IMG/VR virus record: IMGVR_UViG_3300010429_001883
Coordinates: 1-64,000 of that record
Source of the DNA: a virus
Lineage: Duplodnaviria; Caudoviricetes
Reading direction: 5' to 3' (one strand)
Length of the DNA stretch: 64,000 nt
In this document: positions 1-64,000 of the stretch, in pieces
Layout of the letters: each line of letters begins with the position of its first letter
How positions within the stretch are numbered: the stretch's first letter is position 1
Notes under the pieces: generated by a model
The model's input: the letters and a program-made list of their open reading frames with translations, nothing else
Told to the model about the DNA's origin: nothing
Database searches by the model: none
Program-made: the position numbers and the translations under genes

Positions 1-367
1 CGTCGCGGGCGGCGGCGTAGGCGGCGGACCGGGCGGCGGCTTTCAGATCATCATGCGTCGCCTCGCCTACCGCATACCGCTCGGCGACCTCAATCGCCGT
101 GCGGCTCCGCTCGTCGGTCAGCAGGTGCCACACCTGCCGGACGCACTGGCAGGCGAACAGCCGCGCCAGCTTGTCACGTTCGGCGGCCTGCTCGTCAGGC
201 ACGGCCCGCAACGCCCATAACGCGTCTCTCAATCCGTTGCTGTCGATAATTTCAACGAGCGTTATTGGCTCGTTGTCCTTGCGCCCCCTGAGCGCCTTGC
301 GTAGCACCGTGTAGCGGTCCTTACAGGCACCGTGCTTTCGCAGCAGCTTGAACGTGGTCGTCAACAT
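1..367 (-). CDS. Phage hypothetical protein with Ala-rich AAxAAA tail (Imm5-like family resemblance); runs off the window edge
   Basis: Not in the ORF track. ATG at 367-365 with GGAGG RBS at 374-378. Translates MLTTTFKLLRKHGACKDRY...NGLRDALWALRA...ARLFACQC...DERSRTAIEVAERYA..EAT...AAARSAAYAAAR. GC-rich. Confidence 0.75.
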   Translation of the reverse strand, partial: MLTTTFKLLRKHGACKDRYTVLRKALRGRKDNEPITLVEIIDSNGLRDALWALRAVPDEQAAERDKLARLFACQCVRQVWHLLTDERSRTAIEVAERYAVGEATHDDLKAAARSAAYAAARD

Positions 368-406
368 GTTACACCTCCTAGTACTCTACCAGCCTTACTG
401 GGTTTG

Positions 407-495
407 TGGTGCCGCTGGCCGGACTTGAACCGGCATGGAGTACTATCTCCACTAGGGCTTGAGCCTAGCGTGTATGCCAATTCCACCACAGCGGC
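407..495 (-). tRNA. tRNA-Leu(CAA), CCA encoded
   Basis: Acceptor GCCGCTG/CAGCGGC; anticodon arm CTAGG-CTCAAGC-CCTAG; long variable arm; T-loop TTCAAGT; ends ACCA. Confidence 0.95.
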
Positions 496-507
496 ATTCT
501 CATAATA

Positions 508-1581
508 TTATAGCTTCTCTTTTATACAATCGGTACATAGGGGCACATTGCTGACTCCACCTTTAATACAATTTTTATAGTGATTTAGATTATCACGAAA
601 AAATAGACGAATAAGAAAGCTCTCTACTTCTTCGATTCTAGGCTTATCAGAGAGAGTAGAGGTTTCATAGGCGTATTCTGCTTCCTTCTCCAAGCTTTTT
701 GCCAGTTCAATAACTTCTTGAGCTTCAAACTTACCCTGTTTAATGTCTATGATTTCTTGAGCATAAGGCAAAGGAAGAGTCAGTTTCCCAGTGCGTAGTA
801 GTTCTATTCCTTGACGAAGAAGCATGATTAAATTACTACCAAACTTTGTATCAAAACCATACTTAGTTATTAGACTAGTTCTATTTCCTGCGGAGTCAAG
901 TCTTTTTTTAACCTTTGAGATTGCATCAGAAATTGCTAGCTTGCGATCAAGTAATAGGTCTCCAACTTTAAAATGGTAAACGCTTTCTTCGGAAACCCTA
1001 AGGTACTCAGATCCTTCTTCGTGAGCATCCATTAGTCGCCTGGTGTGGACATGATGTTCTTTTTCAAGCTCAGTAAGAGTTTCCTGAAGCTCTTCATAGT
1101 TACAAGCTTTTATTAGCATCTTATGCTTTTGAGAACGAGCATAACTAACGTACCTGTGGTAACATCCTTTATGAGGAAAGAAACATCTGTAACCAAGAAG
1201 CTCTGCGCCTTCAACAGTCTGAAATACAACAGAGGCGGGAGAAGCAAATAAAACATTTATAATATTAGGGTTGTTTTGAAGTGCGAGCTTAACAAACTTT
1301 TTAATATTATAAAATGTTCGGTCAACTGCTTCAGAAGTATTTCTACCTTCAGAATCTTTGCTTTCCTCATTCATAGTTACTAACTCACACTCTTGTAAAC
1401 CAAAAAGAATCTCTGGTGGTGGCATAAATATTCCAACAAAGTCTTGATCGCTGTCTGGTGTGTTTGTCCCAAACATATGAGATCCAGATTTAATCTCAAG
1501 AATTAAGTTTTCTTTAGCAACTTTCTGAAAATCAACCTCTTGGTGCATCAACACTCCCCTCTTTACTTCCCTCTTTGCCAT
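508..1581 (-). CDS. DNA polymerase beta superfamily nucleotidyltransferase (RlaP/YcgL-like, RNA-repair-associated family)
   Basis: GSHMFGTNTPDSDQD (GS...DxD) motif, NNPNIINVL, and C-terminal GFDTK...L.R...ELL.TG.L...IKQG pattern. Confidence 0.85.
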   Translation of the reverse strand: MAKREVKRGVLMHQEVDFQKVAKENLILEIKSGSHMFGTNTPDSDQDFVGIFMPPPEILFGLQECELVTMNEESKDSEGRNTSEAVDRTFYNIKKFVKLALQNNPNIINVLFASPASVVFQTVEGAELLGYRCFFPHKGCYHRYVSYARSQKHKMLIKACNYEELQETLTELEKEHHVHTRRLMDAHEEGSEYLRVSEESVYHFKVGDLLLDRKLAISDAISKVKKRLDSAGNRTSLITKYGFDTKFGSNLIMLLRQGIELLRTGKLTLPLPYAQEIIDIKQGKFEAQEVIELAKSLEKEAEYAYETSTLSDKPRIEEVESFLIRLFFRDNLNHYKNCIKGGVSNVPLCTDCIKEKL

Positions 1582-1768
1582 CCGGCGGTCGGACTTTTTT
1601 CACGTAAACGAAAAAGTCATACGGCGCATCAGACAACAAAAACATTTCATCTGCTTGGATACCTGGATGCGCCTGAATTTCGATGACGGATGACTTTTCT
1701 GTCGTCTTGCCGAACAGTTTCTCCCAAGTCTCTGACGAGACGAACAGCGTTTTGCGTGTTTCGATCAT
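1532..1768 (-). CDS. Hypothetical protein (start re-assigned to MIETRKT)
   Basis: GGAGGAGCG directly precedes the ATG at 1768; same frame as track ORF 1532..1885. Confidence 0.55.
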   Translation of the reverse strand: MIETRKTLFVSSETWEKLFGKTTEKSSVIEIQAHPGIQADEMFLLSDAPYDFFVYVKKVRPPDGKEGSKEGSVDAPRG

Positions 1769-2007
1769 CGCTCCTCCGTTTTTGTTATACCCCAATTTCC
1801 ATCCGCCGTCGCCGCCTCTCCAAATGTGCAAGGCCCACACATTTGAGTAATTGGCACGATTGGCTTTGATCCACACACGATACATCTGCGGTTGTAGTCT
1901 GGCGTCATGCCGGATTCATATTGTTTGTCGGAGCAAATCTTTTTAAGAAAGAACAGCTTCATCCGATGTAATTTAATTATTTCTTCTCTTGATGGATTGC
2001 CGCTCAT
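1765..2007 (-). CDS. Small Cys-rich (CxxC...CxxC) hypothetical protein
   Basis: GGAGGAGCG precedes the ATG at 2007; CIVC and CGPC pairs; stop overlaps the next start. Confidence 0.6.
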   Translation of the reverse strand: MSGNPSREEIIKLHRMKLFFLKKICSDKQYESGMTPDYNRRCIVCGSKPIVPITQMCGPCTFGEAATADGNWGITKTEER

Positions 2008-2017
2008 CGCTCCTCCT

Positions 2018-2266
2018 TCAATCCGTTGAACATTCATCCGCGCCTGAAACCATCACAGCAATTCGTCTCGCCGCACAACCCGCATCGTGTCCACCGACCG
2101 GGTACCCGCACCGCGCGCACCGCAATTTCTCGTCAACCTTTTTTGGCTTTGTCGTGGCAAAAAACAGATGTTGATAATCAGACTGTCTTTGGTCTTGCTC
2201 AACGCAAGCGCAGCAAAGATAGCCATCCTGTCCCGGTACGTAATTCAGATATGCAAGCGCTTTCAT
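2018..2266 (-). CDS. Small Cys-rich hypothetical protein
   Basis: CCAC and CARC motifs; co-oriented with neighbours. Confidence 0.45.
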   Translation of the reverse strand: MKALAYLNYVPGQDGYLCCACVEQDQRQSDYQHLFFATTKPKKVDEKLRCARCGYPVGGHDAGCAARRIAVMVSGADECSTD

Positions 2267-2360
2267 TTTTTAACTCGTCAGCCGTTTCTTGCGAGCTGTT
2301 TTTTGCTTCTGTTCGGTATCATCGCTCCTCCTTTGGTGCGCCGCACCCGGACAGGTAAGG

Positions 2361-2441
2361 TACCAGCCAGAGGGCAGGAGTCGTTTACCTGCAACTACTC
2401 GGCTAAGGCCTACGTTTTCTTTAAACTACCTCTGGCTGGTA
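2361..2441 (-). ncRNA. tRNA-like element with extended 13-bp acceptor stem and shrunken anticodon arm
   Basis: TACCAGCCAGAGG pairs with CCTCTGGCTGGTA. Inside: TA-GTTT-AAAGA-AAAC (D arm), GGC-CTTA-GCC, and GCAGG-TAAACGACT-CCTGC (T arm). Confidence 0.6.
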
Positions 2442-2461
2442 TTATTTGTTGCTAATCAAAC

Positions 2462-2538
2462 TGGTGGTGGAGGTGGGATTCGAACCCACAGCCTCCCGCT
2501 TATAAGGCAGGTGCGCCAACCGTTTGCGCCACTCCACC
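2462..2538 (-). tRNA. tRNA-Ile(TAT), CCA encoded
   Basis: Acceptor GGTGGAG/CTCCACC; anticodon arm CCTGC-CTTATAA-GCGGG; T-loop TTCGAAT. Confidence 0.92.
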
Positions 2539-2548
2539 ATATCCTAAA

Positions 2549-3091
2549 TTACTTCACTTGCTCGTCATTGGCTATTTGATCAATAACCATAAGAAGAGCG
2601 TTTTTTGAAGTATCTGGAAAACACTCATTGATAATTCTATAGGTCTCTTTATCATCCAGAGCTGCAATTTCTTCCTTCGTAAGATGTATTGTGATTTCTA
2701 TCAAGTCTGCTCCTTCTATTAGGGAAGATGAAATAACCGACCTTTGCAGAAGTTTTTTGAAAGGGTTTGTTTGGGGTTCTCCATACGACTCAACTTCTGT
2801 TTTGTAAATAGATTCTCTATAAGGTCGGAGTTCCTGTTCATAATAGTTAAAAGAGGCTGGGCTGCCGTCTTTAGGTTGGATAACTCTAACATTATACATC
2901 CAACCATTGCCGGAGCACGGCAACTGTTTAATTGTTCCAACAATTTCTGGATAATCAAAAAGACGAACTTTCTCTTCGATAAGAAATTTATTATTTCTAG
3001 GTGTCGATGAGATAGAGGTGTGAACTACAAGAATAGTTGTCACCCCAGCCAAGGCCAATAAAAAAATTGCTAGAACAATAAGACGTTTCAT
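2549..3091 (-). CDS. Hypothetical protein with N-terminal membrane anchor or signal peptide
   Basis: MKRLIVLAIFLLALAGVTTILVV; GGAGG RBS upstream. Confidence 0.75.
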   Translation of the reverse strand: MKRLIVLAIFLLALAGVTTILVVHTSISSTPRNNKFLIEEKVRLFDYPEIVGTIKQLPCSGNGWMYNVRVIQPKDGSPASFNYYEQELRPYRESIYKTEVESYGEPQTNPFKKLLQRSVISSSLIEGADLIEITIHLTKEEIAALDDKETYRIINECFPDTSKNALLMVIDQIANDEQVK

Positions 3092-3103
3092 ATATCCTCC
3101 GTA

Positions 3104-3343
3104 TTAAAAGATAGTTGATGCTCCGTTTATCCCAAGAAGGCATTCAATTTGTCTTGTGACCTCAGCAAGTGGTTTGTCAACCCTTGTGGTCGTAATAACA
3201 CTGCCGTCTATTCCGTAAAATGTGATAATTACGCTGCCTCCAGACATTGTAACTTCTTCATTAATTTCCACAGAACCCAAACTAGCCAGATTTAAATATT
3301 GATAGCTATCCTGATCTTTTCTGATAATTCGCCAAGACTGCAT
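3104..3343 (-). CDS. Hypothetical protein
   Basis: Abuts the guaC stop codon; co-oriented. Confidence 0.7.
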   Translation of the reverse strand: MQSWRIIRKDQDSYQYLNLASLGSVEINEEVTMSGGSVIITFYGIDGSVITTTRVDKPLAEVTRQIECLLGINGASTIF

Positions 3344-3344
3344 A

Positions 3345-4409
3345 TTAGTGCCTCACTAAACTGGTATTCAGTTGATTATTTACCAAGTAAAAGGAACCCT
3401 TTTTCGGGAACTCTTTAAGAGTTTCTGCTCCAATGTAGGCTGCTGTAGATCGAAGTCCGCCTAAAATTCTCTTAATGATATCATCTAACGAACCCTTACT
3501 CTCTACTATTACTTCTCTACCTTCGCTCGTTTTGTAATCAGGAACTTCTCCATAATTTGTTATCATGGCTTCTTCCGATGCCATACCATGAAATTTCACA
3601 TGCTTAAGTCCTGACGGATCATGAACTACTTCAGCATGTGGCGAGTATGGGGCAAAGATAGAACCGGCCATGACAAAATCAGCGTCTGCGACAAAGGCTT
3701 TAGCAAAGTCACCGACTGCCTGAATGCCTCCGTCTGAACAGATGCGAGCATTTTTATAGTGGTGAACATGAAAACCACAATCTAAAATAGCGGAAAGCTG
3801 GGGTCTTCCAACTCCAGTAATTTCTCGTGTGGTACAAACGGCGCCAGAACCAAGACCTATTTTAACTATATCAGCCAAGCCGCCTGTAATCAGGTCTTGC
3901 GCAACCTCTGGAGTTACAACATTACCAACAATAATGACGGTCGAATCGTATGCATAATGTCGAGCCATTTTACAAAACGGAATGAGGTCTGCAATATATC
4001 CATTGGCAATATCAATATTTAGAAATCTTACTTTATTGAGAAGCTCTCTAAGTTCTCCCCTTTTAAATAGTTCTTTATCTCTAGCACTTATTCCAACAGA
4101 GAAAGCCAAATACTCTGTTGCTTCTGGCGGAAGATCTTTATAACTAAGCCAGCTAATAACTTCAAGAGGAGTATAGTGCTTAACTAATGCAGTAATTACT
4201 TTATATTTATGAGCAATCTCAAAAGATTCTAGAGTTCCAATCTTATCCATATTAGATAGAATAATAGGTATTCCAGTCCACGTACCGGTTGCTTGATGAA
4301 ATTGAAAATTTCGTTCTAAACAAACATCTTGTCTACTGGTTATGGTAGACCGCATGGGTTTAATTAGAACATCACTAAAGTCTAATTGGACTTCTTGATT
4401 AATCTTCAT
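3345..4409 (-). CDS. guaC: GMP reductase (type 1)
   Basis: LDFSDVLIKP.RSTI.SR start; KIGLGSGAVCTTR with catalytic Cys; SDGG, FHGMAS, SEGR, ILGGLRS; no CBS domains. Confidence 0.92.
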   Translation of the reverse strand: MKINQEVQLDFSDVLIKPMRSTITSRQDVCLERNFQFHQATGTWTGIPIILSNMDKIGTLESFEIAHKYKVITALVKHYTPLEVISWLSYKDLPPEATEYLAFSVGISARDKELFKRGELRELLNKVRFLNIDIANGYIADLIPFCKMARHYAYDSTVIIVGNVVTPEVAQDLITGGLADIVKIGLGSGAVCTTREITGVGRPQLSAILDCGFHVHHYKNARICSDGGIQAVGDFAKAFVADADFVMAGSIFAPYSPHAEVVHDPSGLKHVKFHGMASEEAMITNYGEVPDYKTSEGREVIVESKGSLDDIIKRILGGLRSTAAYIGAETLKEFPKKGSFYLVNNQLNTSLVRH

Positions 4410-4421
4410 AGTAACTTCTTG

Positions 4422-4616
4422 TCACCATTTTTCTTTTGGCTTATTTACTGCTACTTTTAGCCTTTCTAATTCGTTTAGAATATCTACAAAACTAGCTTCT
4501 TGATATGCCGTACTTTGGCCTAAAGCCTCTCTCTGTCTATTTGCTTCCTTCATACTTTCTACTTGTACATAACACTGCATAAGAGTAATAATACATTCCA
4601 TATAAAAGTCTGTCAT
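4422..4616 (-). CDS. Hypothetical protein
   Basis: Co-oriented ORF directly upstream of guaC. Confidence 0.6.
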   Translation of the reverse strand: MTDFYMECIITLMQCYVQVESMKEANRQREALGQSTAYQEASFVDILNELERLKVAVNKPKEKW

Positions 4617-4639
4617 TTTATTATTACCGTAGAGACAAA

Positions 4640-4790
4640 AATAGACAGTTGAGATATACTCTATCGGGACTGTCAGCTCCGGGTAACTTCTGATACCAAG
4701 CCCTAAGTTTATGGTTTACTCAGCAACCCTAGATTTGTAGTCATCTAGTGAACTGGTGTGAAGCGCACACCACGCCTCGCGAGAAGTCAA
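4640..4790 (-). ncRNA. Structured RNA candidate, copy A (related to 6703-6832)
   Basis: TGACTTCT/AGAAGTTA encloses three hairpins (TGGTGTG/CACACCA, CTAGAT/ATCTAG, CTGAGT/ACTTAG), followed by CCGGAG-[GACAGT]-CCCGATAG..[ACTGTC]-T-rich. Confidence 0.5.
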
Positions 4791-4794
4791 TTAT

Positions 4795-4869
4795 TGGAGC
4801 CGAAGAGAGGAATCGAACCTCCAACAGGTTGTTTACAAAACAACTACTCTACCATTGAGTTACTTCGGC
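4795..4869 (-). tRNA. tRNA-Thr(TGT), CCA encoded
   Basis: Acceptor GCCGAAG/CTTCGGC; anticodon arm GTTGT-TTTGTAA-ACAAC; T-loop TTCGATT. Confidence 0.95.
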
Positions 4870-4886
4870 TAAAAGATTACATTTCT

Positions 4887-6278
4887 TTAATTATTCCAAA
4901 GACCAAAACCACCGGTTTGATCCCATTCTGCTGCTTGAACATAAACTGGTAAGCTGGCCACAATTTCTACAGAGAAAATAAGTGGCTCACTGCACATACT
5001 CACAATTCCAGCAAGAGATTTCATGTAAGCATAACTATAAGCTTCTGCTCTAGTCTCTTTTGGTCTAACAATAAAAGGAGCTGTGGTAACGGTTTTAGGA
5101 CCAGCAAAACATCCATTATCCAGGAAATGATAAACAAAGTGAACAGTAACTGGTGAATTGGAAGTATTTAGAATGGAGTACGAGTGGTTCGCATTAAATT
5201 CGTTATATGGCCCTGAGATTTGGAATGGCACCAAATGATAAATTGATGCATCTTTATTTAGCATAAGTGGTGAAGCATCAAATGTTTTTATTTCGCCATT
5301 ACGCATCAACATTGTTAGGCCGCGAGCTTTGGCGCCAATAACATTAACCTCCATAAATCCAGATTCATATTCAGACAGTTCAGATATGTTGAATAGAATA
5401 GGATATATGGAGGATGTTTCTTGAAATGAAATAGTATCTTCAAATAGGATTTCACGGTCTCCTACTGTAATATACTTATATAGAATAAATTCAACAATAA
5501 TCGGTTGACCTTCTGTTTCACATGTTAGTCCAACCACCGTAGACCACTCATTAAGATTAGCATACCATGGAACAATCAACTTAGAAGATGGTACAACCTC
5601 AACAACCTTAGGGCTTGAAAGTGGTGAAAGAGCTACTGATTCAGGAAATTCAGCAATAATGCGGGCCTGATAAATATGTTGTCCTTCTAGAACATCTTCA
5701 ATAATAATTTGTGATGTAGCTGTATAATAGCGTTTAGTTTGAGTCCCATATGTATCAATAACTTCAAAGCTGTAATCAATAGCTCCAGTACCAATCAAAT
5801 TATCCATTGAGTAAGAAAGGTCAATAATTACAACCCCTTCTTCAGTTGTTACGTTCATGTACGGAGCTGGAACATTTAAGGTAGGAATACTTGGCGAGTC
5901 TGGGGCCGGAATAACAACTTCCACTCCGCCTTCTGGTAGTCCATCTGGTGCTACTTGAATGGCACTAAGAACAGCTACGTATGCTGCTGACTGGGCGAAG
6001 TATGTGCCTGGTGGAAGAACCAGATCCAGTTCAATAAAACGCTGGCTACCTGCCCAGGTAATATATTCTGAAGTAGTCAAACCATCAGATACTGCCGTAA
6101 CAAAAAAGGCCAGCGGTGGACTAGTGGGCCACATGCCTCCATACGTGGCCTGTAACGTAACTAGTGTTTTACCACTAGCCAGCTGTATGGTTGATTTAAC
6201 CGCCGTGCTTGTTCCAAGTGCTAGTACATTGAGTCCTAGCAAAGCAACAAGAGATAATACAAGTATAGATTTTTTCAT
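4887..6278 (-). CDS. Secreted or surface beta-rich protein (possible Ig/Fn3-like domains)
   Basis: Signal peptide MKKSILVLSLVALLGLNVLA after an AAGGAG RBS; start re-assigned from 6386. Confidence 0.7.
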   Translation of the reverse strand: MKKSILVLSLVALLGLNVLALGTSTAVKSTIQLASGKTLVTLQATYGGMWPTSPPLAFFVTAVSDGLTTSEYITWAGSQRFIELDLVLPPGTYFAQSAAYVAVLSAIQVAPDGLPEGGVEVVIPAPDSPSIPTLNVPAPYMNVTTEEGVVIIDLSYSMDNLIGTGAIDYSFEVIDTYGTQTKRYYTATSQIIIEDVLEGQHIYQARIIAEFPESVALSPLSSPKVVEVVPSSKLIVPWYANLNEWSTVVGLTCETEGQPIIVEFILYKYITVGDREILFEDTISFQETSSIYPILFNISELSEYESGFMEVNVIGAKARGLTMLMRNGEIKTFDASPLMLNKDASIYHLVPFQISGPYNEFNANHSYSILNTSNSPVTVHFVYHFLDNGCFAGPKTVTTAPFIVRPKETRAEAYSYAYMKSLAGIVSMCSEPLIFSVEIVASLPVYVQAAEWDQTGGFGLWNN

Positions 6279-6282
6279 AGTT

Positions 6283-6498
6283 TTACTCCTTACAGCCTTT
6301 CCCACATTTATTTTCTCCTTCTGGGTCGTGGTGTTTCCACTGTTTACCACAACACTCGCATCTTTCCCAGGGAAAATGATATCCAATAATTGATTTAATG
6401 CCTATCACTACTAGTAGACTTACAGCAATGCTAGGAAGTCCAACTAGTACAGCGGAGACATCTCGTAGAAATTCAAGTATTGGATGGTGTGGGATCAC
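6283..6498 (-). CDS. Small membrane protein with Cys-rich C-terminus
   Basis: One hydrophobic helix followed by CECCG; GAGGAG RBS. Confidence 0.6.
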   Translation of the reverse strand: MIPHHPILEFLRDVSAVLVGLPSIAVSLLVVIGIKSIIGYHFPWERCECCGKQWKHHDPEGENKCGKGCKE

Positions 6499-6535
6499 TG
6501 TTCTTACTCCTCAATTAATAATAGTATGTTCAAAA

Positions 6536-6607
6536 TGGTTGCGGGGAACGGAGTCGAACCGTCCTTTGGTAGGTTATGGGCCTACCTTGCTCCCACGAGC
6601 CCCCGCT
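6536..6607 (-). tRNA. tRNA-Met(CAT), initiator-like, with atypical short D arm
   Basis: AGCGGGG/CCCCGCA-ACCA (1:72 mismatch, as in fMet); GTAGG-CCCATAA-CCTAC; T-loop TTCGACT; D region only GCTC-GTGG-GAGC. Confidence 0.8.
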
Positions 6608-6616
6608 TCTCTTTTT

Positions 6617-6693
6617 TGGTACCCCAGGCAGGACTCTAACCTGCGGCCACCTGCTTAGAAGGCAGGTGCTCTATACAGCTGAGCTACTGGGGC
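6617..6693 (-). tRNA. tRNA-Arg(TCT), CCA encoded
   Basis: Acceptor GCCCCAG/CTGGGGT; CCTGC-CTTCTAA-GCAGG; non-canonical T-loop TTAGAGT. Confidence 0.92.
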
Positions 6694-6702
6694 TAAAATT
6701 TA

Positions 6703-6832
6703 AAAAGCCAGCTGTAACCAACTAACGGGGCTGGCTAACTCCGGAACCTTCTTTTTACCGCGAGCTGGTTCAAATCGCGGCCACTGTCAGGTAGTGTGAC
6801 CGTGAGGTAAGCGTGCCTCACACCACGACGGC
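6703..6832 (-). ncRNA. Structured RNA candidate, copy B (related to 4640-4790)
   Basis: CGTGGTGTG-containing 5' hairpin, CCGCGA/TCGCGG hairpin, then CCGGAG-[AGCCAGC]-CCCGTTAG..[GCTGGCT]-TTTT. Confidence 0.5.
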
Positions 6833-6833
6833 A

Positions 6834-7073
6834 TTAACCCATGCCATTGGGAGTGATCTTATTAAGTACTCGATACTCTTTGCCGTCTTTGCACTTTCTG
6901 AAGAATTTAAGTGCTGAATTTGCTAGATCTTCGGTTCCAAATCCAGCTACATCTTCCCAACGTTTATCCAGCAGCTGTCTTTGAAGAACAAAAGGTTTAT
7001 TATCTAAGTTACAGCAGTTTTCAAAACGCACTGTATCTTTTTCTCGATGATTTTTCTTCCAAGTCTTTGACAT
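6834..7073 (-). CDS. Hypothetical protein
   Basis: Abuts the upstream gene; co-oriented. Confidence 0.65.
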   Translation of the reverse strand: MSKTWKKNHREKDTVRFENCCNLDNKPFVLQRQLLDKRWEDVAGFGTEDLANSALKFFRKCKDGKEYRVLNKITPNGMG

Positions 7074-7074
7074 A

Positions 7075-7320
7075 TTAGTGTCCGCTAGGTTTTAGAAGTT
7101 CCTCACAATATCTTATCATATCCTCTAAGGTTTTCCAAGACAAAATAATTTCATCGCTTATTTCTTTATTAGATAAATCTTCCAGATCTTGAATAAAATC
7201 AGCTATGTCAAAGGGATCGAAGTACATGGGACATTTGAGAATTTCGCTTGGCTTGGAAATGCCTAGGTTTACGTGAAGGAGTTCAGCGATGGTGTGGTTT
7301 ACGGGTCGGGGTAAAGCCAT
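7075..7320 (-). CDS. Acyl-carrier-protein-like protein lacking the phosphopantetheine Ser
   Basis: 81 aa, acidic. FDPFDIADFIQDLED...EISDE...KTLEDMIRY aligns by eye with ACP DSLD.VELVM.LEE.F..EIPDE...TV.D.I.Y. Confidence 0.6.
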   Translation of the reverse strand: MALPRPVNHTIAELLHVNLGISKPSEILKCPMYFDPFDIADFIQDLEDLSNKEISDEIILSWKTLEDMIRYCEELLKPSGH

Positions 7321-7346
7321 ATTGGCTCCATAGTTAAATCTAAAAA

Positions 7347-7424
7347 TTGCAGGTAAAAATTAGATAGGAGTTTTAGCTTTTCAAGTGCTATAAGGTTATG
7401 TATTCCTATCAAGGACACCTGCAA
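7347..7424 (-). ncRNA. Y-RNA-like element 2
   Basis: TTGCAGGT/ACCTGCAA closing stem; GTCCT-TGATAGGA-ATACATAAC...TCCTATC; T-rich internal loop; downstream of Ro60. Confidence 0.65.
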
Positions 7425-7434
7425 AAATTTAAAA

Positions 7435-7528
7435 ATATAGGCAAAAATAAAGAAGGAGATTCCAATAAGTTTGGCTTATTGTGGATATGATCCACTATGT
7501 TATGTAATCCTTCTTAGGACGCCTATAT
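7435..7528 (-). ncRNA. Y-RNA-like element 1 (overlaps the Ro60 stop codon)
   Basis: ATATAGGC/GCCTATAT closing stem; GTCCT-AAGAAGGA-TTACATAAC...TCCTTCTT; two internal hairpins. Confidence 0.65.
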
Positions 7529-9064
7529 TAATTCTTTGCTCCATGAGAGAATTAGATCCTTGAATTTTCCGGGGTTGGAAAACATGGGGATATAGTACAG
7601 TATCTTAGCATCTAATGAGCTAAGACGAACAATCGGTTTATTGGGGGAAAACACGGTCTGCCCAACAGTAGCCGGGTTAACGGCTATAACGGTACAACCA
7701 ATATCGAAAATTTTCTCAGAATCAACGTTATTGGGCATTGCATCGCTGGCCCAACTCACTTCGTCGGAGAAGACAATCATTACGTCAGGATTGTGTTGCT
7801 CCTTTACCTTTCTGACTGTTTTTGCAAGGGCCGTTCCGCCGCTGCCGTTAATGTTTAGAGCCCCTTTAAGGGAAATAGGGGAGTGAGACATAGCAAAATA
7901 TTTTTTGTATTGCTGGGTAACATCGCGGTGATTGGTATCGAAAAGGAAGAATGAAACTTCCTTAGCCTTAGAAATAGGCTTCATCATTAAAGCCAGATAG
8001 CTGGTTACCATATTCATAGCATTACCACATGTCAAAACTTTGCCGTCAACGTTAGAAATGCTAAATCCCATGCTGCCGGACTTATCGATAAGTACAGCCA
8101 CCTTTTTATCGCTTAGGCCCAAATCAATTCCATTGATGTAGATACCAAGCTGAGCATCTATAATGCTGGAGAACTGTGGATGAGAACTAAGCGCTGCGTT
8201 CAGTAGATCAAACGGATTGCATACCTTAGTAGAAGGTATTCCGTTTTGGATCTTTAATGCATTGGAAAGTTTCTGTTCCAGAGCCCAACAAGCTTCAGGT
8301 GTTGGCTCAATGGAAGAAAGATTGCGAATTAGTGAATTGAGAGACATTTGGGCGATGTTGGACTGAAGCCAGGTCTGCTTTTCAGTATCAGACATCTCTG
8401 TACTGGAAAGAACAGAAACAGCGGTTTCCTTCTGAAGAGCGGCTTCTTTTCTATTCTCAATAATAGCTTTATATAGAGCCGACATCTTATCGTTTTTGGG
8501 CTTGGGATGGAGCTTCTTAATAAGCCAAGCCAGCGAGTATTCCTTGTTCTTCATCCTACGGGCTTTAAGAGTCCTTTCGCTCATACTTTCCAAGCATTTG
8601 GAAAGAGCATCCTTATAAAAAGGTGGGAAGGCTTTGAGCGGATCTTGCCCTAAATAGGAAGCAAGAGCAAAGCTGTTAGCGATTTTGTCGGGGCGGTCAA
8701 AAACCTTGAGAGACGTTTCTCTAATAAGCTCTTTATACCCCGAATTGTCTTCTTCACCTTTCATTTTAAGGGCTTCATTAGTCAGGATAACGACAGGGGA
8801 AAGCCGAATGCCAAATGCCTGGCTAAGAACCAGAGCAACGGCACATTTATACTCATCATTTTTAATTTCGTCTAGGCAGAGGAGTATGTTTTCAAGGTGC
8901 TCTTCAGCGGTGTGATAGAATGAGCTTCTAGGTTTGAAACAGGAAGCCTGAAGGAAGAGGCTGACTTCGGGCGGAAGCTTAAAAACTTCTGCGCCTTCAG
9001 CATTAGTAGCGGTTTGCGGAGTTTTCTTAACCGTCCTGTTAACAAAACCAGGATTAGTGCTCAT
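7523..9064 (-). CDS. Ro60/TROVE-domain RNA-binding protein with C-terminal vWA domain
   Basis: N-terminal TN.EG...F; RPD; SLAWLIKKLHPKP; LIRNL; vWA MIDAS DKSGSM, GGTAL and FSDE; 513 aa. Confidence 0.88.
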   Translation of the reverse strand: MSTNPGFVNRTVKKTPQTATNAEGAEVFKLPPEVSLFLQASCFKPRSSFYHTAEEHLENILLCLDEIKNDEYKCAVALVLSQAFGIRLSPVVILTNEALKMKGEEDNSGYKELIRETSLKVFDRPDKIANSFALASYLGQDPLKAFPPFYKDALSKCLESMSERTLKARRMKNKEYSLAWLIKKLHPKPKNDKMSALYKAIIENRKEAALQKETAVSVLSSTEMSDTEKQTWLQSNIAQMSLNSLIRNLSSIEPTPEACWALEQKLSNALKIQNGIPSTKVCNPFDLLNAALSSHPQFSSIIDAQLGIYINGIDLGLSDKKVAVLIDKSGSMGFSISNVDGKVLTCGNAMNMVTSYLALMMKPISKAKEVSFFLFDTNHRDVTQQYKKYFAMSHSPISLKGALNINGSGGTALAKTVRKVKEQHNPDVMIVFSDEVSWASDAMPNNVDSEKIFDIGCTVIAVNPATVGQTVFSPNKPIVRLSSLDAKILYYIPMFSNPGKFKDLILSWSKELI

Positions 9065-9407
9065 AGTATCTCCGTTGAAGTTTAAAGCAGGTCACGGGGA
9101 ATGGCTACCTGCGTCGCCTTGTTAACTTTCTGCAGCAACCTTAGTTACCCCGATTTACACTGAAGGAATAGAAGTTCATTAAAGCGTATAGCTTCTAGGG
9201 GAACTTCCTCTATTACGCTGCGGCTGTCAAGCGTGGACCCTAGATTAGGGGTTCGGGAGTACCCCTAACTTTAGCTGGATTAGAGCCACTTAAGAATTAC
9301 CTTAAGCTCCCAAGGGAAGGACATAGCCTGTTCTCTAATCCATTTCCCAATAACAACCCTTAACCAACCTTTTTCCGTTTCTTACCAAATATAGCAATAG
9401 TAAACAC

Positions 9408-9680
9408 TCAAAATTTTTCAAAAACCTCACTAACAATTCCCTTAAGGAAAGTCAGGGCATCTCCTTGCTCATCTTTAGAATCAGGATATAACAGTTCAAA
9501 TCGAATTGTGCTAAGCATAGTTCGAGGATTAGGAGATTTATAAACTCGGGCATAAACACCTAGCCCGGAAGATATAGATTTTGACAAAATTTCATCAATT
9601 ATAGGGAAGATGTTTTGATAGGTTAATTTTTTAGGATCATACAGATCAACGAAATTTTTAGTTTTATTGATGGTGATCAT
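9408..9680 (-). CDS. Hypothetical protein
   Basis: Co-oriented ORF. Confidence 0.6.
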   Translation of the reverse strand: MITINKTKNFVDLYDPKKLTYQNIFPIIDEILSKSISSGLGVYARVYKSPNPRTMLSTIRFELLYPDSKDEQGDALTFLKGIVSEVFEKF

Positions 9681-9879
9681 GGTATTTTATTTTAAATCCT
9701 TTTTGTTAAAACTTATAACCACCATCATAATAGTAGGGCCATTTGTACTTGTCATCTACATATATTTCTGAATCTTCCGATAGCGAAAATCCAAGATTTT
9801 CTTCATCTTCTATAATCAGAATTTCGTCTGGCTTATCTTTTGGATCTTCTGTCATTCAATATATTCCTTAATAGGAAAA

Positions 9880-9956
9880 TGGTGGGCCCTGTAGGAATCG
9901 AACCTACGACTGCCCGGTTATGAGCCGGGAGTTCTAGCCATCTGAACTAAGGGCCC
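9880..9956 (-). tRNA. tRNA(CAT), Ile2 (lysidine) type more likely than elongator Met
   Basis: GGGCCCT/AGGGCCC-ACCA and CCCGG-CTCATAA-CCGGG resemble bacterial Ile2 tRNAs. Confidence 0.88.
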
Positions 9957-10012
9957 ATTAAAAAACCTGAGGCTATACAGCCTCCGGAAATTATAGCCAT
10001 AAATAAAACTAC

Positions 10013-10046
10013 AAAAAAATAAGGGCTAGTCTGAACGACTAGCCCT
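10013..10046 (-). terminator. Intrinsic terminator
   Basis: AGGGCTAGTC/GACTAGCCCT hairpin followed by a T run on the minus strand. Confidence 0.75.
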
Positions 10047-10069
10047 CGTCTTCCTGGAGATGACTATGA

Positions 10070-10453
10070 TCAAGCCGAACTTTCTCCGTTTCTGCTTTTT
10101 TGCAACTTTGGGGGTTGCTTAAAAAAGTACTCGGAACGGTGTTCGGGCCGATCAATGGCTTTCTGAATTTCCTGAACGTAAATGACCTGACAAGAATCCT
10201 TATGGAGTTCTTCATTGACTAAGCCAGCACCGCAACACTTGCAAATCCCGCCTTCAGTTTTTGAATCAATCCATTCCTGCAGGATATTGTACAGCAGTAT
10301 GGATTTCTTAACTGGAAGAACGAGATTCGAATCCAACCACTTCGTTTTAGGTTGGACGGCACTTTCAAGAATTTCAATCAGAGTTTTTAGGCTGCTCATC
10401 TTTTGCCTCAAGAGTAATTGTGGGCGGTTGAATTCCAAAAGCCTTAAACACAT
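10070..10453 (-). CDS. Hypothetical protein with CxCC...H...C motif (true start probably MSSLK near 10399)
   Basis: ORF track; operon context. Confidence 0.6.
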   Translation of the reverse strand: MCLRLLEFNRPQLLLRQKMSSLKTLIEILESAVQPKTKWLDSNLVLPVKKSILLYNILQEWIDSKTEGGICKCCGAGLVNEELHKDSCQVIYVQEIQKAIDRPEHRSEYFFKQPPKLQKSRNGESSA

Positions 10454-10841
10454 GAGTCACTTTCTTGTCATTCTTGAACTTAGAATTAGACTTTGTGTTT
10501 CGGAACGGGTAAGATCCGACGTGTCTCCACGATACGTCAATTGGTCCTTTATCAAAGAAGAACACAAAGTCTACAATCTCAAAAGATTGGATGTAAGTGT
10601 GCATCAAGTACATTACGAATTTGTTATCAACAAATTCGCAATACACTACTGTATACGGCCTGTGCATTGTCTGGTGCGTATAGAAGTAGGTTGTTCCCTC
10701 ATGTGTAAAGGATTGCAGTTGGGCCAGCGGAATTTCCAGAGTGGAAATTGAGCCGGCCATGTTGGCTTGGCCGAAGGCTGGAACAAGTCCCAAAAGTGCC
10801 AGACAAATAATCGCAAATACTTTCATTCTTAATCTCCTCAA
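10374..10841 (-). CDS. Secreted hypothetical protein
   Basis: Signal peptide MKVFAIICLALLGLVPAFG. Confidence 0.7.
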   Translation of the reverse strand: MRRLRMKVFAIICLALLGLVPAFGQANMAGSISTLEIPLAQLQSFTHEGTTYFYTHQTMHRPYTVVYCEFVDNKFVMYLMHTYIQSFEIVDFVFFFDKGPIDVSWRHVGSYPFRNTKSNSKFKNDKKVTHVFKAFGIQPPTITLEAKDEQPKNSD

Positions 10842-10853
10842 CTTTTAGGGTTA

Positions 10854-11105
10854 CTATTCTTCTTCTTCGTTCTTTTCGCTGATCTTAACGATCATTGTCG
10901 AGAATCTTAGGGCCAGCTGGAGATAGCCAAGAAGAAAAGCTACCATGTAGAAGGAAGCTCTTGCCCAATTGAATAGTATGTCGTTTGCGTCTGACAGGCC
11001 AGCTAGCTTGGCCAAGAACGGAAAACTCTCATAAATTGCTAATCCCCAAAGGGATAGCAATAAGTATCCAATAAAGTGCACCAGCCAGATTTTCGTATCT
11101 TTCAT
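10854..11105 (-). CDS. Two-TM membrane protein
   Basis: Two hydrophobic helices, acidic tail, AAGGAG RBS. Confidence 0.7.
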   Translation of the reverse strand: MKDTKIWLVHFIGYLLLSLWGLAIYESFPFLAKLAGLSDANDILFNWARASFYMVAFLLGYLQLALRFSTMIVKISEKNEEEE

Positions 11106-11218
11106 AGGAACTCCTTAACAAAAGGTGCTGTCTTGCGGTGTTGCGTAGCACATTAGCAACAGACAGCCCGCAAGAAACAGGATGTGCTTCTTGTTGCGCT
11201 AATGCGCCAGCACCTATT

Positions 11219-13054
11219 TTATTTGTCAGATCTCACTCGGATAAGGATCGGAGCACGAACCTTATTTGTTTCAGTACTTTGACTCATTCCTTCTACTTCA
11301 GCATATGAATCGATGTAATTTTCTGGGTTCTTCCATGCATCGATTTTCATAGCATCCGTAGTAATCTTAACGGGCTGCCCATTCTCGAGGATGAAAACTC
11401 CTGCTCCTATGGGCTGGTTTCCAACAAACCATTTACTGTTTTCTGAAGTTGCTTCTACGGGTTTAATGCCAATAATTCGTAGATCAAATGTTTCTTTGTT
11501 CTTGTCTTTGTAAACCAATTTTAGTCCTTCTTCATGTCTATGCTTAAACACAACTCCTTCACCAAACTCTCGTTCCTGCTCCATCCTCCGGAGATTTAGT
11601 TTGGCATTTTTCGTTGTAGCATGTTTTGGCACATGCAAGAAGGGCATTTCCTTATGCATTTGATCTACGATAGGCATTTTATCCACGTACTTACGATTAA
11701 GGATGTATTGACCATCCACCCGCTTAATATCCAGTACTTTCATTCTTAATTTACCGTGCTTTTCTTGCAGTTGTTCAGCTAGTACTGGATGCGAGTTAAG
11801 TACCGATGTGGAGTAATCAAGTGGTTTGGCCCATTCGCTTCCACCTGTTCCAGCTGCATATACTTCTACTGCAATAACTGTTGGGCCATTCGTATAGTAC
11901 TTACGTGGGATATCACCGAACTTCACATGGAGCATATTCCATGATTTGTCGATACCCTCAAAACCTGTATCTGTTCGAACTACTTTTCCATCAACGTGTT
12001 TTGGTCTTCTACTAATAACAGATACTTGAGGATAATCGTGATGGATATCCTTTGGCTTGTCTATCACAAGCCAATAAAACCCACCATCATACTTTCGCTC
12101 CATGATATAATTCGGATCGTTGATTAGTTCCTCATACTTAGCTCTTCTGCTTGAGTTGCTTCCGCTTAGGTCAACCATCTTCCATGGTCGGTCTTCCCAC
12201 TCAACAATTCTGGGCTTAAGCTGAAGCATAAGAACATTATCCCAACGAGTACTTTTCACCTGCGATGATGCGGTAAATGGGACAAGTGCAAATGGAGATG
12301 GGTGGCAATCAAAGAACACGTGATAATTATCACTTGCTCCAGTCCAGACAACGGCTTTTCCGGAGTGAATAACCTTCGTTACTCCGGCGCCATAACCACG
12401 TTCTGCAATTGGAGCATTATTTCGATGATAGCCATGCCCATAAGTAGTTTGCACTAGATGGAATCTTTCTTTACTATCAGGAAGTCTGCACTTGGTAGTT
12501 ACAAAGCTAAGATACTTGCCTTTTTGAGTTGGATGTTCTAGCCGAATATCCCAATGACGTTCAAATCCAGGAACATCATACAATTTATTCCTGGAATTGA
12601 GATACTTCATTTTCTCTTGAGTCTTGAGAGAATACCAATAGTCATGTGCCTTATTAGTTTTCGGAGTTGTGTGCTCTTCGATTGTGTAATTAACTAACTT
12701 CGGCTTTGGGACGATTGGTAGGGCTTCATTTTGGAGTGGTTCTTGAGCGGGGTTAGTAGCGGGTTCGGCTGATTCAAATTCAGCACCAACAGCGCCGGCA
12801 AAATTTTCAACAACTTTCTTAGCCGGCTCAATTCTCTTGGCAAGCTTCTGAAATCTAGCCTCGGCGAGAGGCATTCTACGCGGCTCTGGGACACCCATCT
12901 TTGGTTCCACTTTGTGGTAATAAGCGTGACTGATGCACTTGGTAACTACTGAGGAATTACCAAGTGCATACTTCACGGTGCCCCAAAATGCAAACTTCTT
13001 GACTAGCCTCATCTCCTCCTTAGACAGAGGAAGGGACTGTGATGCTGACGACAT
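11219..13054 (-). CDS. ATP-dependent ligase fused to a LigD-type 3'-phosphoesterase domain
   Basis: PE-like EEH...HWDIRLE...VQT..H...GYGAG; ligase motif I ERKYDG, EGVVFK, YKDK; OB-fold end RAP..IRVRSDK. Confidence 0.82.
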   Translation of the reverse strand: MSSASQSLPLSKEEMRLVKKFAFWGTVKYALGNSSVVTKCISHAYYHKVEPKMGVPEPRRMPLAEARFQKLAKRIEPAKKVVENFAGAVGAEFESAEPATNPAQEPLQNEALPIVPKPKLVNYTIEEHTTPKTNKAHDYWYSLKTQEKMKYLNSRNKLYDVPGFERHWDIRLEHPTQKGKYLSFVTTKCRLPDSKERFHLVQTTYGHGYHRNNAPIAERGYGAGVTKVIHSGKAVVWTGASDNYHVFFDCHPSPFALVPFTASSQVKSTRWDNVLMLQLKPRIVEWEDRPWKMVDLSGSNSSRRAKYEELINDPNYIMERKYDGGFYWLVIDKPKDIHHDYPQVSVISRRPKHVDGKVVRTDTGFEGIDKSWNMLHVKFGDIPRKYYTNGPTVIAVEVYAAGTGGSEWAKPLDYSTSVLNSHPVLAEQLQEKHGKLRMKVLDIKRVDGQYILNRKYVDKMPIVDQMHKEMPFLHVPKHATTKNAKLNLRRMEQEREFGEGVVFKHRHEEGLKLVYKDKNKETFDLRIIGIKPVEATSENSKWFVGNQPIGAGVFILENGQPVKITTDAMKIDAWKNPENYIDSYAEVEGMSQSTETNKVRAPILIRVRSDK

Positions 13055-13523
13055 GAGAAGTCTCTAGTTTGGCTCTTTGCTGAGCAATAAAGTCAAGAGC
13101 CTGTTTCTTACGGCGCTCATATTCAGCCCAAAGAGCATCATAGTCCGTCCACACGGCATAGATTGCCAGCGTGTAGATAATGATGGGGCTGAATGAGAAG
13201 ATCCAATGGAGAGTTGACATGACGCCAAATCCTATGGCTAGCGTAGTGACTGGACTGAGGTTAAAGCGCTTGGATATCCAGTTACACACGGGGATGGAAG
13301 CAACAGCACATCCAAGCAGCGGAAAGAAATAACAGATAAGAACTCCAATGCCAATTGGCACAAAGTTCTTATGTATGAGTCTAAATGTGTCTCTGATGAT
13401 GGATCGAGCTGCCAGAACTGGAGATGAATTCCACACTTTCTTAGCAGCATTAACCATTCCTTTGAAGAATGATTTGATGCCATCCCAGATACTGTAACAA
13501 AATCGTGCAATTCTGGCAACCAT
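13020..13523 (-). CDS. Multi-pass membrane protein
   Basis: Several hydrophobic segments; GGGAG RBS. Confidence 0.7.
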   Translation of the reverse strand: MVARIARFCYSIWDGIKSFFKGMVNAAKKVWNSSPVLAARSIIRDTFRLIHKNFVPIGIGVLICYFFPLLGCAVASIPVCNWISKRFNLSPVTTLAIGFGVMSTLHWIFSFSPIIIYTLAIYAVWTDYDALWAEYERRKKQALDFIAQQRAKLETSHVVSITVPSSV

Positions 13524-13547
13524 GGTTTTCTCCCGATTTTAAGATTT

Positions 13548-13571
13548 AGGGGGGATAACAGTCTCCCCCCA
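13548..13571 (-). terminator. GC hairpin, probable terminator or processing site
   Basis: GGGGGA/TCCCCC stem just after the 13582 stop; the U tail is weak. Confidence 0.45.
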
Positions 13572-13581
13572 AAGTAGCTGC

Positions 13582-14301
13582 CTACTGGCCGTTCTCGACA
13601 TCGTCCGGATTGGGCGAAGTCGGAATGATGCTGGACAGGATCTCCTTCACGGTGCTGGCCGCCACACGAACGCCAGCGGCGGCACCCTTCAGAGAACCGG
13701 GCTTGGCAATCTCGTGGATGTCATGCTGATTAGTTTTCGCATTGACAGTCCACATGATGTCCACCTTGGAGCGATTGCTGGCAATAGCCGCCAGCACGAG
13801 GGCCAGGGTGCTGAGGTCGTCGTTCTGGATGTCCTCAACTGGGTCCCAGTCCATCAGGTTGGGGGCGATGCATTCATCGCTCTCGAACTGGATCTGCAGG
13901 TTCGAGTTCTTGAAGTCCTCCTTCACCTCCCGCGTGAGCGTGAAGGGCTTGCCGGCCATAGCCGCGTAGTCCACGGCACCAAGCAGGCGCATCAAATTGA
14001 TGCCACTCTGCGTGTTACCACGGACAGCTTCCGGAGTGTCCGACGGGTTGAACGTAATGTTCATGGTCTTCCGATTGGACATGGTCGGGGACTGGTTGCG
14101 GTCAACGCTCCGAATGAGTTGCTGTTCTTCGGTGCCGTCGGCCTTCTTGCGGGGATCAAGGTCGAGGCGAACGCGGGCAACGAAATTGTTGCTGTTCGCC
14201 GCAGCGGAACGAGCCAGGCTAGCCGCCGTGACAGTTGCGCTCGACACTTCGCCGGACGACGGAGTGTACGAAGCGGTGGGGTTTTGAAGATTGATCTTCA
14301 T
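13582..14301 (-). CDS. Hypothetical protein coupled to RNAP-1 (possible ssDNA-binding protein or transcription cofactor)
   Basis: ATGA overlap with the RNAP-1 stop; AGGAGG RBS; GC-richer codon usage; acidic C-terminal tail. Confidence 0.75.
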   Translation of the reverse strand: MKINLQNPTASYTPSSGEVSSATVTAASLARSAAANSNNFVARVRLDLDPRKKADGTEEQQLIRSVDRNQSPTMSNRKTMNITFNPSDTPEAVRGNTQSGINLMRLLGAVDYAAMAGKPFTLTREVKEDFKNSNLQIQFESDECIAPNLMDWDPVEDIQNDDLSTLALVLAAIASNRSKVDIMWTVNAKTNQHDIHEIAKPGSLKGAAAGVRVAASTVKEILSSIIPTSPNPDDVENGQ

Positions 14302-17300
14302 GAGTCATGCCTCCTGAACAAGCTAAAATATTTTTCAATACCTTGACGAGTCTCCTCATCATATTCAGGGTACTGGTCATTGTATACCCTGAATACCCTC
14401 TGAAGAAGCTCTGTCGGAGCTACTTTCCAAATCAATGAAGTACGAAGATTATATCCTAGTACATCCCTGAAATCAGTAGCCCTTATAGCACCAAGAAGAG
14501 AGAAAAACCACATAGAGATCATATCATAGTGACCAGGTTTTGCAACTCTTCTCATGATGTCAGCCAGATTATGAACAACACCTGGCTTCTGTATTCTTCC
14601 TTCCTTATCCACAACACCATGCAAGAATCGGGTTACTTCCGACCATTCCATGGTTGACGTGAATCCTTCTTCGCTGTTGACATCAAACTGCTCTGCATAT
14701 TGCTGAGTCAGTTTGGTATACATTTCCATAACGACGAGGGCGTATTCTTTCAACTCGTTAACAGCCATGATATCCAGAGAAGCGTTAACTAGAGGATCAA
14801 GTTCTTTCAGGATGGCTGTGAAGATTGGCGTGTACATGTGCATGAAGCTCTGGTTAAAGATGATTGAATACTTATTCTCGTACGGAGTACCTGCATACCC
14901 ACGAGGGATAAGGCTGGTAAATTCCAGAGAGATGAAATCGTCAACGATTTCATAATACGGATGATTGAAGATTTGGTATGCAAGCTTCTTATTGTTTGGC
15001 AACCAAACGTTCAGCACCCAAATCCAATAATCACGTAGGAACATCCACCAATCCAAATATTGGTCTTTGGAATAGGGGATTTTGTGTCCAGTGTCGCGGA
15101 CAAACTCCAGGAGCATTCCGCTTAACGTGGGCGGCGAAGAGAGTTTTTCTGGGTTGAAGAACAGAATCGCGTTAACAGGATTTTCATGATCGTGAACGAA
15201 CAAAAAATCCTTTTCAAGTTGATCTGAATAATCAACTTGAATGATATTGTGTTTAGGCTTGAAGTCTTCGATAACGCGCTGAATATGTTGCCTGAGTTGT
15301 GTTTTCTCTTCGTCGGAAAGATTCTGTTTCTTGCAAATTCTTTCGAAGACAATCCTAGTCACGCGATTGTCTTCGATACCGATAGCGGCTTTGGAAGTAA
15401 GCGTTTTGTAAGCAGCATCAACGACTTCTGAGACGCTCATAATATCGCATTCGTTGATATTTTCGCCCTTAAGCCCTTCCAGCCTGCTACCCTGCTTACA
15501 GAATCCGGTAGCCCATGTTGGTAGAATGCCTGCCAGATCACCATCGAAATCACCTGAAGCAGTAGCCCAATCCTCCGGATGCAGTTCGACTACGTTTCCG
15601 AAAGACCAATCCACTACTTTCGCAGTGAATGAATCTCTCGTTCTCACCTTGCGAGAATCGCTTTCGGTAATGCAATCGAGATTCGGGTTTCTAACGATGG
15701 TGATATATCCGTTGGCATCAACGATGGGTTTGAAGTCTAGCGGGATTCGGCACTCGCCCTGCTTCAGTCCGATTCCAGGTGCGGCTAGCCGATACCCATA
15801 CTTGACATGGGTCATGCCTTTTTCGTTGGCTACAACCTTGTTAGCCAACTTGTAGGTACATTTGGCTTTGAGAGCAACCTTAGCCAGAAGGTTGGCAACT
15901 CTTCCAATGACCTGCGGGTGGAACGGAGCCATGCCCATTTTTATCAGCACCATAGCTGATTGGAAACTGGACAGGCTGCTCTGGGACATGTTATCGTATT
16001 CAAGGATCTTCTCAACTACACTATACTTTTGGGAAACAACCTTTCCTTCACACATGAAAGAGTCTTCGATAGCGTTTCCCTTAGTATAGATCAGATCAAT
16101 GACTCGCTGAATTTTAGCGAGTTCATTACGAATCAAACCCTTGATACGATCTTTGTCGGGTAGTCCTCTAGCAACCAATTGACGGCTAACATTGCTATAA
16201 GGCTTCTTAGCAGCGGCATCGTCACTAAAGATTCCGATATCATCGGAACTAATCTCACATGCAGGATATGAGATAGTTGGTGTGGCACAGCCCGGACATT
16301 TTGTAACGTTACGGCTCAATGGCAACCAACGCCATGAACATCCGGGGTTTTCACACATGGACAAGCGATGTTCTCGAGCTTCAAGATCAAGACGTGCACG
16401 ACGTTCTTGCTTGATGGCCTTCGGGTTAAAAACAACCCGAATAGTGTCCACATCAAGCGGAAGACCGAATTCAGATTCCCATACGTGGTCTGGAAGGAAT
16501 CGAATGCATCCTTTTACGGAGCTGGATGCACACTGCAGCATTGTCACATCGCTAATGTAGCCACTTGCAGCCATCAGTTGCATTCCATAGGTTGCCGGCA
16601 TGAAGGCAATGATGCCATCATACTGAGTCAACCGATCAAGGATAATTCCACGCAACAAGGGCTTTTTGGATTTCTCCAAAATCTCTCCGAGCCTCACACG
16701 AGATTTGGCTGACGGAGTCGCAAAATAGCTACTTTCGAAATGCAGCTGGTTACAGGGCATCACGAATCGCTTGACGGTAGTGACAAGCGACATTCTGGAC
16801 ATTCTTTCCTCATTTCCCATTAGTGGGACGTAAAACAGTTCCATCCCACTACGGTCAGTAAACGATGTAAGGTGAGGCTGATTTCCATACTTCGCATAGA
16901 AATCCTGGAATCGTTCAAAGGTTTCTGGAGTCGGCGGATACTCAGATGGAGCAACTGGAAGATTCTTAAACTGCTTGGGGATTCTATCCTCCGGCCAAGG
17001 GCCAAAGCGCGCTTTCAGGCAATCTTCTCCGATAAGAATTCCAAGCTTATCTTCGCCGTTGCCACGAAAAGCAGCTTCATCACAATACAGGAATGTGGCA
17101 CTAGTCACCATTCCTGTACTAGTGCCGAGAGGATAGAGGGCATCGATGGTTGGAACACCGGTTCGTCCAGTCATTACTTGTTCAAACAACTGTGGTGATC
17201 CAAGCATCGTATTTCTCTGCCCCGTGTTAGGATCAATAACCTTCACGAGATAGATGCTTCCGCCCATGCGTTTAGCTGTGGTATAAGCCAAACAAGAACG

Positions 17301-17738
17301 CATTCGGAATTTGTGGGTTTGAAGATAGTTTTCGATCTCAATGATAGGTCGATCAAATGATCGGCTTTTCTTGAGGATCTTAGCAAGTTCTTCATCATCA
17401 GGCATACGAAAGTTGGGAACTTTCGTTTTCCCGATGATCTGCTGGGCAATGAGATAGTATCCAGGGACTTGAATAAGGTTATAGCGCCAGATATACTCCA
17501 ACTCATTTTCAAGATCGCGTTCACTCATGAACGATGCTGGAGTTTCCGGACTGCAAAACCTTTTCACAAGTTCCAGGACTTTGTCCTTCTCATACTCGTC
17601 TGAACTGAAGGTTTGCCCATTGATTGAGAATGAAAGAATTCTACAGATATTTCCTGCGAATCTTTCAATCTCGATACTGTATGGGCCCACCTCAATCAGG
17701 CTGAGAAGGGCCCGCTGGGCCATCTCCTTTCGATTCAT
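14298..17738 (-). CDS. RNAP-1: single-chain double-psi-beta-barrel RNA polymerase (YonO/cellular-RdRP-like)
   Basis: VKG, IVRNPNL and ASGDFDGD (DFDGD at 15537-15551) in the expected order; Zn ribbon CENPGC...CPGC; 1146 aa. Confidence 0.82.
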   Translation of the reverse strand: MNRKEMAQRALLSLIEVGPYSIEIERFAGNICRILSFSINGQTFSSDEYEKDKVLELVKRFCSPETPASFMSERDLENELEYIWRYNLIQVPGYYLIAQQIIGKTKVPNFRMPDDEELAKILKKSRSFDRPIIEIENYLQTHKFRMRSCLAYTTAKRMGGSIYLVKVIDPNTGQRNTMLGSPQLFEQVMTGRTGVPTIDALYPLGTSTGMVTSATFLYCDEAAFRGNGEDKLGILIGEDCLKARFGPWPEDRIPKQFKNLPVAPSEYPPTPETFERFQDFYAKYGNQPHLTSFTDRSGMELFYVPLMGNEERMSRMSLVTTVKRFVMPCNQLHFESSYFATPSAKSRVRLGEILEKSKKPLLRGIILDRLTQYDGIIAFMPATYGMQLMAASGYISDVTMLQCASSSVKGCIRFLPDHVWESEFGLPLDVDTIRVVFNPKAIKQERRARLDLEAREHRLSMCENPGCSWRWLPLSRNVTKCPGCATPTISYPACEISSDDIGIFSDDAAAKKPYSNVSRQLVARGLPDKDRIKGLIRNELAKIQRVIDLIYTKGNAIEDSFMCEGKVVSQKYSVVEKILEYDNMSQSSLSSFQSAMVLIKMGMAPFHPQVIGRVANLLAKVALKAKCTYKLANKVVANEKGMTHVKYGYRLAAPGIGLKQGECRIPLDFKPIVDANGYITIVRNPNLDCITESDSRKVRTRDSFTAKVVDWSFGNVVELHPEDWATASGDFDGDLAGILPTWATGFCKQGSRLEGLKGENINECDIMSVSEVVDAAYKTLTSKAAIGIEDNRVTRIVFERICKKQNLSDEEKTQLRQHIQRVIEDFKPKHNIIQVDYSDQLEKDFLFVHDHENPVNAILFFNPEKLSSPPTLSGMLLEFVRDTGHKIPYSKDQYLDWWMFLRDYWIWVLNVWLPNNKKLAYQIFNHPYYEIVDDFISLEFTSLIPRGYAGTPYENKYSIIFNQSFMHMYTPIFTAILKELDPLVNASLDIMAVNELKEYALVVMEMYTKLTQQYAEQFDVNSEEGFTSTMEWSEVTRFLHGVVDKEGRIQKPGVVHNLADIMRRVAKPGHYDMISMWFFSLLGAIRATDFRDVLGYNLRTSLIWKVAPTELLQRVFRVYNDQYPEYDEETRQGIEKYFSLFRRHDS

Positions 17739-18055
17739 TGTTCCTCCTCATTGTTCCTCCCGATTTTTTGGATTTCTTCGTCGAAGAGCATGGGCCTGTA
17801 ATCTCCTAGCGCTACTCGCGCAAAGATCAGACCGCTGTACTCTCTCAAGAAAAGAGAAATAACTTTCTCAAGTTCTATCTCAATTCCTCTAAATACTGTT
17901 TCTATCGGTTCCACTTCCAGCAGAATTTCATCTGCTAGTTTTCTGCTTTTGATAATGAAAGGAACTACTAGTTCCCTGCCGTCTAGATTAAGGTATACCT
18001 TAGCCGGCATGTCGTTGTTAAGCCGGCGCGGAAACACTTGAATTTTCTCTATCAT
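17735..18055 (-). CDS. Hypothetical protein
   Basis: ATGA-coupled to RNAP-1. Confidence 0.7.
   Translation of the reverse strand: MIEKIQVFPRRLNNDMPAKVYLNLDGRELVVPFIIKSRKLADEILLEVEPIETVFRGIEIELEKVISLFLREYSGLIFARVALGDYRPMLFDEEIQKIGRNNEEEQ
17846..17862 (-). promoter_or_regulatory. TTCTCTTTT motif copy upstream of RNAP-1 (no hairpin)
   Basis: ctcaagaaaagagaaa is identical over 16 bp to the copy at 21305-21320; it lies about 110 nt before the RNAP-1 ATG. Confidence 0.55.
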
Positions 18056-18581
18056 CGTTTTCCCTCAAGCATACCGCGTTATTGGGAACAGATTGAAGAA
18101 TCTGTCCCATAGATTCCAAAACGGCTTCTTCCTTCATATCAGATCGTTCTGCATCCTCTCCGAAGGAAGGATAGAACGAAATGATAATGCTATTATGAAA
18201 AACACTAGAAAACCTTTTAACAGACTCAATTGTTTTGGAAAAGGCATGTCTAAATTGGGCCACTCCAAGATATTCGGATTTAGATTCGTTGTAGGTTGGT
18301 TTCACAATATAAAACAGACAATCAACTGTTTTACCATAGACTTTTACGCTCCAACCCATATAGTTGGTTAGTGCTGGAGCTTTCTGTATCATTGGAAGAG
18401 AAGAAACGATAAGTTTACAAAACTCATCGTTCTTAGCCATCATAAGGCTAATCAAAGGTGGAACGTAGAGATTCGTCCTATAGGTATAGGACGATATCTC
18501 AATAGGTACAATCAGGATATCTTGATTACCAATTGTACCTATAAGTTCTGCTTCCGTCCGATCAATTAACGTGACTTTCAT
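18018..18581 (-). CDS. Hypothetical protein, possibly a degenerate macrodomain
   Basis: LFYIVKPTY...AFSKTIE...IISFYPSFG...EEAV echoes macro IIHAVGP.Y...AY...SIAFPAISTG...EAA, but the Gly-rich loops are missing. Confidence 0.5.
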   Translation of the reverse strand: MKVTLIDRTEAELIGTIGNQDILIVPIEISSYTYRTNLYVPPLISLMMAKNDEFCKLIVSSLPMIQKAPALTNYMGWSVKVYGKTVDCLFYIVKPTYNESKSEYLGVAQFRHAFSKTIESVKRFSSVFHNSIIISFYPSFGEDAERSDMKEEAVLESMGQILQSVPNNAVCLRENDDRENSSVSAPA

Positions 18582-18870
18582 GTTCTAATGCTCCTAGAGC
18601 TTTTTCAAGAATTGGTGGAAGATTTTGAATAAATTCATGTATCGTGCAGTGCCATACGTTTAGGTCTTGGCTTAACCTAGTTACTGTATCAATACAATGA
18701 ATTCTTGCCTCTTCTTCTGGAGTAAAAATGCAGAATTTATCATTCACTTGTAGAAGACAACAAGTGATGTCGCTGAGATGGTCCCTATGGATAAGCCCGA
18801 GTTTTAAATTTTTGGATAATTTCGAGGAAGAGGATAATAGCGTTTTACAGAAAAATTGCTTCTTGACCAT
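18562..18870 (-). CDS. Hypothetical protein
   Basis: AGGAG RBS; operon context. Confidence 0.65.
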   Translation of the reverse strand: MVKKQFFCKTLLSSSSKLSKNLKLGLIHRDHLSDITCCLLQVNDKFCIFTPEEEARIHCIDTVTRLSQDLNVWHCTIHEFIQNLPPILEKALGALEHESHVN

Positions 18871-18924
18871 CCAGCTTCTCCTTGTTAATAGGTAGAATGT
18901 GGATAATGCATAATCGTCAGGCCG

Positions 18925-19321
18925 GGCTATCCACTATACTCTACTTAGAGCACGAGCATAGTGGATAGCCACGAGCCCGGGAAGCAAGTTACTCGTATAG
19001 GGCCGCTCCCTACCCGTTACTCCCTATACGAGAATCCTATACCTGGAGTAGGCTTGTTAAAGGACATATTAGGGTCTCCTACGTAGGGACTTTCAGTCTA
19101 AAGGATAGATTCTCGCCATTCTCTAAGTTGTTCCCAATAAAATGGAACCTCAACGGGTTTAAACCCGTTGACTTTTCCATTTTCTTCTCCATTAAAGGGG
19201 TTATGTAATTTCTACCTTTTTAGTTTAAGTAACTTATCAAAAAAAGAGAAAAAACAAGACATTGATCGTTTCTGAGTTAACGAAGGGGAATAACGTTAAC
19301 TCATTAGAAATCAATGTCTTG
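18925..19321 (-). ncRNA. Highly structured non-coding tract
   Basis: Perfect stems ggctatccactat/atagtggatagcc, ctcgtataggg/ccctatacgag, tcaacgggtttaaacccgttga and caagacattgat/atcaatgtcttg. Confidence 0.5.
19237..19254 (-). promoter_or_regulatory. TTCTCTTTT motif copy after a long hairpin
   Basis: tcaaaaaaagagaaaaaa is identical over 18 bp to 23081-23098. Confidence 0.6.
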
Positions 19322-19401
19322 CATGGAGAAAATAAGAGGTACGAGAAACATGGAAGGACTGAGACTGAAGGGCGAGAACTAATTCACTTTAAATCAGTAT
19401 T

Positions 19402-19629
19402 TTAGCTCCTTACCATAGAGTGCTTTGAAATAATCGCGTTAAGTTCACGTATAACGTCGATTAGTTTCTTTTTATCGCACTCTATGCAACAGGTGTCCGG
19501 ATCGATATCGACTTGGGACATGTCGCGCAAAGCGAGAACCAATTTTGTGCGAGCAGAAATTGCTTTGGAGACTGAGGAAGATATTTGAGCAGGAGATGCC
19601 GAGGATGATTTGTGCTTATAGCAGATCAT
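19402..19629 (-). CDS. Hypothetical protein
   Basis: AAGGAGGT RBS. Confidence 0.7.
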   Translation of the reverse strand: MICYKHKSSSASPAQISSSVSKAISARTKLVLALRDMSQVDIDPDTCCIECDKKKLIDVIRELNAIISKHSMVRS

Positions 19630-19986
19630 ACGATCACCTCCTTATATGGGATCGTTTCTTACCCTATAAGGGGAAGATCACGCCAACGGCGGCCACAACA
19701 TTGACAGTGTTCCCACGGCCAATGCAGGCCTAAAAGGTTCTTAATAAAGGCCGCGGTGAGACCACAGCCAAGTACCCCATATAATCTCCCCTAATAACTA
19801 GTAATACAACCAATACACCTCTTCCTAGTAAAGGAAGAGATGAATCAGAATCCAAGAAAATTGCAGAAATTAGAAAAGGAATTAGAAGGATTATAGGACA
19901 TTAAAAAGAACCTAGAAATTAATTAAAAAGAATTACAGGAATTAAGAGGAAGAGAGAGTAGGTGTGGTTGCAGAAACTCTGACTGG

Positions 19987-20002
19987 GCAATTTTCGTGCC
20001 AA
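19987..20002 (-). promoter_or_regulatory. Sigma-54 (-24/-12) promoter consensus
   Basis: Minus strand TTGGCACGAAAATTGC is an exact TGGCACG-N4-TTGC match; intergenic. Confidence 0.65.
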
Positions 20003-20073
20003 TCGAAGTTTCACCTTTTTTACACTTTTTTCTCTAAATTCCTGTAATAAATTTTTTTTAAATTTGGGAATTT

Positions 20074-20322
20074 CTAAGAATCGAGTATATTAGCAGAGAA
20101 ATGGTAGTCAGAGGTAGGCTTTCTACCTGCTAATTTATCGATCATATGTTGGGAAATTGCCTTATTAAAGGACTTACAGTTAACGAGAATGGGGATAGCC
20201 TGGCCCGTGACCTGCCAAGATTCACCATCAAATTGACCTTGTGATGCTCCACAATGGCATACACGCCAGTCGGGAAGCATCTTTACCATGTCCTTACATA
20301 CTGGACAGTACATTAGCATCAT
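20074..20322 (-). CDS. Zn-ribbon phage hypothetical protein
   Basis: CPVC..CHCG; GAGGT RBS. Confidence 0.7.
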   Translation of the reverse strand: MMLMYCPVCKDMVKMLPDWRVCHCGASQGQFDGESWQVTGQAIPILVNCKSFNKAISQHMIDKLAGRKPTSDYHFSANILDS

Positions 20323-20327
20323 GGATA

Positions 20328-20561
20328 TTACCTCCTATCCTCCGGTTTTCTTTGAGTATTGCTACTCAACTTTTCCTTATTCCATGCTATTACCCTAATT
20401 CCTTGGGTAAGATAGACAATGGAAGCAAGAATGGAAGCTGACATCCCTAATACCGTGTATATAGGGTCTTCTTGTGTTAGGTAGATAAGGGTTCCTACCC
20501 CGGAACTGAAGAGAGATAGCAGGAAAAGTACTACTGCTAACTGTAGCTTTTTCAATGCCAT
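20328..20561 (-). CDS. Two-TM membrane protein
   Basis: Two hydrophobic helices; AAGGAG RBS. Confidence 0.7.
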   Translation of the reverse strand: MALKKLQLAVVLFLLSLFSSGVGTLIYLTQEDPIYTVLGMSASILASIVYLTQGIRVIAWNKEKLSSNTQRKPEDRR

Positions 20562-20624
20562 AGGTGTTCTCCTTTTTATCTATAATTTAAATAACTTAAA
20601 CTATAGATATGTTTAGGGTTAGTT

Positions 20625-21306
20625 CTACTCTTCTTTTTTACCCTTTTTCCCATAATGGGAAGAGGTTATACCCAAAAAGAGGTAGTAGAGAGATAGATAT
20701 AGAGATAGTTATCCAGTAGTAGTTATTTAATGGACTACTATGTGGATATCGGTTTCGGGTCGCCTGCAAATTCCCATACCATCCTCCGGCCACGTATGGG
20801 TGTGGTTTAGCGGGCCCCCTGCGTAGAAAGGCGTTAATTCGCCTGCCTCTCCCTTAAAAAAGGAAGTCATTCGCAGGAGCTGTCGAGGTCGCCCGAAGGT
20901 CACTTACGACAGTGTTCATGCATTTGAACAGTCCTATTGTATTCATGTGTGGAGATGCCAACGAATAAAAGTCGTTAGCTTTTACCTGTTAATTCAGGTT
21001 AGTCTATGTGCTGCTAGGTTTACCCTGGCCTAGGGACTAGCTGCGCCGTAACTCGCCTGCCGGCGGGGCGCTCCACACAAGTTTATTTTCTGAAGTATCT
21101 TTTTATTAGTTTATAAATTCCGTAGAAGAGTAAGAAGATCCAGAATCCTTGGATTACTAGGATCTTTAGGCAAGTAAATCCTACTAGATCCCACATGGTA
21201 GCCTCCTTGGGATGGATACCGGGATTTTGATGTTACTCAAATAACGAGGTAATCCCGGAAACCTTTGTTATTTGGAAGAATCACAGGTGAGGTACGCTAG
21301 ATACCT
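20625..21306 (-). ncRNA. Large (~680 nt) structured ncRNA candidate
   Basis: No ORF of 60 aa or more in the track; nested stems; GCAGGCGA occurs three times; begins right after a motif copy. Confidence 0.55.
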
Positions 21307-21343
21307 CAAGAAAAGAGAAAGAAGGGGCTTGTTAGGCCCCTTC
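21307..21343 (-). terminator. Hairpin plus TTCTCTTTT motif (terminator/promoter cassette)
   Basis: GAAGGGGC/GCCCCTTC followed by TTTCTCTTTTCTTG. Confidence 0.7.
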
Positions 21344-21463
21344 AGTACTTGAGTTTCTGTTTCACTCCTTCAGACATCTTGAAACCCTGTACTTTTTCGA
21401 AGTGGGTTTCAAAATATCTTTCTTGTTTACGTTGTTCTTTGCGAGACAAGGGTCTCGCGCTGG

Positions 21464-21931
21464 TCAGTTTCCCGCGGGGGCCGGCATCGGAAGGGGGTCG
21501 TTCAGCTTGGCCACCTGTTTCCGCAGGCTGGGGATGAGCTTTTTGACTTCATCCAAGGCCTTGGTCAGCTTTTCAACGTGTTCCTTGCCGGCTTTCTTGG
21601 ACTCTTCGTCCTTTTCATCGGCAAGCTTTTCGTTGAGGCTCTTGATAGCCACTTCCAGTCTAAGAACTTCGGCGTTGGCTACAGCCAGGTAGTCAGCGGC
21701 ATTGTTGGGTGCCAGGCTGTCGATTTCCGTGGCGGACAGCTTCAGCAGCTTGCTGACCTTGATCTGGGCCGCGACGTTCTTCGAGCCTTCGCGGAAGTTC
21801 TTGATGGGGTGCTTGCAAAACGTGACGAGGCTGGTCATCGCACCGTGGATCGCGTCGTGAAACGCGTAATACAGGGCGATGCCGATAGCCGCTCCGAACA
21901 CACCGATCAGCACATTCTTCCAGTTGATCAT
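21464..21931 (-). CDS. Membrane-anchored coiled-coil protein
   Basis: N-terminal TM segment; GGAGGT RBS. Confidence 0.75.
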   Translation of the reverse strand: MINWKNVLIGVFGAAIGIALYYAFHDAIHGAMTSLVTFCKHPIKNFREGSKNVAAQIKVSKLLKLSATEIDSLAPNNAADYLAVANAEVLRLEVAIKSLNEKLADEKDEESKKAGKEHVEKLTKALDEVKKLIPSLRKQVAKLNDPLPMPAPAGN

Positions 21932-21932
21932 G

Positions 21933-22277
21933 TTAATACCTCCATGAGTATTTCATTCTTTTTCGGATTCTGATTGCCCAAAGAAAACAGTCGAAAACCG
22001 CGCCGATGCCGAGGGCAATAACGACAACGCCGAGGTTGGGTGCAGCAAACATGCCAGCTAGGACAGTTAGTGGAAGTCCCAAGTCCAGCATGATTGTTGT
22101 GATAGGGTTGGAATGACAAAATCGTCTGAACCATCTTGGTAGATGGAAGTACAGAGTTACGATGTTTATCGTTCCAAAGAGGATTGCGAGGGTAATGAGC
22201 ATGGTTACACCTCGTTGAGAGATTTCAGAAACACATATAGTCTTGGTAGAACTTTTGGTAGGATTGGTTTGATCCAA
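21933..22277 (-). CDS. Membrane protein (likely start MLITL near 22202)
   Basis: Three hydrophobic segments; GAGGTG before the internal ATG. Confidence 0.65.
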   Translation of the reverse strand: MDQTNPTKSSTKTICVSEISQRGVTMLITLAILFGTINIVTLYFHLPRWFRRFCHSNPITTIMLDLGLPLTVLAGMFAAPNLGVVVIALGIGAVFDCFLWAIRIRKRMKYSWRY

Positions 22278-22591
22278 TTGGTACCAAAGGGTAGTTGCAT
22301 CTTTGATATTCCTTGAGCATCAAGGATAGGCAGAAGTTCTGGGTTTTGCTTAATAGCATTTATGAGTATTTGTCCAGATCCTGGGCCTTTTTGTTGGAAG
22401 ATTGTTGCTTGCTGGTGTATTCGTTTGTACTCATCTTGGAGTTCTCGTGGTGTCTTTTTGGCTACAGCCCTGGCGTTGATGTAACGTACTGGCTGAGTTT
22501 TACTGTTCCACCATCTGTTGAGTTTTCTTGCTCCTACTATAAGCAAGACTGCTTGAATTGTGAAGTAAACGATAAATACGAATTCTAGCAT
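22205..22591 (-). CDS. Membrane-anchored hypothetical protein
   Basis: N-terminal TM segment; AAGGAG RBS. Confidence 0.7.
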   Translation of the reverse strand: MLEFVFIVYFTIQAVLLIVGARKLNRWWNSKTQPVRYINARAVAKKTPRELQDEYKRIHQQATIFQQKGPGSGQILINAIKQNPELLPILDAQGISKMQLPFGTNWIKPILPKVLPRLYVFLKSLNEV

Positions 22592-22601
22592 AGTTTACTC
22601 C

Positions 22602-23051
22602 TTATTTCAGTAGGATGAAAATCAGGGTGGTGACTGTTGCGCCGACGAGACTGCCAGCGGTAATGTATAGCAGAATTTTGGGCGTTGAGAACAACAACCC
22701 TTTGATGAAGATGCTCATTCTGTCATGGATTGGCTCGGGCGGGACGAACACAATGTCCGTTTCCAGCGTTTGCTGGATATGGGGTTCTATGTATCCGCCT
22801 AGCATTTCCATGTCTTCTGCATCGTCGATCATGGCTTGCTGCATTTCTTTTGCCGTGTCGTAGGCCATGGCTGCAGCCGCCGTTTGCCCATTTCGTGCGA
22901 TTCGGTCTGCCTCATTTAAGAGGCGGATAATTTCATTGTTGTCGTCATTGAGTCTTTGCTTGATGGCTTCTCTGTGCTCATGGTCTGGGTTGTTACCCAT
23001 AAGAGTACAGATGCCATCAATTCCTGATTCCAGAAAATCCATGAGTCCCAT
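22602..23051 (-). CDS. Hypothetical protein with C-terminal TM segment
   Basis: AAGGAGG RBS; motif copy 30 nt upstream. Confidence 0.75.
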   Translation of the reverse strand: MGLMDFLESGIDGICTLMGNNPDHEHREAIKQRLNDDNNEIIRLLNEADRIARNGQTAAAAMAYDTAKEMQQAMIDDAEDMEMLGGYIEPHIQQTLETDIVFVPPEPIHDRMSIFIKGLLFSTPKILLYITAGSLVGATVTTLIFILLK

Positions 23052-23080
23052 AGGCTATCCTCCTTAGTTGTAAAATCTAC

Positions 23081-23164
23081 TCAAAAAAAGAGAAAAAAGA
23101 CATGAAAAGTATCATAGCAGGCATGGTAAAAATTGCTGCCATCGATGAAGATGTACGTTTGCAT
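23081..23164 (-). pseudogene. 27-codon remnant resembling a NYN/PIN nuclease N-terminus
   Basis: MQTYIFIDGSNFYHACYDTFHVFFLFF*; it terminates inside the motif copy at 23081-23098. Confidence 0.5.
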
Positions 23165-23252
23165 GAATCCCCCTAAAATAGAACATGGGGTTACAAAGTA
23201 ACCCCATGGAGGTGATAAACTTAGACTCGCAAAGCGAATCTAAGGAGTTTAT

Positions 23253-23303
23253 TCAACCGATGACGTACGCTAGCATGTTGAAAATGTCCAGAATGATGTT
23301 CAT
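23253..23303 (-). CDS. 16-aa hydrophobic micropeptide MNIILDIFNMLAYVIG
   Basis: AGGAGGATAAC-ATGAAC initiation region, the same as at 26416. Confidence 0.4.
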   Translation of the reverse strand: MNIILDIFNMLAYVIG

Positions 23304-23454
23304 GTTATCCTCCTAAGTTTGGTTTTATATAACAGAGGGAGTGCCCTCTATAAGTAGAGCGTCAACAGATGGACACGGCGAGTCTGTTGCCGTACTCGGT
23401 TAAATTTACTATTAGAGACATGTCGTGTCGCGGTGTGGGCCGTGGGGCTAGTAC

Positions 23455-23688
23455 TCACTTATAGAGGTTCACCTCTGTTTTATTTTGGTTTTTGAGAGAG
23501 TACATGCTGTTATATTTCTTTTTATCATATCTTGCTTGCATGAGAGCAGAAACTCCAATGAATGCAGCAACTATAATGGGTCTTCCTACTTTGTATATTG
23601 TTATTGCGAGATCTGAAGCTTCTGCCACTTGGCCGAGGATTGGAACATGCTTACCTAGTTTTTTTAGATTTTTGAAGTATTCATTCAT
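23455..23688 (-). CDS. Small membrane protein (full-length paralog of 26294-26416)
   Basis: AGGAGG RBS; hydrophobic central segment. Confidence 0.7.
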   Translation of the reverse strand: MNEYFKNLKKLGKHVPILGQVAEASDLAITIYKVGRPIIVAAFIGVSALMQARYDKKKYNSMYSLKNQNKTEVNLYK

Positions 23689-23742
23689 ATTATCCTCCTA
23701 TCAGGCTAGTATTCACACCGGTTGGCGAATCTCTTCAAGAAT

Positions 23743-23958
23743 TCAATCTTGTCCTGGCATCTCTCTGTCTTGGCGAGTGCTTCCCTGGCCACGGGCTTCA
23801 GTGCCTCGACCAGGAGGTACTTCTTGTGGGCGTACGCCCACCCCGAACATGTCGGTGATGCGGATGAGGAACCCGGCGGTCAACCGGCCCACGCACTTGT
23901 AGCAGGTGACCGATCCCTCGTCAAACGACTTCCACATGCTACCCCTGAGGTCCTGCAT
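23743..23958 (-). CDS. Hypothetical protein
   Basis: GGAGG RBS upstream; the reading frame is otherwise uncertain. Confidence 0.4.
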   Translation of the reverse strand: MQDLRGSMWKSFDEGSVTCYKCVGRLTAGFLIRITDMFGVGVRPQEVPPGRGTEARGQGSTRQDREMPGQD

Positions 23959-24161
23959 GGCTCAGATCCTCCAAATTCAAAATGATCTGGTCTCGTCCTT
24001 TCAAACCGCCCCCTCCGGGCCATCTCATCGGAACATACCCGGAACGTAGGGGCGACGGTAATGCCCTTAACGGCAGCGGTAAATTGTCAACGAAACGACA
24101 AGCCAAATACGAATCGGGCGTCATCCCCGGATGTACGCCCGGAAATGACGCCCTGAATTCC

Positions 24162-26297
24162 TCAGCCGCCGTAAATCTTGGAGTAGATGTCCTGCGGGAT
24201 CTGCCGCTTGTATTTCCGCATGATCCGGTAAGCCGCCTTGGCTTGCTTCGGCGTGAAATTGAACTCCTGATCGGCCAGGGAATGGCCGAAGTCGGCGTCC
24301 ATCTTGTTGAACCCGGACCCGTCCAGAGCGTTGGCGTAATCGCACCGGTTGGCCACCATCTTGACGGCCATCTGCAGCATGGCCGACTGCTCCTCGGTCA
24401 GACCCACCTCAGCGAATGCCTTGGCTCGGGCTTCCGTGGTATTTTCCTTGGCCTTGGGGGCCGGGGTGGCTACCTTAGTAGCTTCCTTGGCCTCAACCAC
24501 GTCCCCGGCCTCTTCTCCGGGGAACCCGCCGATGAACCCCTGGGCCTCCAACTCCTCCATGGTCTCGGTCTGCGGGTGCTCCTGCTTCAGCACCTCCACC
24601 CGCTCCGTCTGCCGGTTCCACTCCTCGGTCAGACCGTTGACCCCCGCGCCGAGGTCCATGGCCCGATCGATGTTCTCCTGCTTGCCCACTATGATGTTGG
24701 CCATCCGGGAGTCGATGGAACCTTCCAGAACCAAGTGCTGCACCAGCACACCCTCGTTCTGGCCCTTGCGGTGGCAGCGGTCCTCAGCCTGGGTCACGTT
24801 GCCGGGCACCCAGTCGATCTCAAGGAACACCACATGGGATGAAGCGGTCAAGGTGATGCCCACCCCGGAAGCCCCCATGGTCCCCACGAACAACTGCACC
24901 GACCCGTCCGTCTGGAACCGGTCCACCGAGTTCTGCCGCTTCTCCTTGCTCATGTCCCCGGTGGAGAGGACCGCCCGATTCTGAAACTCGGTGAAGATCT
25001 GGTCGGCGACGTCCTTGTGCCAGCAGAACAACACCACCTTCTTGGCCGGGTCATCATCCAACAGGTCATACAGGTGGCTGATCGCGTACGGCACCTTGGC
25101 CAGCCCGGTCTCGTGCCGGATCACGCTCATCTCCTCGAACAACACCTGCTCGGCCTCATGCAGGTCCCGCACGGCGTTCCGGTAGGCTTCCTCGTCATTG
25201 GCCACCCTGGCCTGTTCCATGGCGTCCTTCAGCAGGGCGATGGCCTCCTGCTTGGAATCCCACAGGTCGTTGCCCCGCTTGATCAAGTCGGCCGCACCGT
25301 TGGCCGGAAGTTCGATCACCTGCCGCCGCTTCGGCGGGAGGTCCTTCATCACGTCCCGCTTCAACCGCCGGATCATGATGGTGGAGCGGAGCTTGGTCTG
25401 AAGCTCCTCCAAATTGGACGCCCCGGTCATATCCCAACCGAACCGGGTCTGAATGGCGTTGCAGTACCGCTTGGCGTAGGCCATGAAGTTGTTCCACGTG
25501 TTGGGGTCCAGCGAGTTGATCAGAGTCCAGAGTTCCACCGGCCGGTTCACGATGGGGGTGCCGGTCATGTAGATCTTGCGCTTGGCCGGGATCGGCTTCA
25601 CGGTCCAAGTCCGGATCTTCCAGTCCCATTTGCCGAGGATCAGCTTGGTCCGCATGGCCTCGCGGTTCTTGGCGTAGTGGGCCTCGTCCACCACCAGCAG
25701 ATCCCACTCGGCCGAGTGGATGAACCCGATGTACTTGGCGAGGATGTCGTAGTTGATGATGAAGATGTCGGCCGTGAAGTCGTCCTGCTTCCCGCCGAGG
25801 ACCGACACCCGCAGCGGCCGCACCAGCCACTTCTCGCATTCGCGCTTCCAATTGATCTTGAGGAAGGCCGGGCAGATCACCAGCACCCGCTTGATGTCCG
25901 GGTTCAAATTGACCACCCCGATCGCCTGGATGGTCTTGCCGAGTCCCGGTTCATCCCCGATCAGAGCGTTGCCCCGGTTGTACGCTTCAATAATCCCAGC
26001 CTTCTGGAAAGGCATGTACTCCAAGTTGGGGTTCGAGGGGATCTTGACCTCGGCGTCCGTGGCGAAAGAGGAACTGAACCGGGCAACCAACCGGCCCCGC
26101 CACTCGTCCAGGATATCCTTGGTCTCGCCGTAGGCCAGATCGTACAGCTTGTTGGCCACCTCGGTGGAGGGGGCGTACCACGTCTTGTGGGTCCCATCCC
26201 ACCGGAAACCGGCCCCCTTGGGAACCTCTCGCTCCTCGTACGGGCAGACCGTCTCGAACCGCTTCCGCTCCTCATCCCAAATCAGCTTAGTTTTCAT
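24162..26297 (-). CDS. SNF2/SMARCAL1-like helicase (annealing-helicase type)
   Basis: YMPFQ; GDEPGLGKT (Walker A variant); DEAH; MTGTPIVNRP; GVGITLT; QAEDRCHRKGQ; N-terminal GFRWD..K.WY domain. Confidence 0.92.
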   Translation of the reverse strand: MKTKLIWDEERKRFETVCPYEEREVPKGAGFRWDGTHKTWYAPSTEVANKLYDLAYGETKDILDEWRGRLVARFSSSFATDAEVKIPSNPNLEYMPFQKAGIIEAYNRGNALIGDEPGLGKTIQAIGVVNLNPDIKRVLVICPAFLKINWKRECEKWLVRPLRVSVLGGKQDDFTADIFIINYDILAKYIGFIHSAEWDLLVVDEAHYAKNREAMRTKLILGKWDWKIRTWTVKPIPAKRKIYMTGTPIVNRPVELWTLINSLDPNTWNNFMAYAKRYCNAIQTRFGWDMTGASNLEELQTKLRSTIMIRRLKRDVMKDLPPKRRQVIELPANGAADLIKRGNDLWDSKQEAIALLKDAMEQARVANDEEAYRNAVRDLHEAEQVLFEEMSVIRHETGLAKVPYAISHLYDLLDDDPAKKVVLFCWHKDVADQIFTEFQNRAVLSTGDMSKEKRQNSVDRFQTDGSVQLFVGTMGASGVGITLTASSHVVFLEIDWVPGNVTQAEDRCHRKGQNEGVLVQHLVLEGSIDSRMANIIVGKQENIDRAMDLGAGVNGLTEEWNRQTERVEVLKQEHPQTETMEELEAQGFIGGFPGEEAGDVVEAKEATKVATPAPKAKENTTEARAKAFAEVGLTEEQSAMLQMAVKMVANRCDYANALDGSGFNKMDADFGHSLADQEFNFTPKQAKAAYRIMRKYKRQIPQDIYSKIYGG

Positions 26298-26416
26298 CGG
26301 ACACCTCCCACTCCAACTTTGTAGATGGTGATTGCTAGGTCAGTACAGGAAGCTACTTGGCCTAGGATCGGGACATGTTTGCCTAGTTTTTTTAGGTTTC
26401 GGAGATACTCGTTCAT
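26294..26416 (-). pseudogene. Truncated 40-aa paralog of 23455-23688
   Basis: MNEYLRNLKKLGKHVPILGQVASCTDLAITIYKVG-VGGVR*; the stop overlaps the helicase ATG. Confidence 0.7.
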
Positions 26417-26569
26417 GTTATCCTCCTAGGTATCCTATAAATTTTAGAAAATAGGGAGAGGGCAAGATGCCGGTTATTGGAGTTATGCGTCGGGGCGGTC
26501 ACATTCAATGTTCCGCGCCATGCCACGCACTATCCGCCGTACTCACCCTCTCCCAGTGGAGGATACCAT

Positions 26570-26606
26570 CAAGAAAAGAGAAAAAAAGAGGGCACGGGCC
26601 CCCTTT
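26570..26606 (-). terminator. Hairpin plus TTCTCTTTT motif
   Basis: GGGGC/GCCCC hairpin followed by TTTTTTTCTCTTTTCTTG. Confidence 0.7.
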
Positions 26607-26871
26607 AGTTGATATTGGTGTTATTGTGAAGTAGCACGTTCACCAAGTCGGAGTCGAAATCCGGCTTGGGGTCGACGTGTGGTGCGAGAGTGGTCAGAAC
26701 GCTTGTAAGTGCGGTATCAGCCTTGATTAGGTCTTGTAGCACTTTGACGCTTAGTGCATTGTTCATGCTCTTGTCGGTGTCCATGGCGACGATCAGCATC
26801 TTTACCATGAATTCAACTTTGCCGAGCGCGCCGCAGAGAGCCGTCATAAACACTTCGTGATTGCACGGCAT
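26605..26871 (-). CDS. Hypothetical protein (start re-assigned to MPCNHEV)
   Basis: GGAGGT RBS precedes the ATG at 26871; same frame as track ORF 26605..26994. Confidence 0.65.
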   Translation of the reverse strand: MPCNHEVFMTALCGALGKVEFMVKMLIVAMDTDKSMNNALSVKVLQDLIKADTALTSVLTTLAPHVDPKPDFDSDLVNVLLHNNTNIN

Positions 26872-26901
26872 TGGTATACCTCCAAAGAAAGATATTACTA
26901 C

Positions 26902-26936
26902 CAAGAAAAGAGAAAAAAGAAGGCGTAAGCCTTCTT
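26902..26936 (-). terminator. Hairpin plus TTCTCTTTT motif
   Basis: GAAGGC-TTAC-GCCTTC followed by TTTTTTCTCTTTTCTTG. Confidence 0.7.
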
Positions 26937-26941
26937 TTTGG

Positions 26942-27445
26942 TTACAGTTTGAACTCGGTTGTGGCCAGGTTGACGATGTGGATGCCGTAAGCACGGGCTA
27001 ATCGGAGTGCCTGCTCGGTGCCGCCATGGCCGGGACTCCAGCAGATGACCATGTCTACTGGTGTCTTGAGGTCAATGCCGAGAATCTGGTGCATGTTGCG
27101 GGCGTGCAATAGGGTCGCTGCCCGCGAGCACATGTGCCAGGCTGGGTGATGGTCTGCGGCTAACGCCAGCGCTGCTTGTGACGGCCGGTTGAGTGGCGAT
27201 GTAGATCCGTTGAATCCTGGCCAAGGCAAGAATATCTCTTTCTTACCATTGGCACGGTCACACCCACGTTCGAACGCCGAGTCTGCGCCGGCCGCGGCCC
27301 CGGAACGTAGTACCCAGCCCTTCTGGGCCATTTCGAAGCCAATGATCTCCATTTGTTGTAGAACGGTTGTTGGAGTTCTTCTGGAACCAATACCGGCATA
27401 GACGTGTGTACGGAATGGGATTTGCTTTTCATTCTGTTGGCACAT
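26942..27445 (-). CDS. SLOG-superfamily (DprA/YspA-like) phage protein
   Basis: YAGIGSR.TP, LRSGAA.GAD, HARN..QILG, GGT.QA. Confidence 0.85.
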   Translation of the reverse strand: MCQQNEKQIPFRTHVYAGIGSRRTPTTVLQQMEIIGFEMAQKGWVLRSGAAAGADSAFERGCDRANGKKEIFLPWPGFNGSTSPLNRPSQAALALAADHHPAWHMCSRAATLLHARNMHQILGIDLKTPVDMVICWSPGHGGTEQALRLARAYGIHIVNLATTEFKL

Positions 27446-27540
27446 AGCTTGTATCCTCCAAAGAAAAAGAGTAAGTTCCCCTAGGTACCGTTTACTACTC
27501 GGTTTAAGGCCCTACGCAAACCTAGGGGAAAGAAGCAACT

Positions 27541-27577
27541 CATGAAAAGAGAAAAAAAGAAGGCCGAAGCCCTCTTT
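27541..27577 (-). terminator. Hairpin plus TTCTCTTTT motif
   Basis: GGC-TTCG-GCC hairpin followed by TTTTTTTCTCTTTTCATG. Confidence 0.7.
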
Positions 27578-27886
27578 TCATAAAGGTATTACAAGTACGA
27601 GCTTTTGGTGCTTACGCACCTTCCAGCATCCGTGGGATGATGCCGGGAAGGCCACAATAAGCGAGTCCGGCCAGATTTCCGGGCCATCATCTGCGTGCTT
27701 AGATGACAGCCAATGGGTTTCGATCTTTGTAGGGTCGAACTGGACGACCCACGGCCCGCGGCCGCCGGTAGATCGTTCTTCCCAACCCTCTGGGCACGGT
27801 GGAGCGATTCGCCCGCGGCAGAAATTACACTCGCAGGCGTTACGGAACGCTCGCCAGTTGTCGCCCCATTCATCTGGGGTTCTCAT
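27578..27886 (-). CDS. Hypothetical protein
   Basis: GGAGGT RBS; ends at a terminator. Confidence 0.7.
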   Translation of the reverse strand: MRTPDEWGDNWRAFRNACECNFCRGRIAPPCPEGWEERSTGGRGPWVVQFDPTKIETHWLSSKHADDGPEIWPDSLIVAFPASSHGCWKVRKHQKLVLVIPL

Positions 27887-27909
27887 GATTTACCTCCAAT
27901 GTAAATGTT

Positions 27910-27967
27910 TGGCGTGTGGGGGGATTCGAACACCCCCTGCCCGATGCTACTCGGGTTACTACACACG
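27910..27967 (-). ncRNA. 58-nt D-arm-less tRNA-like RNA ending in CCA
   Basis: CGTGTG/CACACG-CCA acceptor; CCCGA-GTAGCA-TCGGG hairpin; GGGGG..TTCGAAT-CCCCC T arm. Confidence 0.6.
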
Positions 27968-28044
27968 GAGCCATAACCGGTTTATGGCCCAGCACTATGC
28001 GCACTTGTGCTGGTTTTCGCCGGGTCGCTCTCCGCTACACACGC

Positions 28045-28060
28045 CATGAAAAGAGAATAA
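28045..28060 (-). promoter_or_regulatory. TTATTCTCTTTTCATG motif copy
   Basis: Identical over 16 bp to 28739-28754. Confidence 0.65.
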
Positions 28061-28066
28061 GGGGTG

Positions 28067-28258
28067 TTAGTCCCCCACGACCACCATGCTGGTCGCCATC
28101 GCGATGGTGGTGGCCTCACCATCGCTCTCAAGGCGGCGGACGTACTCGGCGTACGCCCGACGGGCCGCCTTGCGCTCATCCAGGCGGGCGGCAAGCGCCT
28201 GGATGGCCTCCGCCTCGCGGCGGCGAGTGTCGTTTTTGGAGTCCATGGCAACCTCCAT
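28067..28258 (-). CDS. Small hypothetical protein (likely start MDSKN)
   Basis: GGAGGT RBS; flanked by motif copies. Confidence 0.65.
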   Translation of the reverse strand: MEVAMDSKNDTRRREAEAIQALAARLDERKAARRAYAEYVRRLESDGEATTIAMATSMVVVGD

Positions 28259-28271
28259 AATTAAACTTAGT

Positions 28272-28304
28272 CATAAAAAGAGAATAAGGGGCCGGAGCCC
28301 CTTA
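28272..28304 (-). terminator. Hairpin plus TTATTCTCTTTTTATG motif
   Basis: TAAGGGGC-TCCG-GCCCCTTA hairpin. Confidence 0.7.
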
Positions 28305-28308
28305 GTTG

Positions 28309-28644
28309 CTAGAACGGATTCCCGCTGTCGGTCGCGGGCGCGGGGGCGGGCGCGGTGGTCGTGGTCGCGGGCTTTTCATCCGGGGACGAAGTGTCCTCGG
28401 TCAAAGTCCCGCGTTTGAACACTTGGGATGTCCCGCCTGTCTTGGTGGCGACCGCCACGGCTTTGTCGGCGTCGAACATGACCCCGGAGAACCACACGCC
28501 TCCGACATTGAGGCTAGCGGTGACAACCTGGGTGCCGTCAGCCTTGACCACCTTCTTCAGGAGAAGGGGGACTCCGCTCGCCAGCGCCACCAGGATCTGG
28601 GCCTCCGCGCCGAACTTGTCAGCGACCAATTGCTTGATAGACAT
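28309..28644 (-). CDS. Small beta-rich protein with T/P/A linker and -DSGNPF tail (SSB-like architecture)
   Basis: GGAGGT RBS before MSIKQL at 28644. Confidence 0.7.
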   Translation of the reverse strand: MSIKQLVADKFGAEAQILVALASGVPLLLKKVVKADGTQVVTASLNVGGVWFSGVMFDADKAVAVATKTGGTSQVFKRGTLTEDTSSPDEKPATTTTAPAPAPATDSGNPF

Positions 28645-28738
28645 TATCGTACCTCCAGGGCAAAGATTTTCAATCAATAGCAGAGAATCAGACTCCGTGA
28701 TGGGCCGCCAACAACCCACCACGGAGCCCGAAACTCAT

Positions 28739-28778
28739 CATGAAAAGAGAATAACAGGCGTTGGGATCTCCAACACCT
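28739..28778 (-). promoter_or_regulatory. Imperfect hairpin plus TTATTCTCTTTTCATG motif
   Basis: First full motif copy downstream of RNAP-2 in the direction of transcription. Confidence 0.65.
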
Positions 28779-28976
28779 AGCGGGATCGGCACATCCCACC
28801 AGGAAGAGAGCATTAATCCCCGCACCGGTGCTTTCCATTCTCCGCCACGGAGGAAGCTACTCCCCGCGAGACTGTCGGTGCGAGGCAGCAATTGGGCTAG
28901 AACACGTCCACAGACTCAGTTTCCTCTACTTACTAAGGAGGAGATCTATTGTTAGGCATATTCTCTCTCTTAGTAA

Positions 28977-29258
28977 CTAGCTGACTTTAACTATCTTCTT
29001 ATAGTCAGAAGATACTGTAAACTTGAGGCGATATTCCTTCGCCTCTGGTACACTCCATATTAGTGCCGGGACGGTAACAGTCCCATCCTCGTGCACCTTT
29101 ACTTGACAGTCATACATGTACGTATAAGCAGGTTGGCCAATGGTTTTCCTGATATACGCCATGATGACTGGTTTGCACCTGTCCATTATAGCACAGAGCC
29201 GTTCAAAGCTAGCAACGGCACGGGCTATCTCGGCCCTTTCCCTGTCAGAGGAGTTCAT
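28977..29258 (-). CDS. Hypothetical protein (start MNSSDRE)
   Basis: AAGGAGG RBS; TAATG coupling with the upstream gene. Confidence 0.65.
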   Translation of the reverse strand: MNSSDRERAEIARAVASFERLCAIMDRCKPVIMAYIRKTIGQPAYTYMYDCQVKVHEDGTVTVPALIWSVPEAKEYRLKFTVSSDYKKIVKVS

Positions 29259-29569
29259 TAAAACCCCTCCTTGATCTTGGCAGCAACAGCTGCCTTGAAC
29301 AGAGGAGTGTAGATGAACTTCCTGAAGTACGTACGCCAAGGCTTTTCGCCCTGTAGGCGCCGTGACCGCCAGGTATCTACTTCCTCTTGTTCGTTTAGCC
29401 ACACGGTAATAACGTAGTCCGTACTAGTCATAACCGTGGCTTTGAGCAATAATGGGCTGTCGCAGGTTTCTTCCCACACGATGGTGCTGTTTTCCCTGCG
29501 CGCCCACACGTTTCTGCCGCCGATATTGCGGATTTCTACTATCATGGAAATAAAAAGGAGGGGTAACAC
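29258..29569 (-). CDS. Hypothetical protein (true start uncertain)
   Basis: ORF track; coupled to the next gene. Confidence 0.55.
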   Translation of the reverse strand: MLPLLFISMIVEIRNIGGRNVWARRENSTIVWEETCDSPLLLKATVMTSTDYVITVWLNEQEEVDTWRSRRLQGEKPWRTYFRKFIYTPLFKAAVAAKIKEGF

Positions 29570-29576
29570 CCCTCCT
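29551..29576 (-). terminator. Terminator after RNAP-2
   Basis: AGGAGGGGT/ACCCCTCCT hairpin followed by TTTT. Confidence 0.75.
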
Positions 29577-32500
29577 ATTCCTCCACGTAATAGCTATCCG
29601 CTTGATCCTGACTAAGAACCAAGTCAGGATCGGGCCCATCGTCAAGGACATATTCGGAGAGGTCTGTCCCCTCTTCGTAGTCCTCGCCGATTTCCCCGGC
29701 GGGTGTATCCTTATACCACCCGGACACCAGCCGAGCGGTAGCTGCAGCAATGTGATCGGTCCAGCAAAGCCGATCACTTATAAGGCGATAATTAGTAACC
29801 AGAGCGATGTAGAAACAAAGCTCTGGCTGCTCTTTCGCCCAAGACTGGACAACTGCCGGCAGGCAGTCCTTGATCCAGTCTTTCGTAAAGATCTGCAGTT
29901 CCACGTGTTGGGTGACATGCTGAATCACCTGCAGTGTGGACACTGCTTGCCCGCCGCCAGCAGGAATCCATCTGGCATCGGCGAGGGTGGCAGCCGTATA
30001 GCTGACCAACATCCCCCACGCCTCGGCCAGGTCCTCGCGGGTCGGGGTAGCTTCGGGAGGAAGCCCCTCAAGTTGGGGCATCCCGCCCTTGCCCATCACC
30101 TGCATGTTCTGCAGGATGCGGGCCTTCAACATGGTGGCCACGTTATTGCCACCGAAGAAGCGGCGCAGATTCGACTGGGCCGTCGGACGATCCTTGGCCA
30201 GCTGGGCTTCAAACAGCGGCTTGAGCCACTGCTGATTGAATGGGCGCATGTCCCATTCATATTTTCCCTTTGGCCGGTCTTGCACATACTTAGCGGCGAG
30301 CGTGTACATAGCTGCCGCCATGCGGTACGTGCGACCCTCGGCCAACCACCGCTGGATGGTGGGGCGCCACACGGTACGGAAGAACCGGTTGGTTGCCTCC
30401 GTAGTGTGGGTCTGGGGCCGGAAGTCCTGTTTGTACATGGGCACTTTCTTGCCCTTGTACGTCACAACGTCCGGGATCAGCTCAGACAGCGCTGATCTGC
30501 TGCCGCCAATGTGCTGGAACAAGGAGCCCTGTACGGGGTAGGATTGGCCCTTTTTCCAGCATCCGTTGAGGAGGACGTTCTGGAGGACATCCACGCCAGC
30601 GTAGACACTCCCGTTTTTGTCCTCACTAACCATGGCGTACATGCCGTGAAACATGTCCGCCAGGTCGAACGGGAAGCTGAACGATCCCATGAAGCAAGCG
30701 ACGTCGCTCAAGCGGGCGGCGTCGAGCTCATTCGAGATCGCATCAAAGAGCCCCACGATGTCGTGGGAGCCTTTGTGCTTCCCGTTACCCATGTCAATAT
30801 ACTCCTCGCCGAACCACTTCAGGAGAAGGACAAAGTACTTGCCCTCAATCTCCTTTAGGGTCACCAAGGAGTTAATGAGATGGGCGTACTTCGGCTCGTC
30901 GTCGGCGTCATACACCTTGCTCTGGAGAACTACTTCCCCAACACGAGCAAGGCGATACCGTTTCGCCGAGCTGTCGTTCGGGCAGCTATTCTTGGTGGCC
31001 ACGCGAAGATTGGTGGGATACGCAGCCACGAGCGTGCGCATCTCCTCGCTGGTCGGGCCAATTTTGCCTGCCCGGAATTTGGAAACGACCTCGTTGACCT
31101 TGTCAGCAGGCAGCCCAAGCTTTGCAGCCAGAGCGTTTGCTTCCATGGTCTGGAAGTCATTATACATCGCCTCGAGGAACCGGTACGCAGGGAGGTACCG
31201 GCACACGGTAGCGGCCCACGTCCCAATGGACGCTAGCATGCCGTGTTCGAGACAATACAGGTGGCTTTCGTACACATGCTTCCACCCACCACACTTCTTG
31301 GTGGCAGGCTTGTCCATGTACTTGGCCACCAGGGCCATGTCGGCGCGGGCTTCCAGATTAGGAATCTGGAAATTGTCCTTGATGCCGGCCAGGAAGCGCT
31401 CGTCAAAGAGCACCTTGGCTTCGTCATCAAGGTCCGCCCCGCCCAGAGTGCCCAACACCTGCTTCAAGTCGTGGAAGTTCACGTAAAGAACTCCCACGGC
31501 CGCGAACAGGGCCGGCACAGCCTTAGCGAAGTCCTTGAAGAGACCAACGACGATCTCCCAGGGATTCGCATGGGGCGAACGAACTACCGCCCCTTCTCCT
31601 TCCCGGCCCCACAGATGGAACTCACCCTTGGCCATAACCAGCGACTTAACGCTGTAATAGCCGCTGGGAAGCCACCCAGTTGGGTCCGGTTGGACGTACC
31701 CCCGGTCGCTGAACTCGGCCGGGATCATGACTCTCCCAATCGCGATCTTATCACGAAGCGTCTTGCCCTTGAGGGCAATGTTCATGATAAGGCTCCGCAA
31801 TTGGGGAAATCTGAAGATGTTGACCTTGCCCATGATGCGCAGGGCAGTAAGAATGGTGGCATTCTTCTGCACCTGGCTTAGGTCCAGGTCTTCATCATCG
31901 ACCTCCACCGCCTGAAGGTGGAGGAACTGACGGGTGGCCTCGACGCCAGCCCGCAACGCACGGTCAAAGGCCTCAAAGAATTCGTGCACATACTGCACGA
32001 AAACTCTTTCGGCCCCTGCCGTGAACATGGTGAGGAACTGCCGATCAGTGAAACAGGCACCGCGATGGTCCACGATACCTCCCACGATCAGCAGGCTGAC
32101 CGACGGCAGCCAGTCGGTCTTGAAGTTGACCTCGTGGTAAACGATGTCAACACCAGGACCAAGGCGCCAAGAGACACGAGCATTGCCCTTGACAATGCCT
32201 CTGCCCTTAAACACAATTCTCACACACTTGAGAATTGTGCCTTCGGGGAGAGGCTGGACTCCCCGAGCGCGCCAATTAGATCCATATAGCAGGCGCATAA
32301 TGTACTCGCCTGATACATGAATACACCCGTCATGGGCAGCCTTAAGGCTGGCTTCGAGAACGTCGTCAATTTCGACGCCCTCAGAAGCCGTAACCTCTCG
32401 CTGCCCCTCGTCGGTGAGCACCGCGTACCGAAGGCTTTCCGACTGCCAGTCGACAGCCAGAACGCCGCCCAGTAAGGCGCTCATCCGAGCGAAGACGGTG

Positions 32501-32928
32501 CCCATGATGGCTTTCATGGGCTTGTCTGATGTAGGCATGCCCCACATGGACATGCCCTTGACCACTCCGTCAGCCCAATCGGGGTGGACATAGAACGTCC
32601 ACTTGGACTGTCGGATGACGCACCACAGGGTCGTGGGCTTACGGAGCTCACCACGAAGAAGGGTTACCGCCTTCTTTCGCAGCCACGCCTTTCGGGTGCG
32701 GACGACAGAAGCATCGACGTCCCAAGACTCAATTCTGAGCTTGGAAGCATCGAGCTTCTTTGATTCGAGGAAGCCCAAGAGGACGGCAAATCGGCCCGTC
32801 TCCTGGGATTCCTCACGCTCAACGTTGAGGTACCGGCCTTCCTCAACCGAAACAGTCACTTTCGTTTTAGGAAAGCGGCTGTTGTTGAGGAGTGTCCCCA
32901 ACTTTCGCATGGCTTTCAGTACAGCCAT
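29575..32928 (-). CDS. RNAP-2: divergent single-chain DPBB RNA polymerase-like protein with variant catalytic loop DLDDE
   Basis: HDG, IVKG, VVRSPH and LGGADLDDE (31420-31434) occur in the same order as DG/KG/RxP/GGDxDGD of the RdRP/YonO families; 1117 aa. Confidence 0.65.
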   Translation of the reverse strand: MAVLKAMRKLGTLLNNSRFPKTKVTVSVEEGRYLNVEREESQETGRFAVLLGFLESKKLDASKLRIESWDVDASVVRTRKAWLRKKAVTLLRGELRKPTTLWCVIRQSKWTFYVHPDWADGVVKGMSMWGMPTSDKPMKAIMGTVFARMSALLGGVLAVDWQSESLRYAVLTDEGQREVTASEGVEIDDVLEASLKAAHDGCIHVSGEYIMRLLYGSNWRARGVQPLPEGTILKCVRIVFKGRGIVKGNARVSWRLGPGVDIVYHEVNFKTDWLPSVSLLIVGGIVDHRGACFTDRQFLTMFTAGAERVFVQYVHEFFEAFDRALRAGVEATRQFLHLQAVEVDDEDLDLSQVQKNATILTALRIMGKVNIFRFPQLRSLIMNIALKGKTLRDKIAIGRVMIPAEFSDRGYVQPDPTGWLPSGYYSVKSLVMAKGEFHLWGREGEGAVVRSPHANPWEIVVGLFKDFAKAVPALFAAVGVLYVNFHDLKQVLGTLGGADLDDEAKVLFDERFLAGIKDNFQIPNLEARADMALVAKYMDKPATKKCGGWKHVYESHLYCLEHGMLASIGTWAATVCRYLPAYRFLEAMYNDFQTMEANALAAKLGLPADKVNEVVSKFRAGKIGPTSEEMRTLVAAYPTNLRVATKNSCPNDSSAKRYRLARVGEVVLQSKVYDADDEPKYAHLINSLVTLKEIEGKYFVLLLKWFGEEYIDMGNGKHKGSHDIVGLFDAISNELDAARLSDVACFMGSFSFPFDLADMFHGMYAMVSEDKNGSVYAGVDVLQNVLLNGCWKKGQSYPVQGSLFQHIGGSRSALSELIPDVVTYKGKKVPMYKQDFRPQTHTTEATNRFFRTVWRPTIQRWLAEGRTYRMAAAMYTLAAKYVQDRPKGKYEWDMRPFNQQWLKPLFEAQLAKDRPTAQSNLRRFFGGNNVATMLKARILQNMQVMGKGGMPQLEGLPPEATPTREDLAEAWGMLVSYTAATLADARWIPAGGGQAVSTLQVIQHVTQHVELQIFTKDWIKDCLPAVVQSWAKEQPELCFYIALVTNYRLISDRLCWTDHIAAATARLVSGWYKDTPAGEIGEDYEEGTDLSEYVLDDGPDPDLVLSQDQADSYYVEE

Positions 32929-32938
32929 GGCTCCTCCT

Positions 32939-33280
32939 TTATTCCCAAGGAGGGAGATCGGTGGCCGGACATTCGGTGTCCGGCTCTCGCCCTCCAGAAG
33001 GAATCGGCTCTGTGGGGATTAGCCACGACTTGGCCGCAGCCAAGGAGCTAAATCCCCGGAAATTGGCACCCGACAGGTTCTGAGTGAACCCGTAGGCGCC
33101 TTTCTGGCCATACCATCCCTCGATGATAAGGCCTTCCGGGTACAAGAAGACGGACTTGCCGATGTCCGCCTTCGTGTAGCGGGATTTGATCCGCTCTCGG
33201 ATCTCCTCCCGGTTCTTTTCGGAGATCTTAATGGAGAAGAAGCGGAAACGCTCCTTCACCTTATAATAAGGTGCTGCCAT
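32939..33280 (-). CDS. Hypothetical protein
   Basis: AGGAGG RBS. Confidence 0.7.
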   Translation of the reverse strand: MAAPYYKVKERFRFFSIKISEKNREEIRERIKSRYTKADIGKSVFLYPEGLIIEGWYGQKGAYGFTQNLSGANFRGFSSLAAAKSWLIPTEPIPSGGREPDTECPATDLPPWE

Positions 33281-33527
33281 CTTGGCCTCCTAGTGCTTGC
33301 GGAGATAGCGAGCGGTGGCCTCGCAGATCTCCACAAGAACCCAAAAAATGAGGATAGCGAACACTGGCCAAAAGTAGGCCATTAGCTGTTCTCCTCGATG
33401 TGCTCGAGGACAGTCATCGCAACGGTGACTGCCCCGAACAAGATGACCACCGCGCCCACTGCGTATGCAATGAGCAACGGTGGGTACAAAATACAAGATT
33501 GGAGCAGCTGCTCCAATCCCAACGCCA

Positions 33528-34418
33528 TTACGCCACCTCCTGGAGGAGGACGCCCAGCCGGGCGAGCTGGACGTCCACCACCGCCTGAGCCCTTGCGAGG
33601 CTCAGGTCGGTGGCCTCCATACGGGCCTTCTGGGCCCGGAGTTGGGCGGCGCCGGAGTGGATCGCCGCCAGGATCGCCGCGTTGTCCTTCAACGCGGCGA
33701 TAAACTCCGGATGCCTTGCTGTGGCATCCAGAGCGGCGACGACGTCCGCCGCGGCGAGGCGGCGGGAGGCTTCAAGCCCCCGGAGCCGAAGCTCCAGGGA
33801 CTTGATCCGCCGGGCAGTTTCCCGGCGGCGGACAGCAAGCCCTGCCCATTCCTGGGCGAGGGCCACCTGGCGGAGGCGCATCCGCCAGATGTTGAGGGCC
33901 TTCTCGGCCTTGGCCGCGTCGGGCCGCGTCCAGGCCGAGCCGCTCCCCCACTGCTTGGGGGAGCGGGTCTTGGTCTCCACCGGCTTGCGCCAGCGAAGAA
34001 GCCGGGCCTTGCGGGCCGCAGCCCGCTTGGCCCGACGTTCCTCCAGCCGCGGGTGCTGGAGTGCCTGCTCCAGCGCCGCAGCCTCTTCGCGCCGTTGGCG
34101 GCGGCGCGAAGCTTTGGAGGAATGGCCCTCCAAGCGGGTCAGCACCCGCTTGGAGGGGTTGGCCGAACACATTCGGGCCTGCGCCTCAGAAGCGAGGCGG
34201 GCAGCCCGAAGCTGCTTGGACGCGACAGCCCGGCGGAGCCGAGCTGTCCGGATAGCCTGGGCGCAGGGGCCGGCGCCCACGGTGGCGCCCCGGAAGGCGC
34301 CCAGGATGGTCCGCCCCTTGGGCGGGCGAACCATCCCCTCCTGGGCCAGCAGGGCCAGCCCGATCAGGGCCAGCGCCTGAAGGCCCATGAGGACGGTCAG
34401 GACGAGGATGATGCTCAT
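33528..34418 (-). CDS. Membrane-anchored Arg/Ala-rich helical protein
   Basis: N-terminal TM segment; AGGAGGTG RBS; very GC-rich. Confidence 0.65.
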   Translation of the reverse strand: MSIILVLTVLMGLQALALIGLALLAQEGMVRPPKGRTILGAFRGATVGAGPCAQAIRTARLRRAVASKQLRAARLASEAQARMCSANPSKRVLTRLEGHSSKASRRRQRREEAAALEQALQHPRLEERRAKRAAARKARLLRWRKPVETKTRSPKQWGSGSAWTRPDAAKAEKALNIWRMRLRQVALAQEWAGLAVRRRETARRIKSLELRLRGLEASRRLAAADVVAALDATARHPEFIAALKDNAAILAAIHSGAAQLRAQKARMEATDLSLARAQAVVDVQLARLGVLLQEVA

Positions 34419-34482
34419 TAGAGCACCTCCTTGTTGTTGCGTTTAAGCTAGCTGTATGTCGCTAGCGGGCACGTCGTAGCCC
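34407..34482 (-). promoter_or_regulatory. Repeated two-hairpin leader, copy 1
   Basis: GGGCTACGACGTGCCC-GCTAGC..GCTAGC-TTAAACGCAA..AGGAGGTGCTCTA-ATGAGCATCATC. Confidence 0.7.
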
Positions 34483-34667
34483 ATATGTCAACCCATGGGT
34501 GTAAGCGTCAATACCGCCGCTACCATGGGGTACTACTACAGATAGCCCTGTAGCACAGCCGCTCCTCTTTTACGTCTTTGGAGTCGCGCTCGGACTGGGG
34601 CATGACACTCCATGCCCCTGTAAAAGATCATACTCCCATGAGTGTATGGGAGGGAACGTTACTTTGA

Positions 34668-34910
34668 CTACTTGGTGGTCATGGTCTCGGCGGCCGCCAC
34701 CAACACCACCCGGTCGGCGGCCGACATGGCCGCCAGGTAGCGGCGCATGAACGCCACAGCCTGGGCCGTGGCGCTCACCTTCTGCTCCACCGTTGTCAAG
34801 GCCGCAGCCTTGACATTCGTCTTCTTCTCGGTCATGGTATCTATCCTCCACTGGGCGGGGCGTGCCGTTGCAGAGAGCCCCTTTAACCCATACTTAACCC
34901 CATAATCCAT
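34668..34910 (-). CDS. Small Ala/Thr-rich protein (likely start MTEKK)
   Basis: GGAGG RBS before the internal ATG. Confidence 0.6.
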   Translation of the reverse strand: MDYGVKYGLKGLSATARPAQWRIDTMTEKKTNVKAAALTTVEQKVSATAQAVAFMRRYLAAMSAADRVVLVAAAETMTTK

Positions 34911-34991
34911 ATTATGAGGTTGAGTATGAGTGCCCGATATTTATTATCGCCTCGGAGCAGGGCGATATCTTACATCCCCTTAGATCGGGGC

Positions 34992-35357
34992 TTAGTTGGT
35001 CTGGGTAGCCACCTCAATGTGGGTGAACTCTCGGCGGGGGGCATACACCGCCTGAAGGGAGAACAGCATGTCGATTGCCTCTTCCCGGTAAGAGGCTCGG
35101 GTTGACTTGAAGAGGTGGTTGTCGATCATAAGATTAACAACCCAATACCCGGAGTTCAGTTCTCTGATGTAGCCGGAACAGAGCCCGTTCCGGCCATCAT
35201 ATTTAAAGCTGCGGGTGGTGGTGGTCATGTCCTTGACCACACGTGGGGTGGCGGGGACGGCCTTGGCGTTGGCCTTGGCCTTGGCGTCGAGGGCGGCGGC
35301 GATCACGATGATGCCGATGATCACGACGATTCCGATCACGATGGCGATGATGCTCAT
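34992..35357 (-). CDS. Membrane-anchored protein; first gene of the leftward block
   Basis: Ile-rich N-terminal TM segment; AGGAGGTG RBS. Confidence 0.75.
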   Translation of the reverse strand: MSIIAIVIGIVVIIGIIVIAAALDAKAKANAKAVPATPRVVKDMTTTTRSFKYDGRNGLCSGYIRELNSGYWVVNLMIDNHLFKSTRASYREEAIDMLFSLQAVYAPRREFTHIEVATQTN

Positions 35358-35415
35358 AGAGCACCTCCTCTTTTTGCGTTTAAGCTACCTTAAGGTAGCG
35401 GGCACGTCGTAGCCC
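35346..35415 (-). promoter_or_regulatory. Repeated two-hairpin leader, copy 2
   Basis: GGGCTACGACGTGCCC-GCTACC-TTAA-GGTAGC-TTAAACGCAA..AGGAGGTGCTCT-ATGAGCATCATC. Confidence 0.7.
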
Positions 35416-35419
35416 TTTA

Positions 35420-36000
35420 AACCACATTAAAGCACATTAACATTACTGCTAATGTACTTTAAAATGGGGAGGGGACTACCTACCCATAGCCCATGGTATG
35501 TACCTTGTGGTACTCATGGAGCTAGGACTATGGCATAGGCAGTCCCCTCTAGTGGAGGGAGATACCAACCCACTAGCTGTCACCTAGTGAGTTGATATGG
35601 ATTTATGCTACTACTTGCACCGTAGCATCTGGTGCGTGTCAGTAGCCAGGGACTACACACTAGTGACCACTATTTGTGGTATAGTGCGCTGTTGGGCAAC
35701 TCGGGTATAAGGCAATATGCCTACCCTTGGCCCATCCTGGGTAACCAACACATGTATTGTCGTACTAGCACACTGGTATGCTAGAGTACCTGGTATTCTC
35801 CTTCAAAGGAGATAACAGAATAGGTACTTTACGGTATGTCCACCATCTTATGGACATAGCCCTACTGTTTGATGTAGGACATCATCTGTGTGGGAATAAG
35901 CCACACTCTTCTCTCGCTTTTCTAGATAAAGCAAGGCAAACTGTTGATGGGGTGATTGCCAATGGAGATGGCCCATCAACCGACGGGGTGGCATTGAAAC
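35420..36000. repeat. Inverted-repeat-rich non-coding tract at the strand switch
   Basis: Successive stems, e.g. ggggact/agtcccc, cactag/ctagtg, atgctac/gtagcat, atgtcca/tggacat, gttgatgg/ccatcaac. Confidence 0.6.
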
Positions 36001-36155
36001 GAATTGCTTCGTCACAACACCACTACTAGGTAACCTCTAAAAAATATAAGTCCTTTTTTCCCTATATAAGGCTTTTTCCTTTTTTTCTAATTTCCTTTTT
36101 TCCTTTTAACCTTACACCTTCCTTAAAATAATTTTAAGTATTGTGATTTTTCTTG

Positions 36156-36184
36156 TTTATTTCTAGGTAAAGTTAGTGTATAAT
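36156..36184 (+). promoter_or_regulatory. Sigma-70-like promoter
   Basis: TTTATT-17-TATAAT with an AT-rich upstream region, ahead of the AAGGAG RBS of 36214. Confidence 0.5.
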
Positions 36185-36213
36185 AGAGATAAGTCTAAAG
36201 AAGGAGAAAGCAG

Positions 36214-36429
36214 ATGTTTAATGATAGGTTTAAATGGTTAGTGATTGAGGAGGACGGGTGGGGTGACAGAACAAGTGGGGCTTGTTTCAAGAATAAGAGG
36301 GATGCAATTAAGAGGCTAAAGGAAATTAATTTAATGAATGGGTACACAGGGAAGTGTGCGGGTGCTCAATTATACAAGTTAGAACTGGTTGATACGAGTG
36401 ATGTTAATTGCATTTTGGAGGACAACTAA
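36214..36429 (+). CDS. Hypothetical protein
   Basis: AAGGAG RBS. Confidence 0.7.
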   Translation: MFNDRFKWLVIEEDGWGDRTSGACFKNKRDAIKRLKEINLMNGYTGKCAGAQLYKLELVDTSDVNCILEDN

Positions 36430-36676
36430 GGTGTTCAAGTTACCGGGCAGGGTCAATGAAATAGCCAAAGTCTATTTAATTAAGAAGGGCGATGAAACTC
36501 CTAGGATTATTCAAGCGAAGCAGGCGATAGACGACATGCAATATTTATTATGTGTTTTAGCTGTAGTGAGTAATGCTTATGAGAATTTAATGGAGGGTGC
36601 AGACGATGAAGCTGTAGACTTATCTATGGATGTGGATAAATTAATAAGTAGTGGAACTGACATTTTATATAGGTGA
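36389..36676 (+). CDS. Hypothetical protein (start probably GTG at 36431)
   Basis: GGAGG upstream of the GTG. Confidence 0.6.
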   Translation: MIRVMLIAFWRTTKVFKLPGRVNEIAKVYLIKKGDETPRIIQAKQAIDDMQYLLCVLAVVSNAYENLMEGADDEAVDLSMDVDKLISSGTDILYR

Positions 36677-36688
36677 GGTATTTAAACC

Positions 36689-36970
36689 GTGGCAATAGAA
36701 TTAAGAGAGAGTTTAGTACTGGTAGTAGATGGGGCGGAGCTTGAGGTAACTAGGGAGGAAGCGGAGGAGATATATGAGGTATTGAAGAGGTACTTAAACA
36801 AGGGTGAGGAGATCAAGTGGGTACCGTGGTATCCCACACCATATTTTTATGAAACCACTTATCCACCGGAAGGGGGGAAGTGGGAGGTTACTATTACTAC
36901 GAATGCGGAGGATGGCAACGAAGGGCCTTGTTATATATCTGACATGAACCAACCTAACAGGGTATGGTAA
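36689..36970 (+). CDS. Hypothetical acidic protein
   Basis: GAGGT RBS. Confidence 0.65.
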   Translation: MAIELRESLVLVVDGAELEVTREEAEEIYEVLKRYLNKGEEIKWVPWYPTPYFYETTYPPEGGKWEVTITTNAEDGNEGPCYISDMNQPNRVW

Positions 36971-36973
36971 GGT

Positions 36974-37162
36974 ATGGGACAATCAATAAACAAGGATGAA
37001 GTAATGGTAGGTGAGGTACTAGTGGATGTAAAGGACAATTTACTTCACGAGAGGTATTTTGATAATCCTTGGCTAGCTGAGAAGACGATATATGAATTAG
37101 TAGGGATAGTGGAGCAACTACTTGTTTACATAGAGGTATTATCGAATGAAGGTGGGCGGTGA
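36974..37162 (+). CDS. Hypothetical protein
   Basis: Operon context. Confidence 0.6.
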   Translation: MGQSINKDEVMVGEVLVDVKDNLLHERYFDNPWLAEKTIYELVGIVEQLLVYIEVLSNEGGR

Positions 37163-37237
37163 GTATAATATACAGAAGTGTAAATTTTAGTTATACTATA
37201 TAACTTGGGAATTTCCCTGTAAGGGAGGTAGTTAAGT

Positions 37238-37444
37238 ATGAAATTTGGATTTAAAAGAAACACCAAGTTTATGGAGAAGATAGCTGACAGGTTAGAGAAT
37301 GGTTATTATGATGTAGACAGTTACCTAGACATATTGGAGAAGTGCTGTGATGAGTTTGAGGTGGGGGCGGAGGAGCTATACGAGGAACTCCGCAAAGAGA
37401 AGTATTTAAGGGATTTAGCTATAAAGAAGAATTTTTCTGACTAA
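37238..37444 (+). CDS. Hypothetical protein
   Basis: GGAGGT RBS. Confidence 0.65.
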   Translation: MKFGFKRNTKFMEKIADRLENGYYDVDSYLDILEKCCDEFEVGAEELYEELRKEKYLRDLAIKKNFSD

Positions 37445-37557
37445 CAATTAAAAAGGGAATTAAAAAGCATATATTCTAGGTATAAGTGTGTACCTAAAAT
37501 ATAGTGATATAAGGAATTAGAGATTTTAAAAACGCCGCGGCGGCTTCAGGAGTATAG

Positions 37558-37959
37558 ATGGCCAATTACATATTGATTGAAATACCTGAGACAGATGAGA
37601 ATGGGGATGACATAGATCTTTATCAATTGGATAAGATAGTCTTCATGATAAAGACTAGTTTAGATCCAGTAAGTGTACGGAACGTATTAAGTGTAGCGTA
37701 CAGGAAGATAAATGATTCAGTTCAAGGCGAGTTATGGTATAATGAATGGTTAGGTTCTCACAGTGATTGTAGTAAGGTAATTGAGGCCATGGGGTACTTA
37801 GGTGAATCTGTAGGTAAGAAGTTAGTGGATACTTATAAAGCAATGAATGAAAGTCAGTTAGTTAATTTAGAAGAGTTTTTAGAGGAGTACAAGAACAGTC
37901 CTGATTTAACGGACATAGTGATGAAGAAGGATGACAAGAGGGAAGAGGATGGTTACTAA
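37558..37959 (+). CDS. Hypothetical acidic protein
   Basis: AGGAG RBS. Confidence 0.7.
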   Translation: MANYILIEIPETDENGDDIDLYQLDKIVFMIKTSLDPVSVRNVLSVAYRKINDSVQGELWYNEWLGSHSDCSKVIEAMGYLGESVGKKLVDTYKAMNESQLVNLEEFLEEYKNSPDLTDIVMKKDDKREEDGY

Positions 37960-38581
37960 GCCATTTACTATAAGTTTTGACATTGATGGTGTCTGGTGTG
38001 ATTTTGTTTTTGGGTTTACCAAGATAGCTCAAGAACTGGGTATGATAACCCACGTTAACAAAGTTCAAGAACAAAAATACTGGTCATTTAAAGATTCTCA
38101 TGGTTTAACTGATAAGGAACATGAGAGGTTAGTTGAGAGGTTAGAGGAATTAGGGGACAGGTTTTGGGTTAGCATCCCGCCGGTTAATGGGATTACTCCT
38201 TGGGAAACGTATAAGAGCTTGAATAGGAGATCGGATACTAGAATAGTCTTTATTACTTCCAGGCGGTTTTGTACCCTTGGTGGGATTCAAGAGTGGTTCA
38301 AGCAATACGGGCAGATAGACATAAAGAAAGAACAGATTTATATGGTTACTAATAATGACAAAAGGTCGGCGGCCATGCAGGCAGAAGTAGATATACATAT
38401 CGACGATAGCCCCGAGGCGCTGGAACTGTTACTCGATAAACCCTACCCTAAACAAGTAGTCGGGATAAAGTATAAGTATAACGAACATCTGTGGGCAGAT
38501 AAACGTATTATGTGGGTTGATTCTTTAATTGATTATTTATTGCTTTGCCAACAAACCTTACGAAAAGAATATGCGTATTAG
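37931..38581 (+). CDS. HAD-family 5'(3')-deoxyribonucleotidase (NT5C-like)
   Basis: FDIDGV motif I, FITSR, K, and HIDD motif IV. Confidence 0.85.
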   Translation: MTRGKRMVTKPFTISFDIDGVWCDFVFGFTKIAQELGMITHVNKVQEQKYWSFKDSHGLTDKEHERLVERLEELGDRFWVSIPPVNGITPWETYKSLNRRSDTRIVFITSRRFCTLGGIQEWFKQYGQIDIKKEQIYMVTNNDKRSAAMQAEVDIHIDDSPEALELLLDKPYPKQVVGIKYKYNEHLWADKRIMWVDSLIDYLLLCQQTLRKEYAY

Positions 38582-39111
38582 GAGAGAACATGACTAAAAT
38601 TAATGAAAACCCTCCAACTATTTATCTGTCTGGTGCTATTGAAAACTTGAAGAATTTTGGTTCTGATTGGAGATTGGAAGCTGAAAAAAAGTTGAGATCT
38701 TTAGGATTTGAGACTGTAAACCCCGTTGACCTGGTTGATGACTTTTCTCGTATCACTGGGTTTGAAAGAAAGGATATTCCAACTTTAAAGAAAAAGAACC
38801 CAGCCAAGTTGGCTCAAGGGTTTAAAGAAATAATTAAACGAGATTTAGAGGCAGTTTCTTATAGTGATTATATACTAGTGTACTGGGATAAAGCCGCAGC
38901 TGAAGGGGCTGGTACCCACGGCGAAGCAACCTATGCATTTTCTCTTGGAATACCAGTTTACTTGGTTGCTAAAATTAAACCTGAACATGTCCCCGTATGG
39001 TTGCTTGGCTGCTGTGAAGGTGTTTTTGAAAGTTTGGTAGATGCGCTAAGCTTCTTTAGAGAAATTGCGCAACAAAGAGGATTAAGATTAAGGATACCCG
39101 ATGTAGATTAA
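38545..39111 (+). CDS. Nucleoside 2-deoxyribosyltransferase / nucleotide N-hydrolase family
   Basis: IYLSGAI, NP, RDL..V..SD, GTHGE..YA...GIPV. Confidence 0.85.
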   Translation: MPTNLTKRICVLGENMTKINENPPTIYLSGAIENLKNFGSDWRLEAEKKLRSLGFETVNPVDLVDDFSRITGFERKDIPTLKKKNPAKLAQGFKEIIKRDLEAVSYSDYILVYWDKAAAEGAGTHGEATYAFSLGIPVYLVAKIKPEHVPVWLLGCCEGVFESLVDALSFFREIAQQRGLRLRIPDVD

Positions 39112-39130
39112 TTAGCGGAGGTAACTAGTT

Positions 39131-39304
39131 ATGACCGAACTTAAAAATATGAAAAAAGATGATTTAAAGAAACTTATCGGCAAACTGGAATACCTCCGTC
39201 GAGTGGCTACTAAGCAAGGTAAAAAAGAAAAAGAAGATGACTATACCCGCTATCTTATCTACTTGAGGAAATTATATCGTATGAAGATGAAGGAAGAACT
39301 TTAA
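39131..39304 (+). CDS. 57-aa basic hypothetical protein (below the track cut-off)
   Basis: GGAGGT RBS; MTELKNMKK...MKEEL; TAATG-coupled to the next gene. Confidence 0.65.
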   Translation: MTELKNMKKDDLKKLIGKLEYLRRVATKQGKKEKEDDYTRYLIYLRKLYRMKMKEEL

Positions 39305-39906
39305 TGGAGCCATTCATACCACAGGGAGAACGTGCTCTCGTTGCTAGATATGTTAGGGGACTTATTAGAAGAGTCCCCTATACTTTATATGTTGAACCTA
39401 GAATAGGGGATGGCATGTTTGCTTATGGGGTATATCCTCATAATGCAATATTAAATGACGTTGGTACCGGCGCCGCTAATGCACTGAGAGTTATCAAAAA
39501 TAATATCTCAGCTTTCTTTAATACGGTAGAAGAATTAAGAAAAGAACCAATTAATCAAAACTATATAGATCATGTAAAACGAGCAGTTACTTATTGCGCT
39601 AATAAAAATAACTACGCTTTCATTGATGAAAACTTCTATAACTTGGTTGAATTGTCTCAATACTTGAATGATAATAATGTATTAATAAATAGCGGCGATA
39701 ACATAGAAGGTTGCTTGAGTAATGTAGAAAGAAAAAATCTGGTTGTTATTAGCAATCCAGATCTTGATGAAAACTTACTTGAAATGTTAGAAGCTACTAA
39801 AGCGTATTATATATTGATTTTGACTAATTCCTCTGATGAAAGCATTCCACTTATATCATCTGGCCTAGAAGAAACATCTTCTAGGTGTCTTAAGAATTTC
39901 CGCTAA
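39304..39906 (+). CDS. Degenerate Dam (D12-class) methyltransferase-like protein
   Basis: YVEPRIGDG...AILND resembles YVEPF.G.G...ILND; the DPPY position reads SNPD. Confidence 0.55.
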   Translation: MEPFIPQGERALVARYVRGLIRRVPYTLYVEPRIGDGMFAYGVYPHNAILNDVGTGAANALRVIKNNISAFFNTVEELRKEPINQNYIDHVKRAVTYCANKNNYAFIDENFYNLVELSQYLNDNNVLINSGDNIEGCLSNVERKNLVVISNPDLDENLLEMLEATKAYYILILTNSSDESIPLISSGLEETSSRCLKNFR

Positions 39907-40837
39907 GTTTTAACAGTTCTTCGGTTTCTTGGGCTATTGTTTCTAGTGATGTCCAATGGGGCTTGTCAAAGTGTGACGAGCCTTGTAACACAGTAGGAAC
40001 ATAGTTTGTTTTCTGCCCAGTTGCCGTTGGGAAAGCGTCGTCGGTGAACTCGTATTTCAGCCCATAGTTCGTTTTAAAATATTCCAGTAAAGAGTATTTA
40101 TTTACTGGGGCTTTACTGCCTACTTCTAGTGCTCCGTTACTGCCAGCCATTATGCAACTAACAATAGCACAGAATAAATCTTCAGGATGAATGTAGTCTC
40201 TAACTATATCAATTTTATTGGTATAAAATATTTTATTTTGTAAAACAGCTTGAACAAGATCTGAAATAAAATACCCATCATAGATATCAGCGTATCTGCT
40301 AAAGTAGGAGTATAGCCGTATGTCTGTAATGTGCAAGTGCCTAAGAGCCCGGTGCTTGGCTTCCGATGTGAGTTTGGAAATTGTATTGTAAGTGTTTACG
40401 TTATATGGATCAATAGAGCCTGCAACTATGTGGGATAGCTGTCCGGTACTAAAACTAATATAGGAAGCTTTTGGGTTATACTCACGCAGATAGTCTATAC
40501 ACAAATTATCATATTTTTCAGTAATTGTGAAGTAGCGGCTAAAGTCGTTGTTTAGTTTCTTGAATGTTCCAGCGCCCGTGCAGTTAATCAATGCATTGTA
40601 TTTTCCAGAATTAAATTCATCGTATGTTAGGATTTTATGGTTGTTTTTAAAAGTTCTTATAAATTTTTCAACTTCTTGTGGATGAGTAGAACATAGAGTT
40701 AAGGAAACTTCTTCTGGATATGCAATGGAAAAGTTTCTAATCAGTCCTTTTGCTATGTGGGATGTTGCGCCCAATATTACTATATTGATTCCAGGACACG
40801 TATTCATAGATAATTGATTCCTCTTTTTTGTAACCAA
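39890..40837 (-). CDS. NAD-dependent epimerase/dehydratase/reductase (SDR)
   Basis: ILGATSHIA Rossmann variant, SFST, RDYIH; the YxxxK motif reads NTISK. Confidence 0.8.
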   Translation of the reverse strand: MVTKKRNQLSMNTCPGINIVILGATSHIAKGLIRNFSIAYPEEVSLTLCSTHPQEVEKFIRTFKNNHKILTYDEFNSGKYNALINCTGAGTFKKLNNDFSRYFTITEKYDNLCIDYLREYNPKASYISFSTGQLSHIVAGSIDPYNVNTYNTISKLTSEAKHRALRHLHITDIRLYSYFSRYADIYDGYFISDLVQAVLQNKIFYTNKIDIVRDYIHPEDLFCAIVSCIMAGSNGALEVGSKAPVNKYSLLEYFKTNYGLKYEFTDDAFPTATGQKTNYVPTVLQGSSHFDKPHWTSLETIAQETEELLKLSGNS

Positions 40838-40854
40838 ACCTCAAAAGCCTCTTT

Positions 40855-41859
40855 TTAATATAAGGATTTTAATGATTCAGCAACAGAATCAATATCGTCT
40901 TCTGGGAATATTCTATATTTATTTATATTACATTCACGGCAAATGCTGTGTGTAGACTTACCTTCATCTAACATATTTAATCTAAAGTTTCTAAGTTTTT
41001 CCCCATTCCATATATCATATAAAGATTCTTTTGTACAGTTGCCAATTATCTCTGGATAGGCTATGGAGTAACATGGGACAACATTGCCATCTGGGTTTAT
41101 CTGCATGGTAAAAAAGGGTTGTGGGCAAACTTTTGTTGTTCTGGCAGTAAGCCCAAACTGTGTTAGTTCCTCTTTTCCTAGCTCCGAATTCATCTCCACA
41201 CCTGGATAAATTGGGCTGGCATGCTCAACTGACATGGAATCACAAATTTCTCCAAACATATCGTAAAATTTTAGTTTGTCTTCGTCGTTTCGCAATGCCA
41301 CATCTATTATCTTGATGTATATGTGTAATTTGTCTTTATGCTTGTACAAATAACGGATGTTGTTGACAAATTCAGCCATATCAATATTAACATTACTTAC
41401 TTCTTCATATCTTTCAGATGTGGTACCTTGCAGTGAGATAACTAGTCGGTCAAGACCAGCAGCTATGATAGAATCTGACATGGCATTTGATAATAAGTCA
41501 GCATTTGTTAATATTTCAGTTCTTTCTGCTCTTCCGCTTTGCTTGGCATAGGCAACCATGTCTGCAATATTTTTGTGTAGAAGTGGTTCACCCATACCAA
41601 CAAATCGAATGACTTTAATGGTATTTGGGAACTCCTTTAGGTCTTCAATACACTTAGTGTAAAGTTCATAATCCATTAACGTTTTGTTGGAGATAAAACC
41701 TCGGTCTTCTCTGGGAATTGAAAACACACAGTATTTACATCGAAAAGTACATGCGTATACTGGAAAGAATTGAATTAAAATTGGGGTATTTAGAGGCAAA
41801 ATGTCAGCTAGAGGTGTTCTTTGCCCGCCAGGTGCTGCTTTATCTATAATGATGGCCAT
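40855..41859 (-). CDS. Radical SAM / SPASM protein
   Basis: CTFRCKYC, GEPLL, CPQPF...GNVVPC...C..C. Confidence 0.9.
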   Translation of the reverse strand: MAIIIDKAAPGGQRTPLADILPLNTPILIQFFPVYACTFRCKYCVFSIPREDRGFISNKTLMDYELYTKCIEDLKEFPNTIKVIRFVGMGEPLLHKNIADMVAYAKQSGRAERTEILTNADLLSNAMSDSIIAAGLDRLVISLQGTTSERYEEVSNVNIDMAEFVNNIRYLYKHKDKLHIYIKIIDVALRNDEDKLKFYDMFGEICDSMSVEHASPIYPGVEMNSELGKEELTQFGLTARTTKVCPQPFFTMQINPDGNVVPCYSIAYPEIIGNCTKESLYDIWNGEKLRNFRLNMLDEGKSTHSICRECNINKYRIFPEDDIDSVAESLKSLY

Positions 41860-42932
41860 TATTCAAAGTCTTCCTTATCAAATACATCTTGCCATATCAC
41901 AGGCAGTTCCTTTCCATATATGCGTCCAATTTCATATTTTTCTATGAATTCTTTATCTTCGGCTATTAAGCAGGTGTTTTTCTTAAACGGTTTTAGTCTC
42001 ATACACCTATCTAAGATATTTTTCAGCGGTTCTTCAAAAACATTACCTAAAGAACAATGAAAATAAGGGCACGGCAAAACATCCCCATACTGAGTAATTG
42101 ATACAATATTACTACCAGCTATACACCCCAAATTCAAACCGTAGGCTGGCGTTATGTGAGTATATACCCAATGTTTCTTTTCCAATTCTCTAAAATAGTC
42201 CATGTCTTTCATATCAATTAAAATATCTGTGTTTCCTTCCCACGCACCTACCGGTTTAGCATACGTAACGAATACTCCTATGTTCCTATTGTTAAAGTAT
42301 TGTATGAAGTTAATAAACTCATCTGAATATAGGCGCTGTTTTGTAACAACAGTTTGAATAAATATGTCTAGCCCAGCATTTAACGTCGCATCAACAGCAG
42401 CCATACATCTAGCATGAGAACCACGAGCTTTTCTAAAATCATCGTGTTCTTTTGGGTCAAGACTGTCGATACTTAATTGAATTCTATCTATGCCAATGTC
42501 TTTTAGATGCTTAGCTCTTTCTTCGTCAAGAAACCACCCGTTGGTATCAACGTTAATATAAAATCTTTCAGGGCCAATTGTTTGTATTAGTTCATCAAAA
42601 TCTTTAAATATTAGGGGTTCTCCCCCAGTTATGACGAACCTAGCTAAGCCCAAGGCATCTGCTTGATCGGCCAGATTTCTGACATCTGGCATTGTAAATT
42701 CTCTTTTATTCTTTTTACCTTGAAATTTTTTTATGGAACAATGCTGGCATTTAAAATTGCATTTATAATTATATTGAAACTGTAGTATAGCAATACTTTC
42801 ACCACGAGATATCTTATCATCAAATTTTATTACTTTTTCATAAACAAGAGGTTTTTCTTTTCTTAATTTTTCTCGTCTATCAAGTTCTTTTTGTTTAAGT
42901 AAGTGATCCACTATAGTGCCTCCTAATTTCAT
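41859..42932 (-). CDS. Radical SAM / SPASM-Twitch protein
   Basis: CNFKCQHC, TGGEPL, CIAG...GDVLPC. Confidence 0.9.
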   Translation of the reverse strand: MKLGGTIVDHLLKQKELDRREKLRKEKPLVYEKVIKFDDKISRGESIAILQFQYNYKCNFKCQHCSIKKFQGKKNKREFTMPDVRNLADQADALGLARFVITGGEPLIFKDFDELIQTIGPERFYINVDTNGWFLDEERAKHLKDIGIDRIQLSIDSLDPKEHDDFRKARGSHARCMAAVDATLNAGLDIFIQTVVTKQRLYSDEFINFIQYFNNRNIGVFVTYAKPVGAWEGNTDILIDMKDMDYFRELEKKHWVYTHITPAYGLNLGCIAGSNIVSITQYGDVLPCPYFHCSLGNVFEEPLKNILDRCMRLKPFKKNTCLIAEDKEFIEKYEIGRIYGKELPVIWQDVFDKEDFE

Positions 42933-44799
42933 TCAACTCGCTTTCTGGTAAAAAGGGCCACAGGTCGTCTAAAGCAGAAGTTACCATTGTTGCTTTATGA
43001 TCATCAGTTATAGATACCTTGGATGTAACTTTACATACAGTTGAATTTTCCATTGGCATTTTGACAATACAAACAACAGGTTCGCTGTATCTAGACGCCT
43101 CTTCGTATGCAATGGGTATAACAACATCAGCATTATATCCGTAAGCCTCAATTGTATGTAATCCATAGGCCTTACACACTCTTTTTAAATTGGGTAAATT
43201 AAGGCCGCTGGTTTTGGTGCTACCCACATAATTCATATTAAAATGTTGTTCCTGTGTACTTCTGATAGAAGCATATCCGCTATTATCCCACACATAGACA
43301 ACTATTGGTTTTTTCAATGCGCTTAGGGTGGCCAACTCTTGTATATTAAGCTGTAGGCTTCCGTCCCCTTCAATGCATACGACAGTACCTAAACCAAACT
43401 TGGCGTGGGCGGCGCCAATCGCTGCCGGCAAACCAAACCCCATTGAACCTAATCCTGGGTTGTTTAATATTCTGGTTCCAGCAGGCAAGTTAATGTGCTG
43501 CATTGTTATTTCAGCACAGCCCCCTGAACTGCCAGGAACTACAATGTCATCTTTCTGCAATAGCCCAGATAAAATATTGATAAACTCATATGGGTCTAAG
43601 TATTCATTACAAGTTTGCCTGGGAGTTATTTTATACTTTTTCTTCCACTCTTGGCAAAGTTGTAGCCAGCTAATATCTTTTTTGGTGAATATCTCGTTCT
43701 TATCATGCAAAATTTCCAAGAAAATCCTTGCATCTATTTGTATCTTTTTTGTATTTTCTATTTTATTCAATTCATCTTGATCTATATCTACAACATATTT
43801 TACAGCATTCGGTGCAAAACAATCTGGCCTGTACCCGGTTTGTCCAAGGTCTAACCTTGCCCCTATACTTAGAACAAAGTCTGCGCCTTGCAGTGTAAAA
43901 TTGGCCGCACGTTGACCAACAGATCCAGGCAATCCTATATAGTTTTCCCACTGAGAGCACATATCCATAGCTCTCCAGGTAGCCAATAATGGAATGTTAT
44001 TTCTAGCCAACGTCTCTAAAAATGTTTTTAACCAACAAGAGTTATATGAAGACCTTAATCCATTACCAATTAGCACAACAGGATTATTGCTTTTTCTTAG
44101 ATCAACAAGCATATCATCGGCGGCTCTTCTTGCAACCATTGCTGCTTGGTATGATAATTTATCTTCATTTGTCTCTAGCGTATTATCTGAGTATTTTTTA
44201 TAATACGGATATTTTCCAATTGGATTTAATGTGTTATTAAAAATATAGAATTCTGCTAAACAGTCATTATAATTTAAGATTGCTGCCTGAATATCTAGTG
44301 GGATATCCAACCAGACTGGCCCTTTCCTGCCAGTAGTTGCTGTCTTAATTAGGTCAAATACAGTTTTTGTTATAAGGGCAGGGTCCAAAAGAGTCTCAAC
44401 TTGTTTAACAACTGGAGCAACCAAGGCTGCGGTATTAACTTGTTGAAATCCGTATTGTCGCAAATTACCCGTTTTATTGAGATCGGTGGTTTTAACCTGA
44501 CCAGATATAAAAAGACAGGGAGTTGAGTCTAACCACGCGGCTGTCGCTGCTGTGATGGCGTTGGTCACTCCTGGACCTGTTGTTACTAAACATACCCCCA
44601 ATTCGTCAGTTAGCTGGCCGTAGGCATCCGCAGCAATTCCTGCTGCTTGTTCGTGTAACATACAAACAGGAGTTATGCTGCTTCTGCTCAACGAATCAAC
44701 AAGATGCATAGCTCCTCCGCCGGGGAGATAAAACACGTGTTTGATTCCAAGCTTTTCTAATATAACGAAAAGATAGTCAGATAATTTAATTTTCCTCAC
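42895..44799 (-). CDS. TPP-dependent acetolactate-synthase-like enzyme (YerE-like sugar C-C ligase)
   Basis: PGGGAMHL, HEQ, TTGPG, GSMG, GDGS...DNSGY; lies within the CDP-sugar cluster. Confidence 0.88.
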   Translation of the reverse strand: MRKIKLSDYLFVILEKLGIKHVFYLPGGGAMHLVDSLSRSSITPVCMLHEQAAGIAADAYGQLTDELGVCLVTTGPGVTNAITAATAAWLDSTPCLFISGQVKTTDLNKTGNLRQYGFQQVNTAALVAPVVKQVETLLDPALITKTVFDLIKTATTGRKGPVWLDIPLDIQAAILNYNDCLAEFYIFNNTLNPIGKYPYYKKYSDNTLETNEDKLSYQAAMVARRAADDMLVDLRKSNNPVVLIGNGLRSSYNSCWLKTFLETLARNNIPLLATWRAMDMCSQWENYIGLPGSVGQRAANFTLQGADFVLSIGARLDLGQTGYRPDCFAPNAVKYVVDIDQDELNKIENTKKIQIDARIFLEILHDKNEIFTKKDISWLQLCQEWKKKYKITPRQTCNEYLDPYEFINILSGLLQKDDIVVPGSSGGCAEITMQHINLPAGTRILNNPGLGSMGFGLPAAIGAAHAKFGLGTVVCIEGDGSLQLNIQELATLSALKKPIVVYVWDNSGYASIRSTQEQHFNMNYVGSTKTSGLNLPNLKRVCKAYGLHTIEAYGYNADVVIPIAYEEASRYSEPVVCIVKMPMENSTVCKVTSKVSITDDHKATMVTSALDDLWPFLPESELNEIRRHYSGSLT

Positions 44800-46309
44800 T
44801 TGCTTCTCTCCAATAAGTTACAAATGTTTTTCTATTCTTATTTTTATTAATTTCTTCAACAGAATAATAAGAATCCGAGCTATCGTGAGTTGTTGACAGT
44901 TCTTCAATAACTGCTCCTGACGCAGTTTCCATTTTATGCTTTACGCCAGGCTCTACAACAACAATATCTCCTTTTGTATATGTTTTAGTTACATCATTTA
45001 GTGTTATATCTACATCACCCCAAATAATATAAAAGGCTTCCTCCTTTTTCAAATGGTACTGTTCAGGATGCTTTTGGCACGGAAGAAGCACTAAATATTT
45101 TTTACAATATTCTCTGTTTATTATTGTAAACATGGCCATTCCATACATAAAGAATTGATAAAGGCCGTAATGGTGAGAAAGCTCTATTTTTGTATTTTCA
45201 GGTATAACTATTCCACTTTTTTCAACCAATTCTTGAACAACTTGAACAGCTGACAAAACATATGACCTGTGGTCGTATCTTTTAACAGTGTTGTGTTTTA
45301 TGGCAGAATTGGCCTTCAAAGATGAAGTGGCTGTAAATGAACAATACTTAGATACATCATTAGAGTAATACTGTTCATCTTCGGCAGGTATGGCATAGAA
45401 AAAATCTTTTTCAAACAGCCTTTCACCGGCATCAACATCTCTGTTAACAAAAACACCGCGCTTTAATGAATTTAAAGAATCTTGCTCTTCTTTTATGTTG
45501 GCTTCGCTAGATTCATACATTGCGCAAGCCTCTCGAAGAGCATTTAGCCAGCATTCCAGTTGCGGTGGCCTAACAGAATAAGAGTTAACGGCATTAGGAT
45601 GTTTAATAGATGGTAGTGCTACGTGCTTTTCAAATATGTTGGCTCCACACGCTACAGCCATGAAGACAGATGAATATATGTTAGGATCTTCGTGTGTTGA
45701 GAAACCAACGTGCTTTAATTTAGGGAACATGCTTTGTATCTTTTGTAGACGAGAAACATTTAGATCTTGTGGTTCAGATGGATATTTTGCAACACAGTGC
45801 ATAATGGCGTGTTCAATTTTACGGTGTCTGAAAAAGTTATGAACTTTTTTGACTTCATACAAATCAATACCGGCCGTAGATGCAATTACAGGTAAACCGG
45901 CTTCAGCCACTTTAGTTAATAGGGGCCAATCGTTAATAGAACAGCTACCAATCTTTATTGCATCATAACCATGTTTAACTATCTTATCTACAGAAATTTC
46001 ATCAAAAGGCGTGCAAATAACTTTAAATCCAAGACTCTTAGCCCTTTCTATCAACCGAATAAACTCTTCCTCTGACAATCGTGTTTCAGAAAATCTTTTT
46101 ACATATTTTATATCCATACGATCTTTATAATCTGGATGTATAAATGTGTCTAAATCTCGGTACTGAAATTTAAATGCAAAAGTAAATTCTTTATAGTTTT
46201 CTACAACACCATGAAAGGCATTAATAATATCTAAGCCATGGGAAACATCTCCCATATGATTATTTGCCATTTCCAGAATAATTAGTTTCTTGTTAAATAG
46301 GTCTGTCAT
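44786..46309 (-). CDS. NeuB/SpsE-family synthase with SAF-like and C-terminal cupin domains
   Basis: EMANNHMGD, KFQ, TPFD, HCVAKYP, GFSTHE, FEKH; cupin HPEQYH.KKEE...H. Confidence 0.88.
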   Translation of the reverse strand: MTDLFNKKLIILEMANNHMGDVSHGLDIINAFHGVVENYKEFTFAFKFQYRDLDTFIHPDYKDRMDIKYVKRFSETRLSEEEFIRLIERAKSLGFKVICTPFDEISVDKIVKHGYDAIKIGSCSINDWPLLTKVAEAGLPVIASTAGIDLYEVKKVHNFFRHRKIEHAIMHCVAKYPSEPQDLNVSRLQKIQSMFPKLKHVGFSTHEDPNIYSSVFMAVACGANIFEKHVALPSIKHPNAVNSYSVRPPQLECWLNALREACAMYESSEANIKEEQDSLNSLKRGVFVNRDVDAGERLFEKDFFYAIPAEDEQYYSNDVSKYCSFTATSSLKANSAIKHNTVKRYDHRSYVLSAVQVVQELVEKSGIVIPENTKIELSHHYGLYQFFMYGMAMFTIINREYCKKYLVLLPCQKHPEQYHLKKEEAFYIIWGDVDITLNDVTKTYTKGDIVVVEPGVKHKMETASGAVIEELSTTHDSSDSYYSVEEINKNKNRKTFVTYWREASEEN

Positions 46310-47601
46310 ACATTATTCTCCACAAACGTTTTTAAAACACTTCCAATCCACTTAACTTGTTCAACGTTTATTCCAGGATAAACTCCTATAAAAAACGAAT
46401 TATTTAGAACAGTGTTTGTATTTAATTGATTGCCGTATATTCTATATTTAATGTCTTTAAATGCTGGGTGGTAAAGCAGATTGCCAGCAAAGATTGGCCT
46501 TGTTTCAATTTTCTTTCTTTCAAAATAAGAAACCATGTCGTTTCTTGTAAATCTTGCTTTATTGGTTAACGTAACAACATAACAAAACCATGAAGGAAAA
46601 TCGGTTGGCAACTCGGTTTGATGCGGAATAAATAACCTGCCGTATTCGTCAAATAAAGAAGCTATTCTAGAATGATTATCTCTTCTAGACTGTACAAAGG
46701 ATGGCAGCTTTTCTAGTTGTGCACAACCAATAGCAGCCTGCATTTCTGTCATTTTAAGATTATACCCAATATGCGAATATACGTACTTGTGGTCATACCC
46801 TTCGGGCAATTCTCCGTGTTTACCAGTAAAACGTAATCCACACGAGTTACTTTGGCCGGACTTGCATACACAGTCTCTACCCCAATCTCTGAAAGATTTA
46901 CAGATATCAGCAAGAATAGAGTTGGAAGTTAAGACTGCTCCACCCTCTCCTGTTGTTATCATGTGAGCCGGATAAAAGGATAATGTTGAGATATGCCCAA
47001 TAGCGCCTGTTTTTCTTACTCCAGACATTGCACCAAGAGCATCACAATTGTCTTCAATAATCCATAAATCAAATTCATTGGCAATACTAAAAATGGCGTC
47101 AACATCAAACGGAACACCAAAAGAGTGAGGAATAAAAATTGCTTTAGTTTTTGGTCCTATAGCCTTTCGTATTAGGTTAGGGTTAATATTATACGAACCA
47201 AGCTCTATATCTACAAACACAGGGACTAAAGAATTTTGTATGATTGGTGCAAGCGTGGTTGGGAATCCAGCTGCCGTAGTAATTACTTCATCCCCAGGTT
47301 TAAGTCGTCTATCACCAAGTTTTTTAGAAGTGAGTGCCGAAATAGCAATAAGATTTGCTGAAGATCCAGAATTTACAGCAATTGCATGCTTAACGCCTAT
47401 ATAATTTTCCAAGCCTTTTTCAAACTTATTGATATACTTACTTTCCGTAAGTTGGAACTCTAGACACGCGTCGACAGCATATTGTATTTCTTTCTCATCA
47501 AAAACCCTGCCAGCATAGTGGACAAGGTCTATCCCAGGTCTAAACTTTTTTTTAGGGTGTAGTTTAAGGAATTCTTCCTTTATTATATCATTCATATCCA
47601 T
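46306..47601 (-). CDS. rfbH: CDP-4-keto-6-deoxy-D-glucose 3-dehydrase (E1)
   Basis: NSGSSANL, EDNCDALG, SFYPAH (His at the usual Lys position), RDWGRDC.C...C, GYDHKY. Confidence 0.92.
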   Translation of the reverse strand: MDMNDIIKEEFLKLHPKKKFRPGIDLVHYAGRVFDEKEIQYAVDACLEFQLTESKYINKFEKGLENYIGVKHAIAVNSGSSANLIAISALTSKKLGDRRLKPGDEVITTAAGFPTTLAPIIQNSLVPVFVDIELGSYNINPNLIRKAIGPKTKAIFIPHSFGVPFDVDAIFSIANEFDLWIIEDNCDALGAMSGVRKTGAIGHISTLSFYPAHMITTGEGGAVLTSNSILADICKSFRDWGRDCVCKSGQSNSCGLRFTGKHGELPEGYDHKYVYSHIGYNLKMTEMQAAIGCAQLEKLPSFVQSRRDNHSRIASLFDEYGRLFIPHQTELPTDFPSWFCYVVTLTNKARFTRNDMVSYFERKKIETRPIFAGNLLYHPAFKDIKYRIYGNQLNTNTVLNNSFFIGVYPGINVEQVKWIGSVLKTFVENNV

Positions 47602-48685
47602 TTAAACTCTCTTCAATTTGGTTTATACAAACTTCAAACACATCTTTATTATCTTTAAAGGCAACAGTAAAATCTACTACATTTTTAATAGTTTTATCAA
47701 TGTCAGTTATCGGTTTCCAATTCAATTTACTTCGTGCTTGTGTGCTGTCTAGTTTTAAAATTTCTGTTTCATGCTCTTTGTCTATGGACGATTCTGCTTT
47801 TATCGGTACTGGATGACCATTAGCCTCTACCCAATAATACATGAATTTTTCTACTAAGTCAAGGGTTTCTAAGTATTGATCATCGTTTGGACCAAAATTC
47901 CAAGAGTCAGCTAAATCGCCGCTTATGTATAAGTTTTGTGCTAAAAGTAAATAACCAATAAGAGGATCTAGCACAAACTGCCACGGTCTAATTGCTCTTA
48001 TGTGTCTTATTGTTATTGGTGTTCCTGAAAGGACGGCCCTAACACAGTCAGGTATTAATCTATTCTTAGCCCAATCTCCTCCGCCTAAAACATTTCCAGA
48101 TCTAGCAGTAGCAACAAATTGTGTATCTTTAAAAAAGGAGTTTCTATAAGATGCTGTTACAATCTCAGCCGCAGCTTTACTAGCGGCGTAAGGATCATAT
48201 CCACCTAACGTATCGTTTTCTCTATATGGCCATGGCCACTGTTTGTCATAATAAACTTTATCAGTTGTAACGACGACTATAGCTTTAACGCTAGGAGTTG
48301 TTCTACATGCCTCTAAAACATTAACAGTTCCTAATGTATTTGTCTCAAAAGTATAGACAGGTTTATCATAAGAATCAATAACTAAAGGCTGTGCGGCGAG
48401 ATGGAATACAACTTCTGGTTGTACTCTCTCAAAAACGTGTTTAACTCTGGAAAGATTTCTAACATCTCCTACAGTTTGATTAAACCCCCAAAGCCCCTCT
48501 AAATCAACTAAATCAAATAAAGATGGGATAGTAGGCGGAGGCAATGAAAATCCAGTTACTAAAGCACCCAGCCTTACAAGTAAAAGGCTTAACCAAGACC
48601 CTTTAAACCCAGTACTGCCGGTAAGGAGGACATTCCTGTGGTACCAAAAATTATTATCAATCATGCCACACCTTCCAAGGAGCAT
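47588..48685 (-). CDS. rfbG: CDP-glucose 4,6-dehydratase
   Basis: TG.TGFKGSWL, HLAAQPLV, TTDKVY, YAASK, GGGDWA..R, RPWQ. Confidence 0.93.
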   Translation of the reverse strand: MLLGRCGMIDNNFWYHRNVLLTGSTGFKGSWLSLLLVRLGALVTGFSLPPPTIPSLFDLVDLEGLWGFNQTVGDVRNLSRVKHVFERVQPEVVFHLAAQPLVIDSYDKPVYTFETNTLGTVNVLEACRTTPSVKAIVVVTTDKVYYDKQWPWPYRENDTLGGYDPYAASKAAAEIVTASYRNSFFKDTQFVATARSGNVLGGGDWAKNRLIPDCVRAVLSGTPITIRHIRAIRPWQFVLDPLIGYLLLAQNLYISGDLADSWNFGPNDDQYLETLDLVEKFMYYWVEANGHPVPIKAESSIDKEHETEILKLDSTQARSKLNWKPITDIDKTIKNVVDFTVAFKDNKDVFEVCINQIEESLNGYE

Positions 48686-49421
48686 TACCAGAATTCCATA
48701 AATCTTCTAATTCGTTTTTATCTCTCAGATTATCCATGCACTTCCAAAAATCGAAGTGTTTGTATGTTTGTAATTTTCCATCGTTGCAAATATCCCTAAG
48801 AGCCTCTCCTTCCCAAGAGGTTTTGTCACTTTCTATGTAATCAATGGCTTTTTTGTCACAAACAAAAAATCCACCATTTATCCAAGTACCGTGGGGTTTT
48901 TCTGCAAAAGCAGTTGCTTTCCCAGTTAAATCTGTTTCTACTGCACCAAAACGGCCTGGCTGTTGTATTGCTGTCATAGTGACTAATGAGCCGTTTAGAT
49001 CGTGGGTGGATACCAAGGCTTGTAAATTTATATTGGCAACACCATCCCCATACGTAAGCATGAAAGTATCACCATCTATATAATCACAAATTCTTTTTAT
49101 TCTTCCTCCTGTCTGTGTGGTTAGCCCAGTATCAATCATTGTAACAGCCCAATCTTCATCATCCTTGCTGTGATAAAAGATACTGCCCCCTCTAATTGTA
49201 ATATTTGATTGATAAAGGAGGTAGTGATGAAAATATTCTTTAATCATATGCCCTTTATATCCAAGGCACAGAATGAAATCCTTAAATCCATAGTAGGAGT
49301 ATAGTTTCATGATATGCCATAGAATGGGCTTACCTCCAATTTCAACCATGGGCTTTGGTCTAAGTTGAGTGTCCTCGCTAAGCCTAGTCCCCATTCCACC
49401 AACAAGTATAACTACTTTCAT
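48657..49421 (-). CDS. rfbF: Glucose-1-phosphate cytidylyltransferase
   Basis: GG.GTRL.E.T..RPKPMVEIG, TQTGGR, TYGDG, WINGGFF, FW.CMD..RD, APWK.W. Confidence 0.95.
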   Translation of the reverse strand: MKVVILVGGMGTRLSEDTQLRPKPMVEIGGKPILWHIMKLYSYYGFKDFILCLGYKGHMIKEYFHHYLLYQSNITIRGGSIFYHSKDDEDWAVTMIDTGLTTQTGGRIKRICDYIDGDTFMLTYGDGVANINLQALVSTHDLNGSLVTMTAIQQPGRFGAVETDLTGKATAFAEKPHGTWINGGFFVCDKKAIDYIESDKTSWEGEALRDICNDGKLQTYKHFDFWKCMDNLRDKNELEDLWNSGNAPWKVWHD

Positions 49422-50257
49422 ACATTCCTCTCAGTTGCTATTTTTTGGGTGTATTCTATGAACCTCGTTAAACTATCCTGAAATTGTTGATACTTTTCTA
49501 CATAAATATTTCTCATAGCTTCACTGTTCATTGTTGATTTAGCTTTATCTGTTTCTTCAATACCCCACCCACACCCCAACCACCCCGTTTCTAGGTTTAT
49601 TTCGTCTTTTTTAAAGTAACCATCAGGAACTATTACTACTGGGCACCCACATAATCTGGCATTATCATATAAAGATGTAACTACATCATACGTTATGAAA
49701 AGTTCAGACCTACAAAATAATTCAGCCAGTTGGTTTTGTTCTTGTGGCCACCCTCGTGTTATTTCTTTTGCTCCAGCTGTTTCTGGAATTCGTTTAGTTC
49801 TCGATCCTTTTCCTACATAAAAACAAATACCTGATCTTGGTAATTTACGATCATAATAAATATCCAATTCGATTGTTGGAAGGAAAAGTTGTCTTTCATC
49901 AGGCAATCCAAACATGCCATAGGCTTTTGAAAACGGATAAATTAGATCTTCTGGTGGGTATTCTGTTGGGCCACCTATTTTACCTGGCCTGTTTAAAACC
50001 CACCTAACGACTGTTTTGCAATTAAATGGATTACCGAATATAATTTCTGGGTATACTGCGATAGCCCCTGACTTTGAAATTCTTTCAATTGCTGGATCAT
50101 TGGTTAGGGGGGCAACTTTCCACGGCGGATGCTGCACATCCGTATTCATGTATACATATGCGTTTCTTTTTTGTATTTCATAAGCCAATGCGTGTAATGT
50201 TTTACATCCGCCGCTTCTTCTATCAAATGGAGGTGCCCAAACAATATATGGAAACAT
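49418..50257 (-). CDS. Putative glycosyltransferase-associated protein
   Basis: SGG..LH.L, AVYPEI..GNP....VVRW.L, YVGKG, A.LCGC pattern; located in the sugar cluster. Confidence 0.65.
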   Translation of the reverse strand: MFPYIVWAPPFDRRSGGCKTLHALAYEIQKRNAYVYMNTDVQHPPWKVAPLTNDPAIERISKSGAIAVYPEIIFGNPFNCKTVVRWVLNRPGKIGGPTEYPPEDLIYPFSKAYGMFGLPDERQLFLPTIELDIYYDRKLPRSGICFYVGKGSRTKRIPETAGAKEITRGWPQEQNQLAELFCRSELFITYDVVTSLYDNARLCGCPVVIVPDGYFKKDEINLETGWLGCGWGIEETDKAKSTMNSEAMRNIYVEKYQQFQDSLTRFIEYTQKIATERNV

Positions 50258-50265
50258 GGTTTGTA

Positions 50266-51024
50266 CTACTCAACAAAATTTTCTATCTTCCTATTATAAA
50301 AATTATTTACATAATATTGTTTTGTGTTAACCAACTCTTCTCTCCTTTTATTAAATTTATATATAAATTGCTTGGCTTCTCTTTCTTTAAATGCAGTATA
50401 CTCTGATTTTGCTCCGGTGTCAATTGGTTTAGTATTAAAATGCAAAACAAAGCAAAACAATTTATTTAGTAAATATATTCTATAGAATAATTCAGAGTCT
50501 TCGTATCCATACTTGGTAAACTCGTAAAAGAAGCCTAATGCCTTTCTGAGTGCTGGACCAATCATTATAAAGTCACCGGTTATGCCACCATATGTTGTTG
50601 TCCCAACTTCTACGCCGTCTTCTAACCTGAACCTAGAAACTATTGGTCTATCTTTGTAGGTGTGAACACCTAGAACACCTATTTTAGGGTTTTCTGCTAA
50701 GCAATACATCATCCATTGATCCCAGTTAGGTGTATTAATTTCTACATCATTGTCTATTTTAGTAAAGTAATAATTATCTGGTATGTAAGAAAGCACTTGA
50801 TTAAGTGCGCCACCAACACCAATGTTCTTTTTATTGAGAACTAATTTTATTCTCGGATTTTCTTTTTTAAATGCTTTTAAATACGAAACTGTTTCTGTAT
50901 CAGACCCGTTATCAATAACAAAAATTTCAGTATCTCTAGAAGTGTTTTCTACAAGCTTTGGCAATGACTGTTGTGTTAAATAGAGCCTATTGAAAGATGT
51001 ATAACAAATTGCACCAAGCATCAC
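50266..51024 (-). CDS. GT2 glycosyltransferase
   Basis: SFNR, IDNGSD, N.GV..ALN, IDND, YGYED. Confidence 0.88.
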   Translation of the reverse strand: MMLGAICYTSFNRLYLTQQSLPKLVENTSRDTEIFVIDNGSDTETVSYLKAFKKENPRIKLVLNKKNIGVGGALNQVLSYIPDNYYFTKIDNDVEINTPNWDQWMMYCLAENPKIGVLGVHTYKDRPIVSRFRLEDGVEVGTTTYGGITGDFIMIGPALRKALGFFYEFTKYGYEDSELFYRIYLLNKLFCFVLHFNTKPIDTGAKSEYTAFKEREAKQFIYKFNKRREELVNTKQYYVNNFYNRKIENFVE

Positions 51025-51815
51025 AGTTCTCCTGGAAATTTAGGAACTGTTAGCTGCCCTCTTAAACTTTTAGTTTTTGTTTCAGCAATTATCTTTGTTT
51101 CTTCTAGTTGTCCAAGATCTATGTGCTTACCAATGAAATCTATTAAGTAAATAGCTTCTCCATGTTTTCTCAATGTTTGAGAAAGCCGAGTATCTTCAAA
51201 ACCATATATTCTTTCTTCACTAAATCTTTTATTCTTTAAAAGATCTGCTCTGTACATGCTGCAAGCTCCAAGTAAGTGAGGAACTTTACCAATAGCATAC
51301 TTGTTGCCGGTTGTTGTTTCTATGTAGTACTTTGGGTTCCAGTTTTCATCCACAAAGTTATTTTTTATATCAAGTTCACTGTGTGGAGTTAGCCCAACTT
51401 GGCTATAACTGCCATTTGAGTTTTCAAGGACATCAACCAAACCGAAGAGCCAATCTTTACGAACCTTTTCTTTTGGTATGCACAGGAAAGGGATATGGAC
51501 AATTCTTTCTTTGGTTGGAACTATGAAATCATTATCTAATTTTAGGAAGTGTTGTTCTGGTTTTCTAATGTCCAAAACAGTATTTAGAACTTTACCAACC
51601 CCATAATTCTTGTCAAAGAAATGCACTTTAAAGGTTGACCCGTTGTCAAGAACCTTTCCGTCCCAAGTCTTTAAGTATTCAACTACATCCTGGGGTGAGC
51701 CGTTGTCGCAAATGACGCAATCAAATGGCATATTTGTAAGCTCTAATGCTTCCAAACACTCTTTTGTATAAGAAAGCCTATACCAACTTGTAATTCCAAT
51801 TAATACTTTATTCAT
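51021..51815 (-). CDS. GT2 glycosyltransferase
   Basis: CDNGS, NYGV...LN, LDND, YGFED. Confidence 0.88.
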   Translation of the reverse strand: MNKVLIGITSWYRLSYTKECLEALELTNMPFDCVICDNGSPQDVVEYLKTWDGKVLDNGSTFKVHFFDKNYGVGKVLNTVLDIRKPEQHFLKLDNDFIVPTKERIVHIPFLCIPKEKVRKDWLFGLVDVLENSNGSYSQVGLTPHSELDIKNNFVDENWNPKYYIETTTGNKYAIGKVPHLLGACSMYRADLLKNKRFSEERIYGFEDTRLSQTLRKHGEAIYLIDFIGKHIDLGQLEETKIIAETKTKSLRGQLTVPKFPGEL

Positions 51816-52603
51816 TTCAACCTGCCTTCTTTAATCCACTGCTCGTGTTTTTTTGACATCCTGTTTGCTGCCTTAACATGCTCTCCGGCGATATTAGGAA
51901 CCTTGCTTATGCTTCGACTACCATAATGTAAGATCCAAGAATTACCGACGATATAGGCCGTATATTTGTTTCTTTCCATTCGCCAGTGGTAATCAACATC
52001 TTCCATCATGCCAAATGGGGCTATTTCTTCGTCTAAAAATCCAACGTCGTCTAGAAGATTGCGCTTGAACAGTAAACAAACAAACGGAACGTGGGAGTTG
52101 TAATGATGAACGTTGTCATTGTACCATGAGGGCTTCTCCGAAGCCGATTTGACAACCTGGGCAGGCACACACGCAAAGGTCGTAAGTGGGGCGACATACC
52201 CCAGCTTGCGATCCCCCAATGTAGAACTTACCTTGTAGCTTCTTAAGCAGTCTTCATACCCTGAAGTTAGTGCCGATAGCCAGTTTTCCGACACTACGGT
52301 ATCATTATTCAAGATACAATAATAGTCTTCATCGGATTCGGAAAACCTTAAACAGTACCTCAATCCGTGATTATATCCGCCAGCAAAACCAGTGTTTGTG
52401 GACAGATTAAGATAATCTACACCAATATGTTCTAAGAAATTAGTATTATCCGTTGATCCGTTATTCACGAACACTATGTGTGCTTTTGGCGAAAAGGCCT
52501 TAACACTTTCTATACATCCCATGGAAAGTTCCCAATTATTCCAACCAACTATAACAACGTGTACCATTAGTTGACCAGCCTTACTTTTTTGATCGCTAGC
52601 CAC
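51812..52603 (-). CDS. GT2 glycosyltransferase
   Basis: NNGSTD, NTGFAGGYN, LNND, GFLDE...ED.D...R. Confidence 0.9.
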   Translation of the reverse strand: MASDQKSKAGQLMVHVVIVGWNNWELSMGCIESVKAFSPKAHIVFVNNGSTDNTNFLEHIGVDYLNLSTNTGFAGGYNHGLRYCLRFSESDEDYYCILNNDTVVSENWLSALTSGYEDCLRSYKVSSTLGDRKLGYVAPLTTFACVPAQVVKSASEKPSWYNDNVHHYNSHVPFVCLLFKRNLLDDVGFLDEEIAPFGMMEDVDYHWRMERNKYTAYIVGNSWILHYGSRSISKVPNIAGEHVKAANRMSKKHEQWIKEGRLK

Positions 52604-53337
52604 GGAATAGCAATCTCCCCTGCAACAAAAGCAGTTATATTAAGAACTTGTAAAAACTTTTGCCAGTTGGAAACGTTCAATATCTTGTTCTTGTAATGCT
52701 CTGTTACTTCGGAAACATCTTGAGCAATTTGTGCTATATAAAATGTTGAATCGTTCATGCCTTCCGCCGTTGCTTGAACTTCAGTTAATAGAATGTTAAC
52801 ATTGCCAAAGATTTCTTGAAGTTGTGTACCTATGATATTCAAGTCATTTGTACCAGCTTCCAGGAATCCTACAATTTGGTCTTTTATAACAATAGTTACC
52901 ATCCCACGAAGCTCAATGATTGTTCTTCGTATTTCAGGTAGAACGCCCATTTCCTGATCATTCATATTATAATTTGTATCTTGAATGAATACTCTAAAAT
53001 CTGTAATAGCTAAATTAGCTGTATCAAATGTTTGAGACATTTTTGAGTTCATATTGCTAAAGGATTTATCAAGGTTTTTATTAACATTTGTTACAGCATC
53101 GACTGTTTGTACTTGAAGCTTTTCCAGGATTTCATTATCATGAATAAATTTTTTATGTGCCTCTACTGTGGCAACTTTTAAATACCTTGCAGTATCTCTT
53201 ATGCTGTCCGTAGTCTGTTCATACTTTGGTTTTAAATCTGCCAAATAAAGATATTCCCAAATAGCTGTTTGCCAAACCAGTACACACAGCCCAGCAACTA
53301 GAAAACATTTTAAATAAAAATACACTTTTTCTTTCAT
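52567..53337 (-). CDS. Membrane-anchored long helical protein
   Basis: N-terminal TM segment, amphipathic helical repeats, hydrophobic C-terminus. Confidence 0.7.
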   Translation of the reverse strand: MKEKVYFYLKCFLVAGLCVLVWQTAIWEYLYLADLKPKYEQTTDSIRDTARYLKVATVEAHKKFIHDNEILEKLQVQTVDAVTNVNKNLDKSFSNMNSKMSQTFDTANLAITDFRVFIQDTNYNMNDQEMGVLPEIRRTIIELRGMVTIVIKDQIVGFLEAGTNDLNIIGTQLQEIFGNVNILLTEVQATAEGMNDSTFYIAQIAQDVSEVTEHYKNKILNVSNWQKFLQVLNITAFVAGEIAIPWLAIKKVRLVN

Positions 53338-53882
53338 CTGTGAGTAACCCCGCTGGATACAAAAGTTGCTATTTTATTTCCAACAAGAAGTCTCATTAGC
53401 GTGTTAGGGTCTGTGAACGATGGCCTTATTGTTCCATTAAGAATACCTGACTTGGCAAGACCGCCCATAATAAGTTCTGAGCAAAACCACTTCGTTGGAT
53501 TTTCTTTATCTTCGTTTGTTTTATCAAGGATTGGATCATAAACTGGATTTAGTAAGAAATTTAACATTGCCCTAAAATCATATTTCTTATAAACCTGTTC
53601 TAGGACGAATCGTTCAAAAGCCATTTTCTGTGCCAGAGTACAGGGAATGTTAAATATATCATACTTTGTTCCACTTCTGTGTGAAAAATTTATATCAGCT
53701 ATTCTTACCCAGCCTCTCCAAGCTTCGACAACTATTGGCACATTTTTACAGTAACAAATGTTTGAGTTTGGTAATAAATAGGCTATGTGTGAGTACGGTC
53801 CGTTTGTTCTTAATTTTATTAGTTTAGATAATATAGACTTTCCTGAACAAGCTAATAGATTAATACTATCTGTCATTATCAC
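53334..53882 (-). CDS. Permuted NlpC/P60 (YiiX/YebB-like) papain-fold enzyme
   Basis: YSHIA (His) precedes KKYDF and WFCSEL (Cys), the permuted catalytic order. Confidence 0.82.
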   Translation of the reverse strand: MIMTDSINLLACSGKSILSKLIKLRTNGPYSHIAYLLPNSNICYCKNVPIVVEAWRGWVRIADINFSHRSGTKYDIFNIPCTLAQKMAFERFVLEQVYKKYDFRAMLNFLLNPVYDPILDKTNEDKENPTKWFCSELIMGGLAKSGILNGTIRPSFTDPNTLMRLLVGNKIATFVSSGVTHR

Positions 53883-54250
53883 TCCTGCGGCGAACCTTCT
53901 TCTATTTTTTGAATTTCTCCCCTTAGTTTATACAATTCTACACCAAGATCATGTAACTCGTACTCAAGCTCACCAATTTTGTTTAATATAATTTCTTCTT
54001 TAGACAACAATTCTTCTAGATTAATGGGTTTTCCCTCTTCATTTACTTTTACCATATATTTTCCCTTCACAAAACACTCTTTCGCTTTAAATGATTCAGA
54101 CGGATTGGCAAGGTCAGATAATGCCTTTAATTGCTTTGACCATAACGTACAATAGGCTCCGAACTTAAACATTCTAACCCAAAAATAGCAATTAGAACAA
54201 AATATGCCTTGAGGTATTTCTATTTCATTTTTAAGTTTTCTTTTTGCCAT
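53879..54250 (-). CDS. Cys-containing hypothetical protein with coiled-coil end
   Basis: Operon context. Confidence 0.7.
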   Translation of the reverse strand: MAKRKLKNEIEIPQGIFCSNCYFWVRMFKFGAYCTLWSKQLKALSDLANPSESFKAKECFVKGKYMVKVNEEGKPINLEELLSKEEIILNKIGELEYELHDLGVELYKLRGEIQKIEEGSPQE

Positions 54251-54264
54251 TTTCTCTCTTTAAA

Positions 54265-54336
54265 TGGAGCGGGCCGGGTGTTTACCTTTTAAGGTTTTTA
54301 TCAGCTAAGTGCTGAGACATTGTAAAACTCCGGCCC
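54265..54336 (-). ncRNA. Small three-way-junction RNA candidate ending GCTCCA
   Basis: GGGCCGG/CCGGCCC closing stem; TCAGC/GCTGA and ACCTT/AAGGT hairpins. Confidence 0.4.
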
Positions 54337-54382
54337 ATTACCATTTTACTAATTTATTTATTATTTGTCAAGAAGTTTATTA

Positions 54383-54700
54383 TTACTTTTGTCTAAACAG
54401 CTTCTTAGAATCATCTGATAACTTATCATAGTTTCTTCTAGTAATAATTATGTTAAAAGCTCCATCTCGTATTGCTGAAGCAATCGCTTTCAAAATCTCT
54501 TCATATGGCAAAGAAGGAATAATTTCATAAAACACGGGACGATTATCTATATCTTCAAACGCGCTATGTTTTATATCACTACTAACAATTTTTAAAAAGT
54601 CTTGGGGGTTTAGTCCTTGCGGGCTAAACTCCCCAAGAGATATCTCTGTTTCATTGTCAGTGTCTATAGAAGTTTCTTCTACAACAACTTTTAATTCCAC
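54383..54700 (-). CDS. Hypothetical acidic protein
   Basis: Coupled to the upstream lipoprotein gene. Confidence 0.65.
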   Translation of the reverse strand: MELKVVVEETSIDTDNETEISLGEFSPQGLNPQDFLKIVSSDIKHSAFEDIDNRPVFYEIIPSLPYEEILKAIASAIRDGAFNIIITRRNYDKLSDDSKKLFRQK

Positions 54701-55347
54701 TACTTTTTCTCCAGTTCTTTCAATAGAGCTTCCATTTCCTTTGTCTTTTCTGGCTGTGTCTTTAGTGCGCCAAGCAATTTATCATCATCGTAGGGGGCCG
54801 CAGCCACGCTAATAGTTGCTGTCTTGTCCGTTGTTACTTCAGGAATTGCTGGACAAACAACGTCAATCTTCAAATAAGCCAGATCAACCTGATCGCCATC
54901 TTTGATTTCTACATTAGGCAAGACAATAGTTATCACTGTTTGCACTGTGGATATAACAACATTGACGTACAACTGTGCCTTTGGATCTACATCTAGTTCG
55001 TCGAACAGAGCCTGCATAACTTCCTTAGCACTTGATAGATTAACCGTAATCTGCTCAGTACCTATGTCCTTGTTTTCAAGATATGCTTGTAGTCCGTCAA
55101 TGCCTATATTCCAAAAAGCTTGGAACTTCATATGAGCTTTGCAGGTTTTATCAAGCTTATCAAATTCGCCAGTAGTTGCAAACAGATTCATTGTGTTTGT
55201 AATAACACTCTTATAGGCTTGACCGCCTATGTACAAATAACTCTTCAACTTATCGACACTTTCTCCGCCGCATGACACCAACAGAACTACTGCCGGTATA
55301 AGTAGAAAAGACAACATAATTTTTAGATATTTCATACACTCCTCCAA
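54700..55347 (-). CDS. Lipoprotein
   Basis: MKYLKIML...VLLVS-C lipobox; GGAGGAG RBS. Confidence 0.8.
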   Translation of the reverse strand: MEECMKYLKIMLSFLLIPAVVLLVSCGGESVDKLKSYLYIGGQAYKSVITNTMNLFATTGEFDKLDKTCKAHMKFQAFWNIGIDGLQAYLENKDIGTEQITVNLSSAKEVMQALFDELDVDPKAQLYVNVVISTVQTVITIVLPNVEIKDGDQVDLAYLKIDVVCPAIPEVTTDKTATISVAAAPYDDDKLLGALKTQPEKTKEMEALLKELEKK

Positions 55348-55381
55348 ATAATCAGTTAGTGGTCTGTTGCCACTTATGTGT

Positions 55382-55409
55382 AGTATAGCACAAAAATTTC
55401 AAATGTCAA
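55382..55409 (-). promoter_or_regulatory. Strong sigma-70 promoter for the leftward envelope/sugar operon
   Basis: TTGACA-16-TATACT with an extended -10 TG. Confidence 0.75.
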
Positions 55410-55427
55410 CTAGATATTTTATGCGAA

Positions 55428-55444
55428 TTGGCATGAAATTTGCT
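55428..55444 (+). promoter_or_regulatory. Sigma-54-like promoter
   Basis: TTGGCATGAAATTTGCT gives GG-N10-GC with one mismatch to consensus. Confidence 0.5.
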
Positions 55445-55553
55445 ATATATAATATATTATTAATTACTGTATATGATCAGCTACAGTAACTAGTAAAATT
55501 ACAGTATCTAGTCAGCTACTACAGTAACTGTAGACTTACAAGATACAGAGAGT

Positions 55554-55587
55554 AAATTCTATTTCCCCTGTAAGGGGAAATAGAATT
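55554..55587. repeat. Near-perfect inverted repeat
   Basis: AATTCTATTTCCCCT-GTA-AGGGGAAATAGAATT. Confidence 0.75.
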
Positions 55588-55609
55588 ATATACTCTATAG
55601 AAAATTTAC

Positions 55610-55969
55610 TTGCTTAGTTGCATAGTTGGTGGTATACTATGTCTGCGAAAGCACCCTTCTGCGGAGGTTGAAGTGAAGTTAAAAGTAGATAAATCTGTGT
55701 TTTCTGATGAGCTAGATGCCCTAAGTGTAGAACTGGTGCCAAGATTTGAAGAGGCTGTTAGTGGGAGCGAAGAGATACTTAGTGCTATAAAGACTGCATC
55801 ATATAGGTTTAATGCTAACGGCGAGCTGCTAGTCAGAACAATGAAAAAGTATGACCATATAGACAGCATTAAATTACAAAATGCCGTAAAAATTTTTATG
55901 GATCAGTTACTTATATCTGTTGACAAGAAGTACGGCAAACTAAAGGTACTGCTAGATAGGAGACAATAG
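55610..55969 (+). CDS. Hypothetical protein (start uncertain)
   Basis: ORF track; coupled to the next gene. Confidence 0.6.
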   Translation: MLSCIVGGILCLRKHPSAEVEVKLKVDKSVFSDELDALSVELVPRFEEAVSGSEEILSAIKTASYRFNANGELLVRTMKKYDHIDSIKLQNAVKIFMDQLLISVDKKYGKLKVLLDRRQ

Positions 55970-56319
55970 TGGATTTTCTATTACAATCAGATATTGCCGG
56001 TACTTTTGATTCTTACAGACGTATATTTGATTATGGTCTGGCGGGATTTCTGGTTCTTTTTTATGTGTTTAAAATTGTTAGAATGGGTGATGAACATAGA
56101 CAGGAATTATTAAAAGTAAGAAAATCAATACTTTTACGTATTGCTAGAATAGAGTCAGCAATGGTCCTATTATCTTCATTGTTACAGATGAGACCCTGTA
56201 TGTTTGAGAAGCGTATAGAAATCGAGAGTACGTTTAAGCACATGTTGACACCAGAAGAGTTTGATGATTTGGACCTTGTGAAAGAAAAAGAGAGGAAAAC
56301 AAACGATGAGCAATATTGA
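55969..56319 (+). CDS. Small membrane protein (holin-like topology possible)
   Basis: TM segment YGLAGFLVLFYVF; charged C-terminus. Confidence 0.6.
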   Translation: MDFLLQSDIAGTFDSYRRIFDYGLAGFLVLFYVFKIVRMGDEHRQELLKVRKSILLRIARIESAMVLLSSLLQMRPCMFEKRIEIESTFKHMLTPEEFDDLDLVKEKERKTNDEQY

Positions 56320-56902
56320 AATGCTGCTAACTATTGCTATTATTGGGCTTTTAATTTATGAATTTTTTCACAAAAGGTCTGCTAAAATTCAGTTTAAAGA
56401 AGATATGGACAAAATGGACAACAGTATCTCTAAATTTAACAAATTTGTAGACACTGTTGCTTTTCATGAAATTGGTTTTGGTATTGGAGAAGTTTATAAA
56501 GATTCACAACACCACGACCACTCCAACGGCAAACTAAAAATAAGTTTTAAAGAAAAAAATGTTGATGTTTTAGTGGTACATTCTTCCAAAGAGAATGGTT
56601 ATGGAATATATAAAATATTTGCTGACAGTGGGTTTTCTACTAAGTGTGTAAGTTGGGATAAAAATGCCGCTATTATTTGGGTTTTAAAGGGTAAAGCAAC
56701 TTTTAAAATTTTTGATGATTCAGAAAAACTTACATCTTTAAGCACTCTTGATCCTGGAGACTATATTAATTTGGCTCCAGGCACTAAACATACTATGGAA
56801 GTTGATAGTAATACAGCGATGTTGGCTATTTTTATACCGCCGCTGTGTGCTACTGTTGATGATATAAAACGAATGCGAGAGGAAATAGGGTTTGAGGTAT
56901 AG
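56306..56902 (+). CDS. Membrane-anchored cupin-fold protein
   Basis: N-terminal TM segment; WVLKG...LDPGD...PGTKH...IFIPP. Confidence 0.7.
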   Translation: MSNIEMLLTIAIIGLLIYEFFHKRSAKIQFKEDMDKMDNSISKFNKFVDTVAFHEIGFGIGEVYKDSQHHDHSNGKLKISFKEKNVDVLVVHSSKENGYGIYKIFADSGFSTKCVSWDKNAAIIWVLKGKATFKIFDDSEKLTSLSTLDPGDYINLAPGTKHTMEVDSNTAMLAIFIPPLCATVDDIKRMREEIGFEV

Positions 56903-59900
56903 ACGAAGGGGAGAAGAATTCATCTTTGATTACGGGGAGGCCTTCCCCGAAAATCCAAAGATATTTACTTTTTTTATTCGTACAGATCTGATCGAAAGTG
57001 AAGATGTACAGATACCTCTTTTTTTCTATAATGGCAAGAAATGGATACCAATTGCCGGTAACGACGCGTTTTCTGTCGAAGCAGAAACAAGTCGTGACTA
57101 TAATATTAAACCAATAACTAGAGATCAGATCGGTAGAAATAGTTTAATTTTTCCTGATCAGTCAACTTCAAAAAATCCCCCCAGTGCAAAACAAGTACAA
57201 GATGCAATAGAAAAGGTAAAAGATTTTCTTGGATCTTCTCCTTTGGCCCAAAGTTTAATAGATAAGTTAAGAACAGGTCCCACAAGTACAGGTGTTTCTA
57301 GCAGTTCGGATGATTTTTCAAACGATGGCAAATTTGTACCAAGAGCTGCAGAACAAACAGCTGCCGAAGCAGAAGAAAGTATAGATACTTCTGGAGCAGC
57401 GCAGTTTGATTCTGAAGGCAATTTTATACCGAGACCCGTAAATCCTGATTTTGATGCTTATCGTTTTAATGGGGTCAGTACAACTCCATATGAACAATGC
57501 GGATTAGTAGAGTCTGGTAGTTTATGTCCAGAGATAGAGTATGTTGTTGTTGAAACCTATAAGGATGATCCAAGAATTCCATACGATTGTTATAGGGTTA
57601 GTTGGTCTATACCTGACGTAAAAGTATGGTCTTACTATGTCGAAGGGATTGATGTTAGTAAAGATTTTCCTAGTGAGGGCAATCGTTACGACCTTTTTGA
57701 GTCTGGAAGTGGCTTACTTTCCTCGGACGGAAACTGGTTAACTCTCCCTGTTGAATTAACAGGCGGATCTTATGCTAACAAGTCTATAGAAATTTTTGAC
57801 AATAACAGTAGCTGTAAGATAATAAGAACAATTAAACAAAATACTTCAACAGCAATTGCATTTGAGGCTAAGGTTGATTGGCCGCAAGACACATATACAT
57901 TTGAAATTGTTGAACCGTCACACCTTTTTGTTGATTTTTCTAAAACAGTACCGGTAACAAATGACAATAGCTATGAGAATATTAGTCAAAGGTCTGGTTA
58001 TTTTGGTGTATTGATCAGATATAATTGGCGTGATTTAAAGTTTAGGGTTCGTGCAACTAACTGGGCTGGAACAGGCGAGTATTCTATTGGTGTTTATAAT
58101 GATTTTCCTGGCGTTCCTATAGACAATAAAATTCGTATAGATACTGAAAATTCTTACGGTGATTATGTTACTGTTTCATTAGATGATGATAGAAATCCTG
58201 TTTTTCTTGTTTTTGATGGAGACGACTCTTTAATAGAAGTTATTCCTATAACTGGCGGTTTCGGAGAATCTGGTTATTCTGGTTACTCTGGGTACAGCGG
58301 CAAGTCTGGCTATTCTGGTTATAGCGGAATATCTGGATATTCCGGAAAAAGTGGTTATTCAGGATACTCGGGAGTTTCCGGGTATTCTGGGTATTCTGGT
58401 TATTCTGGAATAAGCGGATATTCTGGCTCGGGGGTTTCTGGATATTCGGGTTCTGGAGTGTCTGGATACAGTGGCTATTCTGGAACTAGTGGTTATTCTG
58501 GGATTTCAGGATATTCTGGTATAAGTGGTTATAGCGGAATATCTGGTTTTAGTGGAATATCTGGGTACTCTGGATCTGGAATATCTGGATATTCAGGAAC
58601 TTCTGGTTACAGTGGCTTTAGTGGTTTATCTGGGTATTCAGGTATTTCGGGGTATTCTGGAAATAGTGGATATTCAGGTTCATCGGGATATTCCGGATAC
58701 AGCGGCACGTCTGGTTACTCCGGGTTAAGTGGTTATTCAGGTATTTCCGGATATTCTGGTTCAGGGACATCAGGATATTCTGGCTACAGTGGCGTTTCTG
58801 GATATTCTGGGATATCGGGTTATTCTGGTAATTCAGGATTCAGTGGATACTCAGGCACAAGCGGATATTCAGGTACAAGCGGATATTCTGGCTATTCTGG
58901 TAGTGGTGTTTCTGGTTATAGCGGCTACTCGGGAATTAGTGGATATTCAGGATCAGGAGTAAGCGGATATTCAGGGTATTCTGGCATAAGTGGGTATTCT
59001 GGTTCAGGAGTTTCGGGGTATAGCGGATCTGGAGTATCTGGTTATTCTGGTTATTCTGGAATTTCTGGCTATTCGGGATCTGGAATTAGTGGATATAGTG
59101 GTATTGGGACATCAGGATATTCTGGGTATAGCGGTATCTCGGGGTATTCAGGCTTTAGTGGAATCTCAGGTTATTCTGGGATTTCAGGATACTCTGGGTC
59201 TGGGGTAAGCGGCTATTCTGGCTCTGGAATTTCTGGGTACAGTGGTTCAGGTATTTCAGGATATTCTGGATATTCTGGTTCAGGAATCAGTGGGTATTCT
59301 GGAATTTCTGGCTACTCTGGCTACAGCGGCATATCTGGATACAGCGGGTACTCAGGACCTTCAGGCTACTCCGGTTATAGCGGTACGTCAGGATATTCAG
59401 GCTACTCTGGTATTTCAGGTTATTCTGGTTACTCCGGATCAGGCGTTTCCGGCTATTCTGGTTATTCAGGCGCAAGCGGTTATTCAGGTTACTCTGGAAA
59501 ATCAGGCTACTCTGGCTATTCTGGATCTGGCATAAGTGGATACAGTGGTTATTCTGGTTCTGGGCTTTCTGGCTATTCAGGATATTCGGGTCAAGTAGGC
59601 CCCCCGGGTCCACAAGGGACCTCCGGATATAGCGGTTATTCAGGGGCCCAAGGTGAGGGTGGGGGTTCGTCCGAATTTTCTGTCCTTCAAACCGGTCACG
59701 GATTTTCTGTAGGAAATGTTTTAAAGCCCACCGAAACAGAAAATATTTACGCTTTGGCTCAAGCGGATTCTTATGAAAATGCGGATGCCGTGGGTATTGT
59801 TAGCGAAGTTGTTGGTCCGGACGAATTCAAGTTATTTACTGCCGGGGAGTTAACTACCGGAGTTCCGAATTTTCCAGCCGGATCTCCTGTATTTTTATCC

Positions 59901-60665
59901 GATGTTACCGCCGGATTGATGACGGATACCGAACCCGACACGGAACTTCATATTTCTAAAGTTCTGGGGTATATCATCGACCCCGAAGATAAAATGATTG
60001 TTCAGATCATGCGGGGGGTTGAACTAATTTATAATATCGGAACTTCCGGATATAGCGGGATTTCAGGATACAGCGGATATTCCGGGGGAGTTGGGGGAAC
60101 TGGTCCAGCCGGTACTTCTGGGTATAGCGGTTATTCTGGGGCGAGCGGAAGATCGGGTTATTCTGGTGCCAGCGGAATCTCAGGCTATTCTGGAATTTCT
60201 GGTTATTCAGGTTCCAGCGGTATTTCTGGGTATTCTGGAATTTCTGGTTATTCTGGGGCGAGTGGGAGATCTGGTTATTCGGGATACTCCGGTCTCGGGA
60301 TTTCGGGATATTCAGGTTATTCCGGGGCAATTGGGTCTAGATATAGATCATATACATGGGTAGTTTCTACTCCAGCTACCGGGGGTATTCCCGGTACTCG
60401 ATTGTATGCGGCTTCTACTGCCATTAGATTGAGTTCTTATGTGACTTCTGCTACTTCCGCTACTTTTAATATCGAGGAAAGAACTTCTCCCGATTCTTCA
60501 GGAACCAATCTTTTAGGTTCTGATCAAGTAGCTACTACTACGGGGGCTTCTACCACTTCGTTCTCTAATAGTTCTTTGGCGGCGGATTCATTTTTGTGGT
60601 TAGATATTTCTGCTATTAGTGGGAGCCCCGGATATCTTCAAGTTACGTTAGTTGTTAAGGAGTAG
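56892..60665 (+). CDS. Large fibre-like structural protein with SG(Y/I) tripeptide repeats
   Basis: Fn3-like FRVRATN.AGTG.YS; long SGYSGISG tracts; HGF.VG...ALAQAD...AVGIV beta domain. Confidence 0.8.
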   Translation: MRYRRRGEEFIFDYGEAFPENPKIFTFFIRTDLIESEDVQIPLFFYNGKKWIPIAGNDAFSVEAETSRDYNIKPITRDQIGRNSLIFPDQSTSKNPPSAKQVQDAIEKVKDFLGSSPLAQSLIDKLRTGPTSTGVSSSSDDFSNDGKFVPRAAEQTAAEAEESIDTSGAAQFDSEGNFIPRPVNPDFDAYRFNGVSTTPYEQCGLVESGSLCPEIEYVVVETYKDDPRIPYDCYRVSWSIPDVKVWSYYVEGIDVSKDFPSEGNRYDLFESGSGLLSSDGNWLTLPVELTGGSYANKSIEIFDNNSSCKIIRTIKQNTSTAIAFEAKVDWPQDTYTFEIVEPSHLFVDFSKTVPVTNDNSYENISQRSGYFGVLIRYNWRDLKFRVRATNWAGTGEYSIGVYNDFPGVPIDNKIRIDTENSYGDYVTVSLDDDRNPVFLVFDGDDSLIEVIPITGGFGESGYSGYSGYSGKSGYSGYSGISGYSGKSGYSGYSGVSGYSGYSGYSGISGYSGSGVSGYSGSGVSGYSGYSGTSGYSGISGYSGISGYSGISGFSGISGYSGSGISGYSGTSGYSGFSGLSGYSGISGYSGNSGYSGSSGYSGYSGTSGYSGLSGYSGISGYSGSGTSGYSGYSGVSGYSGISGYSGNSGFSGYSGTSGYSGTSGYSGYSGSGVSGYSGYSGISGYSGSGVSGYSGYSGISGYSGSGVSGYSGSGVSGYSGYSGISGYSGSGISGYSGIGTSGYSGYSGISGYSGFSGISGYSGISGYSGSGVSGYSGSGISGYSGSGISGYSGYSGSGISGYSGISGYSGYSGISGYSGYSGPSGYSGYSGTSGYSGYSGISGYSGYSGSGVSGYSGYSGASGYSGYSGKSGYSGYSGSGISGYSGYSGSGLSGYSGYSGQVGPPGPQGTSGYSGYSGAQGEGGGSSEFSVLQTGHGFSVGNVLKPTETENIYALAQADSYENADAVGIVSEVVGPDEFKLFTAGELTTGVPNFPAGSPVFLSDVTAGLMTDTEPDTELHISKVLGYIIDPEDKMIVQIMRGVELIYNIGTSGYSGISGYSGYSGGVGGTGPAGTSGYSGYSGASGRSGYSGASGISGYSGISGYSGSSGISGYSGISGYSGASGRSGYSGYSGLGISGYSGYSGAIGSRYRSYTWVVSTPATGGIPGTRLYAASTAIRLSSYVTSATSATFNIEERTSPDSSGTNLLGSDQVATTTGASTTSFSNSSLAADSFLWLDISAISGSPGYLQVTLVVKE
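58268..59645 (+). repeat. Ser-Gly-X coding repeat tract (about 460 aa)
   Basis: 9-nt periodic repeats with heavily varied synonymous codons. Confidence 0.95.
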
Positions 60666-60668
60666 ATC

Positions 60669-61406
60669 GTGGCGGTTGTTCAAGATTACGATACAATTCA
60701 AACCTCGGTTCTTAAATCTGGCGGGACAACTAGCGTTGAGTTTACGTTGGAAGTCGATGATTGGGATTATGTGGCGTTAATATACGCCCATAATAGTGGG
60801 TCGGCTTTAGATATTACTTGGCCAACTGGTTTAGGGTCTCAGGAAACTTTGTTTAGCGTAACTTCCGGTAATGGGTATCTTTTGGTGGGTAAAGGATTCC
60901 CTTGGAGAAATGGATATGGGAAAAGTTTAACAGCGGCTATCCCGGTACTTGGAGACATAGCGTGTGTTGCTTGTCTTCAAATATATCATTCTTCAGCATT
61001 TGATCAATCAACTACATTTACTGATGTTTGGCAATCTAATCCGGTTTCGACTTCTTCAGGAATAGATCCGACAACTGCCTATTCTCATATAGTAGTCGCC
61101 GCCGCTTATTATGGGGATACTGTAGCGTCTTTCTCTAGTCATGCAACGGCCACCCAACCCGGGGCGTTGACTGAACGGTGTGATATAAATGGATTAAAAA
61201 CCGGAACACCTAATAAAGCGGTCTCTTTATCGGTGGCTTCTGCCCAGTCTTCAAGTTCAGGTATTACTGGAGCGTATAGTTGTTCTCTTTCAGGAGCCAA
61301 TTATGTTGAGGGAGAGGAAGAGTACGATTATAGTTTGGCTTTGTTTAATATTACGAGTATAGCCAATTCAAATGTGAATAAAATGATTGCGATTCACGGT
61401 GGGTAG
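60669..61406 (+). CDS. Ser/Thr-rich beta protein, putative tail component
   Basis: AAGGAG RBS with GTG start; lies between the fibre genes. Confidence 0.7.
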   Translation: MAVVQDYDTIQTSVLKSGGTTSVEFTLEVDDWDYVALIYAHNSGSALDITWPTGLGSQETLFSVTSGNGYLLVGKGFPWRNGYGKSLTAAIPVLGDIACVACLQIYHSSAFDQSTTFTDVWQSNPVSTSSGIDPTTAYSHIVVAAAYYGDTVASFSSHATATQPGALTERCDINGLKTGTPNKAVSLSVASAQSSSSGITGAYSCSLSGANYVEGEEEYDYSLALFNITSIANSNVNKMIAIHGG

Positions 61407-61414
61407 GACATCTT

Positions 61415-62608
61415 ATGCCGACGGCTCATACAGCCATACGATTAGTTGGAAAATCCGGTTACTCCGGCTATTCGGGGGTTTCCGGGTATAGTGGGTATTC
61501 CGGAATTTCAGGCTATTCCGGTTACTCGGGGATTTCTGGATATTCCGGCTATTCGGGGGTTTCCGGTTATTCTGGATACTCCGGGATATCTGGGTATTCA
61601 GGAACTTCCGGAATTTCTGGCTATTCTGGAATATCAGGCTATTCTGGATACTCAGGATATTCAGGTCAAGATGGGGTGATTGGTGGGGATGGTGCCTCCG
61701 GCTATTCAGGATATTCGGGATATTCGGGATATTCGGGAATTTCCGGCTACTCCGGAATCTCGGGCTACTCGGGCATTTCCGGATACTCCGGGATATCTGG
61801 TTATAGTGGGATTTCTGGTTACTCAGGAATTTCAGGCTACAGCGGATCTGGAGTGAGTGGTTATTCTGGTAGCGGGATTAGTGGATACAGTGGCTACTCT
61901 GGAATTTCAGGTTATTCAGGTTCGGGAACAAGTGGATATAGTGGTGCTGGAACTTCAGGGTATTCAGGATATAGTGGTGGTGCCGGTGCAGCGTCAATGT
62001 GGGTCACGGTGCCGGGGTCTCCTTCAAGAACAGATGGGGATACTTTTACTATAGCTGACGTTGGTAACGCCGGACTTTATAATTATCTTTTACAGCGTGG
62101 GACTATTTTGAAATGGACGGATACCACAACTCATATGGCTTGTGTAGTGTCAGCTAGTTATGCGGGGGATGTGGTTACTGTAAACATAATGGGGGATACT
62201 CTCGATTCTTCTGCAACTATGAATACAATGCAGTATTTCTGCGGCGAGAAGGCCCGAGTAACTTCTTTTGCTTATGCTGGGACTGTCTATGTTGGAACGA
62301 ATATTATGGGTCAATATAATATGCCCATGCCAGCTAAAATATTTGGTGCTGACGGGTATCATGGAACGGCTGGGTCAAAAAACGCCACAACATATGATAT
62401 AAATAAAAACGGTTCAACTGTTTTTACAGCCAAAGTTTCTATTGCGTCGGGCCAGACTAAGGGAGAGGGCTATACAGCAAACGACAATACAACAGCAGCA
62501 GTAGGAGATTATTTCACCGTTGACTGTGATTCGGTAAGCACCACAAAACCTATTGACGCTTATATCAATTTGCTCTGGTGCCCACTGTATATTCAATATT
62601 TGACATAA
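61415..62608 (+). CDS. Second SG(Y/I)-repeat fibre-like protein
   Basis: About 170 aa of SGX repeats; C-terminal DINKNG.T.F...GD..TVD.D.V domain. Confidence 0.8.
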   Translation: MPTAHTAIRLVGKSGYSGYSGVSGYSGYSGISGYSGYSGISGYSGYSGVSGYSGYSGISGYSGTSGISGYSGISGYSGYSGYSGQDGVIGGDGASGYSGYSGYSGYSGISGYSGISGYSGISGYSGISGYSGISGYSGISGYSGSGVSGYSGSGISGYSGYSGISGYSGSGTSGYSGAGTSGYSGYSGGAGAASMWVTVPGSPSRTDGDTFTIADVGNAGLYNYLLQRGTILKWTDTTTHMACVVSASYAGDVVTVNIMGDTLDSSATMNTMQYFCGEKARVTSFAYAGTVYVGTNIMGQYNMPMPAKIFGADGYHGTAGSKNATTYDINKNGSTVFTAKVSIASGQTKGEGYTANDNTTAAVGDYFTVDCDSVSTTKPIDAYINLLWCPLYIQYLT

Positions 62609-62617
62609 GGTAATTAT

Positions 62618-63382
62618 ATGGCCTATCTTGGTGAGTATCATCTAAATTCAAATACATTGGCCTACTATAAGTTTGATAATAATTTGAATGATAGTAGTGG
62701 GGCTGGACTAACTTTATCAAACAGTGGGGCAGACTATTCTTTTGATAGGTTAAAAATAGGGTCGCATTCGTTGGTAGGGTCTGGAGCATATCTTTTTAGA
62801 AATGATACTTTTCTTTGGAGTATGCACACCAATCACACTTATGGTTTCTGGTTTAGTCCTGTAAAAGTCGATGCTACCAACGATTTGGAATTATTTTATT
62901 CGTCTGACGGGACATATTATAAAGGCGCAATCGCCATGATGATACAATACAGTTCGAAAATAATTGTTTGGCCAAGGATTTATCGATACGATTCTGGTTC
63001 TACTACATGGACAGATTCATCCGGAACACTAAGTTTAGCGGAAGGCAAGTGGTATTTTATTTTGTTACGATATCTTTGGTCGGTAAATTATTATTATTTG
63101 TATTTATATGTTTATCAAAACAAAACCGAAGTCGGTGCCGGGTCTCCCAAGGGACGTTGGGAATGGAACGTGGTTTCTGAGTATGTAAGAGTAGCTTCAT
63201 TCACGGGCAGTAGCACATCCCTAGCGGATTATTTTAGAATATTCCCGGCGTCGTATTCGGACCAATATTATGCTATAGATGAATTATTTATCGAATCCGG
63301 AGCTTGGGGAGCTTCTCCAGTTGATGAGTTTATTCCGTATTGGCAGCAAACTAGAGGAGTTAGAACACCTAGGTGTTCATAA
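62618..63382 (+). CDS. LamG/concanavalin-A-like domain protein
   Basis: LAYYKFDNNLNDSSG...GKWYFI...IDEL.I. Confidence 0.75.
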   Translation: MAYLGEYHLNSNTLAYYKFDNNLNDSSGAGLTLSNSGADYSFDRLKIGSHSLVGSGAYLFRNDTFLWSMHTNHTYGFWFSPVKVDATNDLELFYSSDGTYYKGAIAMMIQYSSKIIVWPRIYRYDSGSTTWTDSSGTLSLAEGKWYFILLRYLWSVNYYYLYLYVYQNKTEVGAGSPKGRWEWNVVSEYVRVASFTGSSTSLADYFRIFPASYSDQYYAIDELFIESGAWGASPVDEFIPYWQQTRGVRTPRCS

Positions 63383-63397
63383 ATATAGGAGGACGGT

Positions 63398-63661
63398 ATG
63401 TCAACACTAAATCAAATTTACGATTTTATTCGTAATACTAGAACTCAGACCAATGCTTTGATTGATGCAATTGAAGAATTGGATGCTCTTAAAGCGGAGT
63501 GGGATGCCGTGGATATGGGGAATCAGTTAGATGCCGAGCATTTTATTAGCAACGACACCGGTTTAGCTCCGGCCGATATTACCGCCGTGTTCACAACCCT
63601 TGCTGCTATAAAAGCACTGCTGGCGGAAGGCCATGCAACTAATTTGTATAAAGTGAAATAA
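63398..63661 (+). CDS. Hypothetical helical protein
   Basis: AGGAGG RBS. Confidence 0.75.
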   Translation: MSTLNQIYDFIRNTRTQTNALIDAIEELDALKAEWDAVDMGNQLDAEHFISNDTGLAPADITAVFTTLAAIKALLAEGHATNLYKVK

Positions 63662-63685
63662 TCATATAAAATTTTCAGAAATTTG

Positions 63686-63714
63686 TTGCCCTTTTTAAGT
63701 TTTTATGCTATAGT
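63686..63714 (+). promoter_or_regulatory. Sigma-70-like promoter
   Basis: TTGCCC-17-TATAGT with an extended -10 TG. Confidence 0.6.
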
Positions 63715-63745
63715 TTTAATGAATACTTAAAGAGGGTTATTTTAT

Positions 63746-64000
63746 ATGTACTCAATCATAATTCCAACATACAACCACCTTGAAGATTGTCTTAAACCGT
63801 GTATAGAAAGTTTAAAGAAGTATACGGAGTTATCTAGACAAGACATAGAACTAATCGTAGTTGCTAATGGGTGCGTTGATGGCACAAAAGAGTATTTAGC
63901 TGCCGAAAAACAAATTGATAAAATTATTTGGGTAGACGAAGCCTGTGGATTTCCAATAGCTGTTAATAAAGGTATAGAAGCTGCTAAAGGAAAATACATT
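63746..64000 (+). CDS. GT2 glycosyltransferase, N-terminal part (runs off the window)
   Basis: Not in the ORF track. MYSIIIPTYNH...IVVANGCVDGT..YL...GF..AVN.G...AKGKYI. Confidence 0.88.
   Translation, partial: MYSIIIPTYNHLEDCLKPCIESLKKYTELSRQDIELIVVANGCVDGTKEYLAAEKQIDKIIWVDEACGFPIAVNKGIEAAKGKYI

Follow-up and report, generated by a model that had tools for sequence, protein, structure and literature searches.

Why does a 148-kb wastewater phage carry two very different genes that both resemble the YonO-type polymerases of prophage SPbeta? Within the window, the whole 64,000-nt stretch of DNA analysed here, RNAP-1 (P0001; 14298..17738, 1146 aa), a candidate YonO-like single-chain two-barrel RNA polymerase, and RNAP-2 (P0002; 29575..32928, 1117 aa), likewise a candidate YonO-like polymerase, are both encoded on the minus strand by intact ORFs without stops. 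The original prediction had described two ORFs of ~1100 aa that share ordered KG / RxP / G-DxD motifs and show no obvious identity elsewhere. Both ORFs were found as given, the motifs are present and their residues family-invariant, and comparison of the two proteins or of their families by BLASTP and hhalign returned no match between RNAP-1 and RNAP-2. The reading that we favour, and consider fairly probable as a whole, is that both are highly diverged single-chain two-barrel RNA polymerases of the YonO / cellular-RdRP clade, forming a conserved ordered pair with a proposed relay. We propose that this pair belongs to a small clade of wastewater myoviruses.

Motifs and probable polymerase identity

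The motifs of RNAP-1 are VKG (408-410), VRNP (682-685) and SGDFDGD (728-734), the last containing the canonical GDFDGD that had been predicted. Among its relatives (alignment A2), the family-invariant positions are YDGI 373-376, K409-G410, R413/P416, a Cys4 zinc-ribbon insert at 462-484, R683-x-P685, GNVxExHP 714-721, GD[F/Y]DGD 729-734 and I786-G787. R683-N-P and D730-F-D-G-D734 are aligned by hhalign to RSPH...DNDGD of YonO. RNAP-1 has the RxP strand and, ~35-50 residues on, the metal-binding DxDxD loop expected of a catalytic barrel (DPBB-A), and in its putative second barrel (DPBB-B), N-terminal to DPBB-A, YDGI 373-376 and K409-G410 align to TDGCG and WVKG of YonO (P=0.003).

RNAP-2 carries VKGNA (246-250), RSPH (450-453) and GGADLDDE (496-503). 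The last had been predicted in full, but only DLDD is conserved in it; relatives have E or Q at the fifth position, which is therefore no ligand candidate. This non-canonical, family-invariant metal motif (D499, D501, D502; alignment A1) is one residue short and lacks the canonical third Asp position. Hhalign sets its three Asp residues on those of DxDGD with a one-residue gap, so that RNAP-2 departs from strict DxDxD; R450-S-P-H is aligned to RSPH of YonO. The other invariant blocks in alignment A1 are HDG 199-201, PD 414-415, PWE 456-458 and I568-G569, together with VKGNA and RSPH. In the putative first barrel HDG is present and there are two candidates for KG, K247-G248 or [R/K]222-G223, with no confident alignment to YonO. 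The relatives of RNAP-1 and of RNAP-2 are just ~30% identical but keep the motif residues of their own family without change, and these are therefore not chance strings.

We aligned each family by hhalign to a YonO-like reference profile of 22 sequences. The same part of YonO, its catalytic region, was matched by both, with RNAP-1 residues 676-839 on YonO 485-638 (P=5.6e-4) and RNAP-2 residues 397-625 on YonO 438-653 (P=2.9e-4), at hhalign probabilities of only 30-47%. The RNAP-1 core scored 38.1 against 16.1±2.4 for column-permuted nulls (max 23.1, n=60) and the RNAP-2 core 42.1 against 16.5±3.1 (max 27.8, n=60); reversed alignments scored 17.4 and 16.0, block-shuffled nulls reached at most 25.4 and 23.0, and both families stand 8-9 SD over shuffled controls. 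The aligned blocks are collinear in both families, running from RxP through the DxD(G)D motif to IG. Among the nearest clusters in the ESM Atlas, PF05183 RdRP/YonO sets account for 24 of 30 for RNAP-1 and 21 of 30 for RNAP-2.

At standard thresholds neither protein matched Pfam, PHROGs or PDB sequences, and neither matched known phages. PF05183 gave no match for either protein at E<=1 or for the six-frame genome at E<=10; this model is a weak yardstick, with no match at E<=10 even on the SPBc2 record, the source of YonO itself, and signal only below cut-off in a B. subtilis control genome. A YonO HMM ranked neither protein over the other proteins of the genome. AlphaFold2, given family alignments of five sequences each, returned mean pLDDT values of 43.7 (RNAP-1) and 36.6 (RNAP-2) with catalytic cores <50, and a Foldseek search of the PDB with the second of these two low-confidence models to be built returned no match. 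No relatives beyond the five sequences per alignment were found in the collections searched, and the families are tiny, with ~5 clusters at 50% identity among 1.8 billion representatives. The predicted assignment of both proteins to single-chain DPBB polymerases is supported by the profile alignments against shuffles, the collinear motifs and the language-model neighbours, but not for the first barrel of RNAP-2, which was not confidently aligned. We regard YonO/RdRP-type single-chain polymerases as a supported identification at the level of sequence: RNAP-1 is very probably a two-barrel RNAP, and RNAP-2 is a likely one.

The conserved pair and its associated 14-nt motif

A 73-kb contig encodes homologues of both proteins at 31% identity each, P0006 for RNAP-2 and P0009 for RNAP-1, on the same strand with ~12.8 kb between them and the RNAP-2 homologue upstream; the order and spacing of the pair are kept at ~30% identity. 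The close relative L002 also carries both genes, and the co-occurrence in related genomes that the original prediction named as a check is found both there and in the ~30%-identity relative. An RNAP-2-like gene also occurs in a GC-rich stretch of the distant relatives L004 and L005. A 239-aa gene directly after RNAP-1 (13582..14301, minus strand) is syntenic in L006 and L007, where it opens a conserved trio (~240, 165 and 610 aa) behind the RNAP-1 homologue.

A 14-nt signal, TTCTCTYYYYWTGR, recurs along the stretch of the two polymerase genes, with 11 copies from 14491 to 28751, every one on the coding (minus) strand: 14491-14504, 17845-58, 19237-50, 21306-19, 23081-94, 26569-82, 26901-14, 27540-53, 28044-57, 28271-84 and 28738-51. 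The expected number is 0.08, and the count was reached in none of 100 shuffles. The ~30%-identity relative has 10 unique copies in the same gene interval, again on the coding strand only (expected 0.05 and 0.02). In both of these distant phages the motif spans from just past RNAP-2 to just past RNAP-1 and most copies adjoin a GC hairpin; the motif is kept in the close relatives L002 and L003. It is absent upstream of RNAP-2, and the TTCTCTTTT core with motif flank has no further occurrence in the 148-kb record. The copy at 17845 stands ~107 nt upstream of the RNAP-1 ATG, and the last copy (14491-14504 here, 13266-13279 in L007) precedes the 239-aa gene. No conserved -10 element was found downstream of the copies. 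Taken together, the pair, its order and this signal, kept in a very distant relative, suggest transcription in two steps under the phage's own control.

RNAP-2 is the largest gene of a GC-rich head of the leftward block (29575..36000, minus strand), with GC of 52-73% against a genome mean of ~37%. The two polymerase genes differ in GC content, as had been predicted (45.2% in RNAP-1, 57.3% in RNAP-2), and codon usage along the leftward block shifts steadily from early to late genes: GC3 is 0.71 in RNAP-2, 0.47 in RNAP-1 and 0.28 in late genes, and ATA codons per 1000 number 0.9, 2.6 and 27. The phage encodes tRNA-Ile(TAT), Thr(TGT), Arg(TCT) and Leu(CAA), and codons that need its own tRNAs are nearly absent in the GC-rich head. 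Codon usage in the head is probably host-like. The block is headed by a divergent junction (36100..37500, both strands) with a cluster of sigma-70-like consensus matches; the scan counted 31 sites where shuffles gave 17.3±3.8, and several lie at 36131-37312. They are consensus matches only and do not by themselves show function. An SNF2-helicase cassette (23700..26313, minus strand) between the polymerase genes holds a gene at 24162-26297 with GC3 of 0.88 and Pfam SNF2 and Helicase_C matches. Copies of a 117-nt direct repeat bound it at 23584-23700 and 26312-26428, it is missing from L002, and one sequencing-run contig joins 23689 to 26418 across it; the cassette is optional and outside the conserved module.

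A possible relay and competing readings

With some reservation, and at a little under an even chance, we suggest that the two enzymes may act in relay, RNAP-2 first. Expression would begin with the GC-rich head, probably through host RNAP acting from the junction at 36-37 kb, and would yield RNAP-2. RNAP-2 would then start at the T-rich TTCTCTYYYYWTGR sites, directly behind hairpin terminators and 29-63 nt ahead of start codons, giving a series of short, insulated middle units with RNAP-1 among them. RNAP-1, with its canonical DFDGD and zinc ribbon, would then transcribe the rest, which is AT-rich and comprises the tRNA block and the structural genes. It might start there from ATACTAT-type sites, a second candidate signal that stands before ~10 late or other genes. 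The predicted order of RNAP-2 before RNAP-1 gains indirect support from the conserved order and spacing of the pair, the confinement of the motif and the codon gradient, but the match of enzyme to motif is positional: we assign RNAP-2 to the motif and RNAP-1 to the late genes by gene position only, and we infer the fold, the catalytic activity, the pairing with signals and the timing of both enzymes. Contigs from RNA libraries of two studies end at 21353 and 21355, ~10 nt upstream, in the direction of transcription, of the hairpin 21343-21321, and are a weak hint in favour of the relay.

Other readings question the enzymes themselves. That the motifs are fortuitous and that neither protein is a polymerase, both being large phage proteins of unrelated fold, would fit the missing database matches, the low-confidence fold models and the tiny families. 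We consider it highly improbable, given that two independent families align to the same catalytic YonO-like stretch far above shuffles, that the residues which do not vary within either family are those of the motifs and that the language-model neighbours agree. A stronger contender, though still unlikely, is that only RNAP-1 is a transcriptase and RNAP-2 a two-barrel derivative with another job, such as making replication primers, acting on RNA with helicase and NUDIX partners, or serving as a catalytically altered accessory subunit. RNAP-2 has DLDD in place of DxDxD, and its first barrel gave no alignment to YonO; its homologue in one relative is part of a 1731-aa fusion protein that includes a NUDIX domain and a PIF1-type helicase, in another relative HD, SLOG-like and MYG1-exonuclease genes come after it, and here the SNF2 helicase cassette lies downstream. 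However, the helicase fusion occurs in one lineage only and the cassette is optional, the three Asp residues that hhalign places on the catalytic triad are invariant at 30% identity, and the RNAP-2 gene heads a block with a private cis-motif, as expected of a specificity-determining polymerase.

It is about as improbable that both proteins are polymerases with no such relay, the motif being a terminator U-tract, a host-RNAP element or an RNA-processing element, and the two enzymes working in parallel, in another order or behind an injected third enzyme. A GC-rich hairpin directly precedes the TTCTCTTTT core in 7 of 10 copies, terminator-like sites are enriched (50 against 20.7±5.2), and one RNA-library contig ends within the T tract at 28281. 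Against a plain terminator tract, C and G are preserved at specific positions (CTCT...TGR) in addition to the T run, the copies at 19237 and 23081 have no hairpin and lie directly upstream of SD+ATG, and in two distant phages the motif stays within a single gene interval, unlike hairpins, which are found elsewhere too. As for an injected enzyme, P0134 in the tail module has R1118-x-P and DRDKD at 1153, a single DxDxD at a beta'-like spacing of 35 residues from RxP, with hydrophobic helices at both ends, like the tape-measure RNAP of Thermus phage P23-45. No relatives of P0134 were detected, and profile comparison linked it neither to YonO nor to the RNAP-1 or RNAP-2 family; by its motifs it may be a virion-borne third candidate polymerase of the phage. 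If such an injected polymerase exists, the first step of the proposed scheme, the expression of the GC-rich head, would change. We think it decidedly unlikely that the whole infection runs on the phage's own single-chain two-barrel enzymes, with an early DxDD RNAP-2 at a hairpin-flanked T-rich promoter, a late DFDGD RNAP-1 and possibly a tail-delivered DRDKD starter in a giant ejection protein. If true, this would be a three-tier, host-independent relay made wholly of YonO-like enzymes, and RNAP-2 would be the first two-barrel RNAP to function in the absence of a DxDxD triad.

Comparison with known phage polymerases

YonO performs template-dependent RNA synthesis that is lost on mutation of its Asp triad (Forrest et al. 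2017, PMC5467207). Like YonO and the YonO-like phage proteins (PF05183-related), the candidates here are phage-encoded, apparently non-virion single chains of the ~840-1150 aa class, with the block order DG...KG, RxP, Asp motif, IG, of which the DG...KG part is tentative in RNAP-2, and YonO is the best profile match of both families. Unlike YonO, they have no Pfam- or HMM-level match and fall below detectable identity outside ~130-200 residues; RNAP-1 carries a Cys4 insert between its putative barrels, and RNAP-2 has DLDD. The YonO-like phages examined have one such gene, usually beside an HU gene, whereas two are present here.

The closest precedent for the proposed relay, by its described features, is P23-45, in which gp96, a tape-measure-fused virion RNAP, and gp64, a non-virion RNAP, are two very divergent single-chain two-barrel enzymes acting in relay; the promoter motifs are of two distinct kinds, and a terminator motif is conserved (Chaban et al. 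2024, PMC10770324). It shares with the phage studied here two very divergent single-chain two-barrel candidates in one genome; in P23-45, however, the first enzyme is injected inside a 5002-aa tape measure and host RNAP transcribes the late genes, whereas both candidates here are ~1100 aa, lie in the early/middle block and give no sign of virion association. The statement in the original prediction that no described phage is known with two such small non-virion enzymes in relay has to be narrowed in view of P23-45, with its virion-borne first enzyme, and of the two multisubunit sets in phages of the phiKZ/AR9 type.

The virion RNAP gp66 of crAss-like phage phi14:2 transcribes early genes (Drobysheva et al., bioRxiv 10.1101/2020.03.07.982082). 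It, too, belongs to the single-chain two-barrel RNAPs of RdRP-like type, and its Asp motif is a variant one (DFDxD). However, this 2180-aa protein is packaged for injection and is the sole phage RNAP, with middle and late genes left to host RNAP. The jumbo phages phiKZ and AR9 use virion and non-virion multisubunit RNAPs in temporal succession (PMC7598289; PDB 7S00/7S01). Theirs are likewise two phage-encoded two-barrel sets, but split into 4-5 beta/beta'-like subunits with one set packaged, in contrast to the single chains here. Coliphage N4 runs a cascade from virion RNAP through RNAP II to host RNAP with class-specific promoters; it, too, is a relay of phage polymerases, but its enzymes are T7-like right-hand polymerases, not two-barrel ones. 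When the RNAP-1 core profile was run against the PDB, the sole sequence found was the beta' chain of the AR9 non-virion RNAP, with the catalytic loop GDYDGD..IPVF, at a non-significant E~1.

Two divergent polymerase candidates

Single-chain two-barrel RNA polymerases are minimal relatives of cellular RNA polymerase, and the original prediction placed two of them, each ~1100 aa long, in this genome. Both ORFs are intact on the minus strand, RNAP-1 at 14298-17738 (1146 aa) and RNAP-2 at 29575-32928 (1117 aa), and both contain the ordered motifs quoted for them. The claims that they lack mutual similarity and differ in GC content also held: BLASTP and a family-against-family profile comparison with hhalign were both empty, and RNAP-1 has 45.2% GC (GC3 0.47) versus 57.3% (GC3 0.71) for RNAP-2.

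Searched exhaustively with phmmer, 1.84 billion representatives yielded just four further clusters of the RNAP-1 family (P0008-P0011, 29-32% identical). The residues invariant in this family coincide exactly with the motifs, YDGI, K409-G410, R683-x-P685, GNVxExHP and GD[F/Y]DGD (729-734), and a Cys4 insert (462-484) and I786-G787 are further conserved features. The RNAP-2 family comprises two close and two distant relatives, the latter being P0007 (30% identical) and P0006 (31%), and its invariant elements are HDG (199-201), VKGNA (246-250), PD (414-415), RSPH (450-453), PWE (456-458), TLGG-x-DLDD (494-502) and I568-G569. The residue following DLDD varies between E and Q, which leaves D499, D501 and D502 as the conserved acidic residues. 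P0006 (L005:10001-15196, 1731 aa) is an RNAP-2 homologue whose C-terminus is fused to a NUDIX domain and a PIF1/AAA_30-type helicase. Neither protein matched Pfam or PHROGs, tblastn of both against 50,697 phage records gave zero matches, and scans of IMG/VR with both family alignments found no relatives of either. A JGI metagenome scan for RNAP-2 returned a single 1.5-kb fragment and nothing more.

The link to known polymerases comes from profile comparison. We took YonO, the single-chain RNA polymerase of Bacillus prophage SPbeta, from the SPBc2 record, collected its relatives, added six divergent YonO-like phage proteins (~24-51% identical to YonO), and ran the resulting 22-sequence profile against each family with hhalign. 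Both families align to one and the same catalytic stretch of YonO, RNAP-1 676-839 to residues 485-638 (P=5.6e-4) and RNAP-2 397-625 to residues 438-653 (P=2.9e-4), with core scores far exceeding every null. RNAP-1 scored 38.1, against 16.1±2.4 (maximum 23.1) for the column-permuted null (n=60), 17.4 for the reversed profile and at most 25.4 after block shuffling; RNAP-2 scored 42.1, against 16.5±3.1 (maximum 27.8; n=60), 16.0 and at most 23.0, respectively. In both alignments the RxP is superposed on YonO RSPH, the Asp motif on DNDGD, and the IG block downstream of it on NIGE; a one-residue gap sets D499, D501 and D502 of RNAP-2 on the three catalytic positions of YonO. The first-barrel KG block of RNAP-1 also aligns to YonO WVKG (P=0.003), and the first barrel of RNAP-2 gave no confident alignment to YonO.

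An ESM Atlas feature search points the same way, with clusters of the RdRP/YonO family PF05183, mostly from tailed phages and Bacillota, making up 24 of 30 matches for RNAP-1 and 21 of 30 for RNAP-2. An hmmsearch of all genome proteins with a YonO HMM gave no signal, and phmmer and profile searches of both proteins against PDB sequences gave no significant match, the catalytic-core profile of RNAP-1 retrieving only the AR9 non-virion RNAP beta' chain at a non-significant E~1. AlphaFold2 confidence was low because relatives are too few (mean pLDDT 36.6 for RNAP-2 and 43.7 for RNAP-1, catalytic regions below 50 in both), and Foldseek with the RNAP-1 model returned only noise. That the motifs arose by chance and neither protein is a polymerase is unlikely, since this reading is countered by the profile-level homology and the ESM Atlas neighbours. 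Judged from these sequence profiles, RNAP-1 is very probably a two-barrel RNA polymerase, and RNAP-2 is probably one as well, having a metal loop that is unusual in being shortened. Natural variation of the Asp motif is seen among the YonO-like proteins of L016-L021, with DFDYD in BUCT082 and DADFD in a faecal phage contig. In SPbeta and six YonO-like phages (L016-L021, of Clostridium, Psychrobacillus, Enterocloster, Bacillus and Thomasclavelia), an HU/histone-like gene lies within one or two genes after the YonO-like gene, whereas none was seen adjoining RNAP-1 or RNAP-2.

Gene neighbourhood and candidate DNA signals

In a close relative from a different sample (L002, 80-99% nucleotide identity), both polymerase genes are present and collinear. 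Because this independent assembly is collinear across the junctions, chimeric assembly is ruled out as the cause of the GC jump, and a high GC content around RNAP-2 is likewise seen in distant relatives. In three lineages a divergent junction opens a GC-rich block of genes running in one direction, and the RNAP-2 gene falls within the first few kb of that block. The 73-kb contig ERR14146536_1509 holds both P0006 and the RNAP-1-like P0009 in one orientation, the RNAP-2-like gene lying ~12.8 kb upstream of the RNAP-1-like gene; the distance in this phage is 11.8 kb. A three-gene set after RNAP-1 (~240, 165 and 610 aa) is also kept in relatives, and in the distant relative L004 the RNAP-2 homologue is followed by HD, YAcAr and MYG1-exonuclease genes. 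A SNF2-helicase gene between the polymerase genes (24162-26297, GC3 0.88) is an optional cassette: it is absent from L002, is flanked by the two copies (23584-23700 and 26312-26428, 76% identical) of a 117-nt direct repeat, and is skipped by one sequencing-run contig that joins 23689 straight to 26418. A 167-aa protein in the inter-polymerase block (26942-27445) has a weak SLOG/DprA-like match, and a 168-aa protein after the RNAP-2 homologue of L005, another distant relative, faintly matches the same SLOG family.

A T-rich motif, generalised as TTCTCTYYYYWTGR, emerged from a search for repeats, with 11 copies in the window where 0.08 are expected and none of 100 shuffles comes near. All lie on the coding (-) strand between 28751 and 14491: the first comes 0.8 kb after the RNAP-2 stop codon, one is ~107 nt upstream of the RNAP-1 ATG, and the final copy precedes the 239-aa gene that comes after RNAP-1. 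A GC-rich hairpin immediately precedes seven of the ten copies of the TTCTCTTTT core, and the four clearest cases are followed, 29-63 nt further on, by a Shine-Dalgarno sequence and ATG. A relative with ~30% protein identity has 10 unique copies, every one on the gene strand, spanning, as here, from just past the RNAP-2-like gene to just past the RNAP-1-like gene; L004 has two more. The simplest reading of a motif that persists while protein identity falls to 30% is that a conserved machine encoded by the phage recognises it. The arrangement of the motif looks like that of a terminator-promoter cassette; it could alternatively be a sequence-specific terminator, such as P23-45 has for its virion RNAP (PMC10770324). 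A sigma-70 reading, with TTGA as the -35 element, was rejected by eye because no -10-like element stands at a fixed spacing.

ATACTAT is a weaker second candidate signal, found 15-35 nt before the Shine-Dalgarno sequence of ~10 genes outside the T-rich-motif interval (for example at window positions 37193, 6527(-) and 9069(-), and at genome positions 71605, 79734, 89110, 93414, 98623 and 121572). About one third of all copies fall in intergenic DNA, which makes up ~5% of the genome, and relatives have a few copies at similar, intergenic-looking positions. These sites have no consistent -35 element, and we regard ATACTAT as a candidate late-promoter element. Sigma-70-like matches, which are consensus matches only, cluster at the 36-37.3 kb junction.

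A possible transcription relay and its rivals

Codon usage and GC3 shift stepwise along the leftward axis. Mean GC3 is 0.64 in the RNAP-2 block (0.71 for the RNAP-2 gene), 0.50 in the RNAP-1 block (0.47 for the RNAP-1 gene), 0.37 in the tRNA block at 1-13.6 kb and 0.28-0.30 in the late genes; ATA and ACA rise from 0.9 and 5.4 per 1000 in the RNAP-2 gene to 2.6 and 9.6 in the RNAP-1 gene and 27 and 29 in the late genes. The phage’s own tRNAs read ATA, ACA, AGA and TTG, and the first three of these codons are nearly missing from the GC-rich head. Since genes translated before phage tRNAs accumulate are expected to avoid tRNA-dependent codons, we infer that this gradient fits production of RNAP-2 before RNAP-1, and of both before the late genes.

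Within 13.6-28.7 kb, several small genes are matched at 99% identity or more by contigs of four metatranscriptome libraries from four studies, none of which falls on either polymerase ORF. The libraries may contain DNA, so that such cover is no proof of transcription and gaps say nothing. The matches are to assembled contigs, not reads, and cannot show starts, and adapter or foreign sequence is present at several of the contig ends. Contigs of two studies end at 21353 and 21355, ~10 nt upstream in the direction of transcription of a hairpin at 21343-21321, which weakly suggests a 3' end at that point.

The original prediction proposed that the two enzymes act in succession, RNAP-2 first. Host RNA polymerase, or an injected enzyme, would transcribe the GC-rich head and so give RNAP-2; RNAP-2 would read the T-rich cassettes to give short, insulated middle units, RNAP-1 included; and RNAP-1 would then serve the AT-rich remainder. 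The gene and motif anatomy of this scheme is observed directly, and with the enzymes assigned to it by inference we hold the relay as tentative, its chances a little short of even.

Several other readings compete with it. In one, the T-rich motif is just a terminator or an element acting at the RNA level, and the two enzymes work in some other way. RNAP-2 may also have another job, for example in priming or RNA metabolism, for which the NUDIX-PIF1 fusion in one lineage and the DxDD loop both speak. A third polymerase might instead start the cascade, and here the lead is P0134, a 1649-aa ORF of the tail module outside the window (genome 109987-114936; L010:7087-12033), between giant ORFs of 2341 aa (with a nuclease-like domain) and 1984 aa (with an M23 peptidase). 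P0134 has one DxDxD (DRDKD at 1153), which lies 35 residues beyond GTRWP, and both of its ends carry hydrophobic helices. It recalls the tape-measure-fused virion RNAP of P23-45, but searches of phages and IMG/VR gave no relatives, and neither a Pfam or PHROG match nor profile similarity was found.

Relation to known systems and the phage

To our knowledge, few single-chain two-barrel RNA polymerases have been characterised: YonO, QDE-1, crAss gp66 and the P23-45 pair. Phage enzymes of this type (YonO, crAss gp66, and P23-45 gp64 and gp96) and polymerase relays (P23-45, phiKZ/AR9 and N4) are both already known, so the kind of system is not new. The expectation of novelty thus stands in part: we found no case in the literature of a described phage with two ~1100-aa YonO-like candidates, both in the early/middle block. 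What is new here is two unannotated, very divergent families of ~1100 aa each, the invariant DxDD loop and a conserved candidate promoter/terminator cassette. DxDD is a natural variant of a universally conserved metal-binding loop and tests the strictness of the DxDxD rule. A cassette kept across deep divergence makes promoter recognition by minimal enzymes, a question still open for YonO, directly testable. The locus also looks like an example of coordination between codon usage, phage tRNAs and polymerase switching on a single transcription axis, and small, orthogonal, promoter-specific RNA polymerases with compact terminators are possible tools.

The 148,472-bp IMG/VR record, whose first 64 kb form the window, is estimated to be 78% complete and comes from a myovirus that has five tRNA genes and encodes a tail sheath, a portal, ribonucleotide reductase and a family-A DNA polymerase carrying an HNH insert. 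DNA nearly identical to that of this phage is found in metagenomes from anaerobic digesters and activated sludge in several independent studies. The genome also has a sugar-biosynthesis cluster and collagen-repeat fibre genes; the collagen-repeat proteins (1257 and 397 aa; window 56892-62608), with hundreds of GYS-type 9-nt repeats, adjoin a large sugar-biosynthesis and radical-SAM cluster at 39.9-54 kb. In the final 1 kb of the record (147.5-148.5 kb), GC rises again, to 56-68%.

Follow-up and report, generated by a model that had tools for sequence, protein, structure and literature searches.

Composite terminator/promoter elements have been described in T4-type phages as PeSL (promoter-early stem-loop) cassettes (Arbiol et al. 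2010, PMC2839356; Comeau et al. 2014, PMC4122927). The window analysed here, a 64,000-nt stretch of an IMG/VR contig from an uncultured phage (148,472 bp, classed as linear and ~78 % complete by CheckV), contains sites of similar makeup. Like PeSLs, they lie in intergenic gaps within a plastic region rich in small orphan genes, where they would join a terminator to a promoter; in both systems the elements border single-gene modules, with recombination between copies leading to deletions, replacements and reordering among close relatives. However, PeSL promoters are of the sigma-70 type (−35, −10, AT-rich upstream sequence), are read by the host enzyme and are conserved over ~100 bp. In the window phage only 17 nt are conserved, sigma-70 hexamers are lacking, hairpin sequences are unconserved, the T-run of the putative promoter is also the terminator tail, and the phage carries polymerase-like genes of its own. 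On balance, and with modest confidence, the sites are interpreted here as terminator-promoter cassettes like the T4 PeSLs, except that the promoter would not be of the sigma-70 type and a phage polymerase would read it.

Lambdoid morons are autonomous promoter-gene-terminator units located between other genes, often of deviant GC content. The modules of the window would likewise be autonomous single-gene transcription units inserted between genes, and they too often deviate in GC content; unlike them, morons lack one common conserved junction sequence and rely on host promoters. The virion RNA polymerase of coliphage N4 uses early hairpin promoters, in which the hairpin is obligatory and has a defined stem, loop and bases. 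Both phages would have a hairpin next to a short conserved stretch ahead of early genes that a phage polymerase transcribes, but in the window phage three copies and a near-copy are without a hairpin, and the stems and loops of the others differ freely.

Thermus phage P23-45 has class-specific promoters for two two-barrel polymerases (Nat Commun 2024, PMC10770324). The window phage resembles it in having two divergent single-chain polymerases (predicted here) and a short, strongly conserved motif that is clustered in an early block holding the other polymerase's gene and is shared by relatives; the terminators of P23-45 carry a conserved motif as well. The P23-45 study measured start sites and the occupancy by polymerase, and reports neither promoter-terminator fusion nor cassette shuffling (PMC10770324). 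YonO of SPbeta and gp66 of the crAss-like phage phi14:2 are single-chain polymerases with a DxDGD-type site (PMC5467207; bioRxiv 10.1101/2020.03.07.982082), and early transcripts made by gp66 yielded no shared motif (bioRxiv 10.1101/2020.03.07.982082).

Sequence and placement of the motif

TTCTCTTTTYWTG has 10 matches in the full 148,472 bp of the record, all on the minus strand between 17846 and 28754, and none on the plus strand. These are the ten copies that a first-pass annotation had listed in one orientation, and the positional restriction it had proposed extends to the 148 kb searched, a record that is ~78 % complete and whose whole genome is possibly larger. Allowing up to two mismatches gives 11 matches, compared with 1.04 ± 0.97 in shuffles. 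In a weight-matrix scan the 10 copies score 27–30.7 bits, a near-copy at 14492–14507 scores 22.5 bits and all other sites score 16.9 bits or less. Confinement to the interval between the two polymerase genes, as first described, is true of the exact copies, but the near-copy (TTTTTCTCTCTTCTTG at 14492, one mismatch from the consensus of that annotation) sits inside RNAP-1. The element is also 17 nt rather than 16 bp in length, with sharp edges (T-T-W-TTCTCTTTT-Y-W-TG-R); a purine directly follows TG in all 10 copies, and there is no conservation past either edge. A looser family pattern has 17 matches versus 2.8 expected, 13 of which are on the minus strand at 14.5–28.8 kb.

Every motif copy has a co-oriented gene with a Shine-Dalgarno sequence, or a structured RNA, 19–370 nt downstream. 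Clear TTGACA-N17-TATACT promoters are present at other places in the genome; no sigma-70-like promoter was found before the genes of the motif region (~10 transcription units), in which the motif is the sole conserved upstream element.

Two sites lie in coding sequence. Copy 10 (TATTTCTCTTTTCTTGA, 17845..17861, on the minus strand like all features given below) lies in coding sequence without a hairpin, as had been noted before; the ORF has 106 codons (17735–18055), and the copy is 108 nt ahead of the start codon of RNAP-1. Its positional counterpart in the relative L003 is a single copy in coding sequence 137 nt before the RNAP-1 homolog. The near-copy, taken as a 17-nt variant (TTTTTCTCTCTTCTTGG, 14491..14507, 22.5 bits), falls within the 3′ portion of RNAP-1, with the next gene starting ~190 nt downstream at 14301, and is identical to a copy in the relative L002. 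The two sites are 123 nt and ~206 nt ahead of the stop codon, and so suit an internal promoter, not a terminator.

Hairpins abutting the motif

An abutting GC hairpin (−12.7 to −18.9 kcal/mol) is found at 7 of the 10 copies, with the T-run common to hairpin and motif. Copy 1 (TTATTCTCTTTTCATGA, 28738..28754) is preceded by a 10-bp hairpin at 28755–28779, with the next start codon ~95 nt downstream, and copy 2 (TTATTCTCTTTTTATGA, 28271..28287) overlaps the tail of the hairpin at 28285–28304, with the next gene ~25 nt downstream. Copy 3 (TTATTCTCTTTTCATGG, 28044..28060) is preceded by a weak hairpin of only 4–5 bp (28060–28076), and the G of its TG is base 1 of a 136-nt tRNA-like RNA (27910..28045) with an 8–9 bp acceptor-like stem and a canonical T-arm, which neither default ARAGORN nor Rfam calls. 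Copy 4 (TTTTTCTCTTTTCATGA, 27540..27556) comes after a hairpin with an A-tract/T-tract stem (27554–27579), copy 5 (TTTTTCTCTTTTCTTGG, 26901..26917) after the hairpin at 26914–26939 and ~30 nt before the next gene, copy 6 (TTTTTCTCTTTTCTTGA, 26569..26585) after the hairpin at 26585–26606 and ahead of a ~150-nt structured leader, and copy 8 (TCTTTCTCTTTTCTTGA, 21306..21322) after an 8-bp hairpin at 21321–21343.

Three copies (17846, 19238 and 23082), not two as first counted, lack a hairpin, as does the near-copy at 14492. Copy 7 (TTTTTCTCTTTTTTTGA, 23081..23097) makes up the 3′ end of a remnant ORF of 27 codons, ~30 nt before the next gene, and is without a hairpin here; a hairpin is present in other strains. 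Copy 9 (also TTTTTCTCTTTTTTTGA, 19237..19253) has no abutting hairpin and is followed by ~370 nt of structured non-coding sequence and then a gene with its ATG at 18870.

Stems and loops vary freely between copies and their sequences are not conserved, and good terminators at 6706, 9968, 10020, 71994, 89143, 93403 and 98588 are without the CTCTTTTYWTG tail. The earlier description of most copies as tails of hairpins with varying stems, conserved well past a U-tract, agrees with these observations. Hairpin and motif are supported as two separable modules, in which the 5′ T-run of the motif doubles as the T-tail of the hairpin.

The whole element may alternatively be a specialised signal at which a phage polymerase terminates or pauses, with CTCT-N5-TG needed at the DNA or RNA level to stop and no initiation, as a parallel to the class II termination signals of T7 RNA polymerase. 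Although this is unlikely, the seven copies placed behind a canonical hairpin, with a T-run common to both, are consistent with it, as is one RNA contig that stops in the T-run. In P23-45 a conserved 26-nt motif is found at seven terminators near pre-early genes (PMC10770324), and thus a conserved tail could belong to termination. The relative L005 has six tandem cassettes within 430 nt of non-coding DNA, which also fits a termination signal; such an arrangement is odd for promoters and counts against the promoter reading. However, the sites at 17845–17861 and 14491–14507 are in coding sequence well before the stop codon, likewise in L003 before the RNAP-1 homolog, and the hairpin-less copies are placed where a downstream gene needs a promoter. 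Additionally, ~10 transcription units have no other promoter candidate, the fixed-spacing purine after TG is a feature of start sites, and the base after TG moves with the downstream flank on reassortment.

In the favoured terminator-promoter cassette, the GC-rich hairpin and T-run would act as the intrinsic terminator of the upstream transcript, and the 17-nt element would represent a promoter class foreign to the host sigma-70-type enzyme. The terminator T-run would be the same bases as the first T's of the promoter, and transcription would restart at or just past the terminal TG-purine, giving a compact two-part unit at the boundaries of small gene modules. The stop-and-restart cassette of the first-pass annotation is borne out in its separable, fused modules and in its position upstream of co-oriented genes; the start itself and its reading by RNAP-2 are retained as candidates.

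The RNA data are low-depth assembled metatranscriptome contigs, whose ends cannot define transcript ends: contig X15-7 ends at 28281, 7 nt past the stem of the copy 2 hairpin, and the upper end of contig X17-18 is at 19236, 1–2 nt after the TG of copy 9, both of which are weak hints. Several contigs read straight through the copies at 28045, 28272 and 19238, which counts against the cassette reading and indicates that some copies can be transcribed, and a contig end at 28649, away from any motif, is common to two studies and suggests processing nearby. Both observations would fit a pyrimidine-rich element acting at the RNA level, whether an endoribonuclease site, a regulator-binding leader or a boxA-like NusB/NusE site after a boxB-like hairpin. 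The boxA sequence is GCUCUUUA, which the CUCUUU core resembles, and rrn leaders place a hairpin ahead of boxA. An RNA-level role is nevertheless improbable, as the motif lacks two parts of boxA, the G that precedes CUCUUU and the AACAA, and antitermination sites occur once per operon, not behind each terminator. Distances to the start codon range from 19 to 370 nt, one copy precedes the tRNA-like RNA, and the core would not be in the upstream RNA if the hairpins terminate.

Flanking polymerase-like proteins and distant relatives

The motif region is flanked by genes for two putative polymerases, RNAP-1 (P0001, 1146 aa; 14298..17738) and RNAP-2 (P0002, 1117 aa; 29575..32928). The GDFDGD motif of RNAP-1 is unchanged in 5 homologs, and the GGADLDDE motif of RNAP-2 is conserved among homologs; both proteins adjoin clusters labelled PF05183 in the ESM Atlas, the Pfam label that YonO and gp66 also bear. 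Neither has a Pfam, PHROG or PDB sequence match, no similarity to YonO is detectable, hhalign matched them neither to YonO nor to each other, and the AlphaFold model of a flanking protein was poor. RNAP-1 is likely a polymerase, and for both proteins this identity rests on the DFDGD motif and the language-model lead, with no profile or fold match. In SPbeta, the 50 kb with yonO and the yonK-yonN gap contain no match to the family pattern.

The motif would most likely be read by a single-chain polymerase of the phage itself, with RNAP-2 as the leading candidate: in gene order it lies upstream and no motif copy precedes it, whereas one is present 108 nt ahead of the RNAP-1 start. Other possible readers are RNAP-1, a modified host enzyme and a putative virion polymerase.

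T4 redirects the host polymerase at its middle and late promoters, and its late genes have short single-block promoters. Similarly, a small factor of the phage, or a sigma-like protein not recognised as such, might redirect host RNA polymerase to the motif, with the large proteins uninvolved; only a slight probability is given to this reading. The T4 late precedent, the failure of the flanking proteins to match any polymerase profile or fold, and the sigma-70-like promoters elsewhere, which show the host enzyme in use, are all in line with this. However, neither a sigma-70 region-2 domain nor a T7-type polymerase is encoded in the record, and the motif accompanies homologs of both large proteins across lineages with possibly different hosts. 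The invariant GDFDGD of P0001 and the PF05183 neighbours of both proteins also argue for their involvement.

Two distant relatives (L005/L002 and L014), whose polymerase homologs are 28–31 % identical to those of the window, carry the family form TTTTTCTCT-N5-TG-R on the gene strand, with copies downstream of their RNAP-2 homolog. There are 17 matches in L005/L002 across two overlapping loci (~13 distinct sites) and 13 in L014, 12 of them downstream of the RNAP-2 homolog; relative to the RNAP-1 homolog, copies in these relatives are upstream or just after. Counted over all loci, the gene strand has 46 matches and the opposite strand 0. Of five RNAP-1 lineages, two are missing the motif, with none in L001 and only a hairpin with ACT-T5-TGG in L004, which is a point against the favoured reading. 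These comparisons support recurrence of the motif in distant relatives at the same place relative to both predicted polymerase genes.

Module exchange between strains at the motif

The core is invariant in 62 motif instances from the window and 8 of its 10 strain contigs. Flanks reassort around it (15 left-flank and 13 right-flank types), the base after TG going with the downstream flank. Of 25 unique homology breakpoints, 8 are no more than 12 nt from a copy, versus 0.9 expected (P ~5e-5); related strains have swapped genes at the motif copies, with crossovers at the motif. Since the same 17 nt are present at each module boundary, the copies would also serve as short recombination homology, through which promoter-leader-gene-terminator modules may be deleted, swapped and reordered between strains.

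Enriched breakpoints and reassorting flanks could also mean that the motif is mainly a recombination site or selfish repeat, like integron attC, conserved through its spread by recombination and without a transcriptional role. The layout has this appearance, with single-gene cassettes arrayed in one orientation and a variable hairpin plus the conserved core closing each of them. Such an origin is nonetheless very improbable: tyrosine and serine recombinases are absent from the record, the short stems are of the terminator type and unlike attC, and one copy and the near-copy are inside conserved genes. Additionally, core and spacing are conserved between lineages with ~28 % identical polymerases and N5 is lineage-specific, which argues for recognition by a co-evolving protein.

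Chimeric versions of copy 5 (26901..26917) are found in strains. The motif as the junction where strains exchange gene modules had been overlooked in the first-pass annotation.

The pyrimidine motif and its hairpins

The window covers the first 64 kb of a single IMG/VR virus record that spans 148,472 bp, is classed as linear, and occurs in public runs whose source is anaerobic digesters and sludge. A search of the whole record with TTCTCTTTTYWTG returned exactly the ten minus-strand copies at 17846–28754 and none on the other strand, in agreement with the single orientation claimed in the first-pass annotation. Its further statement that there were none elsewhere holds for exact copies in the 148-kb record (CheckV completeness ~78 %), but a near-copy lies at 14492–14507 inside the gene of the polymerase-like protein RNAP-1 (P0001, 14298–17738, minus strand). 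Weight-matrix scores bear out the positional restriction across the record: the ten copies score 27–30.7 bits, the near-copy 22.5 bits and the background at most 16.9 bits. Likewise, the 16-mer first described gave 11 matches with up to two mismatches, against 1.04 ± 0.97 in shuffled sequences, and 11 of 11 were on the minus strand. Column statistics of the ten copies define a 17-nt element, T-T-W-TTCTCTTTT-Y-W-TG-R, with a purine after the TG in every copy and no conservation past either edge. The motif is the genome's most repeated 12-mer, tail-fibre coding repeats excepted, and is confined to one gene block, in gene orientation. The looser family pattern common to relatives matches the genome 17 times against 2.8 expected, and 13 of these matches are on the minus strand between 14.5 and 28.8 kb.

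Genes from ~36 kb down to position 1 are on the minus strand, in the order leader region, small genes, RNAP-2 (P0002, 29575–32928, also polymerase-like), a block of small genes and non-coding RNA, RNAP-1, a ligase-like gene and tRNAs. Directly before 7 of the 10 copies is a GC-rich hairpin, with a T-run common to hairpin and motif; downstream of a stop codon, this is the canonical shape of an intrinsic terminator. The hairpins have loops of 3–8 nt and stems of 4–11 bp with unrelated sequences, and some include a matching A-tract. The earlier observation that most copies abut a hairpin therefore stands, but the hairpin-less copies number three (17846, 19238 and 23082) rather than two, and the near-copy at 14492 is also without one. 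Both the 17846 copy and the near-copy are in coding sequence: the former lies 108 nt upstream of the RNAP-1 start, with 123 nt to go to the stop codon of the ORF that contains it, and the latter lies ~206 nt short of the RNAP-1 stop codon and ~190 nt upstream of the start of the next gene. The CTCTTTTYWTG tail is missing at good terminators at 6706, 9968, 10020, 71994, 89143, 93403 and 98588. Given the hairpin-less copies and the motif-less terminators, hairpin and 17-mer are two separable modules, usually fused, that share the T-run. Downstream of every copy is either a gene in the same orientation, preceded by a ribosome site of GGAGG type, or a structured non-coding RNA.

A tRNA-like RNA of 136 nt is predicted at 27910–28045 on the minus strand, its first base being the G of the motif's TG in copy 28045. 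It has an acceptor-like stem of 8–9 bp and a canonical T-arm, and its fold gives z = −3.0 against shuffled sequences. Default ARAGORN and Rfam missed it; relaxed ARAGORN calls a tRNA with an irregular 47-nt insert, and Rfam at a permissive threshold gave chance microRNA-type matches only.

Three ORF-free stretches on the minus strand (18871–19236, 19630–20073 and 20562–21080), several of them just downstream of copies, have strong predicted stems and are candidate non-coding RNAs. At 23081–23164 on the minus strand is a 27-codon ORF that starts MQTYIFIDGSNFY, a start resembling the N-terminus of NYN/LabA-type proteins, and has the TGA of the motif as its stop codon. It appears to be a gene cut short by the joining of a cassette; other strains have a normal hairpin in its place.

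Module exchange and distant relatives

Ten same-species contigs were found via two proteins of the region, and gene content between the two large genes varies among them. The plastic region consists of small orphan genes flanked by copies, with indels or swaps between close relatives. The window and eight of the strain contigs hold 62 motif instances, in all of which the core TTCTCTTTT..TG is invariant; their flanks comprise 15 left types and 13 right types in 19 combinations, one hairpin type, for example, being joined to three different downstream modules. Every strain examined has the tRNA-like module, each time immediately behind a motif copy, and its upstream neighbour is one of three. 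In contigs L007, L008 and L012 the modules stand in permuted order, and L007 additionally has a chimeric copy that joins the left of 27556 to the right of 26917, with the crossover within the motif's last three bases. Of 25 unique homology breakpoints, 8 fall no more than 12 nt from a copy, against a mean of 0.9 under random motif placement (P ~5e-5). No tyrosine or serine recombinase is encoded in the record (no PF00589 or PF00239 match). The simplest cause of the exchange would be homologous recombination on the common 17-mer. An integron-like model, in which an attC cassette array needs an integron integrase and attC core sites, was also considered and was rejected for want of a recombinase.

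A high-GC SNF2 helicase segment of 2.7 kb (23689–26418) is absent from one RNA-library contig and from strains L015 and L016, and is truncated in L011. Its deletion joins two paralogous small genes (starts ~26416 and 23686), not two motif copies. GC content is 54–61 % at 24000–36000 and 35–47 % in the rest of the genome, and modules between copies range from 39 % to 63 %, a spread consistent with mixed origins.

Homologs of RNAP-1 came from exhaustive HMMER searching only, which yielded just four, all distant, with 29–32 % identity (26–29 % over the A1 alignment); RNAP-2 homologs were recovered by a word-index search with profile A2. With P0001 as query, the word-index protein search returned the self-match only, scans of IMG/VR and JGI metagenomes with P0001 and with a profile gave no match, and neither tblastn nor megablast against a phage collection found close relatives.

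The motif recurs at several of these distant loci. In L003, TTCTCTTTTTATGG lies in coding sequence 137 nt before the RNAP-1 homolog and its reading frame (Ser-Leu-Phe) matches that of the window's 17846 copy, the host proteins being otherwise dissimilar. The overlapping loci L002/L005 hold ~13 distinct family-pattern copies and weaker variants, in the form of a hairpin plus TTTTTTCTCTC-YYC-W-TG-A on the gene strand, between the RNAP-2 homolog and the RNAP-1 homolog, with one more directly after RNAP-1. The RNAP-2 homolog there (L005, 1679–6874) is a 1731-aa fusion with PIF1-helicase and NUDIX domains, 31 % identical over 95 % of the query. A further RNAP-2 homolog (30 % identity), in L014, is followed by 12 copies of TTTTTCTCT-N5-TG-R. 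Presence thus extends over three RNAP-1 lineages (the window phage, L002/L005 and L003) and the L014 locus; the motif is missing from L001, and L004 has only a hairpin plus ACT-T5-TGG. Across the loci studied, the family pattern TTCTCT-N5-TG-R gave 46 matches on the gene strand and 0 on the opposite strand, and a search of 50 kb of SPbeta gave 0 copies. The T5-CTCT upstream block and, at fixed spacing, the TG-purine do not change between lineages, and N5 varies by lineage. This pattern would be expected of a site recognized by a co-evolving protein, unlike a plain U-tract, and upholds the earlier remark that the tail is conserved well beyond one.

Two arrays were also seen at these loci. At L005 8113–8546, six hairpin-plus-motif cassettes stand in tandem in ~430 nt of non-coding DNA with structured spacers of 40–140 nt, and may represent small RNA units or what is left of modules since deleted. 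At L001 3493–3800, over 15 TGTTAACA repeats are closely packed, one every ~12 nt, with an assembly gap among them, and resemble an iteron or origin region.

A proposed terminator–promoter cassette

On balance, the best-supported model is that the motif is a promoter within a terminator–promoter cassette. Hairpin and T-run would stop the upstream transcription unit, and the 17-mer would restart transcription near TG/R and at the same time form the recombination joint between promoter-leader-gene-terminator modules. The motif could instead be a signal for termination only, for which the conserved terminator motif of the Thermus phage P23-45 is the main precedent (PMC10770324). However, the copies in coding sequence and the hairpin-less copies do not suit a terminator, and it is the downstream gene that is obligatory whereas the upstream hairpin is optional. 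The start-site-like TG-purine segregates with the downstream flank, and termination alone would leave about ten transcription units with no other promoter. Additionally, a copy precedes RNAP-1 in two lineages, and in a third the RNAP-1 homolog belongs to a packed series of genes with a copy at its beginning.

The first-pass annotation had taken each copy for a stop-and-restart cassette whose terminator tail doubles as the RNAP-2 promoter. The cassette itself gains from the fusion of hairpin and motif, from the hairpin-less and coding copies and from the lack of another promoter, but RNAP-2 is only a possible reader. As a reader, RNAP-2 would fit the gene order, being upstream and having no motif of its own. 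A broader scheme is put forward tentatively, in which TTTTTCTCT-N5-TG-R would be the promoter of an uncharacterized lineage of DFDGD-bearing single-chain phage RNA polymerases, combined with a shared T-run, a cascade and exchange. The upstream T-run would be physically common to the preceding intrinsic terminator, so that one 17-mer takes the stop and sets the restart; a host or virion enzyme would transcribe RNAP-2, which would in turn transcribe the motif genes, RNAP-1 among them; and in natural populations it would be the 17-mer that drives the exchange of early genes.

P0001 is likely a polymerase, as indicated by GDFDGD, a DxDGD-type metal-binding motif unchanged across the five known family members, and by an ESM Atlas lead. 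In that atlas both P0001 and P0002 adjoin clusters labelled PF05183 RdRP (feature lead 0.91), the label borne by YonO-like proteins. For P0002 a polymerase identity is plausible; it has only a variant of DxDGD, GGADLDDE (ADLDDE), kept as GGADYDDQ (ADYDDQ) in a homolog. Neither protein has a sequence match in Pfam (PF05183 included), PHROG or PDB, hhalign was negative for RNAP-1 against RNAP-2 and for each against YonO, and the AlphaFold model of P0001 (pLDDT 44) was too poor for a fold search.

Closest in function are the promoter-early stem-loop (PeSL) cassettes of T4-type phages, composite terminator/promoter elements that flank orphan genes and mediate modular shuffling (PMC2839356, PMC4122927). 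Flanking of orphan genes and module shuffling are found here too, with a stem-loop at 7 of 10 copies. PeSL promoters, however, are of sigma-70 type, with −35/−10 hexamers and an AT-rich upstream region, whereas nothing is conserved here outside the 17-mer. Lacking this defining feature, the cassette resembles a PeSL in the way it works but does not belong among them. In logic the nearest system is P23-45, whose two two-barrel polymerases read distinct motifs and which also has a conserved terminator motif (PMC10770324); confinement to one gene block in gene orientation is found here too. Defined promoter motifs are barely known in this polymerase class, P23-45 being the only case: the YonO promoter is undetermined (PMC5467207), and early transcripts of crAss-like gp66 had no common motif (bioRxiv 10.1101/2020.03.07.982082).

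Two other known elements differ more. The N4 hairpin promoter has an obligatory hairpin, with conserved bases, a stem of 5–7 bp and a loop of 3 nt; here the near-copy and three of the copies are hairpin-less, and loops and stems vary with unrelated sequences. The NusB/NusE site boxA, consensus GCTCTTTAACAA, occurs once per operon near the promoter. It has only CTCTTT in common with the motif, in which the G and AACAA are missing and which occurs as ten copies after terminators.

With so clean a multi-copy promoter candidate, kept across lineages, two proteins and the 17-mer would be enough for a direct test of promoter recognition in a new polymerase lineage. Shuffling of PeSL type would extend beyond T4-like phages and beyond sigma-70 promoters, and environmental populations in sludge and anaerobic digesters show crossovers that fall within a 17-nt element. 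With bases common to a terminator and an orthogonal promoter, the design would be compact and could be useful as a synthetic-biology part.

Other promoters and RNA contigs

No sigma-70-like promoters were found before the genes of the motif region, and the record encodes neither a sigma-70 region-2 domain nor a T7-type polymerase. Elsewhere, clear TTGACA-N17-TATACT promoters are present at ~36.2, 54.3, 55.4, 63.7 and 72.0 kb and form a second promoter class, separate from the pyrimidine motif. Sigma-70-like promoters and a recurring ATACTAT block are located at 36150–36200 (+), 54330–54370 (−), 55400–55440 (−) and 63690–63730 (+), and at genome positions ~71.6, 72.0, 89.1, 93.4, 98.6 and 121.6 kb; they sit upstream of late or structural operons. 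The 12-mer GAACAAAAATAC, tried as a second promoter class, proved coding or chance. A Bacteroidetes-type promoter (TTTG/TAnnTTTG) was rejected because the upstream TTTG block is missing and the ribosome sites of the genes are strong ones of the GGAGG kind.

Four metatranscriptome runs cover parts of the region as assembled contigs of low depth, too shallow to define transcript ends, and uncovered stretches and single contig ends were not counted as evidence. Several contigs read through copies 28045, 28272 and 19238. One stops at 28281, 7 nt past the copy 28272 stem, and one starts 1–2 nt after the TG of copy 19238, which is not significant; a rough count of ends and target positions gives a chance expectation of ~0.1–0.2 for such coincidences. 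The contigs thus indicate that the region occurs in RNA libraries, and nothing more. RNA-library contigs of two studies share an end at 28649, where one of them continues into adapter sequence; this position, downstream of a ribosome site and 5 nt short of the ATG at 28644, may mark RNA processing or a breakpoint between strains.

Follow-up and report, generated by a model that had tools for sequence, protein, structure and literature searches.

The window analyzed here, which makes up the initial 64 kb of a virus record of 148 kb in IMG/VR, contains a non-coding block of ~465 nt (20618-21082) that holds a GC-rich core of ~350 nt. Our best explanation, offered tentatively, is that this block may be a structured intercistronic RNA segment within a minus-strand operon of small membrane-protein genes, acting either as a processing or stability element in cis or as the source of a stable RNA. 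We infer the strand of the block, its co-transcription with its neighbors and its cis-acting role from the features described below. The original prediction had proposed a large non-coding RNA of ~680 nt starting at a copy of a T-rich motif. The hairpin-rich non-coding block is real; an RNA of that length and start is not, as the first ~225 nt past the motif on the minus strand consist of a leader and a gene for a 37-aa peptide. The candidate RNA therefore covers 20618-21082 at most, and it is a modest, lineage-restricted candidate, not a discovery of the GOLLD or ROOL kind.

The position of the block in the genome is one reason for considering it as an RNA. The 148-kb record is 94% coding, based on a crude call of ORFs of at least 60 aa, and 20562-21463 is its longest stretch without an ORF of that size. 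In addition, the block was present in every fetched strain contig spanning the gap, from several studies, and we count this persistence of the longest ORF-poor gap in so densely coding a record in favor of an intercistronic RNA. The core is, as predicted, GC-rich (52% versus 40% for the genome).

Near-identical DNA was found in metagenomes of eight studies, covering anaerobic digesters, sludge, wastewater, biogas fermenters and sediment; two of these studies possibly represent the source sample. Protein-anchored and pattern searches for relatives of the core led only to strains of this phage, sampled from digesters, sludge and wastewater. There was no match to GenBank phages in blastn searches with the gap and the 10 kb around it, and the search of IMG/VR for related loci with the 155-aa, 77-aa and RNAP-1 proteins found no locus. 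Exact-pattern scans with conserved core stretches produced no true match in IMG/VR (the lone further match, L015, is unrelated and arose by chance), one contig from a sister strain in the metagenome set, and nothing in the GTDB genomes; the 148-kb record itself has no paralogue of the core. Protein homologue searches with RNAP-1, the 155-aa protein and the 92-aa plus-strand ORF discussed below returned only their own or near-identical clusters, and the lowest identity for the 155-aa protein was 88%. The phage lineage is very isolated, and the lack of a relative outside one phage species counts against our reading of the block as an intercistronic RNA. The putative single-chain RNA polymerase of 1146 aa encoded at 14298-17738 (-) likewise had no homologue beyond its own 90% cluster in a word-based search of 5.8 billion proteins.

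The gap had been described as ORF-free; in fact its right third is filled by ORF37, a 37-codon minus-strand ORF (21196-21083) that is kept as a protein in the strains L011 and L026. Translation would start at an ATG at 21196, with the sequence AAGGAGG 5 nt upstream (21208-21202), and the frame ends at 21083. The L011/L026 segment has ~25% nucleotide difference (~25 changes) and an in-frame 3-nt indel, and yet the frame is intact (38 aa) and the changes are mostly synonymous or conservative. The features expected of a small-protein gene, a kept frame, mild changes and a ribosome-binding site, were thus all found, and we assign ORF37 as a real gene for a predicted small membrane peptide based on the survival of its frame through this divergence. 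Its neighbors are of like kind, a 77-aa membrane-protein gene at 20561-20328 and an 82-aa membrane-protein gene. Both the conservation of ORF37 as a protein and the location of its stop codon, beside the stem of Domain 2 (Table 1), argue for our reading.

Upstream of ORF37 on the minus strand there is a T-rich motif, TTCTCTTTT[CT][TA]TG, that usually occurs directly after a hairpin. Exactly 10 copies are present in the 148-kb record, all oriented to the minus strand and all within an 11-kb region (17846-28739), outside of which the motif is absent. The copy in the gap is kept, with changes, in the divergent L026 allele. This motif is too specific for a plain terminator tail and may be a promoter or processing signal for one of the phage RNA polymerases. 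Every gene around the gap and all ten motif copies have the same orientation, in support of our reading. At the other end of the block, the segment preceding the 77-aa gene (20562-20617) varies among strains.

Several other features of this region were observed. The 155-aa gene at 21464-21931 (-) encodes a protein with an N-terminal hydrophobic segment followed by a coiled-coil-like part rich in lysine and glutamate, with no Pfam hit. Between this gene and the terminator hairpin there is a 35-codon frame with a TTG start (21342-21449, -) that may be an unannotated small gene. At 27910-27967 (-), ~80 nt downstream of a motif copy, there is a tRNA-like minihelix that was called neither by ARAGORN nor by the Rfam tRNA model; in addition to an acceptor-type stem with a CCA end, it contains a T-arm-like hairpin with GTTCGAATC and a further hairpin.

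Table 1. Features in and around the gap, from left to right in window coordinates; paired positions of stems are those of their two arms.
Feature	Position	Strand	Remarks
Upstream region and ribosome-binding site of the 77-aa membrane-protein gene	20562-20617	-	14-bp palindrome, inverted repeat I2
Left part of block	20618-20731		Long hairpin 20625-20690, (AGAT)n 20687-20708, second hairpin
(AGAT)n repeat	20687-20708		0, +1, +2 or +3 units among strains
Domain 1	20732-20934		Closing helix GGACU/AGUCC around P-a, P-b, P-c and P-d (alifold)
P-a	20757-20819
Stem cccatac/gtatggg	20773/20794		Present
Patch	~20803-20973		Three alleles: window type, L002 type, L033
103-nt insertion	20807/8		Inside helix P-a, in L006 (L006:3338-3793) and L032
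P-b, Y-shaped three-way junction	20814-20880	-	Interior in three barely alignable alleles
P-b, helix	20818-20877
Stem cctgcg/cgcagg	20818/20872		Present
P-c	20879-20913
Stem ctgtcg/cgacag	20880/20907		Present
P-d	20914-20929
Domain 2	20946-21079		9-bp closing helix around four hairpins; starts 3 nt past the ORF37 stop codon
Stem tgtgtggag/ctccacaca	20946/21071		Present
ORF37, 37-aa hydrophobic peptide gene	21083-21196	-	Strong ribosome-binding site; frame kept in L011/L026
Divergent ORF37 segment			In L011/L026
Leader	21197-21306	-	Two hairpins (21289-21306, 21214-21263) and AAGGAGG (21208-21202); inverted repeat I3, gaggta/tacctc; RNA-library contig 21206-21341
Stem ccgggatt/aatcccgg	21219/21251		Present
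Stem gaggta/tacctc	21289/21301		Present
T-rich motif copy (TTCTCTTTTCTTGA type)	21307-21322	-	Candidate phage promoter or processing signal; ten-copy motif
Intrinsic-terminator-type hairpin closing the upstream 155-aa gene unit	21321-21343	-	8-bp stem, 6 GC pairs, then T-rich tail

Eleven distinct core haplotypes were identified among all the strain sequences found, and these differ by a few single-base variants and by the four larger differences listed in Table 1. There is no frame in the block that is conserved across the alleles, owing to indels of +9, -12, -2 and -10 nt and to the (AGAT)n units, and each of the candidate ORFs runs into a stop in one allele or more. We count it in favor of our reading that no frame survives these differences, and also that predicted helices are kept (see below). 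A codon-usage score was discarded since it did not separate even known small genes from their other frames.

The (AGAT)n tract, located in the leader of the 77-aa gene, varies in length in the manner of a microsatellite. The 103-nt insertion has hairpins of its own, one of which has the P-d loop (AUGCAUU) on another stem, and no source copy of the L006 insertion was found elsewhere in the record. We count the tolerance of the block to this insertion and to changes in repeat number against its being an intercistronic RNA. Identity with L002 and L013 breaks at 20617/18 and there is another break at 21082/83, so that the non-coding block behaves as one mosaic module; since there are similar mosaic patches in the neighboring coding DNA, the conservation of the block is no signal by itself. 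The alignment of L002 to the window also stops at 23100 and restarts at 24605; in between, L002 lacks or has replaced the small genes and the terminal part of the SNF2 helicase gene, and other strains have different small genes at this spot.

All six stems named in the original prediction were located at their given positions (Table 1), as were the copies of the octamer TCGCCTGC at 20760, 20839 and 21053. This octamer occurs five times in the window versus 1.5 expected, and at least five copies were obtained in 3 of 100 shuffles. We rejected it as a functional repeat since two of its three copies are not retained in every strain, the second being missing in the L002-type allele and the third altered in L013.

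Consensus folding (alifold) gave the same architecture on both strands, in which the core would form the two domains in Table 1. The expectation that the region folds more stably than chance was only weakly borne out by folding energy. While the z-scores of the 682-nt stretch (-6.2 plus, -4.1 minus) and of the 351-nt core (-3.4 plus, -3.9 minus) appear striking, they lie inside the background of this genome: 18 evenly spaced windows of 351 nt had means of -2.0 and -1.0 and standard deviations of 2.2 and 1.4 (plus and minus, respectively), and four of the 18 were at or below -4.5 on the plus strand. Similarly, a scan of 17.6-24 kb in windows of 160 nt found many windows, coding DNA included, with z-scores of -3 to -8. 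The folding energy of the whole core is no better than that of the genome, which counts against our reading.

P-b, in each of its three alleles, and Domain 2 pass their own shuffles. For Domain 2, the z-scores are -3.9 on the minus and -3.2 on the plus strand, with none of 200 shuffles as good in either case. Its variants are in loops or still pairable; its hairpin A is 10 nt shorter in the L002 type and is retained, with a C-A mismatch becoming U-A. P-b has the same Y topology in its three alleles on the minus strand (z-scores of -4.15, -4.14 and -4.34; 0 of 200 shuffles each), compared with -2.2, -2.2 and -4.0 on the plus strand. This Y shape in three alleles, along with the better definition of Domain 2 on the minus strand, is a further argument for an RNA of the operon strand. 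The left part of the block had z-scores of -2.9 (plus) and -1.2 (minus).

Differences between alleles indicate that several of the predicted helices are maintained. The pair 20881/20911 changes from U-A to C-G, and the pair 20824/20871 is U-U, C-G or U-A across the three alleles, the last two being compensatory. In L033, three substitutions at 20803-20806 rebuild P-a as a perfect 6-bp helix with the invariant 20763-20768. When the haplotype alignments were read on the plus-strand consensus fold, eight of the 10 single-base variants in the core were in loops and the other two were pairable. With the third allele included, there are the two clean compensatory pairs and the one rebuilt helix, too few independent events for covariation to support the pairs. 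Of the 108 consensus pairs, 87 are invariant and three are changed on both sides, and because most pairs never vary, covariation is without statistical power here. The covariation score among these strains of one phage was 0.045, versus 0.040 with the partners slid by +1, which we count against our reading. When the minimum-free-energy fold of the window was used as the prior, about half of the variant pair states were broken, mostly in the patch that cannot be aligned.

We lean toward the minus strand based on the operon context, the Y-shaped junction and the variants. Outside the patch, seven variant pairs are kept and three broken in the minus-strand fold, versus six and six in the plus-strand fold, and this ratio supports an RNA read with the operon. 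The minus strand also gives the better or better-defined folds for P-b and Domain 2, and on it a C(UUCG)G loop caps P-c. The signals for strand conflict, however, as discussed below, and we count this conflict against our reading.

Expression data were available as contigs from four metatranscriptomes, representing four studies. The 155-aa gene was covered by RNA-library contigs in all four. One contig of 205 nt, of the L002-type form, covers 20872-21065 in the core and is consistent with the core being part of an RNA, keeping in mind that contigs give neither strand nor ends and that DNA carry-over is possible; the leader contig (Table 1) gives no strand or ends either. The core contig came from one of the four runs, and ORF37 and the 77-aa gene had no contig, an absence that says nothing about their expression. 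Contigs that stop near 21353-21355 coincide with a strain polymorphism at 21348-49 and were for this reason not taken as marking an RNA end.

The proposed minus-strand unit would begin with the hairpin and T-rich motif (21343-21307), followed by the leader, ORF37 (21196-21083), the block (21082-20618) and the 77-aa and 82-aa genes. Within its transcript, the ~350-nt core may fold into two multi-helix domains and so would act in cis as a folded barrier or a processing site, separating the fate of the upstream peptide message from that of the downstream genes. Alternatively, the core could be cut out as a stable RNA. A bolder version, which we think unlikely, is that the block is a new two-domain phage RNA gene, either freed from the transcript of the early operon or transcribed independently, that acts in trans on the host or on the unusual RNA polymerases of the phage itself, with the fast-changing P-b arm meeting a variable partner.

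Other explanations of the block do not require an RNA of the operon strand. It could be a non-functional spacer, leftover or mosaic DNA between small early genes with hairpins at the usual level of this genome, an explanation that we view as somewhat unlikely. Such a spacer would account for core z-scores that fall inside the genome background, for the poor z-scores of P-a (only -0.07 and -1.4), for the occurrence of both G-U and A-C "pairs" on either strand, and for the tolerance of the 103-nt insertion, of (AGAT)n slippage and of replacement of the whole patch, in a genome whose neighboring coding DNA has similar mosaic patches. It is harder to reconcile with the retention of the block in all strains seen despite a record that is 94% coding, with three P-b alleles whose interiors cannot be aligned and which share one topology with z-scores near -4.2, and with the two double compensatory changes and the three concerted substitutions in L033. 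Decidedly unlikely, in our estimation, is an independent plus-strand non-coding RNA, antisense to the operon, that would run from ~20618 to a U-rich stretch past the Domain 2 stem near 21095. The plus strand has the lower energies, both for the single sequence (-126 versus -120 kcal/mol) and in alifold (-119 versus -110). There are also about ten invariant G-U pairs. The folds of P-c (z-score of -3.2), P-a and the left block are better on this strand, through G-U pairs that on the minus strand would become A-C. The variant at 21009, U-G to C-G, works on this strand only, and UUUAUUUUCU is found directly after the closing stem. However, no promoter-like site was found on the plus strand ahead of this RNA, and the U-tract, which L011 does not retain, is complementary to the final codons of ORF37. 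Moreover, the changes in L033 disrupt two neighboring pairs of P-c when read on the plus strand; in the minus-strand fold, one of these remains as G-U and the other involves a position that was unpaired from the outset. The equal numbers of kept and broken variants outside the patch, and the poor definition of P-b on this strand in two of its alleles, are also at odds with a plus-strand RNA.

A further possibility is an element that works as DNA, for example an origin of replication or a site of recombination or packaging, formed by inverted repeats beside an AT-rich repeat tract. This would suit the energies of the helices, which favor neither strand, the variable short repeat and AT-rich palindrome that adjoin the GC-rich core, and the identity breaks at both block edges. 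We regard this as improbable, given that the cumulative GC skew has no turn here, that there are no iterons besides the tetranucleotide microsatellite and no adjoining replication or packaging genes, and that G-U-type pairs, which are not favored by a DNA cruciform, are frequent. Highly improbable is a plus-strand protein gene, in the longest frame of the block (20740-21033), that has become a pseudogene in the window strain. This frame is open in L002-type strains (92 aa), is called as a gene in several assemblies, and is interrupted in the window type by a single TAG. By hand count from the haplotype table, seven of the nine single-base variants outside the patch are at third codon positions. 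This excess drops to eight of 15 once changes in the patch are counted, five of the six there being non-synonymous. All window-type contigs carry the TAG, which falls at codon 29. Between the -2 and -10 indels, the two alleles share 15 identical nt that would be read in different frames, and the 103-nt insertion in L006 shifts the frame. Neither a ribosome-binding site nor a Pfam hit was found for this ORF, its homologues are confined to its own cluster, and its orientation is opposite to that of every neighboring gene. We give practically no credence to a degenerate or unusual phage tmRNA, which was suggested by a partial cmscan match of 51 nt to RF00023 (clan CL00001) at 20953-21003 (+). This match, to model positions 89-140 in the tag and H5 region, had an E-value of 4e-4 in a small search and scored 16 bits versus a gathering score of 47. 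ARAGORN called no tmRNA in the window or in the whole record, and 20730-21082 has no acceptor stem with a T-arm and no T-loop sequence. The "tag" frame is three codons long before a stop and its hairpin loses 10 nt in the L002 type; the UAA of the "H5" loop is replaced by UCU or UUU in several strains; and the match is absent in L002 and L006. The tmRNA assignment was rejected on these grounds.

Should the core prove to be a functional RNA, a phage lineage that is almost without database relatives and that carries two single-chain RNA polymerase genes would have an uncatalogued structured element, and this would provide a handle on how the phage organizes an early, promoter-dense region. The present gains are corrections: a real 37-aa gene in the gap, a tmRNA-like signal that is spurious, and striking folding z-scores that are ordinary for this genome.

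In searches with models of known RNAs, no Rfam family reached threshold in the gap. A cmscan of the window at gathering thresholds returned five tRNAs only, all outside the gap. With Rfam 15 at E-values up to 10 on both strands, the gap had the weak tmRNA partial match and chance-level short matches only, including three microRNA or sRNA models (E-values of 4.6-9), and three other alleles had no match to Rfam covariance models at E-values up to 1. The models for GOLLD, ROOL, OLE, HEARO, raiA, group I and II introns, small ribozymes, riboswitches and phi29 pRNA had no match in the gap.

GOLLD and ROOL, to which the block had been compared, are larger than 350-465 nt. Like these RNAs (Rfam; PMC12286853), the block is large, multi-helix and phage-associated, as the original prediction had proposed; it differs in its length of 350-465 nt, its lack of a covariance-model match and of family breadth, and in showing no sign of being an independent gene, and so the comparison was not supported. 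The block fits the profile used in the GC-IGR approach, in which long GC-rich intergenic regions are used to find structured RNAs and homologues and covariation are then needed (PMC6429828), as no intergenic region of the record is longer than the gap, which exceeds the genome in GC content by ~12 points; the difference is that the relatives here are near-identical strains only, making the covariation step impossible. With tmRNA, the likeness is restricted to the 51-nt stretch that resembles the tag and H5 region of the model; the block is without a tRNA-like domain, a conserved tag frame or pseudoknots, and the matching stretch varies among strains. The RNase III sites between the T7 early genes are structured intercistronic processing sites of phage early mRNAs, and sites of this type are single hairpins of ~60 nt. 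The block differs from these in its size (~350 nt) and its two predicted multi-helix domains. Like the T7 sites, it would be an RNA structure placed among small genes within a single phage transcription unit, located directly past a stop codon and composed of irregular helices with internal loops.
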